From a virus (taxonomy: Duplodnaviria; Caudoviricetes): a stretch of 39,903 nt of DNA. Numbering within the stretch: position 1 is the stretch's first letter; each line of letters starts with the position of its first letter. Below are positions 1 through 39,903 of this stretch, one piece after another. The stretch is taken from the IMG/VR virus record IMGVR_UViG_3300048861_000044, positions 1 through 39,903 of that record. The stretch is one strand, 5' to 3'. The translations under genes and the position numbers were made by a program. The notes beneath the pieces were generated by a model. It saw only the letters and a program-made list of their open reading frames with translations. It did not search any database and was not told the origin of the DNA.

Positions 1-9
1 GATGGTGTC

Positions 10-720
10 TCACTGGCTTATGTCTCCTTGCGCAAAGTTGTCGAATGCGGCGGACCATTGATCGATTGGTGGGGCTTGCTCCAGGTACTCCGAATTCTTA
101 GGAAGAACCCATTGGCCAAGCTCGCGAACTCCCTTTTCAACTTCCTCGTTGAATCGGTAGACCTCGTCCTCCATCCGCTTGATGATTTCCTCGTCCCGCT
201 GAAGGCGAACGATCCATGGCTTGAACCGGGGATGGTAGGACACAAAGTCTGCCCACTCGCGCTCGCAGCAGAGCATGTTCCAATACATCTGCGGCCTGTG
301 CTCCTCTGGGACCACGCCATCCTGCATCCACTCGCAATGGGTCGTGATGCGTCCACACTTGATCTCAATAAGACCGTCGCTGTTGACCAGACCGTCAGGG
401 CTACTCGCAGCGAAATCCCACTCCGGATGCAGTACAAGGCCAACCCGATCCACCATCACATCTCGCTCTACCTCATAGGCAGCTCGAGCGTAAGGCTCTA
501 ACTCTGTACCTCGCTCCATGTCTGCGGAAACGAAGTGATCTGATGCAAGTCCGGTTAGGCGCTCGGTGATGAGCTCAAGGCGGTACTTAGCCCTTGCCGC
601 AGACTCACCTTCTTTTCGCTTGAGGACCGCACATGCGTCTGAGACTCTTGAGGCGGTCACCTTGCCAACTCGGTGAGCTAGCCATTCCGCACTACCTTGC
701 TCTACGTTGACGACGCGCAT
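10..720 (-). CDS. YqaJ-like viral recombinase / lambda-exonuclease family nuclease
   Basis: QGSAEWLAHR...TASR, MERGTELEP, ASSPDGL...IEIKC, PQMYWNM motifs. Confidence 0.93.
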   Translation of the reverse strand: MRVVNVEQGSAEWLAHRVGKVTASRVSDACAVLKRKEGESAARAKYRLELITERLTGLASDHFVSADMERGTELEPYARAAYEVERDVMVDRVGLVLHPEWDFAASSPDGLVNSDGLIEIKCGRITTHCEWMQDGVVPEEHRPQMYWNMLCCEREWADFVSYHPRFKPWIVRLQRDEEIIKRMEDEVYRFNEEVEKGVRELGQWVLPKNSEYLEQAPPIDQWSAAFDNFAQGDISQ

Positions 721-1781
721 TAGTAAGCCACCTTTACATTGGGGATCTGGCCTTTAGCGATAGCAGTGATAGCCTTTCGGGCATCATCATTGGATAAGCC
801 GGCAGCTACCAGAGCCTCCAGGGCCGTGTTGTTGACCTCGGCCCGGTGCGCCTTGTCTTTCTCCCGCGCCTTCGCCTCTTCCTCCGCACGGCGCTTCTCA
901 TTGGCCACACGCTGGCGCTCGGCTTCGATAGCGGCCTGCTTCTCCCGCGCATGACGCTCTTCCGCAGCGATACGATCCGCCTCGGCCTTGCGGGCCTTCA
1001 TCTCTGCGGCTTCTTTTGCGATGATCACGTCGTGCTCACGCTGGCGCGCTTCACGCTCTAAACGTGCTTCTCGCTCAGCAGCTTCTCGTGCAGCCTGCTC
1101 CTCCCGCGCCTTCGCCTCGCGCTCTGCGCGCTCCTTAACTTCGCGGGCGATACGCTCCTCGCGGTCCCGCTGTTCACGCTCAGCCGCCTCAGCACGTAGG
1201 CGAGCTAGCTCGGCGGCTTGCTCCTCGCGTACCTTGATGCGCTCCATGATGTCTTTGGTTCGCAGTATCTCGGCATCGATAACCTGCTTAGCTCTAGCAC
1301 CGAACTCTTGCCAATCTCGCGAGACGTAAGTAGCCTGCAGGAATTGCAGGCGGTATTCGATCTCCTGCGAAGTCTCCGTGGCTCCATACATCGAGCTTTC
1401 CGGGATCTCGGCTATCGCTTTCTCGTGCGCGGCTACTCGCTCTTTCTCGGCATTCTCCCAATCCGTGAGGGGCTTGCGCACTTCGGCCTGCAGCGATTCA
1501 AATTCGTTCCAGACGCGCCGGCCTTCGGCATCTATCACCGCCAAACGCTTTTTCTCGTCGGCAACCAAGGCTTTACGCTGGTCGTCGATGAATGTCTTGC
1601 TTCGTGCGATCTTGTAGGAGAGTGATGCAAGTTCCTTGCGATTGCCGGGGGTGGATATGTCCAGCTTCGCGGCCTGGTCCAATGCCTCAGTCCGGATCTT
1701 CCCGATAATCGGGTCGATGACCTCTGGTTTGAATAGGTCAATCGGTGCGAGTTTTTCAATAACTGCAAGTTCGGTCGACAT
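720..1781 (-). CDS. Conserved phage coiled-coil protein (often mis-annotated as TolA-like) of recombination modules
   Basis: RKELASLSYKIARSKT and VRKPLTDWE motifs, long EAR-rich coiled coil, C-terminal IAKGQIPNVKVAY; 1-nt overlaps with both neighbours. Confidence 0.75.
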   Translation of the reverse strand: MSTELAVIEKLAPIDLFKPEVIDPIIGKIRTEALDQAAKLDISTPGNRKELASLSYKIARSKTFIDDQRKALVADEKKRLAVIDAEGRRVWNEFESLQAEVRKPLTDWENAEKERVAAHEKAIAEIPESSMYGATETSQEIEYRLQFLQATYVSRDWQEFGARAKQVIDAEILRTKDIMERIKVREEQAAELARLRAEAAEREQRDREERIAREVKERAEREAKAREEQAAREAAEREARLEREARQREHDVIIAKEAAEMKARKAEADRIAAEERHAREKQAAIEAERQRVANEKRRAEEEAKAREKDKAHRAEVNNTALEALVAAGLSNDDARKAITAIAKGQIPNVKVAY

Positions 1782-2536
1782 TACCTAGCTTCCTTTCCAT
1801 AGAGCTCTGCCTTCTTCAGGTCCTTGGCTTTGATAAATGCCTGCATCGCGGCCTTATCTCCTAGGTCCTGCGCGATTTTGTAGCCTGCACTGAAGGTCTT
1901 CTGCAGAATGGGGAGGGAGTCTGCAGCTTCGATAAGACCCATCACGCGGTCATAGTCTCCGGTTTCCATCTCTGGCTTTTCGCCAGACCCATTGCCGTCG
2001 TCGTCCACGTTCCCGTCCCGACTTGCGAGCCCGGTAGCCAGCTCGAATACAGCGATCTTGGCGTAGGTGATCGAAGATTTTATTTGCTGGAGGGGGTTCT
2101 TTGCGCCAGAAGTATCCTTCGGAACCGTCATCCACTTTGTCTGCCCTTTGTGACCCAGAGCATGAGTTATAGTGCAACCGACGCGAATCTCTGTTGTTTG
2201 GTCAAGTTCCCACTCCGCGCTCAAGCCGTGCTTGCCGAGCAGCGGGGTCACCGTGTTCACCAGGTTGCCAATGGACGTGTACCTAGACCCGTACTGCTTG
2301 TTCTCTTTGTCCTTCGTGATAACGATGGCTTCCTTTTTGAAATCTGACATCGCTTGGACAAAAGCCTTCTCTGCCTGCTTGGCTTCCCACTGGAACTGCA
2401 TCTCCATCAAGCGCTGCATCCGATCTAAGTCGGCGTTCTGTGACATTGCCATCTGCAGGAGCATCATGGGAGTGACTTCGCTTCGGGGACCCTGAACTTC
2501 GTGAGAGGGATTGATTGTTAGTGTGGTTTCGGACAT
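1781..2536 (-). CDS. erf: ERF-family single-strand annealing recombinase
   Basis: AFVQAMSDF..., Y..I...VTPLLGKHGL, CTITHALGH, NPLQQIKSSITYAK...GL...DDDGN motifs; lies upstream of the YqaJ exonuclease. Confidence 0.85.
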   Translation of the reverse strand: MSETTLTINPSHEVQGPRSEVTPMMLLQMAMSQNADLDRMQRLMEMQFQWEAKQAEKAFVQAMSDFKKEAIVITKDKENKQYGSRYTSIGNLVNTVTPLLGKHGLSAEWELDQTTEIRVGCTITHALGHKGQTKWMTVPKDTSGAKNPLQQIKSSITYAKIAVFELATGLASRDGNVDDDGNGSGEKPEMETGDYDRVMGLIEAADSLPILQKTFSAGYKIAQDLGDKAAMQAFIKAKDLKKAELYGKEAR

Positions 2537-2683
2537 TTACTTGCACCCCATGTCTTCGTCGGCCCAGCCAGCGGCAGTAAGAATCGTCCAGATAAAGAAG
2601 CAGGATGCGACGTAGAGAACGATGGCGCTTCCAAGGATGTAAACTCCGCTCAAATAGCTGATTTCAATTCCGAACATCGTCAT
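2537..2683 (-). CDS. Small single-TM membrane protein (48 aa, MTMFGIEI...)
   Basis: RBS GGGAG, ATGA overlap with upstream gene, hydrophobic stretch; true start is downstream of the 2908 track start. Confidence 0.6.
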   Translation of the reverse strand: MTMFGIEISYLSGVYILGSAIVLYVASCFFIWTILTAAGWADEDMGCK

Positions 2684-2835
2684 TGCTGTTCTCCCTTGCC
2701 GATCCAATAAGCCCGGATGATGTCTTGGCGGGCGAATCCGTTTGGCGTCCAGTGGTTGAGCATTTCCCAGATCTCTTTGGGTAGCGCTGCGGTGTTTACT
2801 ACTGCGGGCGTTTGGTGAGTCGCTTGATCTCTCAC
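2680..2835 (-). CDS. Hypothetical protein (51 aa, MRDQATHQ...KGEQQ)
   Basis: GTGA/ATGA overlaps at both ends, GGAGG RBS; below ORF-track cutoff. Confidence 0.55.
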   Translation of the reverse strand: MRDQATHQTPAVVNTAALPKEIWEMLNHWTPNGFARQDIIRAYWIGKGEQQ

Positions 2836-2951
2836 GCGGCCTCCAACTCTTGGCCATAAACCTCGAGCTCGTCTTCGTCCTCGTTGTCGGAGTCGTCCGC
2901 ATTGGCAAGGTCGTACTGATACTCGAGGTAATCCATGCTCGGGCCGATCAT
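2832..2951 (-). CDS. Very acidic 39-aa protein (MIGPSMDYLEYQYDLANADDSDNEDEDELEVYGQELEAA)
   Basis: GGAGG RBS, ATG immediately after the upstream TAG, GTGA overlap downstream. Confidence 0.55.
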   Translation of the reverse strand: MIGPSMDYLEYQYDLANADDSDNEDEDELEVYGQELEAA

Positions 2952-3158
2952 CTATGCCTCCAACCGAGGTAGCCGTGAGGCTTCTTCGCGGATCGCCGCA
3001 ACGATGAGGTGGCGAGACCAGTAGAGGTTGTCTTCTGCCGTCTTCGAGGGCCGGTCGGCGAGAACCGAGTCGATGCCATCACGGAGCATGACGAGCTTCG
3101 TGAGCGTGTCGATAGGAGCTGCAGGGGCAATCTTCGGAGCGAGAACGAGGGTCTGCAT
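2952..3158 (-). CDS. Hypothetical protein (MQTLVLAPK...)
   Basis: Tightly packed in the leftward operon; start could alternatively be 3173. Confidence 0.55.
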   Translation of the reverse strand: MQTLVLAPKIAPAAPIDTLTKLVMLRDGIDSVLADRPSKTAEDNLYWSRHLIVAAIREEASRLPRLEA

Positions 3159-3159
3159 C

Positions 3160-3351
3160 TTAAGCCGCCGCATTCTTTAGCCAGCAGACCGGCCAGTTGT
3201 AAGAAACGTGACGTGGGTTATAGAAATGGCGAAGCATGGTGAAGGAGCGGCCCTCGTTGATGGCAATTTCGATGGCCCGCGTCATCTTCTTTTCTTGACC
3301 CGACTGCTTCGAAGTCCATACAGAGCGTCCGGTTTGTGTAAGGTATGCCAT
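3160..3351 (-). CDS. Hypothetical protein (MAYLTQTG...)
   Basis: ATG 2 nt after the upstream stop, GAAGG RBS. Confidence 0.5.
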   Translation of the reverse strand: MAYLTQTGRSVWTSKQSGQEKKMTRAIEIAINEGRSFTMLRHFYNPRHVSYNWPVCWLKNAAA

Positions 3352-3353
3352 GA

Positions 3354-3674
3354 CTACGCCGCCTTCCGGTCGTCGCCGCAGCAGGGGACAAACCATCCGG
3401 ACTCTTCAGCGAGGCATTGCGGGCAGGTGATCTCGCCATCAACGACGCGGGGAGATTCGCTGGTGTAGGTTGGAGTTCCGCATCCTTCGCACATACCGAG
3501 GAAGGAGTCACACTGGACCGGGGCCGGCGTCTCGCCGTCTCTGTAGATCTCTAAGCGAACTGGGAAGGGAATTACGTTTGATTCGATCGCTGGAACGATC
3601 TCTGCGAGGTTGGTTATTACCGGGGAACCAACAACGGTGAGGCTGTAAGGGGCTTCGTCGTGTGAGGTCATCAT
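3354..3674 (-). CDS. First gene of the PL operon; putative zinc-binding protein
   Basis: CEGC...CPQC pairs; AGGAG RBS downstream of the PL promoter. Confidence 0.65.
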   Translation of the reverse strand: MMTSHDEAPYSLTVVGSPVITNLAEIVPAIESNVIPFPVRLEIYRDGETPAPVQCDSFLGMCEGCGTPTYTSESPRVVDGEITCPQCLAEESGWFVPCCGDDRKAA

Positions 3675-3691
3675 GGTCTAGTCTCCTGTCG

Positions 3692-3756
3692 ATTGCTACA
3701 AAATCAATCTGACAAGAATGACACTAGAACAATCGGCTGATTGTGTCAATAACAAT
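3692..3756 (-). promoter_or_regulatory. PL-like sigma70 promoter with three 17-bp ATTG-N9-CAAT operators
   Basis: Minus strand TTGACA (3749-3744)-17 nt-TAGTGT (3726-3721); operators at 3692-3708, 3717-3733 (imperfect) and 3740-3756. Confidence 0.8.
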
Positions 3757-3790
3757 TTCAGGATTTTTAGAAATTACTCGGAGATCCGGG

Positions 3791-4003
3791 CTAGAGCCCA
3801 GAAAGAAGATTTGATAGGGAGGTGTCTAGGGCCACGGAAACGTCCTTCAGTGTTAGAAGGCATATTTCCTTTTTACCGTTCTCGATATCCGAAACGTAAT
3901 TCTCTGAAATTCCGGTGTGATGGGCTAAGTCTATCTGGCGCCATCCTCTATCCAGGCGCAGCCGGCGTATCCGGGACCCAAGTGTTTTGAGGATGTCGGC
4001 CAC
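3791..4003 (-). CDS. XRE-family HTH regulator resembling RM controller (C) proteins
   Basis: LGSRIRRLRLDRGWRQIDLA...GISENYVSDIENGKKEICLLTL; GTG start with no SD. Confidence 0.85.
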   Translation of the reverse strand: MADILKTLGSRIRRLRLDRGWRQIDLAHHTGISENYVSDIENGKKEICLLTLKDVSVALDTSLSNLLSGL

Positions 4004-4053
4004 TCCAACTATGGTGGGACAGCTGATTTGTTAGCGATCCAACGATAGTTGGA
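4004..4053. promoter_or_regulatory. Two palindromic operators TCCAAC-N4-GT(T/G)GGA upstream of the C-like HTH gene
   Basis: TCCAACtatgGTGGGA at 4004-4019 and TCCAACgataGTTGGA at 4038-4053. Confidence 0.65.
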
Positions 4054-4105
4054 GTCGTGCGGCTGACTACCTTTAAATCGTTAGGTTCTTGGGGATTGTT
4101 GGGGG

Positions 4106-4762
4106 CTATTGCGAGGAAGTAAGATCTTCAAGACGATGCATAGCCGTGCCGATGATAGCTATCAATTGCCTGTCAGATCTCATTGGAGCATAGTTCGGGT
4201 TTAGTGGAGATAATTCAAATACAGGACTACCTTTCTCGTTTAGTCCAGCGTCCCGATATTGTCTAAATATAACTTCAGGGCTGTGTTCGGTTACGGCAAC
4301 CACGAAGTTACCAGGTCGGGGTTTTACGGCAGGATCGATTATGATCATGTCGCCATCTCGGAAACGGGGCGTCATTGAATCCCCTCGTATTCGTAGGGCG
4401 AACGACATTTTTGAGTACTCACCATAGGTCAGGATAAAGTCGTCCGAATCAGAGTCTCGAAATTGTTCGACGGCTTTCTGATATTGAACGGCTTGCACGT
4501 AGTCTAGTACCGGTATTCTTCTTCCCTTTACCTCATCTACTACAACGTTTGGGTCAAAGGTAAGGTTTGGGGCTATCAATTGCGCAGGGGAAACGTCCAG
4601 CGCTTCTGCTATGTCCTTCAGGGTAGGGCGGATCATTTCATACCTACCCTTCAGGGCTCTATTGATGGTTGCTGTGTCGACACCGGACTTCTCGGAGAGC
4701 TGCGCCTGCGTCATTTTCTTACGTAGAAGCAGCTCAGCTAGGTTTTTGCCTAATGGATTCAT
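4106..4762 (-). CDS. cI: CI-like repressor (XRE HTH + S24 LexA-type C-terminal domain)
   Basis: N-terminal HTH (MTQAQLSEKSGVDTATINR), IPVLDYVQA, ALRIRGDSMTPRFRDGDMIIIDP, LSPLNPNY; divergent from cro; start placed at ATG 4762. Confidence 0.92.
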   Translation of the reverse strand: MNPLGKNLAELLLRKKMTQAQLSEKSGVDTATINRALKGRYEMIRPTLKDIAEALDVSPAQLIAPNLTFDPNVVVDEVKGRRIPVLDYVQAVQYQKAVEQFRDSDSDDFILTYGEYSKMSFALRIRGDSMTPRFRDGDMIIIDPAVKPRPGNFVVAVTEHSPEVIFRQYRDAGLNEKGSPVFELSPLNPNYAPMRSDRQLIAIIGTAMHRLEDLTSSQ

Positions 4763-4784
4763 ACCTATTCCAGTAGACGTGAAA

Positions 4785-4848
4785 ATTGCTATTGACACAA
4801 TGATACTGTAACAGTTATTGTCGATTTTGGAATTGATTTTGTGACAAT
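4785..4848 (+). promoter_or_regulatory. PR-like promoter with ATTG-N9-CAAT operators
   Basis: TTGACA 4792-4797, TATTGT 4816-4821; operators at 4785-4801 and 4832-4848, nearly identical to the PL copies. Confidence 0.8.
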
Positions 4849-4859
4849 TTGAGGTGACC

Positions 4860-5096
4860 GTGATAACGCCTTTGAAGCGAATCAGGGAGAAGCGTGGATT
4901 TACCCAGCGTCAAGTAGCTACCGATAACGAAATCGATCCCGGTAACTATAGCAGGATCGAGCGCGGGGACGATAAGTTGACACCCAAGAAGGCCGAGAGA
5001 CTGTCAAGATATTTCGGCGGAGCGGTAACAGAGCTTGAGCTTCTATACCCGGAAAGATTCCTAGTAGCGCCAGTAGATCCAGATCGAGCCGCATAG
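4860..5096 (+). CDS. cro: Cro-like repressor
   Basis: TPLKRIREKRGFTQRQVA...PGNYSRIERG...ELELLYPERF; GAGG RBS before GTG 4860; divergent from cI. Confidence 0.88.
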   Translation: MITPLKRIREKRGFTQRQVATDNEIDPGNYSRIERGDDKLTPKKAERLSRYFGGAVTELELLYPERFLVAPVDPDRAA

Positions 5097-5117
5097 AAGG
5101 CTTCCGAAAGGGGGCCT

Positions 5118-5228
5118 ATGCGCTCTCCAGAACCGACTGAATACCTTATCCCCACGTCTGTTGAGTTCGATCGAGAACTCGAAGAGTTGCTATCTGAAGA
5201 CGATCTCCCGTACGAGGAGGTCGAGTAA
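5118..5228 (+). CDS. Acidic 36-aa protein (MRSPEPTEYLIPTSVEFDRELEELLSEDDLPYEEVE)
   Basis: AAGGGGG RBS; TAATG coupling to the replication gene. Confidence 0.5.
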   Translation: MRSPEPTEYLIPTSVEFDRELEELLSEDDLPYEEVE

Positions 5229-6256
5229 TGCGCTGGTTCAAGCATCTTTCTATGGCGCACGATGACGTTGGCCTGTCCACCCTGCTCGAGGCAATGGGGC
5301 CGGAGGCCTACGGCATCTACTGGCTACTTCTGGAGCACTTCGCTTCGGTCATGGAAAAGGACTGCACTGCGGTTCCTGAGCTCATCCACAGCGAGCAAAG
5401 ATGGGCGACGATCTGTCATACATCGAGCAGAAAATTTCGGAAGTTTGCAGAAATTGCAGCAGAACTAAAGCTAATCGAAAGCAAATCTCAAGCAGAACTA
5501 AAGCAGTTCTCAAGCAGAATGCCAGCAATTCGATTAGCAATCTGTATCCCTAAGTTATTGAAATATAGGGATGAGTACTCCAGAAAATCCGGACACTCTC
5601 CGGACAAACTCCCAGCTAGAACAGATACAGATGGAGATACAGATACAGATACAGATACAGATGGAGAGTTAAAAACTCTTGCGTCCAGCGCAGAAGCGCT
5701 TCCCGCCAGCGAGCCCCAAGATACGCTTTCACTCGTTTCGGTTTCCTCCCCAGAACCGCACATCGGAACTCTTCCACTCGTGGATGGATCTTCGTTTGGA
5801 TTCACCAAGGATGACGTCGGCGACTGGAGTGAAGCCTACCCAGCCGTAGACGTCCTCCAGCAGTTGCGCGAGATGCGCGAGTGGTGCAAAGCAAACCCAA
5901 AACTTCGCAAGACCCGCAGTGGCATCAGGCGCTACGTCACGACCTGGTTAGCGAAGGAGCAGGACAAAGCAGGAGGAGGACGGAACAATGCACGACCAGA
6001 CGCAGTACTCGAACGACAGAAACAGAACCTCGCCAACATCGAAGCCGCAGCCCAGCGACTTGAAGATGCTGATGGCACAAGCGGTGGCTTTCTTTCCCAA
6101 CCAGACACTCCCACCGGGAACGCCGGACGTTTACCTCCTCGCGTGGAAGCAGATCGCGGAGAGGTATGGGGCGAACCGATTTCAGAACGCATTGTGGAAC
6201 GTTCTGCGCCGGTCGGACTTCTTTCCATTGCCGAAGGCTATCGAGGACGAATGTGA
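5228..6256 (+). CDS. Phage replication initiator protein
   Basis: MRWFKH...MGPEAYGIYWLLLE winged-helix N-terminus, DTDTDT linker, C-terminal AYPAVDVLQQLREMREWCKANPKLRKTRSGIRRYVTTWLAKEQD domain; internal iterons. Confidence 0.88.
   Translation: MRWFKHLSMAHDDVGLSTLLEAMGPEAYGIYWLLLEHFASVMEKDCTAVPELIHSEQRWATICHTSSRKFRKFAEIAAELKLIESKSQAELKQFSSRMPAIRLAICIPKLLKYRDEYSRKSGHSPDKLPARTDTDGDTDTDTDTDGELKTLASSAEALPASEPQDTLSLVSVSSPEPHIGTLPLVDGSSFGFTKDDVGDWSEAYPAVDVLQQLREMREWCKANPKLRKTRSGIRRYVTTWLAKEQDKAGGGRNNARPDAVLERQKQNLANIEAAAQRLEDADGTSGGFLSQPDTPTGNAGRLPPRVEADRGEVWGEPISERIVERSAPVGLLSIAEGYRGRM
5458..5527. repeat. Tandem 11-bp degenerate repeats (AGC(A/T) core at 5458, 5469, 5480, 5491, 5502, 5513, 5524); candidate ori iterons
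   Basis: AGCAGAACTAAAGC twice and TCTCAAGCAGAA twice, inside the initiator gene as for lambda ori. Confidence 0.7.
5621..5666. repeat. ACAGAT hexamer repeat encoding a DT-rich linker
   Basis: acagatacagatggagatacagatacagatacagatacagatggag. Confidence 0.8.
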
Positions 6257-6419
6257 GGCGATGCGGCGCGAATCATGGGGCGGGAAAGTCGATGAGATGG
6301 TCGAGTACCGCCGCGAGATTCGTGAGCATCCTGAGCGGTTCGTGAGGATGAGCGATCTAGTTGCTGAGGCTACGGCAAACGTTGCGAGACGCAGACAGAG
6401 AAAGGCAGGATCAGCATGA
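5988..6419 (+). CDS. Replication accessory protein (putative helicase loader-like)
   Basis: Strong GGAGGAGG RBS, FFPLPKAI motif, position after the initiator, ATGA overlap with the next gene. Confidence 0.6.
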   Translation: MHDQTQYSNDRNRTSPTSKPQPSDLKMLMAQAVAFFPNQTLPPGTPDVYLLAWKQIAERYGANRFQNALWNVLRRSDFFPLPKAIEDECEAMRRESWGGKVDEMVEYRREIREHPERFVRMSDLVAEATANVARRRQRKAGSA

Positions 6420-6676
6420 TACCGATTGGAAAAGTTTTAGAGCGTGCCCGCGAGCTGCAAGGGCTGAGTCGGCCGGAGCTCGCGGAGAGGGCAGGATGTA
6501 ACCGGTCGCTCGTTTACAAGATCGAGATAGGCGCACGCAGCCCGCATCTGGAAACGCTGGAGAAGTTCGCGAATGCTCTCGGCATCCAGGTTTGGGAGAT
6601 GGTGAAGATCGCGCAAAGGCTCGAGAGATCGTCACGCAAGCGCAGAGAGAAGATCGTCAACGAGGTGGCCGCATGA
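6416..6676 (+). CDS. XRE-family HTH protein
   Basis: ARELQGLSRPELAERAGCNRSLVYKIEIGARSPHLETLEKFANALG. Confidence 0.88.
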   Translation: MIPIGKVLERARELQGLSRPELAERAGCNRSLVYKIEIGARSPHLETLEKFANALGIQVWEMVKIAQRLERSSRKRREKIVNEVAA

Positions 6677-6873
6677 TGATCTTCGCTTACTGCCGCTGTG
6701 GCTGGACGGCATTCGTTACGGACCTGACAGCCCTGAACGGGATGCACCTGTGCCAGCCCGGAAACATCCTGCTGTATCGGCAGTTCAACCAAAAGCACAT
6801 CGCCCCAGACGGCGTAACCGTCCTGTTGGGGCAAGCCAGAGCCGCTAAGGAATTCGAGAGGTTGACCGCATGA
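6673..6873 (+). CDS. Hypothetical protein (MMIFAYCRCGW...)
   Basis: GAGGTGG RBS, ATGA overlaps at both ends. Confidence 0.6.
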   Translation: MMIFAYCRCGWTAFVTDLTALNGMHLCQPGNILLYRQFNQKHIAPDGVTVLLGQARAAKEFERLTA

Positions 6874-6995
6874 GGGTGCTCAGGAAGCCGAAGTACTACT
6901 TGGTGCCTTGCGATCTTTGCCGATCTGCTATCGGCGAGGACTGCGACAAGTGTGGAGGCGCTGGAACGGTGGCGATCGTGGAGAAAAAGAAGTGA
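6870..6995 (+). CDS. Small zinc-finger protein (41 aa, CDLC...CDKCGGAG)
   Basis: ATGA overlap upstream, TGATG coupling to rusA; below ORF-track cutoff. Confidence 0.6.
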   Translation: MRVLRKPKYYLVPCDLCRSAIGEDCDKCGGAGTVAIVEKKK

Positions 6996-7345
6996 TGGAA
7001 CTCACCCTCACCATCCCCCTAGAACCTCCAACGGTGAACATGTACGTTCGCCACACACGCCGCGGCCGGCACTACAAAACCCGAGAGGCTGAAGCGTGGG
7101 CGTCGGCGGTCGCTGTGATAGCAGCAGGGCAGTATGTTCCCGGGAAAGCGCATGAGATCACCTACACGGTCTACCAGGGTTACAAGAGCCGGGGTGACGT
7201 CGACAACTACGCCAAGTGCCTGATCGATTCGCTAGTCGGCGCCGGCGTGATCAAGTCAGACGCGTCCGTGATTGATCTCCACGCCCACAAGCGGCGTGAT
7301 CGTGCAAACCCCCGAACCGAAATTGTTGTACGAGCTGTGAATTGA
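6995..7345 (+). CDS. rusA: RusA-family Holliday junction resolvase
   Basis: PPTVN, GDVDNYAKCLIDSL..AGVIKSDASV, NPRTEIVV motifs. Confidence 0.9.
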   Translation: MELTLTIPLEPPTVNMYVRHTRRGRHYKTREAEAWASAVAVIAAGQYVPGKAHEITYTVYQGYKSRGDVDNYAKCLIDSLVGAGVIKSDASVIDLHAHKRRDRANPRTEIVVRAVN

Positions 7346-7360
7346 TCGATTGAGGTAACG

Positions 7361-7828
7361 ATGGCTTCAACGAATTGCACGAAAGAGATTGCTGAATTTT
7401 ATCTGCTCACACAGTCTAAGCTGGCGAGGATCTGGGAGCGCGACGATAAGAAGTGCCGTTGGTGCGGTGTCGCCACCGTCCTGACCAAGCACACCATCCC
7501 GAACCAGGCCACGATCGATCACGTCATCCCTTCATCGAAAGGCGGATCCAGTGAAGATCATAACCTTGTTCTCGCCTGTCTGAAGTGCAATGCCAAGCGA
7601 GGAGACTCGGGAAAGCATCCGAACAAATCCCCGCTACCATGGCGCGCTAACTTTGCCAAACCAACTCCGAAAGAGTTAGAGCAGGAACCTCTGGAGATTG
7701 AGTTGAATCTGGCGCGCACAGCCTACGCGTCGATGAAAGAGAAAGTTGCATATCTGGAATCGCTGACGCCGGTTCAAGTGATGCGGCTATGGCTGCTGAA
7801 GTGGTTGATCAAGAAGGTGCGCCAGTGA
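7361..7828 (+). CDS. HNH endonuclease
   Basis: RDDKKCRWCG...TIDHVIPSSKGGSSEDHNLVLACLKCNAKRG. Confidence 0.92.
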   Translation: MASTNCTKEIAEFYLLTQSKLARIWERDDKKCRWCGVATVLTKHTIPNQATIDHVIPSSKGGSSEDHNLVLACLKCNAKRGDSGKHPNKSPLPWRANFAKPTPKELEQEPLEIELNLARTAYASMKEKVAYLESLTPVQVMRLWLLKWLIKKVRQ

Positions 7829-8001
7829 GGGACTTCAACAGCGTACCGCGCTTCGAATTCACTCGCAACGGTGCGCTTGGTCGCTACGTTGACGCAACAC
7901 ATTTCGGCGACCTGCTTCGTGAATACCGCAAGTTGGATAAGGCTTTTGACGAATTACTAGAGATCGCCAAACAGAATGGCGTGGAGGAAGTATGCAGATA
8001 G
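7825..8001 (+). CDS. Hypothetical protein (MRDFNSVPRF...)
   Basis: GTGA overlap, GAAGG RBS. Confidence 0.55.
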   Translation: MRDFNSVPRFEFTRNGALGRYVDATHFGDLLREYRKLDKAFDELLEIAKQNGVEEVCR

Positions 8002-8249
8002 GTTTGGCAATACGTAGAGCACGTGAGTTATCGGGACTTAGGCAAGATGGGCTCGCTTACCTAATCGGTTGCCCTCGGTCGTACATCTGCAAAATTGAGA
8101 ACGGCAAGTCTGTGCCTCAGCTCGAGCAGATCCGGAGAATCGCTGAAGCCCTTGGAACCACTGCCTCGATGCTTGTTCGCGATGCGGAGAATTTTGTACC
8201 AACGCAGGTGCCTATAGAAGCTGTTAAGTTTTCGAAGTCTCTGCAATGA
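7992..8249 (+). CDS. XRE-family HTH protein, paralogous to 6416-6676
   Basis: IGLAIRRARELSGLRQDGLAYLIGCPRSYICKIENGKSVPQLEQIRRIAEALG; GGAGG RBS. Confidence 0.88.
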   Translation: MQIGLAIRRARELSGLRQDGLAYLIGCPRSYICKIENGKSVPQLEQIRRIAEALGTTASMLVRDAENFVPTQVPIEAVKFSKSLQ

Positions 8250-8276
8250 TGCGAATAGACAACAGTCTCTTGCACA

Positions 8277-8320
8277 CGTGGAGGCCTGACCGTAAGGGGC
8301 CGGGTCTCCACGATTTTTTT
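8277..8320 (+). terminator. Intrinsic terminator ending the rightward early operon
   Basis: CGTGGAGGCCTGACC...GGCCGGGTCTCCACG hairpin followed by ATTTTTTT. Confidence 0.75.
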
Positions 8321-8331
8321 CGAGGTGATGG

Positions 8332-9258
8332 ATGAACGCAATCAAGCAATTCTTCGCAGATCACAAGATCAGCGCCCATACTTTCGCCGCAGCCTGGGCA
8401 ATTGCAGACGTTCTCTGGTACACCAACACAGACTTTCATGCCTACATCTCAGGCTTGCTCGTAGCCCTCCCCGCTTGGCTCCATGCTCTGATCTTCGGCG
8501 TCGTCGTTCCGGTCCTGGTTTATCTCAAAGCGACCAAGAAGCCAGCCAAGGACCCGAATGAGCAGCAGTCAGCATCGAAGAACTTCGCAGCAGCCCTCCT
8601 ACTCTTCGCCCTGCTGCCACTGGTCACGCTCACCGGATGCAAGACAGCCGCAGTGTCCGGCCAGCCTACCGCGCCTAACCTGAATACCCCGTACCAGAAG
8701 GCCGCGCAGGCAATGTCCGCGTTCGCGTCTGACGTCCAGTCCGCGCAACAGATCGTCATCAACCTTCACAAGGGCGGCGTGATCGACAAGCCAACCGACA
8801 CAGCCATCCAGCTGCAGTTCAAGCAGGTTGCGGTCTACGGAAAGCAGATCGACGCGCTGATCCTCGCTCAAGCCTCTGCGGTCACCATTCAGGCTCGCGT
8901 GAACTCTGCTCTCTCCACACTGAGCCAGATCACGGAAGAGACCGGCAAGCTTGATCCCAACACTCTCCTGCAGGTCCAGGTATCCATCCAGGCCATCCAG
9001 CAGGTTCTCGGAACAGTTCTCGCAGCATTCAATCTCACAACGGCAGAGGTGACTTATGGACCCGATTACTATCGCAGCTTTAGCGGAGCAGGGCGTATTG
9101 CTCGCGTTGCAGATCTACAACCAGGTCAAGGCAGCACAGGCACCCGGCGTTACCTTGCGTCCCTTATCGGACCTGGTAGCGGAAGCGGACTCGAAGTTCG
9201 ATCAGATCTCAGCGACAGCGGATGCAGAGATAGCTTCTGCCTAAGGCTCGCGGCGTAG
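8332..9258 (+). CDS. Membrane protein: holin-like N-terminal TM segments, internal lipoprotein signal (LTG-C103), helical domain; candidate lysis protein
   Basis: Two hydrophobic segments, basic linker, KNFAAALLLFALLPLVTLTGC lipobox; GAGGTG RBS; position typical of lysis cassettes. Confidence 0.65.
   Translation: MNAIKQFFADHKISAHTFAAAWAIADVLWYTNTDFHAYISGLLVALPAWLHALIFGVVVPVLVYLKATKKPAKDPNEQQSASKNFAAALLLFALLPLVTLTGCKTAAVSGQPTAPNLNTPYQKAAQAMSAFASDVQSAQQIVINLHKGGVIDKPTDTAIQLQFKQVAVYGKQIDALILAQASAVTIQARVNSALSTLSQITEETGKLDPNTLLQVQVSIQAIQQVLGTVLAAFNLTTAEVTYGPDYYRSFSGAGRIARVADLQPGQGSTGTRRYLASLIGPGSGSGLEVRSDLSDSGCRDSFCLRLAA
9056..9244 (+). CDS. 62-aa protein embedded in another frame within the 8332-9258 gene
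   Basis: GAGGTG RBS 5 nt before ATG; amphipathic helical sequence MDPITIAALAEQGVLLALQIYNQVK. Confidence 0.7.
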   Translation: MDPITIAALAEQGVLLALQIYNQVKAAQAPGVTLRPLSDLVAEADSKFDQISATADAEIASA

Positions 9259-9384
9259 ATGACGCCGCTCAGCATCCTTGTTACATCTTCTGGAAGACAT
9301 GTCTTGGCTACTAAAACTCGTGGTGGTTCCACGGCACAAACCCCCGAAAGTGAGGGAACTAACCAAAGCGAAGGGGGGCCTGAA

Positions 9385-9657
9385 GTGGAGATAGATCGCG
9401 AGGTACTCATGCACATCATTGACTCAAGGGTGAGCGAGGGAATCCGGAAGTGGTACCAGGACTGGATGCTTCCGTTGCATAACGAGAACAAAGAAGAGCT
9501 CAAGGGTATGAGAGAGACTCTCGGGACGCTCGTAGACACCATGAACCAAGGCAAGGGCGGCATGACCGTAGCAAGGCACTCTGTGCGGGTTATCAATTGG
9601 GCTTTAGGTGCCGCCGGTGCAGCCGCGGTTCTAATCATAAGCCACTACTGGAAGTGA
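9385..9657 (+). CDS. Coiled-coil protein with C-terminal TM helix (holin/antiholin-like)
   Basis: GAAGGGGGG RBS before GTG 9385; WALGAAGAAAVLIISHYW C-terminal TM; start could be 9259. Confidence 0.6.
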   Translation: MEIDREVLMHIIDSRVSEGIRKWYQDWMLPLHNENKEELKGMRETLGTLVDTMNQGKGGMTVARHSVRVINWALGAAGAAAVLIISHYWK

Positions 9658-9665
9658 GGCCATCT

Positions 9666-10004
9666 ATGCAGCCAGCGGTAAGCGTGAAGACAATCCTGGT
9701 TGCATACAACGAGCAAGGCTGGCGCATCGGTGAAACTCACCATCGGGCGCGCATCTCGGATGAGACTGTCGAGAAGATCCGCGACCTTCGCGAGTATCGC
9801 TTCTGGACGTACAAAGAGATCGCGAGCCACTTCGAACTGAGCGTCAACACGATCAAGAAGATCTGCTCTTACACCTACCGGACCCAGAGGGCGAGCACGT
9901 GGAAACGGGTTGAGCGGACCCATAACTCCTTGACAGAGCAGTTACGCTCTAGCTACGCGAAGCGCGAGGCGAGCTTGCTCGTCACAGCGCACACGCAACG
10001 CTAG
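9666..10004 (+). CDS. HTH DNA-binding protein; candidate late-gene activator
   Basis: GETHHRARISDETVEKIRDLRE..WTYKEIASHFELSVNTIKKIC HTH; GAGG RBS; immediately upstream of terminase genes. Confidence 0.7.
   Translation: MQPAVSVKTILVAYNEQGWRIGETHHRARISDETVEKIRDLREYRFWTYKEIASHFELSVNTIKKICSYTYRTQRASTWKRVERTHNSLTEQLRSSYAKREASLLVTAHTQR
9917..9948 (+). promoter_or_regulatory. Late promoter motif 1: GACCCATAAC-N16-TACGCT
   Basis: Exact 10-mer shared with three intergenic copies, followed by a -10-like hexamer. Confidence 0.65.
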
Positions 10005-10028
10005 AGTGAACAGGAAGGAATAAACCCT

Positions 10029-10217
10029 ATGAAGCTTGGAACTCACAAAGAACGAATGGCGGCATTGGAATCTGCTTTCGAGGCTGCTATCTCCTCTAGC
10101 GACAAGGCGTCGATTGTTCTCGCTGCTGCTCAGATTGACAGGGAGAACTTCTACCAGACCCGCGAAGAGAGCAGCCGTCTTGGGCAGAACTATTGCCAGT
10201 CACAAGCGCAGGCCTAA
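10029..10217 (+). CDS. Hypothetical protein
   Basis: AGGAAGGA RBS; fills the gap before terS. Confidence 0.55.
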   Translation: MKLGTHKERMAALESAFEAAISSSDKASIVLAAAQIDRENFYQTREESSRLGQNYCQSQAQA

Positions 10218-10228
10218 AGGGACATGGT

Positions 10229-10612
10229 ATGGCCACAGGTAACAGAGGTAAAACAGAGAATTTGATCCCTTATAAGCCGGGACAGTCGGGAAATCCGAGT
10301 GGACGGCCTAAGCGTGCGCCTGTTACGGACTATTTGCGCGACCAGCTTGAGATGGAAGTTCCTAAGGAATTGCTGGATAGAGTCAGCCCACAGGAACTCT
10401 TGATGATGAAACTGGTAATGGGAGAGAAGCCAACATTCGGCCAGTTCGTTGCGTTCAAGTCTATTCAGGCCACACTGAAGGGCGACATTTTTGCGCTCAA
10501 AGAGGTTCTTGACCGTGTTGAGGGCAAGGTGACCCAGAAAGTTGATCATGGCGGGCGGATTACGCTTGAGACGCTTCTGACCTCTGGACATGAGGGCGAG
10601 TCGAGTGAATGA
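10229..10612 (+). CDS. terS: Terminase small subunit (DUF5681-like N-terminal motif)
   Basis: ENLIPYKPGQSGNPSGRPK, VLDRVEGKVTQKVD; ATGA overlap with terL. Confidence 0.8.
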   Translation: MATGNRGKTENLIPYKPGQSGNPSGRPKRAPVTDYLRDQLEMEVPKELLDRVSPQELLMMKLVMGEKPTFGQFVAFKSIQATLKGDIFALKEVLDRVEGKVTQKVDHGGRITLETLLTSGHEGESSE

Positions 10613-12066
10613 CAGACGCTCAGTTACAAGCCTCCGCAAAGCTTAGGGAATGGAAGCACGATCCCATCAAGTTCGTGCGCGAGGTGTTCAAAGTCGAGCC
10701 GGACGCATGGCAGGCTGACACCCTCGCTCATCTCGGCAAGCCTGGACGTAAGCGTATTGCCATGAAAGCCTGCGCTGGCCCTGGCAAGACGGCTTTGCTC
10801 GCATGGGCTGGATGGCATCGCCTTACCTGCTTTGCGGCCAAGAATGAGCATCCCAAAGGCGCCGCAGTCTCGATCACCTCTGACAACCTGCGAGATAACC
10901 TCTGGGCTGAGCTGGCACGTTGGCAGAACGAAAGCCCGTTCTTGCTTCATGCGTTTCAATGGCAGAAGGAGCGTATCTTCGCCAAGGATCATCCCGAGAC
11001 GTGGTTCCTCGCGGCAAAGGGCTGGTCCAAGACTGCGGACATGGATGCGATCGGGCGCACGCTGTCTGGTATGCACTCGCGCTTCCCGTTCTACCTGATC
11101 GATGAGTCTGGCGATATTCCACCCCAGATGATGCGCTCGGCTGAGCAGGGCCTTACCAGCTGCGAGGATGGCTGCATCCTGACTGCGGGCAACACCACAA
11201 GCCAGACCGGGCTGCTGTACGAGGTCAGCACAAAGAACCGGGACCAGTGGGAAGTGATCAGCATCACGGCTGACCCGGATGATCCCAAGCGCACACCTCG
11301 CGTCGATATCGAGTGGGCAGCCGAGCAGATCAAGCTTTATGGGCGTGAGAATCCTTGGGTAATGGCCTACATCCTCGGTCAGTTCCCATCGGGCGCCATC
11401 AATGCGCTGCTGTCAATTGAGGATGTCGAGGCTGCCATCGGTCGACGGCCTGTGCCTGGCTCCTATGAGTGGGCGCAGAAGCGGCTGGGCAATGACGTTG
11501 CGCGCTTCGGTGATGACCGCACTGTGACCTTCCCGCGTCAGGGCCTTGTGGCCTTCCAGCCCATAGTCCAGCGTCACAAGCGGGATTCGGCCGTCAGCGT
11601 GGCTATTGCCGGCACGGTCATGAATAAGAAGGCCGAGTGGAACTCGGAGATGGAGTTCTTTGATGACACGGTAGGCTGGGCCCATGGTGCTGTCGACGTG
11701 ATGCGCGCCAACGGTCATTCGCCTGTGGCTGTCGAGTTCAATGGTGCATCCATCAACCCTCGGTTCTACAACAAGCGTGCCGAGATGTGGTGGAGCATGG
11801 CCGAATGGGTCAAAGCCGGTGGTTGCTTGCCTCCCATCCCTGAACTGATCGGGGAACTTACCAGCCCAACATACTTCTTTGCCCCGAATGGCAAGCTGCA
11901 GATTGAGTCCAAGGACCAGATCAAGAAACGGCTGGGCAAGTCGCCAGACCTCGCGGATGCGCTTGCCCTGACCTTCGCTCTGCCTGACATGCCTGGCGAC
12001 ATGGGAGATGTGAGGCTGCCCAAGCGTCAGACTCAGCGCGACTACGACCCTTACGCTCGGATGTAG
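10609..12066 (+). CDS. terL: Terminase large subunit
   Basis: Walker A-like ACAGPGKT, Walker B YLIDES, TAGN, nuclease DVARFGDDRT and SPDLADAL. Confidence 0.95.
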   Translation: MTDAQLQASAKLREWKHDPIKFVREVFKVEPDAWQADTLAHLGKPGRKRIAMKACAGPGKTALLAWAGWHRLTCFAAKNEHPKGAAVSITSDNLRDNLWAELARWQNESPFLLHAFQWQKERIFAKDHPETWFLAAKGWSKTADMDAIGRTLSGMHSRFPFYLIDESGDIPPQMMRSAEQGLTSCEDGCILTAGNTTSQTGLLYEVSTKNRDQWEVISITADPDDPKRTPRVDIEWAAEQIKLYGRENPWVMAYILGQFPSGAINALLSIEDVEAAIGRRPVPGSYEWAQKRLGNDVARFGDDRTVTFPRQGLVAFQPIVQRHKRDSAVSVAIAGTVMNKKAEWNSEMEFFDDTVGWAHGAVDVMRANGHSPVAVEFNGASINPRFYNKRAEMWWSMAEWVKAGGCLPPIPELIGELTSPTYFFAPNGKLQIESKDQIKKRLGKSPDLADALALTFALPDMPGDMGDVRLPKRQTQRDYDPYARM

Positions 12067-12097
12067 ACCCATAACCCAGCATAAGCACTTCTACCAT
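12066..12097 (+). promoter_or_regulatory. Late promoter motif 2: GACCCATAAC-N16-TACCAT (leaderless start at 12104)
   Basis: Overlaps the terL TAG; GTG start 6 nt after the -10 hexamer, no SD. Confidence 0.75.
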
Positions 12098-12103
12098 CGG
12101 GCA

Positions 12104-12559
12104 GTGCTTCGTGTGCTTCCAGTACGTGCTGCTGACCTGTTCTCCGCTCTCGGCGGGGAATCGCTGTTTGCTGCTTATGCTGAAGAGTGCTGTATCCCCG
12201 CGATCGGCAAGCCCGCACCCCAGACTCAGATGTACCAGGTCATGGAAGATTCAGGCCTGATGAAGTGCTTTGGGCTCTATGACGGGCCTCGGGTTGTCGG
12301 CTTCGCATCCGTACTGACCTCAGTCCTCCCTCACTACGGCAAGCTCGTAGCCACGGTTGAGAGCATCTTTGTCGATGCGGAGTACCGCGGTGGATTCGGG
12401 AGCGCTCAGCTTATTAGGGCTATCGAGGCCTTTGCTGGTGCCTCTGGATGCGTGGTCATCTTGTACAGCGCCCCAGCCGGTGGAGCTCTTGAGGATTCGT
12501 TTGGTGGACGCCCGGAGTATGAGCGCACCAATAGCGTCTTTTGCCGGAGGCTGCCATGA
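12104..12559 (+). CDS. GNAT-family acetyltransferase
   Basis: VVGFASV...VESIFVDAEYRGGFGSAQLIRAIEAFA...GC acetyl-CoA binding motif. Confidence 0.85.
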   Translation: MLRVLPVRAADLFSALGGESLFAAYAEECCIPAIGKPAPQTQMYQVMEDSGLMKCFGLYDGPRVVGFASVLTSVLPHYGKLVATVESIFVDAEYRGGFGSAQLIRAIEAFAGASGCVVILYSAPAGGALEDSFGGRPEYERTNSVFCRRLP

Positions 12560-12765
12560 CAGTAGAGCAAGCAAATCAGCAGGCACAGGAAAAGTATGGA
12601 ACGAAAGCTAATGCATGGTTGGTTCCTATTGCTGAGTTTGGCCATCGCGTCCAGTTTGAGGATGCCGACGGCCAGATGTGGGAAACAGGAGCCCGGTCTT
12701 TTGAAGAGGCTTTCGATATGCTTGCGCGCTTCGATTTTGCTGGACACCTTGCGAGGATGGCATGA
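12556..12765 (+). CDS. Hypothetical protein
   Basis: GGAGG RBS, ATGA overlaps at both ends. Confidence 0.65.
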   Translation: MTVEQANQQAQEKYGTKANAWLVPIAEFGHRVQFEDADGQMWETGARSFEEAFDMLARFDFAGHLARMA

Positions 12766-13295
12766 CAAGCCAAGAAGAAATGCCGGATGGCTTCCCTGAG
12801 TCGACTTATGCGACTTTGGCTAACGTCGAGGCCAGCGTGAATTCTTTAGCTCGGGACATCCTCTCTGTGCCTCCGTCCGGAGCTGCTGCCATGATGGCCG
12901 TTCGCATGGTTGAGGCGCTCGTAGAAGCATCGGAGCAGATTGATCTCTCTACTCATCATGTTCTGCATGGGGGGATGTATTCGCGCACGATCCATTTGGA
13001 TGGTGGGACCATAATCACCGGAGCACTGATCAAGATTCCTACACTCTTGGTGTTCAGCGGTAACGCCTATGTGTTGATTGGCACTGAGTGGGTAGACTTT
13101 GAAGGCTATGGCGTCATTCCCGCAAGCGCGGGACGCAAGCAGGCCTTTGTAGCGCGGACCCCAGTCGATCTCACGATGATCTTCCCAACGCAGGCCAAGA
13201 CAGTAGAGGAAGCCGAGCGCGAGTTTACCGATGATGCTGACAGACTGATGTCTCGCCGCAGCACTCGGGACGTAGTCGTGATCACAGGAGAATAG
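12762..13295 (+). CDS. Conserved phage protein with a predicted cupin-like beta-barrel
   Basis: HHVLHGGMYSRTIHL..GTIITGALIKIPTLLVFSG...ASAGRKQAF. Confidence 0.65.
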   Translation: MTSQEEMPDGFPESTYATLANVEASVNSLARDILSVPPSGAAAMMAVRMVEALVEASEQIDLSTHHVLHGGMYSRTIHLDGGTIITGALIKIPTLLVFSGNAYVLIGTEWVDFEGYGVIPASAGRKQAFVARTPVDLTMIFPTQAKTVEEAEREFTDDADRLMSRRSTRDVVVITGE

Positions 13296-13297
13296 GC

Positions 13298-13651
13298 ATG
13301 TCAGGAGCTCTAGCAGCTACGATCATCGCGGGAGTTGGAGCGGCGGCAGCAGTCGGCAGCACTGCCTATGCCATCAAGGCCGGTGGCGACCAGCAGGACG
13401 CGCAGCAGCAATCGCTGAAGCAGCAGAACACAGCACAGCAGAAGGCGGAATCCGCGAGCCTGTCCAATCAACGCAAGAGTCAGGTAGCTCAGGGCGCGGT
13501 GAACCAGAAGACTCCGGATGTAGCGTCCATCCTCGCCCGCGCAGCTACAGCAGGCAATGCGGGCCAGTCCAGCACCATGCTTACAGGGCCTGGGGGAATC
13601 GATCCATCTGGCCTGAATCTTGGCAAGGGAAGCACGTTACTTGGAGGCTAG
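13298..13651 (+). CDS. Small pre-portal virion/assembly protein
   Basis: Hydrophobic Ala/Gly N-terminus, Q-rich coil, C-terminal STMLTGPGG...TLLGG typical of genes preceding T7/BPP-1-like portals. Confidence 0.7.
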   Translation: MSGALAATIIAGVGAAAAVGSTAYAIKAGGDQQDAQQQSLKQQNTAQQKAESASLSNQRKSQVAQGAVNQKTPDVASILARAATAGNAGQSSTMLTGPGGIDPSGLNLGKGSTLLGG

Positions 13652-13654
13652 GGC

Positions 13655-15349
13655 ATGACGGATCAAGAGGTCTCCAAAAAGCGCACGCAACTGCTCCAGC
13701 GATGGACAGCTCTCAAAACAGAGCGCTCGTCATGGATGGGTCACTGGCAGGAGCTGAGCACCTATCTCCTCCCGCGCAATGGCCGATTCTTCGTCCAGGA
13801 TCGCGACCGCGGCAACCGGCGGAATGGCAACATCTACGACAACACAGCAACCCGAGCCCTCCGCACACTTGGCGCCGGCATGATGTCGGGAGCTACCAGC
13901 CCTGCGCGTCCGTGGTTCCGTCTCGGCACACCTGACCCAGACATGAACGCCTATCAGCCAGTGAAGATCTGGCTGGATGACGTCTCGCGGCGTATGCACA
14001 TGGTCTTCCAGAAGTCGAACACCTACCGAGCCCTACATCAGATCTATGGCGAGCTAGGAGCGTTCGGCACTGCGGCCTCCATCATCCTTCCCGATTTCGA
14101 TACCGTGATCCACCAGTACTCCCTTACCTGTGGGGAATACTGCATCGCCACAGACTGGCAGGGCAACGTATGCACCCTCTATCGCGAGTTTCAGAAGCAG
14201 GTATCAGAGATCGTCAAAGAGTTCGGCTACGCCAACTGCTCGCAGACGGTGCAGAGTCTTTACAACAACAACGGCCTTGACGCTTGGGTAACCATCATCC
14301 ATGCCATAGAGCCCCGCGCTGATCGCGACCCGTCCAAGAAGGACGCCAAGAACATGGAGTGGGCCAGCTACTACTTCGAGATCGGCAACGAGGGCAAGTT
14401 CCTGCGTGAGAGCGGATTCAAGCGCTTTCCTGGTGTAGCGCCGCGGTGGGATCTGTCCGGCGGCGACATCTACGGCAACTCGCCGGGTATGGAAGCCCTA
14501 GGCGATATCAAGCAGTTGCAGCATGAGCAGCTACGCAAAGCTCAGGCGATCGACTACAAAACGAACCCTCCATTGGCAGCGCCCAGCAGTATGAAGAACA
14601 GGGATATCGAGCGGCTACCTGGTGGCGTCACCTTCTACCCAGATGGTGGCAGTACAGGCAAGATTGAGAGCATGTTCGAGGTCAATCTGGAGCTCAACTA
14701 CCTGCTTCAGGACATTCAGGACGTGCGCCAGCGCATCAATTCGACGTTCTTCTCTGACCTGTTCCTGATGTTGGCTAACTCCTCTGATGTGCGCATGACA
14801 GCCACCGAAGTGGCAATGCGGCAGGAAGAGAAGATGCTGATGCTTGGCCCGGTGCTAGAACGCCTGGACAACGAACTGCTCTATCCGCTGATCGATTCCA
14901 CGTTCTCCTACATGATCGAAGCTGGAGCGATCCCACCGGCTCCGGATGAGATGCAAGGTATGGAGTTGAATGTAGAGATGATCTCCATGCTGGCACAGGC
15001 CCAGCGAGCCATTGGCGTAAACGGAATTGATCGCATGGTCGGAAACCTCGGCGTAGTGGCCCAGATGAAACCGGATGTGCTCGATAAGTTCGACGCAGAC
15101 ACATGGGTAGACGAGTATAGCGACATGCTAGGGGTGGATCCACGGTTGATTGTGGCCAGCGACCAGGTCGCGATCATCCGTCAGAAGCGCGCAGACGCAC
15201 AGGCAGCTGCTGCGAAGTCGGCAGCAATGGAGCAGATGTCGAAGACGGCCAGCAACTTGGGCTCTGTTGCTACGACGGGACCAGGCAATGCTGCTCAGGA
15301 TCTCATGTCGCAGTTCAGCGGCTACACCACAGGGGGTACGCAACAATGA
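13655..15349 (+). CDS. Portal (head-tail connector) protein, T7 gp8/BPP-1 type
   Basis: IYDNTATRALRTLGAGMMSGATSPARPWF, PRW...YGNSPGMEALGDIKQLQ, MTATEV..RQEEK..LGPVLERL. Confidence 0.95.
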   Translation: MTDQEVSKKRTQLLQRWTALKTERSSWMGHWQELSTYLLPRNGRFFVQDRDRGNRRNGNIYDNTATRALRTLGAGMMSGATSPARPWFRLGTPDPDMNAYQPVKIWLDDVSRRMHMVFQKSNTYRALHQIYGELGAFGTAASIILPDFDTVIHQYSLTCGEYCIATDWQGNVCTLYREFQKQVSEIVKEFGYANCSQTVQSLYNNNGLDAWVTIIHAIEPRADRDPSKKDAKNMEWASYYFEIGNEGKFLRESGFKRFPGVAPRWDLSGGDIYGNSPGMEALGDIKQLQHEQLRKAQAIDYKTNPPLAAPSSMKNRDIERLPGGVTFYPDGGSTGKIESMFEVNLELNYLLQDIQDVRQRINSTFFSDLFLMLANSSDVRMTATEVAMRQEEKMLMLGPVLERLDNELLYPLIDSTFSYMIEAGAIPPAPDEMQGMELNVEMISMLAQAQRAIGVNGIDRMVGNLGVVAQMKPDVLDKFDADTWVDEYSDMLGVDPRLIVASDQVAIIRQKRADAQAAAAKSAAMEQMSKTASNLGSVATTGPGNAAQDLMSQFSGYTTGGTQQ

Positions 15350-15663
15350 CCACACTCATCAACATGGAACTCACGGCCGCAGAGGCAAAACAGGAAGTAT
15401 CTCCCGAGGCTGAAGCCCCGAAATATCCTTGGGGCCTTTGCCTCACGCTCGATAACGAGTCGTTGAAGAAGCTCAACATCGATACTCTTCCCACAATCGG
15501 CACGAAGATGCGCATCATTGCTGAGGTCGAAGTGTCCGCAGTCCGCTCCTATGCAGGACAGGGCGAAGCAGACACCAGCGTCGATCTTCAGGTGACCGAC
15601 ATGGCCATCGATGATGGCTCGAGCGCAATGACTCGTGCAGCCGGCACTCTCTACGGGAAATAG
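15346..15663 (+). CDS. Capsid staple/cement protein similar to epsilon15 gp10
   Basis: YPWGLCLTLDNESLKKL...LPTIG...VDLQVTDM, matching my recollection of epsilon15 gp10. Confidence 0.75.
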   Translation: MTTLINMELTAAEAKQEVSPEAEAPKYPWGLCLTLDNESLKKLNIDTLPTIGTKMRIIAEVEVSAVRSYAGQGEADTSVDLQVTDMAIDDGSSAMTRAAGTLYGK

Positions 15664-15693
15664 ACCCATAACTTGAAATCACCACGCTACCTT
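15663..15693 (+). promoter_or_regulatory. Late promoter motif 3: GACCCATAAC-N15-TACCTT (leaderless start at 15701)
   Basis: Overlaps the upstream TAG; GTG start 7 nt after the -10 hexamer, no SD. Confidence 0.75.
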
Positions 15694-15700
15694 CACCATT

Positions 15701-16042
15701 GTGAGCACCTTCGATCCCACAGACCTGCGTGGACAAGAGCGCAATAAGGCAGAGCTAGAAGCCAAACGGCGGCTTGTCCAAGAGGTTGAGAACGAAGACC
15801 TGAAATGGCTCATGGGAAGTAAGCGGGGGCGCCGGATTGTTTGGCGTCTTTTGGAAGAGGCAGGGGTATACCGTATTTCGTTCAACACAAATGCTATGCA
15901 AATGGCCTTTGCTGAAGGGAACAGAAACTACGGAAACAAGCTGCTGAACTCCGTCATGCTGACTTGCCCAGAGCTTTATCCGGTTATGGTGCGAGAGGTC
16001 AAGAATGGCAGAGACGACGGCAACGGACAATCAAACCACTGA
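15701..16042 (+). CDS. Bbp19-like conserved head-module protein
   Basis: DLKWLMGSKRGRRIVWRLLEEAGVYRISF...MAFAEGNRNYG. Confidence 0.8.
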   Translation: MSTFDPTDLRGQERNKAELEAKRRLVQEVENEDLKWLMGSKRGRRIVWRLLEEAGVYRISFNTNAMQMAFAEGNRNYGNKLLNSVMLTCPELYPVMVREVKNGRDDGNGQSNH

Positions 16043-16658
16043 AGCCACCTCCGCAACTGAGGCGCCCGCTACTCTCCTGGCAACGGCCACGGAAGTACCG
16101 AGCACGCAGCAACAGCAAGGTGAACCTGCAAAGACTCAGACAGAATCTGAGGGCTCCAAGCCAGAGGATGGGAAACCAGCAGAGAGCAAGGTAGAGGGAG
16201 CGCCGGAGTCTTACGACTTCAAGGCACCTGAAGGCCATGAGTACGACGCTACTCTGATCGGCTCCTTCTCCGAAGCTGCAAAGGAAGCCAACCTTACGCA
16301 GGACGCCGCGCAAAAGCTATTGGACAAGGTTGCGCCAGCATTGGCCAGCCGCACGCAGGAGCAAATCGCAGAGCTGAAAAACGGGTGGACTGAATCCACC
16401 AAGGCAGACAAGGAAATCGGCGGCGACAAGCTGCAGGAGAACCTTGGGATCGCCAAGAAAGCCTACGACGCTTTTGCTACTCCAGAGCTGCGCAAGCTGT
16501 TCGAGGATACCGGTCTTGGCAATCACCCGGAAGTTATTCGGGCCTTTGTGCGGGCTGGTAAGGCAATCAGCGAGGATTCGTTCGTTTCCGGAAACCCCAA
16601 CCCCAAGGTTGCGGTGAATCCGGCGGATGTCCTCTATCCAACGATGAAAAAGGAGTAG
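16005..16658 (+). CDS. Capsid scaffolding protein
   Basis: Acidic disordered N-terminus, APESYDFKAPEG, LTQDAAQKL, GLGNHPEVIRAF; directly upstream of the MCP. Confidence 0.85.
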   Translation: MAETTATDNQTTEATSATEAPATLLATATEVPSTQQQQGEPAKTQTESEGSKPEDGKPAESKVEGAPESYDFKAPEGHEYDATLIGSFSEAAKEANLTQDAAQKLLDKVAPALASRTQEQIAELKNGWTESTKADKEIGGDKLQENLGIAKKAYDAFATPELRKLFEDTGLGNHPEVIRAFVRAGKAISEDSFVSGNPNPKVAVNPADVLYPTMKKE

Positions 16659-16664
16659 TGAGAC

Positions 16665-17735
16665 ATGGCTAATCTTCCGTCCATAGCAGGGCACGCAACC
16701 CTGATCGACATTGCGAAGTCGTTAGACCCTCAGGGGAAGGTGTTTACAGTAGCCGAACTCCTGAACCAGTCCAACGAACTCATCCAGCAGATGAACTTTA
16801 TCGAGGGCAACCTTCCCACCGGCCACAAGGCTGCTGTGCGCGCAGGCCTCCCGACTGTGATTCTGCGTGAGTTCTACAAAGGTGTTCCCGTCTCGAAGTC
16901 CGGCCGCGCCACCATCGAGGATGTTTGCGCGATGCAGGAAGGCCGCAACGAGATCGACCAGGACATCTGCGAGCTCAACGGCAATACCTCAGCCTTCCGC
17001 ATGAGTGAGGCTCTGGCCTTCATCGAATCGATGAACCAGACCTTTGCCAACCAGGTCATGTACGGCGATACCACCACCAACAAGGATGGAATCCTCGGTC
17101 TGACCCCGCGGTACAACTCGCTGTCGGCTTCAAACCCTAGCAGCCAGAACGTTATCGACGCCGGCGGAACCAGCACGGACAACACTTCGGTGTGGCTCGT
17201 GGTCTGGGGAGCGGAAACGGTCACCGGCATCTATCCCAAGGGATCGAAGGCTGGACTGCTGCAGGAGGATCTGGGCTTGATTGATGCCTTCGACTCCAGC
17301 AACAATCGTTACCGCGCCTATGCAGAGCGCTGGCAGTGGAAGTATGGTCTGCACGTCAAGGACTGGCGCTATGCCGTTCGCATCGCCAACATCGATGTGA
17401 GCGACCTCACTGGACAGACCGGCACGCAGGCAATCACCCAAGCAACCTGGATCAACAAGCTGATGATCAGGGCTCTGGCTCGCATCCCCTCCATGGGTAT
17501 GGGAACGCCGACCTTCCTCGCCAGCCGCACGGTCAAGGAGATGCTGTCCATCGGCGCTCTCGACAAGAGCCAGAACGCGCTCTCGTTCACTCAGGCGGTC
17601 GACCAGTATGGTCGCGTGACTGCCGGCAGTGTGGCGGGATCGGGAACCGGCATCAAGGGTGGCCAGTTGATCTTCCAGGGTGTTCCTGTCCTGACGGTCG
17701 ATCAGATCCTTGCAACCGAAACGCGAGTGGTCTAA
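16665..17735 (+). CDS. Major capsid protein (BPP-1 Bbp17/epsilon15 gp7 type)
   Basis: AELLNQSNE...EGNLPTGH..VRAGLP, FRMSEALAFIESMNQ, SVWLVVWG..GIYPKGSKAG, DWRYAVRIANID. Confidence 0.95.
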   Translation: MANLPSIAGHATLIDIAKSLDPQGKVFTVAELLNQSNELIQQMNFIEGNLPTGHKAAVRAGLPTVILREFYKGVPVSKSGRATIEDVCAMQEGRNEIDQDICELNGNTSAFRMSEALAFIESMNQTFANQVMYGDTTTNKDGILGLTPRYNSLSASNPSSQNVIDAGGTSTDNTSVWLVVWGAETVTGIYPKGSKAGLLQEDLGLIDAFDSSNNRYRAYAERWQWKYGLHVKDWRYAVRIANIDVSDLTGQTGTQAITQATWINKLMIRALARIPSMGMGTPTFLASRTVKEMLSIGALDKSQNALSFTQAVDQYGRVTAGSVAGSGTGIKGGQLIFQGVPVLTVDQILATETRVV

Positions 17736-17764
17736 GAGACCGCAGAAAGAAGAGGAATAAGAAC

Positions 17765-18208
17765 ATGGGAATGCTTGATTCGGAAATCATCTTCTCTGCG
17801 GCTCAGACGGTCACTGCGACCGGCGACACCGCGAGCACCAACGTCTACGACAACGGCGGCGCGAATGGTCAGGGAGACAACGGGCAGACGGGTGAAAACC
17901 TGTGGGTCAATGTCACCGTGAACACCACGGCAACCTCCGGCGGTTCGGCAACCATCCAGGCAGTGCTGCAGGACTCCGCAGATAACGCGACCTTTGCCGA
18001 TGTGGCATCTGGTCCGGTAACTGCGGTAGCCAATGCAACTCTGGGCGCGGTGATCTTACAGCTGCAGCCGCCTCCCGGAATGCGCCGTTACTGGCGTGTT
18101 GCCTATCGCATCGGAACCGCTGTCTTGACTGCTGGCAAGTTCGACGCCTATGTCAGCAACACCATCCAGCGCAACATCGCTCGGCAGTCCGGATTCTCGG
18201 TCGCCTAA
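17765..18208 (+). CDS. Bbp16-like capsid cement protein
   Basis: MLDSEIIFSAAQTVT..ASTNVYD, LQDSADNATF, RRYWRVAY...TAGKFDA; GAGGA RBS; true start 17765 or 17771. Confidence 0.85.
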   Translation: MGMLDSEIIFSAAQTVTATGDTASTNVYDNGGANGQGDNGQTGENLWVNVTVNTTATSGGSATIQAVLQDSADNATFADVASGPVTAVANATLGAVILQLQPPPGMRRYWRVAYRIGTAVLTAGKFDAYVSNTIQRNIARQSGFSVA

Positions 18209-18214
18209 GGAGGA

Positions 18215-18505
18215 ATGACGATGGCACAGGTCAAAGCGAAACGCGCCGTCTACCTCGGATCGCAAGGCTATCGCGCAGAGGGCGAAGTCTTCGATTACGA
18301 GGGACCGGAGCATAAGCACCTCGAGTACCTCGACAAGAAGGAAGAGGCGAAAGGTAAGGGCGAGGATGGTCTGTATGACGACTTCACTCGGGAAGAACTC
18401 AAAGCAGAGCTTGCTGAACGCGATATTGATTTCGCCCCGAATGCCCAAGACAAGAAGCTGATCTCTCTTCTCGAAGAGGATGACGACAAAAAGAAAGGCT
18501 CCTAG
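18215..18505 (+). CDS. Small protein with C-terminal HeH/LEM-like helical domain
   Basis: TREELKAELAERDIDFAPNAQDKKLISLL; AAGGAGG RBS. Confidence 0.7.
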   Translation: MTMAQVKAKRAVYLGSQGYRAEGEVFDYEGPEHKHLEYLDKKEEAKGKGEDGLYDDFTREELKAELAERDIDFAPNAQDKKLISLLEEDDDKKKGS

Positions 18506-18522
18506 CGCAAGCGAGGAAGCAC

Positions 18523-18560
18523 AAGGGGGCCGATGGCTTTATCGCGTCGGCCCTTTTCTT
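18523..18560 (+). terminator. Intrinsic terminator after the capsid genes
   Basis: GGGCCGATG...CGTCGGCCC hairpin followed by TTTTCTT. Confidence 0.75.
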
Positions 18561-18580
18561 CATTACCAAAGAGGTGAAGC

Positions 18581-19261
18581 GTGGCAAGTGCCGTTGATAT
18601 CGCAAATCTAGCGTTAGCCAACCTCGGCGATCCCGCAACGGTTTCCAGTTTGAGCCCGCCTGACGGTTCGGCGCAGGCCCAGCACTGTGCGCGCTTCTAT
18701 CCCATCGCACGCACATCCGCGATTGAGCAGGCTGCATGGGACTTCGCTTCAACCCGCGCCTATCTCGCTCTGGTGAGTAACCCCTGGTCTATGTGGCGCT
18801 ATGCCTATGCCATGCCGAGCAATGCTCTGAGCGTGATTTCCATCCTGCCGAAAGAGGCAATAAGCGACTACTCAGAGCGTGCATGCGCGCCCGATGGGTT
18901 CATTCAATGGCCGGCGGGATACTTCCCACCTTCGGCTGATTCGATCTATACGCCGCAACCATTCTCTATCGAGACATTCAACGGCCAGCTCGTCATCCTC
19001 ACAGATGTCTGTGACGCGGTAGCGCGCTATACCTTCGACGTCTCGGATACGACCAAGTTCTCCGGACTGTTCACCGAAGCTCTGGCGTGGAAGCTGGCTT
19101 CGATGCTGGCTGGTCCGATGATCAAGGGAGATGCGGGCGCTGCGCAGGCTGTTCGATGCATGCAGATGTTCAATGTAATCAAAGGGCAGGCAGAATCTTC
19201 AGACGCGAACCAGCGCCAGATCAAACCACATGTAGCAACACCCTGGATTGTAGGTCGATAA
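18581..19261 (+). CDS. Tail tubular protein A / head-tail adaptor (T7 gp11-like)
   Basis: VDIANLALANLG...CARFYP...WDFA...YAYAMP...FTEALAWKLA. Confidence 0.88.
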   Translation: MASAVDIANLALANLGDPATVSSLSPPDGSAQAQHCARFYPIARTSAIEQAAWDFASTRAYLALVSNPWSMWRYAYAMPSNALSVISILPKEAISDYSERACAPDGFIQWPAGYFPPSADSIYTPQPFSIETFNGQLVILTDVCDAVARYTFDVSDTTKFSGLFTEALAWKLASMLAGPMIKGDAGAAQAVRCMQMFNVIKGQAESSDANQRQIKPHVATPWIVGR

Positions 19262-21601
19262 ATGGCGAACACGAAGACCTACAGCCGATCATTTGCCGGT
19301 GGCGAGATTTCCCCCGCCATGTTCGGGCGCATCGACGATGCCAAGTTCCAGACCGGCGCGGCAACCATGCGTAACTTCATCGCTACCCCACAAGGTCCAG
19401 CGGAGAACCGGCCTGGTTTCGCTTATGTGAACTCGACAAAAAACAATGGTGTCGCTCGCCTCATCCCGTTTGTCTATAACACCGATCAGACGATGGTGAT
19501 TGAGTTGGGTGCGGGGTATATCCGCTTTCACACGAATGGGCAGACTTTGGTGACGGGTTCTATCCCCCCGATCCCTTACGAAGTGGTCTCGCCGTATGGC
19601 CAGAGCGCCTTGTTTGACATCCATTACGTTCAAAGCGCAGATGTCATGACGCTGGTCCATCCCACTTATCCGCCGATGGAGCTAAGGCGTTTAGGCGCCT
19701 TGAACTGGACGCTGACGGCGATCAACTTCGGGACCACGATCAATCCTCCGGCATCGGTCAATGTGACACCCAGCCCTGGCTACCTAGCCCGAATAGTGAA
19801 TGTCACGCTCGCAAACCCTGCCGTTATCACGACTGCGGCCAGTCACACGCTTGCCTTGGGTGACGGGATCTATATTGACGAACTGACCGCAGTGATCGGT
19901 GGCAATCCGGTGGATCTGAGTGGCTTCTATCTCGTCAACCTGGTTCCAGTGGATACCGATGGAAACCTGATCCCGAATGAACTTCAGGTCATGGACTACA
20001 ACGGCAACATCCTCGATTCTTCGGGATGGGACTCATGGGGAGGCGGGGGAACGATCCAGTACGGTGACAAGATCTATGACATCACGAACTACTATGCCGT
20101 GTCTGCGATCAACCAGAATGGCGTGGATGAGAGCCTTCTGTCCGCGCAGGTCTCAGCCCTCGATAACCTGAACGTTCCGGGCAGCTACAACACCATCACC
20201 TGGTCAGCGGTCCCTGGCGCGCTGCGCTACTACGTCTATAAGCAGAAGAATGGGCTGTGGGGATACATCGGCGAGACGACGGCGCTGCAGTTTGTCGACA
20301 ACAATATTGCCCCTGACATGAGTATCACGCCGCCGAACACCGATGATCTGTTTGATGGGGCAGGGAACTACCCCGGCGCGACCTCTTACTTTGAACAGCG
20401 GCGATGCTTCGCGGGCACAGTGAACGGCCCGCAAAATGTCTGGATGTCGAACTCGGGAACAGAGAGCACGTTCACCTATTCGCTGCCGGTTCAGGACTCT
20501 GATCGTATCTCCTTCCGTGTCGCCTCCCGCGAGTCCAGTACGATCCGGCACATCATCCCGCTCACGCAGATGGTTCTTCTGACCAGTTCGGGAGAGTTTG
20601 CGGTCAACTCCGGCTCGAACGACGCTTTGACGCCTTCGAACATCTGGTGTCGTCAGCAGTCCTATGTGGGCTCGTCCAATGTGCAGCCTACGATCATCAA
20701 TAACTCGCTGGTCTACTGCGCGGCGCGTGGCGGCCATGTGCGCGAGCTCGGCTATTCGTGGCAGTCCAATGGATTTGTAACAGGTGACCTCTCGCTGAGG
20801 GCTATCCACCTGTTCGACAACCTCACGCTGGTGGATCAGGCGTTTATGAAATCCCCGCGCCAGATTGTGTGGTTCATATCGAGCAACGGTGATCTTCTGG
20901 GCCTGACGTATATCCCAGAGGAACAGATAGGCGCATGGCATCACCATGACACGGATGGAGTCTTTGAGAGCATCGCGTGTGTGGCCGAAGGAAACGAGGA
21001 CCGTCTTTACGCGGTCATTCGCCGTACTGTAAATGGACAGACGGTGCGATATGTAGAGCGCATGGCGAGTCGATTGATCACAGATCTGGCGTCCTGCTTC
21101 TTTGTGGATGCCGGATACACCATCTCCGGCGGGTTCATTACTACTGTCACCGGCCTGGACTGGCTGGAAGGCGAGACGGTAGCCGTGCTGGCGGACGGGG
21201 CTGTTCAGAATCAAAAAGTGGTCACCCATGGCGCGATCACGCTAGACCACCCAGCTTCGAAGGTTACAGTTGGCCTGCCGTATCAATCAGACCTGCAAAC
21301 GGTTCCTTTGACCCTACAGATTGACGGATATGGGCAGGGAACGCAGAAAAACATCAACAAGTGCTGGGTGAGGGTCTACCAGTCAAGTGGCCTCTTTGTT
21401 GGACCCACGGAGGACATGCTGACCGAAGCATTGCAACGCACGACGGAGCCATACGGGACACCGCCATCGCTGAGGGATGGAGAGATCGAAGTCACAGTTT
21501 TGCCATGGTGGCAGCCCAACGGGCAGATATTCATCAGGCAGAATAACCCGCTTCCGCTGTCGGTTACGGGCCTCACCATGTCAGTTGCGATAGGAGGATA
21601 A
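19262..21601 (+). CDS. Tail tubular protein B / nozzle (T7 gp12-like)
   Basis: SFAGGEISP.MFGRID, RLIPF, YVQSADV, YPGATSYFEQRRCFAG, AWHHHDTDG, QNNPLPLSV. Confidence 0.92.
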   Translation: MANTKTYSRSFAGGEISPAMFGRIDDAKFQTGAATMRNFIATPQGPAENRPGFAYVNSTKNNGVARLIPFVYNTDQTMVIELGAGYIRFHTNGQTLVTGSIPPIPYEVVSPYGQSALFDIHYVQSADVMTLVHPTYPPMELRRLGALNWTLTAINFGTTINPPASVNVTPSPGYLARIVNVTLANPAVITTAASHTLALGDGIYIDELTAVIGGNPVDLSGFYLVNLVPVDTDGNLIPNELQVMDYNGNILDSSGWDSWGGGGTIQYGDKIYDITNYYAVSAINQNGVDESLLSAQVSALDNLNVPGSYNTITWSAVPGALRYYVYKQKNGLWGYIGETTALQFVDNNIAPDMSITPPNTDDLFDGAGNYPGATSYFEQRRCFAGTVNGPQNVWMSNSGTESTFTYSLPVQDSDRISFRVASRESSTIRHIIPLTQMVLLTSSGEFAVNSGSNDALTPSNIWCRQQSYVGSSNVQPTIINNSLVYCAARGGHVRELGYSWQSNGFVTGDLSLRAIHLFDNLTLVDQAFMKSPRQIVWFISSNGDLLGLTYIPEEQIGAWHHHDTDGVFESIACVAEGNEDRLYAVIRRTVNGQTVRYVERMASRLITDLASCFFVDAGYTISGGFITTVTGLDWLEGETVAVLADGAVQNQKVVTHGAITLDHPASKVTVGLPYQSDLQTVPLTLQIDGYGQGTQKNINKCWVRVYQSSGLFVGPTEDMLTEALQRTTEPYGTPPSLRDGEIEVTVLPWWQPNGQIFIRQNNPLPLSVTGLTMSVAIGG

Positions 21602-22300
21602 ATGGTCTCGTTTCTCACGGATAGTTGGACCGATCTCGAAAAGTTCTTTGGCATCGGAGGCGAGACGACGGCAAATACTGTCGGCATGACTCCTACGCAA
21701 TCCAAGGTTGCCACAACTGCGTCGACGGTCAAGAACCTCGGTCTGCTCACCACGGTCATGGGTGGGATCAATAGCGCCATAGGCAGCTACTACGCCGCGC
21801 AGACCGCGCAGTACCAGGCGAAGTCTCAAGCCAGCAGCCTCAACTTCCAGTCGGACATGGCGGCCCTGAATGCGCATCAGGCAGAGTTGAGCGCGCAGTC
21901 TATCCAGGAGCAGGGCAAGACGCAGGTTGCACAGTACACCATGAAGTATGGGCAGGATCGCGCCGCTGCGGTGACCAGCATGGCGGCTCGAGGGGTTGCG
22001 CTGGGCGAGGGCAGCTCGAAGGAAGTTCTGGCTTCCATGGACCTGGTCAAGGATATCGATGTCCTGACAATCAACTCCAACGCCACACGCGCCGCATGGA
22101 GTGAGCGCACGGCCGCGACCAACTACAGCAACCAGTCTCTGATCGATCGCACCTCGGCGGCTAACGCGAATCGTACCGCCGGCAGCATCAGCCCTGGCCT
22201 AGCAGTGGGGACCAGTCTTTTGAACAGCGCTACGGGCGTAGCAAGCCAGTGGGATTGGCGGCGCAGGCTGTCGCTGTCCACAGCAGGAGGAATGAACTAG
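21602..22300 (+). CDS. Internal virion (ejection) protein, T7 gp14-like position
   Basis: Ala/Ser/Gln-rich helical protein with AARGVALGEGS motif, first gene after the nozzle. Confidence 0.75.
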   Translation: MVSFLTDSWTDLEKFFGIGGETTANTVGMTPTQSKVATTASTVKNLGLLTTVMGGINSAIGSYYAAQTAQYQAKSQASSLNFQSDMAALNAHQAELSAQSIQEQGKTQVAQYTMKYGQDRAAAVTSMAARGVALGEGSSKEVLASMDLVKDIDVLTINSNATRAAWSERTAATNYSNQSLIDRTSAANANRTAGSISPGLAVGTSLLNSATGVASQWDWRRRLSLSTAGGMN

Positions 22301-24502
22301 ATGCCAAGGGTCCCTGATAGTTTCGTGCCGAGCGTTGGTCAGACGGCGATGAATCCCACGCCGGTTCAGGCGCCGAATGTGCTGCCCATGCAGAACCGCA
22401 ACCCGGAGCAGGTTGAGCAGTTGGGGCAGACCTTGCAGCAGGCCGGTGGACTGGAGTTCCGCACCGGGCAAACCATTGGCGACCGTGTACAGGAGCAGAT
22501 GGACGATGCGAACACCAAAGCTGCGGAAACCTCGTTCCTGCAGTCGTCTCAGAGCATTCTCAATGACCCGGATAAAGGCTACTTTCGCCAGCAAGGCAAA
22601 AACGCGGTGGATCAGTATCAGCCAACGCAGGAAGCCCTGGTAAAGGCTGGAAACGATGCGCAGGCTGGGCTGACCAACTCTATCCAGAAACAGATGTTCA
22701 AGCAGGTCCTACAGTCTCACCTGCTGTCTTTCGGTAAGCAGATGGCCGACTACAACCACGGCCAGAGCGTGGCCTATGCCGCGGGCGAGTCGAAGGCGCG
22801 AGCGGACAGCTACCAGCTTCTATCCCTCAGTGCGGCTGGCAGCCGCTACCAGACAGATGAGAACGGAGCTCCAACGGGAGACTTCGCCAAGTACACGAAG
22901 CAGATGGAGCAGGAAGTCCTGAAGACGGCGGCTCTCTCGGGTTTCGATCCTGACTCTGCGCAGGCGAAGTCTATGCTGCGAGAGCAGTACACAGCACTGA
23001 ACCACGCCATGATCGCCCAATTGCTGGACAATCACGACGCCTACGGCGCCAAGAAGTGGTTCGATGAGCAGTCGGCGGCGGGGAATATCGACCTTCGCGA
23101 CACAGCTGCCCTCGGCAACGCGGTGAAAGTTGAGTACGACAGGCAGCAGACCATTGACCTGGCGGATCGGGCTATCTCTGGCTCACTCACTGGCGGTAAA
23201 GATCCAGTCACGCTCACCATGCCGGTATCGGGCAGCAGCATCAACGTCACGGCTGGGTTGGGCGAACCTCGCTCCGGTGGACGCTCCCATGACGGCATCG
23301 ATATTGCTGTCCCGGTTGGTACGCAGGTGACGGCGCCGGCGGCGGGTAAGGTGCTCAAGGTATGGAACGATGACAAGTTCGGAGGTGGTCTGTCGGTGGA
23401 GTTGCAGCTTCCCAATGGTATGACGGCGGGCTTCGCGCATCTCTCCGCGGCCAATGTGCGCGAGGGTGACGAACTTCAGCAGGGCTCGCAGCTGGGGCTA
23501 TCGGGTAAGTCTGGGAACGCAACCGGCCCAACTCTGCACTACATGATGAAGGACGCAGACGGTAAATATGTGGATCCGCGTCAGGTGAGCCAGCCTCAGC
23601 CGAACAAGGAAGGCATCGCAGACCCGGATTCGCTGGAGCGGGCACGGCAGTACATCATGGACAGCGATGCGGCCCCCGAGATCAAGAAAGGCGCCATCGC
23701 ACAGGTACAGACGGCCCACAGCCAGTACCGCGCCATACAGACGCAGCAATATGAGGATATGAAGCAGAAGGCAACGGATATCTTCTTTCAGTCGGGCGGG
23801 AACTATAACGCCATCCCCGGTTCGATCAGGACGCAGCTCCGGCCCGAAGACGCCTACAAGTTTCAGAAGGGCATTCCGACAGAGGACGATGTTGCGACAC
23901 AGGAAGCCTTCATCTTGCATCCCGAGAACCAGACCGTGGATTGGGTTCAGAGGCACAAGATGGACCTCAGCAAGGGTACATTCATCAGCTATCTGACGAA
24001 GGCGCAGAACGATGCGAACTCCCCAGACAAAGAGCGGAACGCCGCGCTCGACAACACGCAGATGGATGACATCCTGTACAAGAACGGGTTTGAGAACCTT
24101 GTGAATCCGAAGGGCGATGATGATAAGGCAGCCGCGGTGGCGCTGAAGTCGCGCATCATGGATCAGTTTGTCTCGGAGCAGAACTCGACAAAGACGCCAC
24201 TTACGCGTGACCGCAAGGCCCAGATCATCCGTCAGACGGTATCGGATCAGGTCTCGGTCCATCGCTCCATCCTGTTTGATAAAACTGCCGTTCCCGTCAT
24301 TGGCCTAACCCCAGACCAGGCGCAGAACGCCTACGTCACGGTTGGGAACCAGAAGGTCAAACTGGCGTCGATACCCATGCAGGATCAGATGCAGATTACC
24401 GGGGCTCTCCGGCGCACCAACCAGCCTGTCACGCAGCAGAACATTGCTACTTATTGGGTAGAGGCACAGAAGCGCAAGGGCAAGACAGTACCGACCTTCT
24501 AA
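22301..24502 (+). CDS. Internal virion (ejection) protein with an embedded M23 peptidase-like domain
   Basis: HDGIDIAVPVGTQVTAPAAGKV...FAHLS...GKSGNATGPTLHY...VDP. Confidence 0.85.
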   Translation: MPRVPDSFVPSVGQTAMNPTPVQAPNVLPMQNRNPEQVEQLGQTLQQAGGLEFRTGQTIGDRVQEQMDDANTKAAETSFLQSSQSILNDPDKGYFRQQGKNAVDQYQPTQEALVKAGNDAQAGLTNSIQKQMFKQVLQSHLLSFGKQMADYNHGQSVAYAAGESKARADSYQLLSLSAAGSRYQTDENGAPTGDFAKYTKQMEQEVLKTAALSGFDPDSAQAKSMLREQYTALNHAMIAQLLDNHDAYGAKKWFDEQSAAGNIDLRDTAALGNAVKVEYDRQQTIDLADRAISGSLTGGKDPVTLTMPVSGSSINVTAGLGEPRSGGRSHDGIDIAVPVGTQVTAPAAGKVLKVWNDDKFGGGLSVELQLPNGMTAGFAHLSAANVREGDELQQGSQLGLSGKSGNATGPTLHYMMKDADGKYVDPRQVSQPQPNKEGIADPDSLERARQYIMDSDAAPEIKKGAIAQVQTAHSQYRAIQTQQYEDMKQKATDIFFQSGGNYNAIPGSIRTQLRPEDAYKFQKGIPTEDDVATQEAFILHPENQTVDWVQRHKMDLSKGTFISYLTKAQNDANSPDKERNAALDNTQMDDILYKNGFENLVNPKGDDDKAAAVALKSRIMDQFVSEQNSTKTPLTRDRKAQIIRQTVSDQVSVHRSILFDKTAVPVIGLTPDQAQNAYVTVGNQKVKLASIPMQDQMQITGALRRTNQPVTQQNIATYWVEAQKRKGKTVPTF

Positions 24503-24510
24503 AGAGGATT

Positions 24511-27500
24511 ATGCCGACCGTATACGATGACATCGCCCAGCAGTCCACCGGAGCAGCACCGGCGCCGCCTCGCTCAGTCTATGACGACATCGCCGATGAG
24601 GAAGTGAAGCGCGCCAACCAGCAGGCACAGCAGTCGCTTGCTACCACGATGGACACGAATCCTGACCAGGCCGGAGAGGCGCAGAGGATCAGCGCCAAGA
24701 TCGGCGTCGGACCTGATGTCGCACTGCACCAGATGGACGATGCGCGGAAACAGGCTGCGCTTCAGGATGTTCAAGCCCGCGACCTTGCGTCCTGGAATCC
24801 CATGCTTGCCCGTCAGCTATCGGACCCGAACTTTGCCGCGATTTCGCATGATCAGGTCGACAACCTGTCGAACACCGGAGCTCTATTCACGCGGATGAAG
24901 GATGCTCTAGCCCATCCCATCGACCAACTCCATAGCGAAGCAAACGATATTACCAGCCAATATGGCCAAGGAAAAGCCGATTACGAGCTCGGGATGCTGG
25001 GTATCAAGGCGAAGCGCGGATCGGCGACGGCAGAAGATTGGGCGCGCATCCGGGAATTGCAGGAGCAGCGCAAGGGTGCACAGCAGCCGCAAACGCTCAC
25101 CGGCAGGATATTGGGCGGAACAGCGGCGATGGCCGGGAATATTTTACCGATGGCTCCGCGCATCTTGGCGGTTGGAGCGGCGGGAGCAGGTATAGGCGCA
25201 GCTGCCACTGCGATCACAGGCCCCGGCGCGCTGGCCGGTGCTGGTGCTGGCTTTGCCACAGGCGCAGAGTCGGAGTTCGGCGCGCAGTCGTACGAGATGA
25301 TGGCTGGCAACACCTATCTTGATCTGCTCGATAAGGGCGTGGATGAGAACCATGCACAATGGGCGGCCGGTCTGGTTGGCGCTGCGAACACGGCGCTGCA
25401 ACTCGGAGCCATGCGTCTTGCCGGAAAGCCGGTCGCAGGGCTCATGGATCGGGCCTTCACTCAGGTCATGGGCGAGAGTATCGCGGAGGAGATGACTCAG
25501 CCGACAGTGGCCAAGGCTGTTCAATCGGCCGTGATGAATTGGGGTAAGAATACGGCCCTCGGTGCAACCGAGATGGCGATGCAGACGGCAACCTCCCGCA
25601 TGGGCGAGGATTGGGCCAAGAAGATGAACGCGGGCGAGATCACCAGCGACATCTTCTCTAAGGACTTCGCCAGAGAGTTCGGAAAGTCATGGGTAGACGC
25701 CGCAGTCACCATGGGCGTCATCAACTCCTTCAGCGGGATGGCAGGCTTCGCCAACGATGCACGGCGCGCTCAACAGGCGACACAGACGCAGGCCTTCTTT
25801 GAGAACCTATCGAGCACTGCCGAGAATGCCAAGGTTCGCCCGCGCAACCCGGCAGCATATGAGAGCTTCATAGCCTCACAGGCTGAAGGAACCGGAGCAG
25901 AGAACATCTTTGTCGACGGCAAGGAGTTTGCCAACGTCCTGAATCAGTCCGGTCTGCAGGTGGAACAGCTAGACAGCATCATCCCCGGCATGATGGACCA
26001 GGTAAACGAGGCCGCGGCGACGGGCGGGGATGTCGTGATTCCTACCAGCCGATTCGCTTCGACACTGGCCGGGACCGATCTCGGCAAGAACCTGATGCCG
26101 CACATGCGTCTTGACCCCGAGGCGATGAGCTCGGCAGAGGCTGAGACATTCCAGCAGACCCAGAAGGAAGTCTTTGCCAAGGCGCAGGAGGAGGCGCAGG
26201 CGCAGATGGCCAATAGCGTTGACTTCGCCAAAAGTGCCAAGGTGGTGGAGTCGAATATTTACGACCAGCTCAAGGCCACAAAGACGATGCCTGACGATAT
26301 GGCGCGCACGAATGCGCAGTTCGTTCGGGACTTCGTAGTTACTCAGGCTGCTCGGTCGAACATGACGCCGGAAGCGTTCTTCGACAAGTATCGATACAAC
26401 ATCATCGGCGCCAAGGACGGAGTACTGGAAAAGGCCAAGCGCGTTCTTGGACAGGCGGCACCAGTGGGCAATCGCGGCGGCTTCGACCCGTCCAGCCTGA
26501 CAACCATGCTCGGCGAGAAAGCGGACATGAGTACCTTTCTCCATGAAAGTTCCCATTACTTTCTGAGTGTCTACGGGGAAATCGCGAAGGATGCCGAGGG
26601 ATCGCCAGAAATCAAAGGCGACTTCGACAAGCTACTCAAGTGGTTCGGCGTAAAGGATGGCGAGACGTGGAACTCCATGAGCCTGGACGAGCAGCGCAAG
26701 TTTCATGAGCAGTTCGCGTACAGCTATGAGCAGTATCTTGCGGAAGGGAAGGCTCCGAGCGTAGAGGCGCAGGGCGTCTTCGATCGCTTTACCTCATGGC
26801 TCAAGCGCGTTTACAAGTCGATCCGCGATGACACGAACACCATCTACCGCCAGCAGCATGGCCAAGACTTGCCGATCCTGACCGGCGAGGTGCGCGATGT
26901 GATGGACCGCATGCTTGCCTCCGACGATCAGATCAAGCAAGCCGAAGCGGTACGCAACATGGAGCCCGTCTTCAAGTCGCAGGAGCTCTCGGGCATGAAT
27001 GATGCCGAGTGGAAGACTTACAGCGACATGTCCCAGACCGCGACCTCTGCGGCTTCGGATGAACTCGGCCGCGCCAGTCTGCGCGAGATGCAGTGGATGT
27101 CGACGGCGAAGGGGCGGCTTCTCAAAGCCATGCAGGCCCAGCATGAAGGCATTCGTGAGGACGTGCGCGCCGAGGTCAGAGACGAACTGATAAAACAGGA
27201 TTCCGTATATTCTGCGCAGAACTTTCTGAAAACTGGAGAACTCTGGCGCGATGGCGAACTGGAAACCTCTGACATCCACAAACTGGATACAGAGGCAGCG
27301 CGAAAGCTCCTTCCAGAGGGAGCTTCGAACGACCTGCTGCGAGGGATGACCAAGAAGGACGGGCTGGATCCAGATGTAGCTGCCTCCTCACTTGGATTCA
27401 AGGACGGACTGGAACTCATGCGCGCCATCGCCGAGGCTCCCCCGCTGAAAGAGGCGATCGACACGGCCACGGATCAAAGGATGCTTGAGCGTTATGGCGA

Positions 27501-30354
27501 ACTGAGCACACCGGAGGGAATGGCAAAAGAAGTTGAGAAGGCCACGCACAACGAAGCGCGGGCGCGGCTGATTGCATTTGAGCTCCTACACGCTTTCAAC
27601 ATGACGGAATCGGAACGTGTCCTGGTCAAAGCGGCGCGGGAGACGGCACGTCGGATGCTGGCCTCGGAGAAGTTCTCAGATATCGATCCTCGGGCGTATG
27701 CTGCGCGAGAGGCGAAGGCAGCACGACAGGCTCAGGTGGCCGCTGCGCGTGGGGATGTGGAGGCGGTAGGAAGGGCCAAGCGTGACCAGCTCCTGCAGAA
27801 CGCTCTAACCTCTGAGGCTCTTAAGGTGCGGGATGAGGCAGACAAGCACCTCCGCTATCTCAACAAGTTCGACAACCCATCCAAGGCGGTCACGAAGTCT
27901 ATCGGCGCCGATCACATGGACGCCATCAACGAACTGCTCGCCGGATATGGACTATCTCCCCGCGAACGATATAGCGAACGCAGTGAGCCGATGGAACAGT
28001 GGATCAATACGCAGTATGACCGGACCGGCGTCATGCCGGCAGTAGCGTCAACCCTGGTCGATAAGCTCGGCACCATGCACTGGAAGGATATGACCATCCA
28101 GCAGCTGCGCGATCTGCGCGATGCCGTCAAGTCGATCGACTACACCGGCCGGCGCCAGACCGAGGTGGATCTTGCCGGGCAGAAGGCGACGGTCGATGAG
28201 ATCGTTGGGCAGGTGCAGGACACGCTTCGGGATATGAGGCACACACCGGTCTCGGATCTTCGGTCGCATCTGGAGTATGCCAAGGGCCTGGACAAGATCA
28301 GTGCAAAGTTCCTCGACAAGAAGTCATGGATTCGCTCGGCAGATGCGGCACTCCTGAAAATGGAGCAGTTGTTCCAATGGATCGACGCCGGGGAGAAGGC
28401 AGGGACCAAAGAGGCGCCGATTGACGGTCCCATGCAGCGCATCTTCCACCTAGCCTCGAATGCCGAGGGCAAAGAGCGAGCGATGCGCGCAGATGCTGCC
28501 AAGGCCATGCGGGAGCTTGGGGAGAAGCTGAAGGGCGCCAAGATCGATCTGGCTGAATCGCTGGACGTACCCGAGCTGCCACGCGAGGATGGCGCGCAGT
28601 GGTACCGCGGCGACCTGCTTTCGATGGCCCTGAACATGGGCAACCAGAGCAACAAGGAAAAGCTCCTTGCCGGCTACGGCTGGTCAGAGATGGAGGCCGT
28701 CTCCGCCATCAACCGCCTACTCTCAAAGACGGAGATGGACTTCGTTCAGGGCGTTTGGGATCACATCGGCAGCTATGGGCGGGACATCGTAGAACTCGAA
28801 CGCAGACAGACGGGCGTGATGCCTCAGATGATTGAAGCGACTCCCCTGGTGACCAAGCACGGTGTCTACGCCGGCGGCTATTATCCGGTTGTCTATAACG
28901 ATGTTCTGGACTACAAGGCCGCAGAGAATCAGGCGCGCAACTCGGATCGACTCTTCGAGAACAACTTCGCACAGCCTTCGACAGCCAGCGGTCACACGGT
29001 GGCGCGCTCTGGCTACATCGGGCCTCTCTATCTTTCGCTGGGCGTCATCGCTCGGCACATCGACCAGGTGACCCATGACCTCTCATGGCGCGAGCCCATT
29101 ATCGACATGAACAAGGTTCTGAGCGATCAGCGCCTGCTGCGCGAGATTGACCAGGTTTACGGCCGCGAGTACAGCAAGCAGCTTCGTCCTTGGCTGCAGT
29201 CTATGGCCAACGATCGCGTATTCAACACCACCGGGGATTCGGCGTGGGAAGGCGCTGTTCGCAAGGTGCGCAGCAATTCCACGATGGTGGGGATCGGCTT
29301 CCGTATGTCGACCATGGCAGTTCATGGAACCTCTGCTCTATCGAACTCCATCGGCGAGGTTGGCTCGAAGTGGTTCGCTAAGGGCGTGCAGCAGTTCATG
29401 GGCCCGGATCGCATCCAGGCAACCAGGGACTTCATCTACGAGCGATCGCCGGAGATGGCGCACCGGATGGACGAGGCAGACCGCAACGTGCATGAGGCTG
29501 TCAGTGAGATCAACCGTCAGCAGTTGTCGGTTGCCAGCGTCTCCGGATCGATGAAGCTCTACAACGATATCCGTAAGTTCGCGTTCCGCGGCGTCGGCAT
29601 CCTCGACATGGCGTCAGCTATGCCCACGTGGATGGGTGCGTACCTGAAGGCCATGAGCAAAGAGGGCGAAGGCGGCTTGAACCTGAGCGAGGATGAGTCT
29701 GTCGAATACGCCAACCGTGCGGTGCGCAATGCTCACGGCGGCGGCGGGACCAAGGACCTATCGGCAGTCCAGCGGGACAAAGGCCTGATGTCGCTGGCCA
29801 CGATGTTCTATTCCTATTGGAACCACGTGTACAACCGTCAGCGCGACCTTGGCAAAGGCTGGGGCGCGGCGGTCACCGGACAGGCCGCGGTGCGCGACTT
29901 CCCGAAGCTACTGGCGCGCAGCTGGTTTTATATCGTCGTTCCACAGATCGCCCACACGCTGATCTCATCCCACCAGCCCGATGACAAATCGCTTGAAGAA
30001 TACTTGGCGCAGATCGGCGAGGGCATCGGGACTGGCTTCGTTTCCGGTATCCCTATCGTGCGCGACCTCGCCAATGCGGCGGTGCATGGAACAGACTACG
30101 CAATCTCTCCACTGGAGAACTCAGCCAATACAGCGCTGAAGACACTGGAGGATGCAAGCAAGATCGTTCATGGAGAGAAGCCCAGCGCACGCGCATTTCA
30201 GAACGCCGCGGAGACTGCCGGCTATGCCTTCGGCCTTCCCATGGCAGCGCCCGCGGCTTCGGCCAAGTTCCTGTGGGACGTCATCAATGGCGACGTACAT
30301 CCCAAAGACCTTTCGGATTGGTGGAAAGGCCTATTGAGCGGGAAGCTCAAGTAG
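24511..30354 (+). CDS. Large internal virion / DNA-ejection protein (about 1947 aa) with an HExxH zincin-like module
   Basis: AGAGGA RBS before ATG 24511; Gly/Ala hydrophobic segment; STFLHESSHYFL...HEQFA; GGYYPVVY motif; last gene before the tail fibre. Confidence 0.85.
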   Translation: MPTVYDDIAQQSTGAAPAPPRSVYDDIADEEVKRANQQAQQSLATTMDTNPDQAGEAQRISAKIGVGPDVALHQMDDARKQAALQDVQARDLASWNPMLARQLSDPNFAAISHDQVDNLSNTGALFTRMKDALAHPIDQLHSEANDITSQYGQGKADYELGMLGIKAKRGSATAEDWARIRELQEQRKGAQQPQTLTGRILGGTAAMAGNILPMAPRILAVGAAGAGIGAAATAITGPGALAGAGAGFATGAESEFGAQSYEMMAGNTYLDLLDKGVDENHAQWAAGLVGAANTALQLGAMRLAGKPVAGLMDRAFTQVMGESIAEEMTQPTVAKAVQSAVMNWGKNTALGATEMAMQTATSRMGEDWAKKMNAGEITSDIFSKDFAREFGKSWVDAAVTMGVINSFSGMAGFANDARRAQQATQTQAFFENLSSTAENAKVRPRNPAAYESFIASQAEGTGAENIFVDGKEFANVLNQSGLQVEQLDSIIPGMMDQVNEAAATGGDVVIPTSRFASTLAGTDLGKNLMPHMRLDPEAMSSAEAETFQQTQKEVFAKAQEEAQAQMANSVDFAKSAKVVESNIYDQLKATKTMPDDMARTNAQFVRDFVVTQAARSNMTPEAFFDKYRYNIIGAKDGVLEKAKRVLGQAAPVGNRGGFDPSSLTTMLGEKADMSTFLHESSHYFLSVYGEIAKDAEGSPEIKGDFDKLLKWFGVKDGETWNSMSLDEQRKFHEQFAYSYEQYLAEGKAPSVEAQGVFDRFTSWLKRVYKSIRDDTNTIYRQQHGQDLPILTGEVRDVMDRMLASDDQIKQAEAVRNMEPVFKSQELSGMNDAEWKTYSDMSQTATSAASDELGRASLREMQWMSTAKGRLLKAMQAQHEGIREDVRAEVRDELIKQDSVYSAQNFLKTGELWRDGELETSDIHKLDTEAARKLLPEGASNDLLRGMTKKDGLDPDVAASSLGFKDGLELMRAIAEAPPLKEAIDTATDQRMLERYGELSTPEGMAKEVEKATHNEARARLIAFELLHAFNMTESERVLVKAARETARRMLASEKFSDIDPRAYAAREAKAARQAQVAAARGDVEAVGRAKRDQLLQNALTSEALKVRDEADKHLRYLNKFDNPSKAVTKSIGADHMDAINELLAGYGLSPRERYSERSEPMEQWINTQYDRTGVMPAVASTLVDKLGTMHWKDMTIQQLRDLRDAVKSIDYTGRRQTEVDLAGQKATVDEIVGQVQDTLRDMRHTPVSDLRSHLEYAKGLDKISAKFLDKKSWIRSADAALLKMEQLFQWIDAGEKAGTKEAPIDGPMQRIFHLASNAEGKERAMRADAAKAMRELGEKLKGAKIDLAESLDVPELPREDGAQWYRGDLLSMALNMGNQSNKEKLLAGYGWSEMEAVSAINRLLSKTEMDFVQGVWDHIGSYGRDIVELERRQTGVMPQMIEATPLVTKHGVYAGGYYPVVYNDVLDYKAAENQARNSDRLFENNFAQPSTASGHTVARSGYIGPLYLSLGVIARHIDQVTHDLSWREPIIDMNKVLSDQRLLREIDQVYGREYSKQLRPWLQSMANDRVFNTTGDSAWEGAVRKVRSNSTMVGIGFRMSTMAVHGTSALSNSIGEVGSKWFAKGVQQFMGPDRIQATRDFIYERSPEMAHRMDEADRNVHEAVSEINRQQLSVASVSGSMKLYNDIRKFAFRGVGILDMASAMPTWMGAYLKAMSKEGEGGLNLSEDESVEYANRAVRNAHGGGGTKDLSAVQRDKGLMSLATMFYSYWNHVYNRQRDLGKGWGAAVTGQAAVRDFPKLLARSWFYIVVPQIAHTLISSHQPDDKSLEEYLAQIGEGIGTGFVSGIPIVRDLANAAVHGTDYAISPLENSANTALKTLEDASKIVHGEKPSARAFQNAAETAGYAFGLPMAAPAASAKFLWDVINGDVHPKDLSDWWKGLLSGKLK

Positions 30355-30384
30355 ACCCATAACCCCCGGTTTCATCGCTAGATT
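30354..30384 (+). promoter_or_regulatory. Late promoter motif 4: GACCCATAAC-N15-TAGATT, heading the tail-fibre/spike operon
   Basis: Overlaps the upstream TAG; followed by GGGAG SD and ATG 30406. Confidence 0.75.
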
Positions 30385-30405
30385 TCTCATCAGGGAGTCC
30401 TGCGG

Positions 30406-31164
30406 ATGGCGGTTAGCTCAACAAATAGGAAGGCTGGTCCGTTCCTCGGGAACGATGTAACTATCACCTTTCCGTTCGTGTTCAAAGTATTTCTGACGAG
30501 CGATCTTTTGGTCGAAGCTATCCAGGCAGGTGCCTTGGATTCTACGGTTCTCGTCCTCGACTCGGATTTTACCGCTGCTCTGAACCCTGATCAGGATACT
30601 GATCCCGGCGGGTCGATCACACTGACCGCTGGCCCATTGGCTACAGGGCACAGGCTGGTCATTACCTCGGACGTGCCCCAGCTCCAAGAAGTAAATCTGA
30701 CCAACCTTGGCGGATTCTTTCCGGATGTGCTCAATGGCGAATTCGACCGGCTGACGATCCTGATTCAACAACTCCAGGTAGAGCAGGCTAGAACGATCAA
30801 GTTCCCACTCACCGACCCCGCAGAAGTCGTTGAATTGCCTCCGGCAGAGCAGAGGGCAGGCAAGTTTCTTTACTTCGGATCTGACGGCACCATATCGCTA
30901 ATATCAGGCTCTCCGGTCGGAACGGCCCTGTTCTCAGGAGTTCTAGCGGGAACGAAAGATGGATCAAACAAGGTCTTTCAGATTACAAACAACGGTTCGC
31001 CTATTGGCGTTCAGCCTTTGCAGGCCACGGTATGGCTGAACTTCCCGCTTATCCCTGGTGATGCTAACGGCTACGACCTGGGCCCTGGTCCTGGTCAGGT
31101 AACGTTCAAGAATGCGCCCGTAGCGGAAGACTCGCTATTCGCATCAGGAGTGTTCTCAGCATGA
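30406..31164 (+). CDS. Tail fibre anchor/adaptor (T7 gp17-like N-terminal attachment domain plus a small C-terminal beta domain)
   Basis: GNDVTITFPFVFKVF...GGSITL...FFPDVLNGEFDRLTILIQQL...LPPAEQRAGKFLYF; only 252 aa. Confidence 0.85.
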   Translation: MAVSSTNRKAGPFLGNDVTITFPFVFKVFLTSDLLVEAIQAGALDSTVLVLDSDFTAALNPDQDTDPGGSITLTAGPLATGHRLVITSDVPQLQEVNLTNLGGFFPDVLNGEFDRLTILIQQLQVEQARTIKFPLTDPAEVVELPPAEQRAGKFLYFGSDGTISLISGSPVGTALFSGVLAGTKDGSNKVFQITNNGSPIGVQPLQATVWLNFPLIPGDANGYDLGPGPGQVTFKNAPVAEDSLFASGVFSA

Positions 31165-33551
31165 AGTCCTTCATCGCAGCAGTGCTGCTGTCGTTTTCTG
31201 TGCCCGTTGTGGCGCAGACCATAAACCCGAGCCAGGTAAGAGGTACAGCTATAGTCCAGACCCCACAGGGATCTCAGGCGATAACTCAGCCGGCGGGTAC
31301 ATCCTTCGATATCGACCACGCCAAGATCGCAAATCTGAACACGAATGGCTGGGTGGTGCCGGGGAATTACGGCGTCGTCTCTGGTGGATCTACGAACACC
31401 GTTACAGCTACCGGCAGTGGAAGCTCTCTAGTGCTATCGTCGGCATCCGACTTCACCCTAAACATGGGAGTAATGGTTCTCCATGGCGGAGGAGCCTGCG
31501 GCTCCGTTTTATCAAAAGGATGCGCGTCCCCTCCTACACCATCAGTGTCTACATCTGGGGCCTCCGGCTCGACAACCTATAGTTACAAATTGGCCTGTAT
31601 CGATGGTCTCGGAGGCGTGGGGGCGGCTGGATCAGCGGGGAGTACGACCAGCGGAAATGCGACTCTAGCCGGCGTGGTCAATGGAACGCAGGTCGGAGGT
31701 AACTACAACGTTGTCACGTGGACGGGAAACAGCGCGTGCACCGAGGTAGCCATCTATCGCAATAATGTCTTGATCGCCTCGGAATATTCGGCTCCGTCTG
31801 GGACGATGACTTACAACGATATCGGAATCGCTCCATGGGTAAACCGAGACATTCCTGCCGCGCCTCCCGCGTCATCTTTGAATGACAACTACATTGGCAA
31901 GATCACAGCGATAAATGGGACATCGGCGACCGTCAGCCCCAACCTAGGGGTGGCAGTTAGCTCGGCAAACCTGTATCACAGCGATACTCCTCTCATTCAA
32001 GCTGCGATCGCAGTGAGCTACTTCGTAAATCTTCCCCCTGGTCTTTACGTGGTGAACTATCCCATCAATTTCAGTAGGGCGGGAGCCAGTGTCCAGTTTG
32101 GTGTAACGGCGGCAATCGTGGGGCATGGGGCAATTCTTTGGACCGATACCGGAGAGATAGCCCTCGACGTTACAGGAGACCAAAATGTTGTCCTTAGCGG
32201 GTTCACGATGCGAGATGGACCTACGAATCCGAGTCACACAGGAATTTATTGTTCCCGAGATACGACGCTTCATGATGATCTCGCGCAAAACATTTTGACT
32301 GACCACCTCATCATCGTTAGCGGTGGTGTGCATAGTTACGGCGGTAGGGGTGGTGTCGCAATCTACAACCATGCCTGTGAAATCCAGCACAACTATGACG
32401 ATCAATTTCAAACGCAACGTTGGTCGGTGATGACCAGCACCAATATAGATCACGTATCCAGCCCGTTCGATGCCACCGATAATATCGGCGTAAGTTCTAT
32501 GTCTCAGGTTGAGTTCTACGGCGCCAATGGATCCGGGTGGACCTTTGGAGAGATCGATAATGCATATTCCATTCTTTATATAGGTGGCTACGGACTAGGA
32601 CCATCTACCGGGGGACATCCGTGGGGCTTTGAAGTAGACGCCGGCAATGCTGGCCGACTTCAGGTCGACCATATGAGGATCGAAGGCAAAGGCGGCCTGC
32701 TGGATATAGCTGCGGGGACAACGCTGCAGGCATCCTACCTGGACGCCGATGTATATCGCGCTGCTCCTTATCTAGGGATTCCGCAAGTTCGGCTCAACAG
32801 CGGAGCCAGTATAGCTAGCGCGGATATGATCCGATCGGATGACTATGGAGGATCGGGTGGATCTATCTCGGCTCTGGTCGATGGGACCAACTGCTCTGTT
32901 CAAAGCTCAATCCTTCGGCTAGGGATATTTGAAACGATCGGTAGCTGCGCCACTTCAGGAAATGGAAATACGATCAGCGGAACCACGGATTATGATCGAT
33001 CGCTTCCTCCGAATATTCAACTCACAGCCAGCGTCAGCCCAACATGGATGAAGCTGGGAACATGGATATCCAACTCTCCATCGATCGGTGCCACCTTAGG
33101 GTTGAAGTTTTATACGGGCGCAGGATTTACTGCGGGAGCCAACAACCAGGCAGTAGCGGAAGCCTTCATCAGAAACGCCAACGGCCTAGGCTCTGCTCCT
33201 AACCTTTCTGGCGCCAGCTTATTCAACTACGGGATATCGGCGCTCATCGGCCTCAAGGTTGTGGCTACCGGAGGAAGTACCAGCGTAACCAATCAGAGTT
33301 GGGACATTTACGTCAATGAGGCGGCCTTCACAAACGGCAACTACATCGTTGAGAAATCCCCCCATGATCAGTGGATCAGTATTGGTACACCGACTGCAGA
33401 TCCCGGTTCTGCCTCCTCCACGATCGTGGTTGGAACTGTAACGACGGTGCCCTCGGCAACAACTGCAACACCATCGGGAACCTGCACACTGAACGGATTC
33501 ATCCCCATGGTGATCGGGAATACGACCGTTCACGTGGCGACTTGTAACTAA
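31161..33551 (+). CDS. Tailspike-like right-handed beta-helix protein with a Sec signal peptide
   Basis: MKSFIAAVLLSFSVPVVA-Q signal; DTPLIQAAI..VNLPPGLYVV pectate-lyase-like cap motif; 10 Cys. Confidence 0.75.
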   Translation: MKSFIAAVLLSFSVPVVAQTINPSQVRGTAIVQTPQGSQAITQPAGTSFDIDHAKIANLNTNGWVVPGNYGVVSGGSTNTVTATGSGSSLVLSSASDFTLNMGVMVLHGGGACGSVLSKGCASPPTPSVSTSGASGSTTYSYKLACIDGLGGVGAAGSAGSTTSGNATLAGVVNGTQVGGNYNVVTWTGNSACTEVAIYRNNVLIASEYSAPSGTMTYNDIGIAPWVNRDIPAAPPASSLNDNYIGKITAINGTSATVSPNLGVAVSSANLYHSDTPLIQAAIAVSYFVNLPPGLYVVNYPINFSRAGASVQFGVTAAIVGHGAILWTDTGEIALDVTGDQNVVLSGFTMRDGPTNPSHTGIYCSRDTTLHDDLAQNILTDHLIIVSGGVHSYGGRGGVAIYNHACEIQHNYDDQFQTQRWSVMTSTNIDHVSSPFDATDNIGVSSMSQVEFYGANGSGWTFGEIDNAYSILYIGGYGLGPSTGGHPWGFEVDAGNAGRLQVDHMRIEGKGGLLDIAAGTTLQASYLDADVYRAAPYLGIPQVRLNSGASIASADMIRSDDYGGSGGSISALVDGTNCSVQSSILRLGIFETIGSCATSGNGNTISGTTDYDRSLPPNIQLTASVSPTWMKLGTWISNSPSIGATLGLKFYTGAGFTAGANNQAVAEAFIRNANGLGSAPNLSGASLFNYGISALIGLKVVATGGSTSVTNQSWDIYVNEAAFTNGNYIVEKSPHDQWISIGTPTADPGSASSTIVVGTVTTVPSATTATPSGTCTLNGFIPMVIGNTTVHVATCN

Positions 33552-33570
33552 AGACTTTTCAGGAGAGAGT

Positions 33571-35448
33571 ATGCGCAAGCTCTATCTATTTTCGATTCTG
33601 TTGGCGATGTCTACAGCCTGCTTCGCGCAGGGTGGATACATCCACGGCAACGGCGATCCCTCTAAGGCGAATCCAGTACCAAACTGCGGTGGCAGTCGCT
33701 TCTACATCGACGACTCGACGGGCCTTCTCTATGTTGCAGCGCAGGGATCGCCTTGCGTGTGGGCGCTAGCAGGCACCAGCAGTGGAACTTCAAGCGGCAC
33801 AAACCCGGCGATCCCTACCGGCGCGCTCGCTGACTATCGCTTCCTGGACGGGACTGGAACTACTGCTAAGGACTCCACCAGCAACGGCAACGATGCGACC
33901 CTCTGCTCTGTAAACTGCACAGCTCCTACTTGGGTCCCCAACGGCCTGAAGTTCGGCGATGAGTCCGCAGTAAACAAGACGGCCGGCGTGTCGCTTCCGG
34001 CCGCCCTCAATGCTTCTCAGACTTACCTCTTCGTTGCCTACCAGAACCCAATCCAGACAGCACTTTTCCCAGTCAACTATTCGACGCTGCTCACGAATTC
34101 AACCGCTGGCGCGCAGTTCAATATTCTCACTTCCTATGTGAACGCTGATGGTGCTTTCGAGGGTGGGTATGGAGTTTCAACCTTCGTCAATGCCACCACG
34201 AACAACTACGGAACCAATGGCTATTCTGGACTCCATGCAATCGCAATGGTCTGCGGCTCCGGATCAGGCACCGTAGATCACCTCTACATCGACGGCATCG
34301 AGGTCAATTACGGCAAAGTCCAAGGCACCTCTTGCGGCGCCCAGACTTCCGGCAATTTGTACATTGGTAATTCCGGCACTGCTCCTTGGCTGACGCAGGG
34401 CGAGTTGAACGGAACGATGTATCGCGCCATATTCTGGCCAACTAAGCTCACCTCGGCTCAAGTCAAGACTGCTTCTTTCGCTGCTCTCCAAGAGGCTAAT
34501 TCACGTGGCATTCAGCAGGGGCCTCAGATCCCTTGGAATATCGGAACCTTCTTGATTCACTTTATTGGTGACTCGATCACTGCGGGTTTTGGCGTCACCA
34601 ATCCGTGGCCGACTCTGGTTGGCGCAATCAATGGTTTGGTTGCAACTGTGAAGAATTGGGGAGTCAATTCTCTATCCGCTCGTCAGATCTCACTAAGCGA
34701 ACAGGACCGCGTTGCTCCTCAGTGCCGATCAATTTCGGGAATCTCTCCGGTCGCCATTGTGTTTGCGGGGACGAACGACTTCATCGGGCCGAATCCAACT
34801 CAGACTGGCGTGAAGGTTTGGGGCGCTTTGCAGTCGGAGATCTCGACTCTCAAGGTTGCCGGTTGCAAAGTCTTCGTCGCCACCATGCTCTCGCGTTCTG
34901 GAACCGGAACCAATAGCGTTTCGAACGACGTGAACAAGAATGCTCTCGACTTACAGATCGCTGGCAACTGGAAAGAGGCTGGTGCAACCGGCCTGATCGA
35001 CTTTGCGAACAATCCTCTGTTGGGCGCAGATGGAGCGAGCGCAAACACGTCCTACTTCCAGGTCGACGCGATTCACCCAAACCAGACCGGGGCAAACCTC
35101 CTCGCTTCCATCGCTACTAGCGTCCTCAACTATTACTATTCGCCCTACAGCCTGGGCAGCCCGCACGTCTATACGGCGAGCGCGACACTCACCAGCGCCG
35201 ATGCCGGAGTGGCGACTGGAACCCTCAGCGCTACTACAGCCTTTGTGATGCCAGACTGCTCGGGCCTCACCGGAGCGCCTTTCCTGATCAGCAACACTCA
35301 GTCAGCGCAGACCGTGACTATTGCAGGTGCAGCTTCTCAGCCAATCAACGGACTGGCTTCGGCCATCACCATACCCGCGAACTCAACCGTGCGCCTGACG
35401 GCGGTGGCGAACCCCTACACCACCTCAGGATGTCATTGGGCAATGTAG
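33571..35448 (+). CDS. LamG/concanavalin-like + SGNH(GDSL) hydrolase with a Sec signal peptide; candidate polysaccharide deacetylase receptor-binding protein
   Basis: MRKLYLFSILLAMSTACFA-Q signal; YRFLDGTGTTAKDS..NGND, LYIDG, LYIG LamG motifs; FIGDSIT, GTND, DAIHPN catalytic blocks. Confidence 0.85.
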   Translation: MRKLYLFSILLAMSTACFAQGGYIHGNGDPSKANPVPNCGGSRFYIDDSTGLLYVAAQGSPCVWALAGTSSGTSSGTNPAIPTGALADYRFLDGTGTTAKDSTSNGNDATLCSVNCTAPTWVPNGLKFGDESAVNKTAGVSLPAALNASQTYLFVAYQNPIQTALFPVNYSTLLTNSTAGAQFNILTSYVNADGAFEGGYGVSTFVNATTNNYGTNGYSGLHAIAMVCGSGSGTVDHLYIDGIEVNYGKVQGTSCGAQTSGNLYIGNSGTAPWLTQGELNGTMYRAIFWPTKLTSAQVKTASFAALQEANSRGIQQGPQIPWNIGTFLIHFIGDSITAGFGVTNPWPTLVGAINGLVATVKNWGVNSLSARQISLSEQDRVAPQCRSISGISPVAIVFAGTNDFIGPNPTQTGVKVWGALQSEISTLKVAGCKVFVATMLSRSGTGTNSVSNDVNKNALDLQIAGNWKEAGATGLIDFANNPLLGADGASANTSYFQVDAIHPNQTGANLLASIATSVLNYYYSPYSLGSPHVYTASATLTSADAGVATGTLSATTAFVMPDCSGLTGAPFLISNTQSAQTVTIAGAASQPINGLASAITIPANSTVRLTAVANPYTTSGCHWAM

Positions 35449-35491
35449 CTAAAATTCATAGGGAGAGGAGGTCGCGGGAAATCTCCAGAGC

Positions 35492-35521
35492 AAGAGGGGC
35501 CGAAAGGCTCCTCTTTTATTT
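35492..35521. terminator. Terminator between the convergent late operon and methyltransferase gene
   Basis: AAGAGGGGCC-GAAA-GGCTCCTCTT followed by TTATTT. Confidence 0.8.
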
Positions 35522-35523
35522 GC

Positions 35524-36342
35524 TCAATACTGCGAGTTGTTCGCGCCGGTCCAAAAGTTAGTCTCTAGCATCGCCCTTCCGGGATAGAGCGCGAACTCGC
35601 CGTTGTAGTCTCGAAGCTTTCGAATCTTGAAGAAAATGGTAAAAGCCGCGGTTGGAAATTTGTTGGCGAGTGGCCTGGCGATCGACTTCGGGAAGGGATA
35701 GAACTGCGACCCGGCGAAGCTCTCGAGATGGTATCCGGCAGGGAAGCAGGCTTCTACAAACTTCATCGTGTCTTCTTTTGAGAACGGCCGCACGTGTGCA
35801 GAGCAGACCTTATGCTGAGTGGGATGCTTGCCGAAGAGCATCAAGAGTCGATTGTGCAGGGAGCAGATGTTTGGAACTCCGAAGATAAAGTGTCCGCCAA
35901 CCTTGAGAGATCTGGTCACCTCGTTGAAGATCCAGAACACCTCTTTGGTGTGTTCTAAGATCTGATTCGCAATGAATAGATCGATGGACCGATCCGCGAA
36001 AGGCAGAGCGTCACGTTCGATGTTAGCGACATGGATCTCGTCAGCCTTTCCTCGTAAGGATTCGGCATAGCGCTGGCCAGCCTCTACAGCAATGATCCTA
36101 GCTTTCGGATGTATGCGTCTGAGGTTTTGTATGTCGGCTCCTACCCAGCCTGCCCCCAGATCAACCGCAGTTTCAACGCTTGGAATGCTGCGGAACAACG
36201 TCGCCATTACATGGCGGCCATAGGTCTCTTCGTGGTCGATTATCTTTCCAAGAATTCCATGAGCCCCGACACTTCCATACAGCGAATTGGCTGTCGTCAT
36301 TAGCGGAGCGCTAGCTGAAATATTCGTATACTGATTAGGCAT
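35524..36342 (-). CDS. Class I SAM-dependent methyltransferase (type 11/23-like), moron
   Basis: VDLGAG motif I, LPFADRSIDLFIANQILEH...LKVGG..IFGVPN; AGGAGGG RBS before ATG 36342; no DNA-MTase (D/N)PPY motif. Confidence 0.88.
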   Translation of the reverse strand: MPNQYTNISASAPLMTTANSLYGSVGAHGILGKIIDHEETYGRHVMATLFRSIPSVETAVDLGAGWVGADIQNLRRIHPKARIIAVEAGQRYAESLRGKADEIHVANIERDALPFADRSIDLFIANQILEHTKEVFWIFNEVTRSLKVGGHFIFGVPNICSLHNRLLMLFGKHPTQHKVCSAHVRPFSKEDTMKFVEACFPAGYHLESFAGSQFYPFPKSIARPLANKFPTAAFTIFFKIRKLRDYNGEFALYPGRAMLETNFWTGANNSQY

Positions 36343-36461
36343 GGGTGTCCCTCCTAGGACTTTGTGAGATAGGAGCCTGCAAGCTCTGATCTCAACCATG
36401 CATAACTCTACACCTGTTACCGTGGAATTAATATAGCTCTCCTACAACTTTTAGGTCGCCG

Positions 36462-36486
36462 GCCGCCTCCGGGCGGCTTTCTATTT
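36462..36486 (+). terminator. Plus-strand-oriented intrinsic terminator between two minus-strand genes
   Basis: GCCGCC-TCCG-GGCGGC followed by TTTCTATTT. Confidence 0.6.
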
Positions 36487-36529
36487 CCAGAATGATTTAT
36501 GGAAGAAGCTGTGCATTTGACAGTCGAGG

Positions 36530-37642
36530 CTATGCAAGCTTGTTCATCGCTTCCCGAATCAGCTTGTCATCGACATGGGCATATCGTGTCGTCGTATTGT
36601 GCGAACTGTGGCCGCAGAGTTTTTGTACAACACTGAGATGGACTCCACGCTCCACCAGGCGAGTGGCAAAGGTATGCCTCAGATCGTGCCAGCGCAGGTT
36701 CTTTACCTTGGCCTCCGATCGAGCCTGCTCCCACCACTCACGGTTCTCTCTCATGAGCAGGACGCGTCCGTCGTCTACCATCCTAGAATCGTTCTCGTCA
36801 TCCTTCTTTATCAAGGCAACGGCATCCCGGATTCTTTTGAGATCCATGAGAGCGTCGTGGGTCTTACCGATCATCGGCATATCTAGGGCTCGTCTGTTCT
36901 TCATCATCTCGGGTGGGAGGCGGAAGTATTTTGTTTCCATGTCGATATGCTCATCCCAGCGCAACGAATACAGGTTCCTCTTCCTCAGTCCCGTATTCAT
37001 GGCGAGGGTGAGTTCGTGGGGATGACACTCGAGGTACAGCCTGGTCAGCCTATGCTGTGGCGGGCATTCATCTACCCACTTCTGCAGCACGGACCTGATG
37101 CGCTTCTCCTCTTCCTGTCGCATCCACCGCGGGTGCGGGAGCTCGACGCGAAACTGCTTCAGATCTCGTACTGGGTTGGCCGATACGTAGCCCTCCTCTT
37201 TGGCGTGGCGGTATACGCTGGAGAGTACTGACCGATAACGATTGAGGGTGGATGCCTTCTTGCCCATGTCGACCAGCCAGCGGCGGATCTCTGAGGCCTG
37301 GACGGTGGAAGCTACCCGATCGCCGAACGCCTCTCGAATGGCCCGGATCCGAATCTTGATGCCGTAGATGTCCGAAGGCGCCTCCGGATTGTCTGGGTTC
37401 TGAACATGATCCAGATAGATGTCACAGAGCTTGCCTACCGTCTCCCCGCGGGCTCGGAGGTTCACTATAGGCTGTTTGGTTATCTTGGCTAGGTTGATAG
37501 TCGCCAGAGCCGTCTCGGCGGCCTCGCGGGTTCCAATCCGCTTCCTGATGTATCCGTCTTCTGTCCTAACTCGGATGTACCAGATCCCGCTCCCGGGATA
37601 CTTCTCAAACACGCCTGCTGTATCGTTCTTCTTCCTAGCCAT
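36530..37642 (-). CDS. int: Tyrosine integrase
   Basis: N-terminal arm-binding domain; TGLR, WHDLRHTFATRL, LCGH, TTTRYAH catalytic motifs; adjacent to attP. Confidence 0.96.
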   Translation of the reverse strand: MARKKNDTAGVFEKYPGSGIWYIRVRTEDGYIRKRIGTREAAETALATINLAKITKQPIVNLRARGETVGKLCDIYLDHVQNPDNPEAPSDIYGIKIRIRAIREAFGDRVASTVQASEIRRWLVDMGKKASTLNRYRSVLSSVYRHAKEEGYVSANPVRDLKQFRVELPHPRWMRQEEEKRIRSVLQKWVDECPPQHRLTRLYLECHPHELTLAMNTGLRKRNLYSLRWDEHIDMETKYFRLPPEMMKNRRALDMPMIGKTHDALMDLKRIRDAVALIKKDDENDSRMVDDGRVLLMRENREWWEQARSEAKVKNLRWHDLRHTFATRLVERGVHLSVVQKLCGHSSHNTTTRYAHVDDKLIREAMNKLA

Positions 37643-37645
37643 TCA

Positions 37646-37665
37646 TGGGGTCCATTGGGGTCCAT
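37646..37665. repeat. Tandem direct repeat TGGGGTCCAT x2; candidate integrase arm-type sites
   Basis: Perfect 10-bp tandem 3 nt upstream of the int start; matching GTCCA pair with 10-bp period at 37911-37930 on the other side of the core. Confidence 0.7.
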
Positions 37666-37792
37666 TTGTACCCTTATCGACCACCAAAGGCAATCTGTCG
37701 CATTCTGTGGAAATGTGCAGAACAGTCAATAAATACAAGGAGATGAAGGTTCCTCCCATTTCCACTCCGTTCCCCAAAAGTTGTACTATAAC

Positions 37793-37840
37793 GCCCTTTC
37801 AAGGCTGAGAGTACGGGTTCGATCCCCGTTGGCGCTACCA
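37793..37840 (+). tRNA. 3' half of tRNA-Glu(UUC) = attP core (not a complete tRNA)
   Basis: GCC-CTTTCAA-GGCTG anticodon arm, ACGGG-TTCGATC-CCCGT T-arm, TGGCGCT-A-CCA end; no D-arm or 5' acceptor strand upstream; lies between int and xis. Confidence 0.88.
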
Positions 37841-37880
37841 CCTAAGTCGAACATATACAACTGGTTACACGGATAAACGC

Positions 37881-38117
37881 CTAGTTTGCGATCCCCTGAT
37901 TTTCGCCGATAGTGTCCAAAAGGGTCCAGCATGCAGCCTGTCCATCGTTCGCGAACCTCTCGAGTTCGCGCAGGGAAAACAGCACGCGTCCTTCGGTTCT
38001 CTTGGCCCGGATGAGTCCCTTTTTCTCCAGAGTGTACAGATAGCGCGTCGTGATCGAAAGCATCTCGGCCGCCTCCTCTCGCGTGTATAGCAACTTTTGT
38101 TTCTCAATCTTTATCAC
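37881..38117 (-). CDS. xis: Excisionase-like HTH_17 protein
   Basis: LLYTREEAAEMLSITTRYLYTLEKKGLIRAKRTEGRVLFSLRELERF; adjacent to attP. Confidence 0.85.
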   Translation of the reverse strand: MIKIEKQKLLYTREEAAEMLSITTRYLYTLEKKGLIRAKRTEGRVLFSLRELERFANDGQAACWTLLDTIGENQGIAN

Positions 38118-38374
38118 TGGCCCTCACCTCTCAACTTCTTCACTTCCGCCCGCAACTCCTGAATCAAAACCTCCTGCGCCTTTATCGTCTCTCTCGCAAC
38201 AGCTAGCTCTCGTACTGTTCCGGCAGGATCAGCATCGGTGCTGACTTCGTGCAGGAGGGAGAGAAGCTGGGCGTAGTCGTCATAGCTGACGTAATATCCA
38301 TCTTTGCGCGGACCGAAAATATAGCTGAATTCTCCGTGTCCATAGCGGGTAACATTCTCGGGATCGAAGCTCAT
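38114..38374 (-). CDS. Hypothetical protein (MSFDPENVTRY...)
   Basis: GAGGA RBS, ATGA/GTGA overlaps; DGYYVSYDDY motif plus coiled coil. Confidence 0.65.
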   Translation of the reverse strand: MSFDPENVTRYGHGEFSYIFGPRKDGYYVSYDDYAQLLSLLHEVSTDADPAGTVRELAVARETIKAQEVLIQELRAEVKKLRGEGQ

Positions 38375-38625
38375 GCTGTCCTCTTTCCATAGGCGGCTTC
38401 CCAAGAGGCCAACTTGTCTAGGTCGGACTTCCTTGGGGCCGAGCTACTGGTGCCATTGCGCTGACGCTTTATTTCGTCCAGCCATATCTTGTAAGGGTGG
38501 TATGCCCGCTGGCCGAACGGATAGGCGTCAAACAGAGCCTTGTCTACTATTGGCTTAGGCTGGCCCTCTGTTTCTCTCAGCACTTTGGAAATGATCGGCG
38601 CTGCTATCTCTCTCCATGACTTCAT
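38371..38625 (-). CDS. Conserved phage hypothetical protein
   Basis: SWREIAAPII...DAYPFGQRAYHPYKIWLDEI; ATGA overlaps. Confidence 0.7.
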   Translation of the reverse strand: MKSWREIAAPIISKVLRETEGQPKPIVDKALFDAYPFGQRAYHPYKIWLDEIKRQRNGTSSSAPRKSDLDKLASWEAAYGKRTA

Positions 38626-38795
38626 CCCTCACCCCTCAACTCTTCCCTAAGACGCTCTTCAGCCTCGGACTCAGTAATGAATATGTCTCCCTCGCGCATC
38701 TTCGTGGCGAACCCTATGACCATGTTTCCTTCTGGGTCCAGATACGGCGTCGGGCTGAATCCGCGCCTTCGCTTCTCTTCGGTGATATCGCTCAT
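38622..38795 (-). CDS. 57-aa protein resembling the N-terminal lobe of GH24 phage lysozymes, catalytically degenerate
   Basis: RGFSPTPYLDPEGNMVIGF...ITESEAEERLREEL; ATGA overlaps on both sides; below ORF-track cutoff. Confidence 0.6.
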   Translation of the reverse strand: MSDITEEKRRRGFSPTPYLDPEGNMVIGFATKMREGDIFITESEAEERLREELRGEG

Positions 38796-39034
38796 GCTGC
38801 TAGATCCTTCTGCTTAGCCTTATAGTCGGCGATGACTTTCTTGTAGAGCTTGTAATTGATCAGGTATTCCATCAGGGGCTTCTGAACCCGCATTATCTGA
38901 CAGATCCTCTCCTCTAGGCCAAGAAAAACTTCTGCTACGAGCCATAGGCCGGCTATTGCCAAGCTGATAGCGCAGGCGGACAACACAGCGGCTCCAGTCC
39001 ACATACACACCTTCTCGATAAGTTGCAGGTTCAT
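38792..39034 (-). CDS. Small membrane protein
   Basis: N-terminal TM segment; GGAAAGGA RBS. Confidence 0.65.
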   Translation of the reverse strand: MNLQLIEKVCMWTGAAVLSACAISLAIAGLWLVAEVFLGLEERICQIMRVQKPLMEYLINYKLYKKVIADYKAKQKDLAA

Positions 39035-39303
39035 GCTGCTATCCTTTCCGAATTATGCCCAAGGTGATGATCTCGATCCAAGAGCTGCAGTACTCGTACT
39101 ATGTTCTGTTCATGATCGACAACAAGAAGATCGGCCGCACGTTTCGCTTCGCCAGCGATGAATTGGTGTACGAGATGCTGCGCAGAGCCCATGCCAACCT
39201 CGAAACAATGAACATCGTGACTAATGCCCTTACCAACCGCAGGCCGGTCATGGTGGCAGTCAACCTTACCGATGAGCAGGTAGCGCAGCTGAAGTGAGGT
39301 CAT
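39031..39303 (-). CDS. Possible antisense overlapping ORF (90 aa) bridging the leftward operon
   Basis: ATGA overlaps at both ends, but in register antisense to 39055-39297. Confidence 0.3.
   Translation of the reverse strand: MTSLQLRYLLIGKVDCHHDRPAVGKGISHDVHCFEVGMGSAQHLVHQFIAGEAKRAADLLVVDHEQNIVRVLQLLDRDHHLGHNSERIAA
39055..39297 (+). CDS. Hypothetical protein inverted within the leftward operon
   Basis: Globular-looking sequence ending VNLTDEQVAQLK; extended -10 TGcTATCCT at 39037-39045, no SD. Confidence 0.7.
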   Translation: MPKVMISIQELQYSYYVLFMIDNKKIGRTFRFASDELVYEMLRRAHANLETMNIVTNALTNRRPVMVAVNLTDEQVAQLK

Positions 39304-39452
39304 TTCGGTATCCATATAGCCCACAGTCCACATCCAGAGCATTGAATTTGACGGTGAGTCTTATTCATCCTGTGCGCCCAGCTATGCCATGCCATATAGC
39401 CTTCGGGGCATTTCGTGTGAATGTGACTTGAGTTGCAATCCTGTTCGCTCAC
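39300..39452 (-). CDS. Small Cys/His zinc-binding phage protein (50 aa)
   Basis: HTKCPEGYMAWHSWAHRMNKTHRQIQCSGCGLWAIW; GGAGGG RBS; GTGA overlap. Confidence 0.7.
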   Translation of the reverse strand: MSEQDCNSSHIHTKCPEGYMAWHSWAHRMNKTHRQIQCSGCGLWAIWIPK

Positions 39453-39903
39453 TTGCCCTCCCTTAGCTTCTCTTCCAACTCATCGATCTTCGCTTGCTGC
39501 GCGTTCCAAGCGGCGGACCAAACGGATTGAGCGTTACGCTTGCCGCGCCAGTCTTTATCTTCAATCCCCGTTGAAGCCCACCACTCCTCAAAGCTCTCTT
39601 GTGCCTCGGCTTGTGGAGCGGGTTTGGGTTGCTCTTTGACGCATACAACATACTGAACACCCGCTATTTCGTCAGCCACTTGTTGAATAAAGTCCTTGTG
39701 GTCAATTACGGCTGTAACTTCATATCGGACTTCGAACTCTTCTCGGTCATCCCCCTGCGTTGTGGCGATAGATGTGGGGGTGGGTTCGGCCTTAGTACCC
39801 ATCTTCGATCCATCAGGATTTTCACATTCGGTCCACTTTCCCCAATCGCTTCCCGAGGGTAGGCGATGCTTCAAAGAAGGCCGGTGCCCTTCGTGTGACC
39901 ACA
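39449..39903 (-). CDS. Hypothetical protein, open to the window edge (probably starts at GTG 13 across the circular junction)
   Basis: No stop from 39901 down to 39452; frame joins GTG at 13-11 if the ends are ligated. Confidence 0.65.
   Translation of the reverse strand, partial: WSHEGHRPSLKHRLPSGSDWGKWTECENPDGSKMGTKAEPTPTSIATTQGDDREEFEVRYEVTAVIDHKDFIQQVADEIAGVQYVVCVKEQPKPAPQAEAQESFEEWWASTGIEDKDWRGKRNAQSVWSAAWNAQQAKIDELEEKLREGK

What the first reader, a model, noticed from the sequence alone, without database searches (positions are those of the whole stretch)
1..39903. Apparently complete tailed-phage genome with no recognisable intact endolysin
Seen: the whole late region and the lysis-cassette slot (8332-9657) contain only membrane proteins. 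I find no intact GH24, GH19, GH108, amidase, M15, CHAP or SLT motifs in any ORF. The only peptidoglycan-enzyme traces are a virion M23 domain lacking one conserved His and a 57-aa GH24-like fragment. Known: dsDNA tailed phages almost always encode an endolysin. Inference: a novel muralytic fold, recruitment of host autolysins, or an unusual exit route, possibly linked to the exported spikes.
Basis: partly seen in the sequence, partly recalled or inferred. Interest (0 to 1): 0.75.

Follow-up and report, generated by a model that had tools for sequence, protein, structure and literature searches.

The report
Soil phage with a stunted lysozyme
This soil-bacterium virus has no intact cell-wall-cutting enzyme in the roughly 93% of its genome that is assembled, only a conserved 57-residue lysozyme stub where its closest relative has the whole enzyme, so it likely borrows a lysozyme from its host to escape, though the enzyme could still lie in the missing piece.

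Summary
Confirmed: no intact endolysin in the 39.9 kb. Not confirmed: completeness. The record is linear, CheckV 93%, and about 3-4 kb of the early leftward arm is probably missing.

It is a BPP-1-like temperate podovirus, likely of Acidobacteriaceae (attP core = tRNA-Glu 3' part). Its closest complete relative, G001, has the same lysin-less cassette but an intact GH24 lysozyme in the early leftward arm near xis. The window has the 57-aa ORF in that slot.

That ORF is not fresh decay. It belongs to a rare family of at least 7 short GH24 N-lobe proteins with Arg in place of the catalytic Glu, and shows purifying selection. The cassette lipoprotein folds as a four-helix bundle, and the virion M23 is degenerate across the clade, so neither replaces a lysin.

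Six of 17 genomes with the exact attB carry a stand-alone, signal-less chromosomal GH24; the enrichment is not significant. Best reading (0.40): the holin releases a lysozyme supplied in trans. Rivals: lysin in the gap (0.25), lysis-poor or defective phage (0.2), unrecognised enzyme (0.1).

The parts
38622..38795 (-). 57-aa mini-GH24: lysozyme N-lobe only, Arg at the catalytic Glu site (EK.RRGF in place of IK.FEGF), no C-lobe; start and stop overlap the neighbouring genes
   Evidence: PF00959 E 2.6e-4; family of short proteins; weak Foldseek top hits to GH24; pS 0.77 vs pN 0.34 against the G006 copy; identical in contigs of runs X1 and X2
38629..38645 (-). 17-nt gene-end linker (encodes EELRGE) shared with the 3' end of the intact G001 GH24 and of the G006 mini-gene
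8332..9258 (+). Holin-like membrane domain (aa 1-74) fused to a lipobox lipoprotein (Cys103 to about aa 241, predicted four-helix bundle, spanin-like by position); the frame runs on over the next gene
   Evidence: 80% identity to the 80-aa G001 gene; lipoprotein part homologous to the separate G001 lipoprotein, E 5e-7; model pLDDT 84; fold searches. Holin and spanin roles are inferred, no HMM hit
9056..9244 (+). 62-aa cassette protein, positional counterpart of a 70-aa G001 gene
   Evidence: phmmer E 0.04
9259..9657 (+). Helical protein with one C-terminal transmembrane segment
   Evidence: hydropathy; Atlas model low confidence, no named family over the bar
22301..24502 (+). Internal virion (ejection) protein with a degenerate M23 domain at aa 329-426 (about nt 23285-23578)
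   Evidence: same or worse degeneration in 7 of 7 related loci with the domain
37793..37840 (+). attP core: 48 nt identical to the 3' part of a host tRNA-Glu(TTC), flanked by phage DNA on both sides (excised form)
   Evidence: the 5' half of the same tRNA is a loose end in run X2
36530..37642 (-). Tyrosine integrase
   Evidence: PF00589
37881..38117 (-). Excisionase-like HTH protein
   Evidence: phrog_66
39449..39903 (-). ORF open at the contig end; matches the C-terminal part of 316-337 aa genes of G006 and G001; marks the probable gap in the early leftward arm
10609..12066 (+). Terminase large subunit, used to find relatives and the host clade
13655..21601 (+). BPP-1-like podovirus head and tail block (portal, Bbp19-like, scaffold, GP7 capsid, Bbp16, adaptor, nozzle)
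31161..35448 (+). Two spike-like genes with signal-peptide-like N-termini; the second has a GDSL esterase domain

Best explanation
This temperate podovirus, likely of Acidobacteriaceae, keeps holin-like and lipoprotein genes in its lysis cassette but has only a 57-residue lysozyme stub without its catalytic glutamate in the slot where its closest complete relative carries an intact GH24, so it likely breaks the wall with a lysozyme supplied in trans, most likely the stand-alone GH24 found in part of its predicted host genus. Shown: the lysin-less cassette is shared with G001; G001's GH24 sits in the early leftward arm near xis; the stub is a conserved family under purifying selection; genomes with the exact attB often carry a chromosomal GH24 with an intact Glu/Asp/Thr triad and no signal or SAR segment. 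Inferred: because a canonical cytoplasmic lysozyme is harmless until a holin opens the membrane (established for lambda-type lysis, recalled), its gene need not sit in the late cassette or even in the phage. The lineage first moved it to the early arm and could then lose it where a host or co-resident prophage enzyme covers the job. The stub was kept for a non-catalytic role; my guess is a decoy or damper for a lysozyme or for a host protein that recognises one, which is untested.
For: G001 (complete, direct terminal repeats; terminase 74%, portal 81%, capsid 91%; 33 of 52 window genes match) has the same cassette order with no lysin and an intact 150-aa GH24 in the early left arm (PF00959 E 1e-47). 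G006, a different phage, has a lysin-less cassette and a 55-aa stub near the xis end of a left arm seen over 5.2 kb up to YqaJ, where no full lysin was found. Stub family: the 5 best-ranked short hits of the 1.84-billion-protein search share EK.RRG[FY]; 7 sequences at 33-75% identity form one clade, 100/94; pS 0.77 vs pN 0.34, p 2e-5. Host: terminase relatives in Terracidiphilus and Alloacidobacterium genomes; exact attB in 3 of 401 family genomes and 17 of 101 genomes of the G204 genus; 7 of those 17 have a GH24, 6 of them in non-phage surroundings, G204's between lpdA and hemB with no phage genes seen over 20 kb; no hydrophobic N-terminus in 13 such enzymes. Of 10 near-complete terminase relatives, 2 (G007 with terminal repeats, G010 provirus) also showed no lysin candidate. 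The attP form occurs in two runs and a 10.3-kb identical contig comes from a separate record.
Against: About 3-4 kb of exactly the arm that holds G001's lysin is probably unassembled. The attB-GH24 association is not significant: 7 of 17 vs 21 of 84, Fisher p 0.23; 10 of 17 attB-exact genomes showed no GH24 (many are incomplete), and G338, one of the 3 family-level exact matches, has only a divergent weak hit. The actual host strain is unknown. G006 is only 56% complete, so it may hold a lysin after its tail genes. HMM libraries miss some cassette candidates in this clade (L008 protein: no Pfam, NCBIfam or PHROG hit), so the negatives for G007 and G010 are soft. 8 of 10 relatives do carry a lysin candidate of their own. 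No expression data exist for the stub or the host GH24.
Confidence: 0.4

Rival explanations
1. The endolysin is ordinary and lies in the unassembled 3-4 kb of the early leftward arm; the apparent absence is an assembly gap and the stub is an unrelated accessory gene.
For: Linear record, 93%. The contig starts exactly where similarity to G006 ends, as expected for a graph branch. A contig of run X2 runs 220 nt past position 1, yet the only X2 record that overran the 30000-39903 stretch did so at the 30000 end. Slot-to-recombinase distance is 4.6 kb in G001 and 5.2 kb in G006 but 1.3 kb here. G001 shows that this arm can hold a lysin.
Against: In both relatives the stretch that corresponds to the gap showed no lysin; G001's enzyme lies in the part that is assembled here. 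A direct end-to-start join reads in frame, so a gap is likely, not proven.
Confidence: 0.25
2. The phage has lost its lysin and is lysis-poor: the holin kills the cell and progeny leak out slowly or when the cell decays, or it persists mainly as a prophage.
For: No intact lysin; 10 of 17 attB-exact genomes showed no GH24. [quoted passage not shown]
Against: All head, tail, replication and integration genes are intact; the excised attP form is assembled and the sequence recurs in two runs and a further record; the stub is under selection rather than decaying.
Confidence: 0.2
3. A protein in the assembled part is an unrecognised muralytic enzyme (cassette protein, small early ORF, or a hidden domain of the 1966-aa ejection protein).
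For: Libraries miss some lysin candidates of this clade. Only two ORFs were folded.
Against: The cassette lipoprotein is a four-helix bundle with a homologue in lysin-bearing G001; the other unassigned real genes are mostly under 100 aa or membrane-bound; virion proteins are shared with G001.
Confidence: 0.1
4. The virion M23 domain, or the 57-aa stub itself, serves as the endolysin.
For: M23 keeps HxxxD and the second His of HxH; the stub keeps the GH24 beta-hairpin.
Against: M23 lacks the first His of HxH here and in G001, and has lost most zinc ligands in 5 of 7 related loci. The stub lacks the catalytic Glu and the whole C-lobe, and no separate C-lobe is encoded; Asp and Thr are not conserved in the family.
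Confidence: 0.05

Closest known systems
Canonical holin-endolysin-spanin lysis (lambda S/R/Rz/Rz1, T4 t/e; recalled)
   Same: Late cassette before the terminase with a small membrane protein and a lipoprotein; GH24 without signal peptide, which depends on a holin.
   Different: No lysin in the cassette; in G001 the GH24 is in the early leftward arm, and here it is reduced to a non-catalytic N-lobe. Holin-like and lipoprotein parts are fused in one ORF.
GH24 phage lysozymes (PF00959, T4 lysozyme-like)
   Same: Helix A, EG-site position, Y-x-D-x-x-G hairpin, IG[YF] motif and the start of the long helix.
   Different: Arg for the catalytic Glu, charged residues at two positions that are hydrophobic in full-length relatives, no C-lobe, 55-61 aa in most members.
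PM2 (Corticoviridae) lysis without a recognised endolysin
   Same: Membrane-acting lysis proteins and no endolysin recognised in the phage proteome (PMC1950889, passage read); use of a host lytic factor is recalled from Krupovic 2007, of which only the citation was seen.
   Different: PM2 is tailless and lytic; here a tailed temperate phage, with a specific candidate host enzyme of phage origin and a retained lysozyme stub.
BPP-1-like podoviruses
   Same: GP7 capsid, Bbp16, Bbp19-like, T7-type portal and nozzle, three ejection proteins.
   Different: Predicted acidobacterial host, degenerate M23 in an ejection protein, signal-bearing spikes; best cultured terminase match only 43%.

Membership tests
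GH24 lysozyme (active endolysin) | Catalytic Glu at the end of helix A (EG motif) | tested here: not met
   Arg in 7 of 7 stub family members; Glu in 26 of 27 full-length comparators whose site could be read or inspected
GH24 lysozyme (active endolysin) | Asp and Thr of the catalytic loop | tested here: not met
   Window keeps Asp but has Val for Thr; neither is invariant in the family
GH24 lysozyme (active endolysin) | C-terminal helical lobe forming the cleft | tested here: not met
   Match ends at profile position 49 of 125; no C-lobe elsewhere in six frames; unassembled gap not testable
GH24-derived fold (descent) | N-lobe sequence and structure likeness | tested here: met
   PF00959 E 2.6e-4; phrog_7 hits for 4 of 5 other members tested; Foldseek top hits GH24 but weak, E 0.036
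M23 zinc endopeptidase (active) | HxxxD zinc ligands | tested here: met
   HDGID at aa 330
M23 zinc endopeptidase (active) | HxH motif with both histidines (need for the first His recalled from LytM) | tested here: not met
   TLH in the window, VLH in G001 and G007, further loss in 5 other loci
Holin | Small membrane protein that forms timed holes | tested here: inconclusive
   Hydrophobic segments and first position in the cassette; no Pfam, PHROG or NCBIfam holin hit; hole formation not testable
Spanin | Lipoprotein plus inner-membrane anchor that fuse the membranes | tested here: inconclusive
   Lipobox-like LTGC and helical bundle; no spanin family hit
Known muralytic folds (cassette lipoprotein) | Structural match to a peptidoglycan hydrolase | tested here: inconclusive
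   Listed matches are four-helix bundles, top Z 15.2, rmsd 2.8 over 124 residues; no hydrolase among the listed rows, which does not formally exclude one
Complete phage genome | Terminal repeat or closed circle | tested here: not met
Host-lysozyme-dependent lysis | Lysis needs the host enzyme | not testable with these tools
   Only genomic co-occurrence, not significant

The most novel reading that the evidence does not exclude
A lineage of tailed acidobacterial phages has outsourced its endolysin: the enzyme left the late cassette for the early arm, then shrank to a catalytically dead N-lobe that now regulates or decoys lysozyme, while the holin releases a domesticated GH24 from the host chromosome.
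Probability: 0.3. Interest if true: 0.8.

Novelty: new variant of a known kind. Interest (0 to 1): 0.52.

Why it matters
Tailed phages are assumed to carry their own endolysin in the late cassette. This clade shows three states side by side: lysin in the cassette, lysin moved to the early arm, and lysin reduced to a conserved non-catalytic stub. If the host's stand-alone GH24 does the cutting, host range would depend on a host lysis gene, the orphan lysozymes of Acidobacteriaceae would have a role, and the often missing lysis annotation of acidobacterial phages (3 of 5 high-quality vOTUs had lysis genes in PMC11924767) would have a testable cause. The stub family is a small, selected, lysozyme-derived protein of unknown function in any case. 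If the lysin lies in the gap, only the stub family and the displaced lysin of G001 remain of interest.

Tried and rejected
Direct circular join: it reads in frame with a GTG overlapping the YqaJ stop, but the GTG lies in DNA shared with G006 and the frame has a one-in-three chance; run X2 and arm lengths argue against it. Search for a contig that bridges the gap: the start pattern found only G006, the end pattern nothing. Stub as a fresh deletion of the G001 enzyme: rejected (31% identity; no longer close form, which is weak evidence). Split lysozyme: no C-lobe in the window, and the downstream gene differs between window and G006. Complex prediction of stub with host GH24: no answer, score 0.01 against a mark of 0.32; it counts neither way. 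More stub-bearing genomes: viral scans gave only G006, the metagenome scan one chance hit, cultured phages none, 401 family and 217 genus genomes only full-length GH24. Holin and ejection-protein scans found no relative beyond G001. Portal search in 217 genus genomes found no close prophage. The 50-nt att pattern found nothing in genome contigs because it included two phage bases. No RNA holder listed. Promoter scan no better than shuffles. A second Fisher test (strong hits only, p 0.05) used 15 instead of 16 non-attB genomes and is not relied on. Earlier findings: none returned. Paper searches listed nothing on short non-catalytic GH24 proteins or on host GH24 use by tailed phages; listings only, except passages of four papers.
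Full report
What the window is. It is the whole IMG/VR record G000, classed linear, CheckV 93%. The gene set is that of a temperate BPP-1-like podovirus: recombination genes and repressor on the left, replication, RusA and HNH, a membrane-protein cassette, terminase, T7-type portal, GP7 capsid, nozzle, three ejection proteins, two spikes, a methyltransferase, integrase and excisionase. The closest terminases in named genomes are in Terracidiphilus and Alloacidobacterium assemblies (69-71%). The 48-nt attP core at 37793-37840 is the 3' part of a tRNA-Glu(TTC); it matches exactly in 3 of 401 genomes of the family of the Terracidiphilus genome (Acidobacteriaceae by my knowledge) and in 17 of 101 genomes of the genus of G204. 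The 5' half of that tRNA appears as a loose end in run X2.

The absence. Pfam on 57 genes and 254 other frames, PHROGs, NCBIfam, four six-frame family searches, tblastn with relatives' lysins and a home-built GH24 profile leave two traces: the M23 domain in ejection protein 22301-24502 and the 57-aa ORF 38622-38795. Frames of 45-74 aa inside structural genes were not all scanned. Contigs of run X2 cover 6630-10700 and both runs cover the short ORF without differences, so neither is an assembly error; one run may be the source.

Completeness. The ends join in frame on paper, but four things point to a gap. There is no terminal overlap. The contig begins exactly where a module shared with phage G006 ends. 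An X2 contig extends 220 nt beyond position 1 while no X2 record overran position 39903 (read from the count of overrunning records; the letters were not seen). The last ORF matches the C-terminal part of 316-337 aa genes, and the arm is 1.3 kb here against 4.6 and 5.2 kb in relatives. About 3-4 kb is probably missing. No bridging contig was found.

The cassette. ORF 8332-9258 is a holin-like domain, 80% identical to an 80-aa gene of G001, fused to a lipoprotein homologous to G001's next gene (E 5e-7). Its last 67 codons overlap a 62-aa gene. The lipoprotein domain models well (pLDDT 84) as a four-helix bundle with no hydrolase among the listed matches. Similar fused membrane-lipoprotein genes occur in relatives, one beside an M15 peptidase. 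Holin and spanin roles are inferred from position and anatomy only.

Relatives. G001 is complete and close (33 of 52 genes match). Its cassette also lacks a lysin, but an intact GH24 lies in its early leftward arm a few genes before xis, the slot that the 57-aa ORF fills here; both end in the same 17-nt linker. Of 10 terminase relatives at least 90% complete and at least 67% identical, 8 have a lysin candidate: GH24 (G001, G009, G014), a phrog_90 endolysin (G004), M15 (G012), Tlde1-domain (G011, G013) and one SLT-like by inspection only, with no library hit (G008). G007 and G010 showed none in partial Pfam scans of selected ORFs of at least 105 aa plus family and tblastn searches. Three more distant records were left out of this count. 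The M23 domain lacks the first His of HxH in G001 and G007 and most ligands in five other loci, so it is unlikely to be the lysin.

The stub. It is only 31% identical to the G001 enzyme. Homologues of the same size exist: P0002 (78%), a 55-aa gene in the same slot of G006, and P0004, P0005, P0006 and P0008 from a profile search of 1.84 billion proteins, where short forms rank above nearly all full-length lysozymes. All seven have EK.RRG[FY] where full enzymes have a hydrophobic residue, K, x, F/H, E, G, and they group together (100/94; short rows and long branches weaken this). Some come from contigs under 1.5 kb and could be cut short; those ending in EELRGE are not. Window against G006: synonymous sites saturated (pS 0.77), pN 0.34, p 2e-5. 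Part of that signal could predate truncation, but the shared derived motif argues for selection on the short form. The family is rare: a second search recovered only its seven inputs. Its model is a helix, hairpin and helix, with weak top hits to GH24. In G006 neither the cassette nor 5.2 kb of left arm showed a full lysin, but G006 is 56% complete.

A candidate enzyme in trans. GH24 genes occur in 34 of 301 family genomes and 28 of 101 genus genomes (this count includes one unpublished genome, G426, on which nothing else here rests). Many sit among housekeeping genes; G204's lies between lpdA and hemB with no phage genes seen in 20 kb. They keep Glu, Asp and Thr and have no hydrophobic N-terminus, so they would need a holin to reach the wall. 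Seven of the 17 attB-exact genomes have a GH24, six of the stand-alone kind judged mostly from 3-kb surroundings; against 21 of 84 others this is not significant (p 0.23).

Mechanism. Shown: the gene arrangement, the stub family and its selection, the host clade, the existence of host GH24. Inferred: late holin opens the inner membrane, a cytoplasmic lysozyme from the host chromosome or a co-resident prophage cuts the wall, and the lipoprotein deals with the outer membrane. That holins release unrelated canonical lysozymes, and the catalytic residues of T4 lysozyme and LytM, are recalled. The role of the stub is open.

Literature. Passages read: PMC11924767 (lysis genes predicted in all 5 Tunturi isolates but 3 of 5 high-quality acidobacterial vOTUs; its supplementary gene tables were not read and may bear on where acidobacterial phages keep their lysins), PMC1950889 (no endolysin recognised in PM2), PMC8136144 (10 Stx prophages without detected endolysin or holin), PMC5968864 (nothing relevant). 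Eight searches listed no paper on this stub family or on host GH24 use by tailed phages; most subscription journals are not covered.

Verdict. What remains is a displaced and then stunted endolysin with a plausible host substitute. New variant of a known kind; interest 0.52.

Noticed in passing
L031:11686-12138 (G001): Intact GH24 endolysin in the early leftward arm near xis, about 28 kb round the circle from a lysin-less late cassette, in a complete phage genome.
   Followed up: partly
L089, L082, L125-L137, L151 (Acidobacteriaceae chromosomes): A conserved stand-alone GH24 family among housekeeping genes (hemB, aconitase, YqeY, TonB receptor), apparently domesticated; function unknown.
   Followed up: partly
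G007 (L004, L043, L044) and G010 (L009, L047, L048): Two more near-complete relatives with no lysin candidate found; G007 has ParA, DnaB and a resolvase and may be plasmid-like.
   Followed up: partly
window 31161-35448; L031:4687-8840; L047:11412-18453: Spike or fibre-position genes with Sec-type signal-like N-termini throughout the clade, odd for virion parts assembled in the cytoplasm; they may be lysogenic surface or secreted proteins.
   Followed up: no
L008:966-1487, L020:7234-7785, L045:14960-15445: Cassette protein family in the lysin position with no Pfam, NCBIfam or PHROG hit; a candidate unrecognised endolysin.
   Followed up: partly
L019:8876-9247, L049:4070-4435: Tlde1-domain proteins (PF10908) in the lysin position of phage cassettes.
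   Followed up: no
L008:2057-2560, L016:7835-8383, L020:8665-9189, L015:293-772: Second cassette gene resembling a permuted papain-like amidase by inspection (phrog_1128 hit), alongside another lysin candidate.
   Followed up: no
window 38172-38266, 39250-39303, 39481-39514; L039; L031: Short linker repeats shared between phages in the early leftward arm; public-run contigs skip between them, suggesting a shuffled gene-cassette array and explaining assembly breaks.
   Followed up: partly
window 9056-9258: The holin-lipoprotein frame lacks a stop and runs over the whole 62-aa next gene; identical in run X2.
   Followed up: partly
window 35524-36399: Class I SAM methyltransferase moron between tail genes and integrase, absent from G001.
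   Followed up: no
L039:4349-4972 (G006): PEP-CTERM-bearing protein encoded in a phage early arm.
   Followed up: no
window 3791-8249: Five Cro/CI-type HTH genes, with a 19-nt inverted repeat pair at 3740-3758 and 4783-4801 that may be operators.
   Followed up: no
window 12104-13295: GNAT acetyltransferase and a short-fibre-like cupin gene conserved between terminase and portal across the clade.
   Followed up: no

Follow-up and report, generated by a model that had tools for sequence, protein, structure and literature searches.

Tailed-phage particles are held to assemble entirely in the cytoplasm. In the phage genome analyzed here, a stretch of 39,903 nucleotides referred to as the window, two genes next to a tail anchor gene encode spike-like proteins with predicted Sec-type signal peptides, which raises the question of how exported proteins could take part in receptor binding by a tailed phage. 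The source is a soil phage whose host probably belongs to the Acidobacteria. The phage is temperate, encoding an integrase and a CI-like repressor, and no endolysin was recognized in the window by Pfam or PHROG searches.

The module consists of three genes, A (30406..31164), B (31161..33551) and C (33571..35448), which, like their domains and the flanking motif and hairpin, lie on the + strand. Their boundaries and N-termini agree with the initial annotation, as does the ATGA overlap of A and B at 31161-31164. AGGAG ribosome-binding sites precede both B and C, and a terminator-like hairpin (35492..35515) follows at the operon end. Both the A-B and the B-C junction are identical, with zero differences, in contigs from a second study; run X1, a possible source, was excluded from this count. 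A late promoter of its own had been proposed for the operon at 30354. A σ70 scan detected no site at this position, and what stands there as a candidate is the 12-bp motif TAGACCCATAAC (30352..30363), which was overlooked by a direct-repeat finder and detected by a pattern search. Exactly three exact copies are present (12064, 15661 and 30352; chance mean 0.08), each of them ahead of virion genes, with the other two operons beginning near 12104 and 15701. The motif is therefore a candidate phage late promoter element. Words resembling it were seen by eye 5′ of the anchor genes in loci L001, L077, L085, L093 and L149.

Gene A encodes a stand-alone tail anchor of 252 aa without a signal peptide, and it contains no cysteine. 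Residues 1-140 (30406..30825) form a podophage fiber anchor domain matching PHROG tail proteins (E 5e-24), the N-terminus of the tailspike Dpo31 (PDB 28lx/8ck1; E 6e-25) and Bbp9 of phage BPP-1 (46% over residues 1-136). Pfam revealed no enzyme domain, in line with the earlier description of A as catalytically empty; the combination of such an anchor domain with a small protein lacking enzymatic activity also marks KP34-type systems. About 40 near-full-length relatives measure 247-283 aa, and among 401 genomes of the host class only one contained a match to the A family, a weak one. The C-terminal domain (residues about 172-252; 30919..31161), which may be the docking or branching site, has no sequence match in PHROG or PDB, and its Atlas scores stay below 0.9; these comparisons yielded no family assignment, including to the T4 gp10-like branching family.

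Gene B encodes a tailspike-like protein of 796 aa. No match was found in Pfam, PHROG, PDB sequences or GenBank phages, and viral-contig scans using B alone, C alone or a B alignment returned zero loci. A structural model (pLDDT 75, below 50 for residues 1-61) contains a capped right-handed parallel β-helix at residues about 276-610 (31986..32990), as judged from its secondary structure and from Foldseek, in which WceF was the top hit, accompanied by phage tailspikes (E 9e-9 to 1e-5); the whole-chain TM-scores are low (0.2-0.4). Five acidic residues are invariant (D336, E407, E508, D560 and D561). Judging from the model, B likely binds or cuts host polysaccharide, the β-helix being a likely depolymerase or binding domain. 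B itself is listed in the database as P0038, truncated by the gene caller. In a relative, P0039, which is 62% identical to B over 93%, the signal peptide is immediately followed by a head-binding domain of the tailspike type (PDB 7eeq, E 8e-5).

The 625-aa product of gene C combines four modules behind its signal peptide. Residues 20-68 (33628..33774) contain a conserved two-cysteine module, a candidate second docking module. It is common to the second-position genes of L001 and L077 and to P0006, P0035 and P0036 (the alignments of the latter two cover only 11-12% of C), and it also occurs in cellular-looking proteins with lipoprotein-like signals (P0028, P0031 and P0034). It is followed by a LamG/concanavalin-like lectin domain (residues 82-304; 33814..34482) resembling domain 4 of AbnA (VIA; Z 18.8, rmsd 2.5, 189 aligned), an SGNH hydrolase (residues 325-523; 34543..35139) and a terminal β-sandwich known from phage proteins (residues 528-625; 35152..35445; Atlas feature score 0.95 and TM about 0.8 against viral clusters). 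The SGNH assignment is based on PF13472 (43.4 bits, cut-off 32.9), on structural comparison (Z 18.6) and on the Ser, Gly, Asn and DxxH blocks typical of this family, with S335, G364, N402, D499 and H502 invariant or nearly so across 33 sequences. The neighbors of this fold are carbohydrate esterases, and C is a likely O-deacetylase that may act on host polysaccharide. The original reading of B as a β-helix and of C as LamG plus SGNH was confirmed.

Signal peptides were called with our own n-/h-/c-region heuristics, not SignalP; among all ORFs of at least 60 aa in the window, just B and C pass them. Both show the basic n-region, hydrophobic h-region and small -3/-1 residues expected for Sec and signal peptidase I, and neither a lipobox, a twin arginine nor a later transmembrane segment was found by these heuristics. 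The predicted signal peptides span residues 1-18 of B (31161..31214) and 1-19 of C (33571..33627). Cleavage before glutamine, as proposed initially, was recovered for B (A18|Q19); for C, the unbiased score favors G21|G22, although its homologues favor A|Q. Glutamine at +1, as in B and probably C, was found in 5/15 host signal-like proteins against a background of 8.7%, and the glutaminyl cyclase family PF05096, to which the search was confined, is encoded in 16/61 host-family genomes. The signal peptide is kept in the close homologues of B, in 15/16 according to the filter and in the 16th by eye. B and its close homologues thereby differ from tailspike depolymerases, which fold in the cytoplasm and lack a signal peptide.

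The cysteines point in the same direction. B contains 10 in its mature part (113, 121, 146, 193, 364, 406, 578, 596, 775 and 795), and so does C (39, 62, 112, 116, 228, 255, 385, 432, 563 and 621), with an additional one within the signal (17). These counts are as first given; the "neighboring pairs" hold only in the sense of consecutive cysteines 4-58 residues apart. Cysteine columns co-vary by row in both families: 328/334 (5/17 rows), 364/406 (15) and 452/455 (2) for B, and 228/255 (9/33), 331/347 (10) and 338/342 (4) for C. The mature cysteine count is even in 29/32 signal-bearing homologues but only in 53/103 fused fibers. Paired cysteines imply oxidation; VKOR is encoded in 27/31 host-family genomes, and DsbB was not found in the 31 family genomes searched. 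Taken together, the sequences give good support for export and oxidative folding, through conserved signals with their ribosome-binding sites, the paired gain and loss of cysteines and the VKOR genes of the host family, indicating that the spikes likely fold outside the cytoplasm.

If B and C are exported, does anything connect them to the particle? In KP34-type phages, Latka et al. define a docking peptide as an N-terminal stretch that stays conserved while the bodies behind it are exchanged (PMC6872550), and it has been validated in phage (PMC13352976). B shows the same pattern, here behind a signal peptide. Its conserved mature N-terminal segment of the QTINPxQ type (residues 19-62; 31215..31346) is the putative docking peptide. 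Similarity to the equivalent genes of L001 and L077 is limited to residues 1-52 and 1-37, respectively, and similarity to P0138, P0142 and P0145 to the first 60-80 residues; as judged from these alignments, relatives retain just the first 40-60 residues of B, the body being replaced. The tree of the A C-domain tracks the downstream peptide type, requiring a minimum of four type changes compared with five on the anchor tree, and in L086 and L093 C-domain and peptide switched jointly in separate anchor lineages. The type labels were assigned by eye, and the agreement of the trees could stem from physical linkage alone. A signal-peptide gene follows short anchors in 18/20 loci by the heuristic (L158 is a 19th by eye) and long fused fibers in 1/104, a correlation confounded by host lineage and including the near-duplicates L079/L080 and L085/L088. 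Moreover, B and C occupy the receptor-binding slot: the order in BPP-1 is bbp10 - bbp9 (the A homologue) - mtd, and B and C take the position of mtd after A.

Based on these observations, we consider it probable that the locus encodes a KP34-type truncated anchor with a docking peptide, whose spikes would be exported, become oxidized in the periplasm and join the particle at lysis. A likely remains in the cytoplasm and would be incorporated into the particle, whereas B and C would leave via Sec, be trimmed to an N-terminal glutamine and become disulfide-bonded, presumably as trimers. Lysis would then mix the two compartments, and the N-terminal segments uncovered by cleavage would attach both proteins to the anchor, with B as the primary spike and C as a second spike attached to A or B through its own two-cysteine module. 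Late docking is feasible, because the P22 tailspike joins last and attaches to tailless heads in vitro (10.1101/2021.09.20.461090). The initial proposal that exported spikes dock on an adaptor is partly supported: the receptor-binding slot by mtd synteny, the N-terminal segment on swapped bodies and P0039, with docking as the conditional part.

In a less probable but serious alternative, B and C would be late enzymes that are exported but stay free of the particle. Their role would be to remove or deacetylate capsule or biofilm, easing exit and spread, or to inactivate receptors of the dying cell, with host binding left to A alone or to another protein. WceF sets a precedent as an exported tailspike-like trimer that acts free and keeps a P22-like head domain though not virion-borne (PMC7949094), and unincorporated RBP2 gave halos (PMC13352976). 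In L089 the anchor is retained without a spike gene behind it, and the window contains another candidate for host binding, contrary to the initial annotation: ORF 12762-13295 matches PHROG "short tail fiber protein" (E 1.9e-10). In a free enzyme, however, nothing would explain why 40-60 N-terminal residues are conserved on an exchanged body, or why the type of this segment follows the A C-domain. The tip of A, about 80 residues, is conserved, unlike a variable receptor-binding tip, and in the plaque-forming phage Tunturi 1 signals are found on all four large fiber/spike-like genes (gp12, 13, 14 and 17).

It is quite improbable that the signal is bypassed and a cytoplasmic form, started internally or left uncleaved, assembles on A with the exported form being secondary. 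B does carry in-frame GTG codons (V14 and V17) just 5′ of Q19, and P0138 and P0142, which have the peptide, are called from M-A-Q and show no signal in the database calls. But a start codon within the last six signal codons exists in just 7/27 genes, and the paired cysteines imply oxidation. A ribosome-binding site is present at 23/27 signal-peptide starts and at 0/7 late alternative starts, so the idea of a dual start was not supported. Least probable of all, B and C would serve lysogenic conversion: produced by the prophage, they would alter the host surface or keep out superinfecting phages. The phage is temperate, the genes lie near the integrase end next to an opposite-strand methyltransferase, and their GC3 (0.56-0.63) is below that of core virion genes (0.68-0.75). 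But the GC3 of A is equally low (0.57), translation of B is coupled to that of the anchor gene, B follows the motif that also precedes virion operons, and no separate σ70 site was found on the + strand.

Returning to the preferred reading of exported, docking spikes, a broader version can be put forward tentatively: virions might be completed outside the cytoplasm in many phages of Acidobacteriota, across all three tail types, and in a domesticated host element resembling a transfer agent, with signal cleavage unmasking a glutamine-led docking peptide that licenses attachment and particles remaining non-infective until periplasmic spikes join at lysis. Compatible spikes present in the cell could then determine host range in trans. 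The preferred reading by itself would add a second compartment to tailed-phage virion assembly, give the spikes access to disulfide stabilization and make infectivity dependent on host Sec, signal peptidase and VKOR. It would also imply that gene callers truncate such genes, as with P0038 and gp111 of Tunturi 4, or that they are mistaken for secreted morons. The idea that a signal-bearing fiber is a constant component of a chromosomal transfer-agent-like cluster was dropped, since it had a hit in 0/20 further regions, one of them incomplete.

Several known systems share parts of this arrangement. The filamentous phage protein pIII binds the receptor as part of the virion, carries a Sec signal and has disulfides formed in the periplasm. 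It belongs to a phage without a tail, is membrane-anchored and joins during non-lytic extrusion, whereas B and C have no membrane anchor. KP34-type phages (KP34gp49/gp57, KP32 group D and JD001) likewise combine a short non-enzymatic anchor with a separate enzymatic spike (PMC6872550, PMC13352976). Their spikes are cytoplasmic, while here a cleavable signal precedes the putative docking peptide and the cysteines are paired; the word "signal" occurs 0 times in PMC13352976 and once in PMC6872550. BPP-1 also has a receptor-binding protein separate from the fiber and a homologous anchor, but Bbp9 measures 508 aa, and Mtd, which lacks a signal peptide, undergoes diversification through a retroelement. 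The tailspikes of P22, Pam1 and Dpo31 share the β-helix spike fold of B, and the Pam1 head-binding domain is also that of P0039; in these tailspikes, anchor and enzyme are fused without a signal peptide, whereas here they are separate and a signal is present. WceF of Pantoea stewartii is, like B, an exported tailspike-like β-helix, but this biofilm enzyme is encoded on the chromosome, leaves the cell in folded form via Tat and does not belong to a virion (PMC7949094). B, by contrast, lies in a phage late operon rather than a chromosomal polysaccharide operon and has a Sec-type signal. Phages of Porphyromonas gingivalis also carry genes with Sec signals cut before glutamine; these five genes are of unknown function, were proposed to alter the host outer membrane and were not called tail spikes (PMC10367356).

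In the literature examined, which included few subscription papers and no supplements, we found no description of exported virion spikes of tailed phages and no virion proteomics for this phage or the Tunturi phages. The available part of the Tunturi paper contains no remark on signals, no occurrence of "tail fiber" and no mass spectrometry (PMC11924767). Tunturi 1, 4 and 5 (PP887698, PP885687 and PP885688) are cultured Acidobacteriota phages with signal-bearing, cysteine-rich fiber/spike genes but with other morphotypes or anchors than this phage. In Tunturi 5 the signals are on gp337-342, though gp339/340 are small, and gp342 is 39-40% identical to C; in Tunturi 4 they are on gp111, 113 and 114, adjoining a 146-aa base. 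Signal-bearing homologues have an Ig-like N-terminal domain, and an HMM built from it matched gp14 of Tunturi 3 alone, a weak lead (E 2e-4). The fibers of Tunturi 3 are signal-less and its host strain is that of Tunturi 1, indicating that export is not required on that host. With cultured pairs that have the trait (Tunturi 1, 4 and 5) and lack it (Tunturi 3), the question raised by this locus is directly testable.

The window is a temperate podophage of 39.9 kb with an integrase and a CI-like repressor (Pfam/PHROG annotation) and BPP-1-like virion genes for a portal, a GP7 capsid, Bbp16, a nozzle and three ejection proteins; soil metagenome runs contain its sequence. We infer an Acidobacteriaceae host from sequence comparison, since nearly all 62 genome loci with a relative of C are titled so and C shares 39–40% identity with gp342 of Tunturi 5, a cultured phage of Tunturiibacter. 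Re-reading of the sequence bore out the three ORFs of the initial annotation, namely the short tail anchor A (30406–31164, + strand, 252 aa), the spike-like beta-helix protein B (31161–33551, +, 796 aa) and the lectin–esterase C (33571–35448, +, 625 aa), together with their ATGA overlap, N-termini and cysteine counts. Contigs of a second study span the A-B and B-C junctions with zero differences. A sigma-70 scan revealed no site at 30354, where a promoter had been placed, but a copy of TAGACCCATAAC at 30352 heads the operon as a candidate promoter. Exactly three copies occur in the window (12064, 15661 and 30352; chance mean 0.08), each upstream of virion genes, which ties the A-B-C operon to the late programme; the 9-bp core has one further copy at 9918. 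We infer that TAGACCCATAAC is a promoter. The phage-specific motif (TAG)ACCCATAAC at the head of late operons (9918, 12064, 15661, 30352) is a candidate activator-dependent late promoter.

Other genes of the window include a class I SAM methyltransferase (35524–36399, –) in a moron position, flanked by the spike operon and the integrase. Between the acetyltransferase and portal genes lies an ORF (12762–13295) whose 177-aa product matches a PHROG "short tail fiber protein" with an E-value of 1.9e-10; it resembles a cupin and may carry the wrong name. A Pfam and PHROG scan of 53 stretches of the window recognised no endolysin. The ORF at 8332–9258 (region 8332–9657) appears to join a holin-like part to a lipoprotein, and a lysozyme-like gene is present in the related locus L008.

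Residues 1–140 of A match PHROG tail proteins, the N-terminus of tailspike Dpo31 and BPP-1 Bbp9, and about 40 relatives are of similar length (about 250 aa); PHROG and structure-atlas comparison found no family for the last 80 residues. The model of B (mean pLDDT 75; residues 1–61 without resolved fold) predicts a capped beta-helix accompanied by beta-sandwich parts and by a sandwich at the C-terminus, with WceF and phage tailspikes as nearest Foldseek folds at low whole-chain TM-scores. C is predicted (pLDDT 85) to combine a lectin domain (Z 18.8) with an SGNH domain (Z 18.6) whose catalytic residues are all present; its last domain is of a type usual in viral proteins. Tunturi 5 gp342 (L280:18282–21842) carries the lectin–SGNH module in two tandem copies, and at L077:9893–11746 the C homologue is divided into two ORFs (417 + 192 aa) by a frameshift or assembly error.

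We consider it fairly probable that an anchor/spike design of the KP34 type is here split over two compartments: A would be set on the particle in the cytoplasm, B and C would mature in the periplasm, and these putative spikes would dock on the anchor at lysis. B and C occupy the position of mtd in the BPP-1 gene order bbp10–bbp9–mtd. Among 160 loci with A's anchor domain (best 80 of 243 plus best 80 of 370), pooled with earlier loci and cleared of cut anchors, loci without a downstream ORF and exact duplicates, a signal-peptide gene comes next after 18 of 20 short anchors (220–280 aa) versus 1 of 104 long fused fibres, a contrast that is confounded by host lineage. In L158, the signal is present by eye. 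The short anchor at L089:7001–8029 has no spike gene behind it, and its next ORF is the one 3′ of the spike in L086, a gene order suggesting that L089 lost its spike gene.

The gene after the anchor is conserved at its start only, B aligning to its counterparts in L001 and L077 at residues 1–52 and 1–37, respectively. A profile of B's N-terminal segment gave 10 matches in 1.84 billion proteins, including P0138, P0142 and P0145, whose bodies are unrelated to B's; three of the 10, internal in position, are probably chance or repeats. Four peptide types labelled by eye (QTINPxQ, TPxY, LPKY, QxxGP; 20 rows, L088 and L089 left out) require 4 changes, the minimum, on the tree of A's C-domain versus 5 on the anchor tree, an agreement for which linkage alone could account. 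C's conserved 49-residue start recurs in L001, L077, P0006, P0035 and P0036. The homologue P0039, 62% identical to B, bears a head-binding domain known from a solved structure immediately after its signal, so this position serves for attachment in one or more relatives. That B and C act as free late enzymes seems unlikely, even with the precedent of WceF, an exported spike fold that, in the available text of PMC7949094, retains its head domain and acts free.

The heuristic detects a signal in 15 of 16 close homologues of B, and the 16th has one by eye. Overall, 32 of 57 homologues of B and C show a signal followed by glutamine (heuristic; not counting the two records of the window itself); many C homologues failing the heuristic begin mid-protein or bear lipoprotein-like signals. 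Glutamine comes first in 5 of 15 signal-like proteins in 400 kb of host genome (background 8.7%), indicating that A|Q is a host habit, and of 61 family genomes searched, 16 gave a match to a type I glutaminyl cyclase, the unpublished G403 and G421 being among those without one. Gene callers start P0038, the database record of B (from M216), and Tunturi 4 gp111 (L287:36434, about 120 codons late) downstream of the signal, and thereby hide the trait. In a chosen set of 27 signal-bearing genes, the signal start comes with a ribosome-binding site in 23. A late start codon within the signal, as a cytoplasmic isoform would use, occurs in seven, none with a ribosome-binding site, and we regard such an isoform as highly improbable. 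Lysogenic conversion is scarcely credible as the role of this operon.

Cysteine columns are gained or lost in identical rows in the families of B (328/334, 364/406, 452/455) and C (112/116, 228/255, 331/347, 338/342). An even number of mature cysteines is seen in 29 of 32 signal-bearing homologues (one cut site, P0034, misplaced) versus 53 of 103 fused fibres, these homologues being related rather than independent draws. VKOR is present in 27 of 31 host-family genomes, counting the unpublished G421 (match) and G403 (no match), and a search of the same 31 genomes found no DsbB; oxidation presumably follows the DsbA-VKOR route.

Relatives of C also occur on viral contigs L009–L013, where a 209-aa fibre base precedes four signal-bearing proteins (L012) or a single one follows the tail-tip gene (L011). 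For the five Tunturi isolates (PMC11924767), annotations covered all of 1, 3 and 4 and 32 kb of 5, with 2 left out, and signals were judged by eye on translations of selected virion-region genes. They were seen in Tunturi 1 (gp12, 13, 14, 16, 17), Tunturi 5 (gp337–342) and Tunturi 4 (gp113, gp114 and also gp111 once an in-frame stretch upstream is included, with a 146-aa base adjoining), but not in the translated fibre genes of Tunturi 3, so the trait is common yet optional; Tunturi 4 also has tail-tip genes lacking signals.

A conserved phage-like cluster, often adjoining purE/purK, was observed in Acidobacteriaceae chromosomes (L014–L075, e.g. L034:1448–19058; L260–L279). It contains a capsid-like gene, a head-tail adaptor, a tube-like gene and a 776-aa tip-like gene; the capsid-like gene matches in 68 of 101 family genomes (unpublished G403 included), nearly always as a single copy. 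In one lineage, it encloses a block comprising a terminase, a portal, a HipA-like pair and a 1530-aa fibre that bears a signal and has C's module at its end; this block is without match in 20 other cluster regions, and 37 of 42 full-length fibres of this block are signal-like. The cluster looks like a domesticated gene-transfer-agent-like element, of which no description turned up in the literature searched.

The two-compartment proposal is limited by the WceF case, L089, the signal-less Tunturi 3, two signal-less database calls, the lack of a family match for A's C-domain and the unrecognised endolysin. Its component parts are of known kinds, and such routing of tailed-phage spikes is not described in the literature searched. 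Filamentous phage pIII provides a precedent for a receptor-binding protein matured in the periplasm. The available portions of PMC5900883 and PMC5723332 contain nothing on tail proteins with signals, and that of PMC10367356 describes Q-rule proteins of Porphyromonas gingivalis phages, giving their function as unknown. P22 spikes can attach to finished heads in vitro, according to the accessible part of 10.1101/2021.09.20.461090. The closest known design, as far as the available text of PMC6872550 and PMC13352976 describes it, is the KP34 type, in which a truncated anchor is combined with a conserved-peptide spike.
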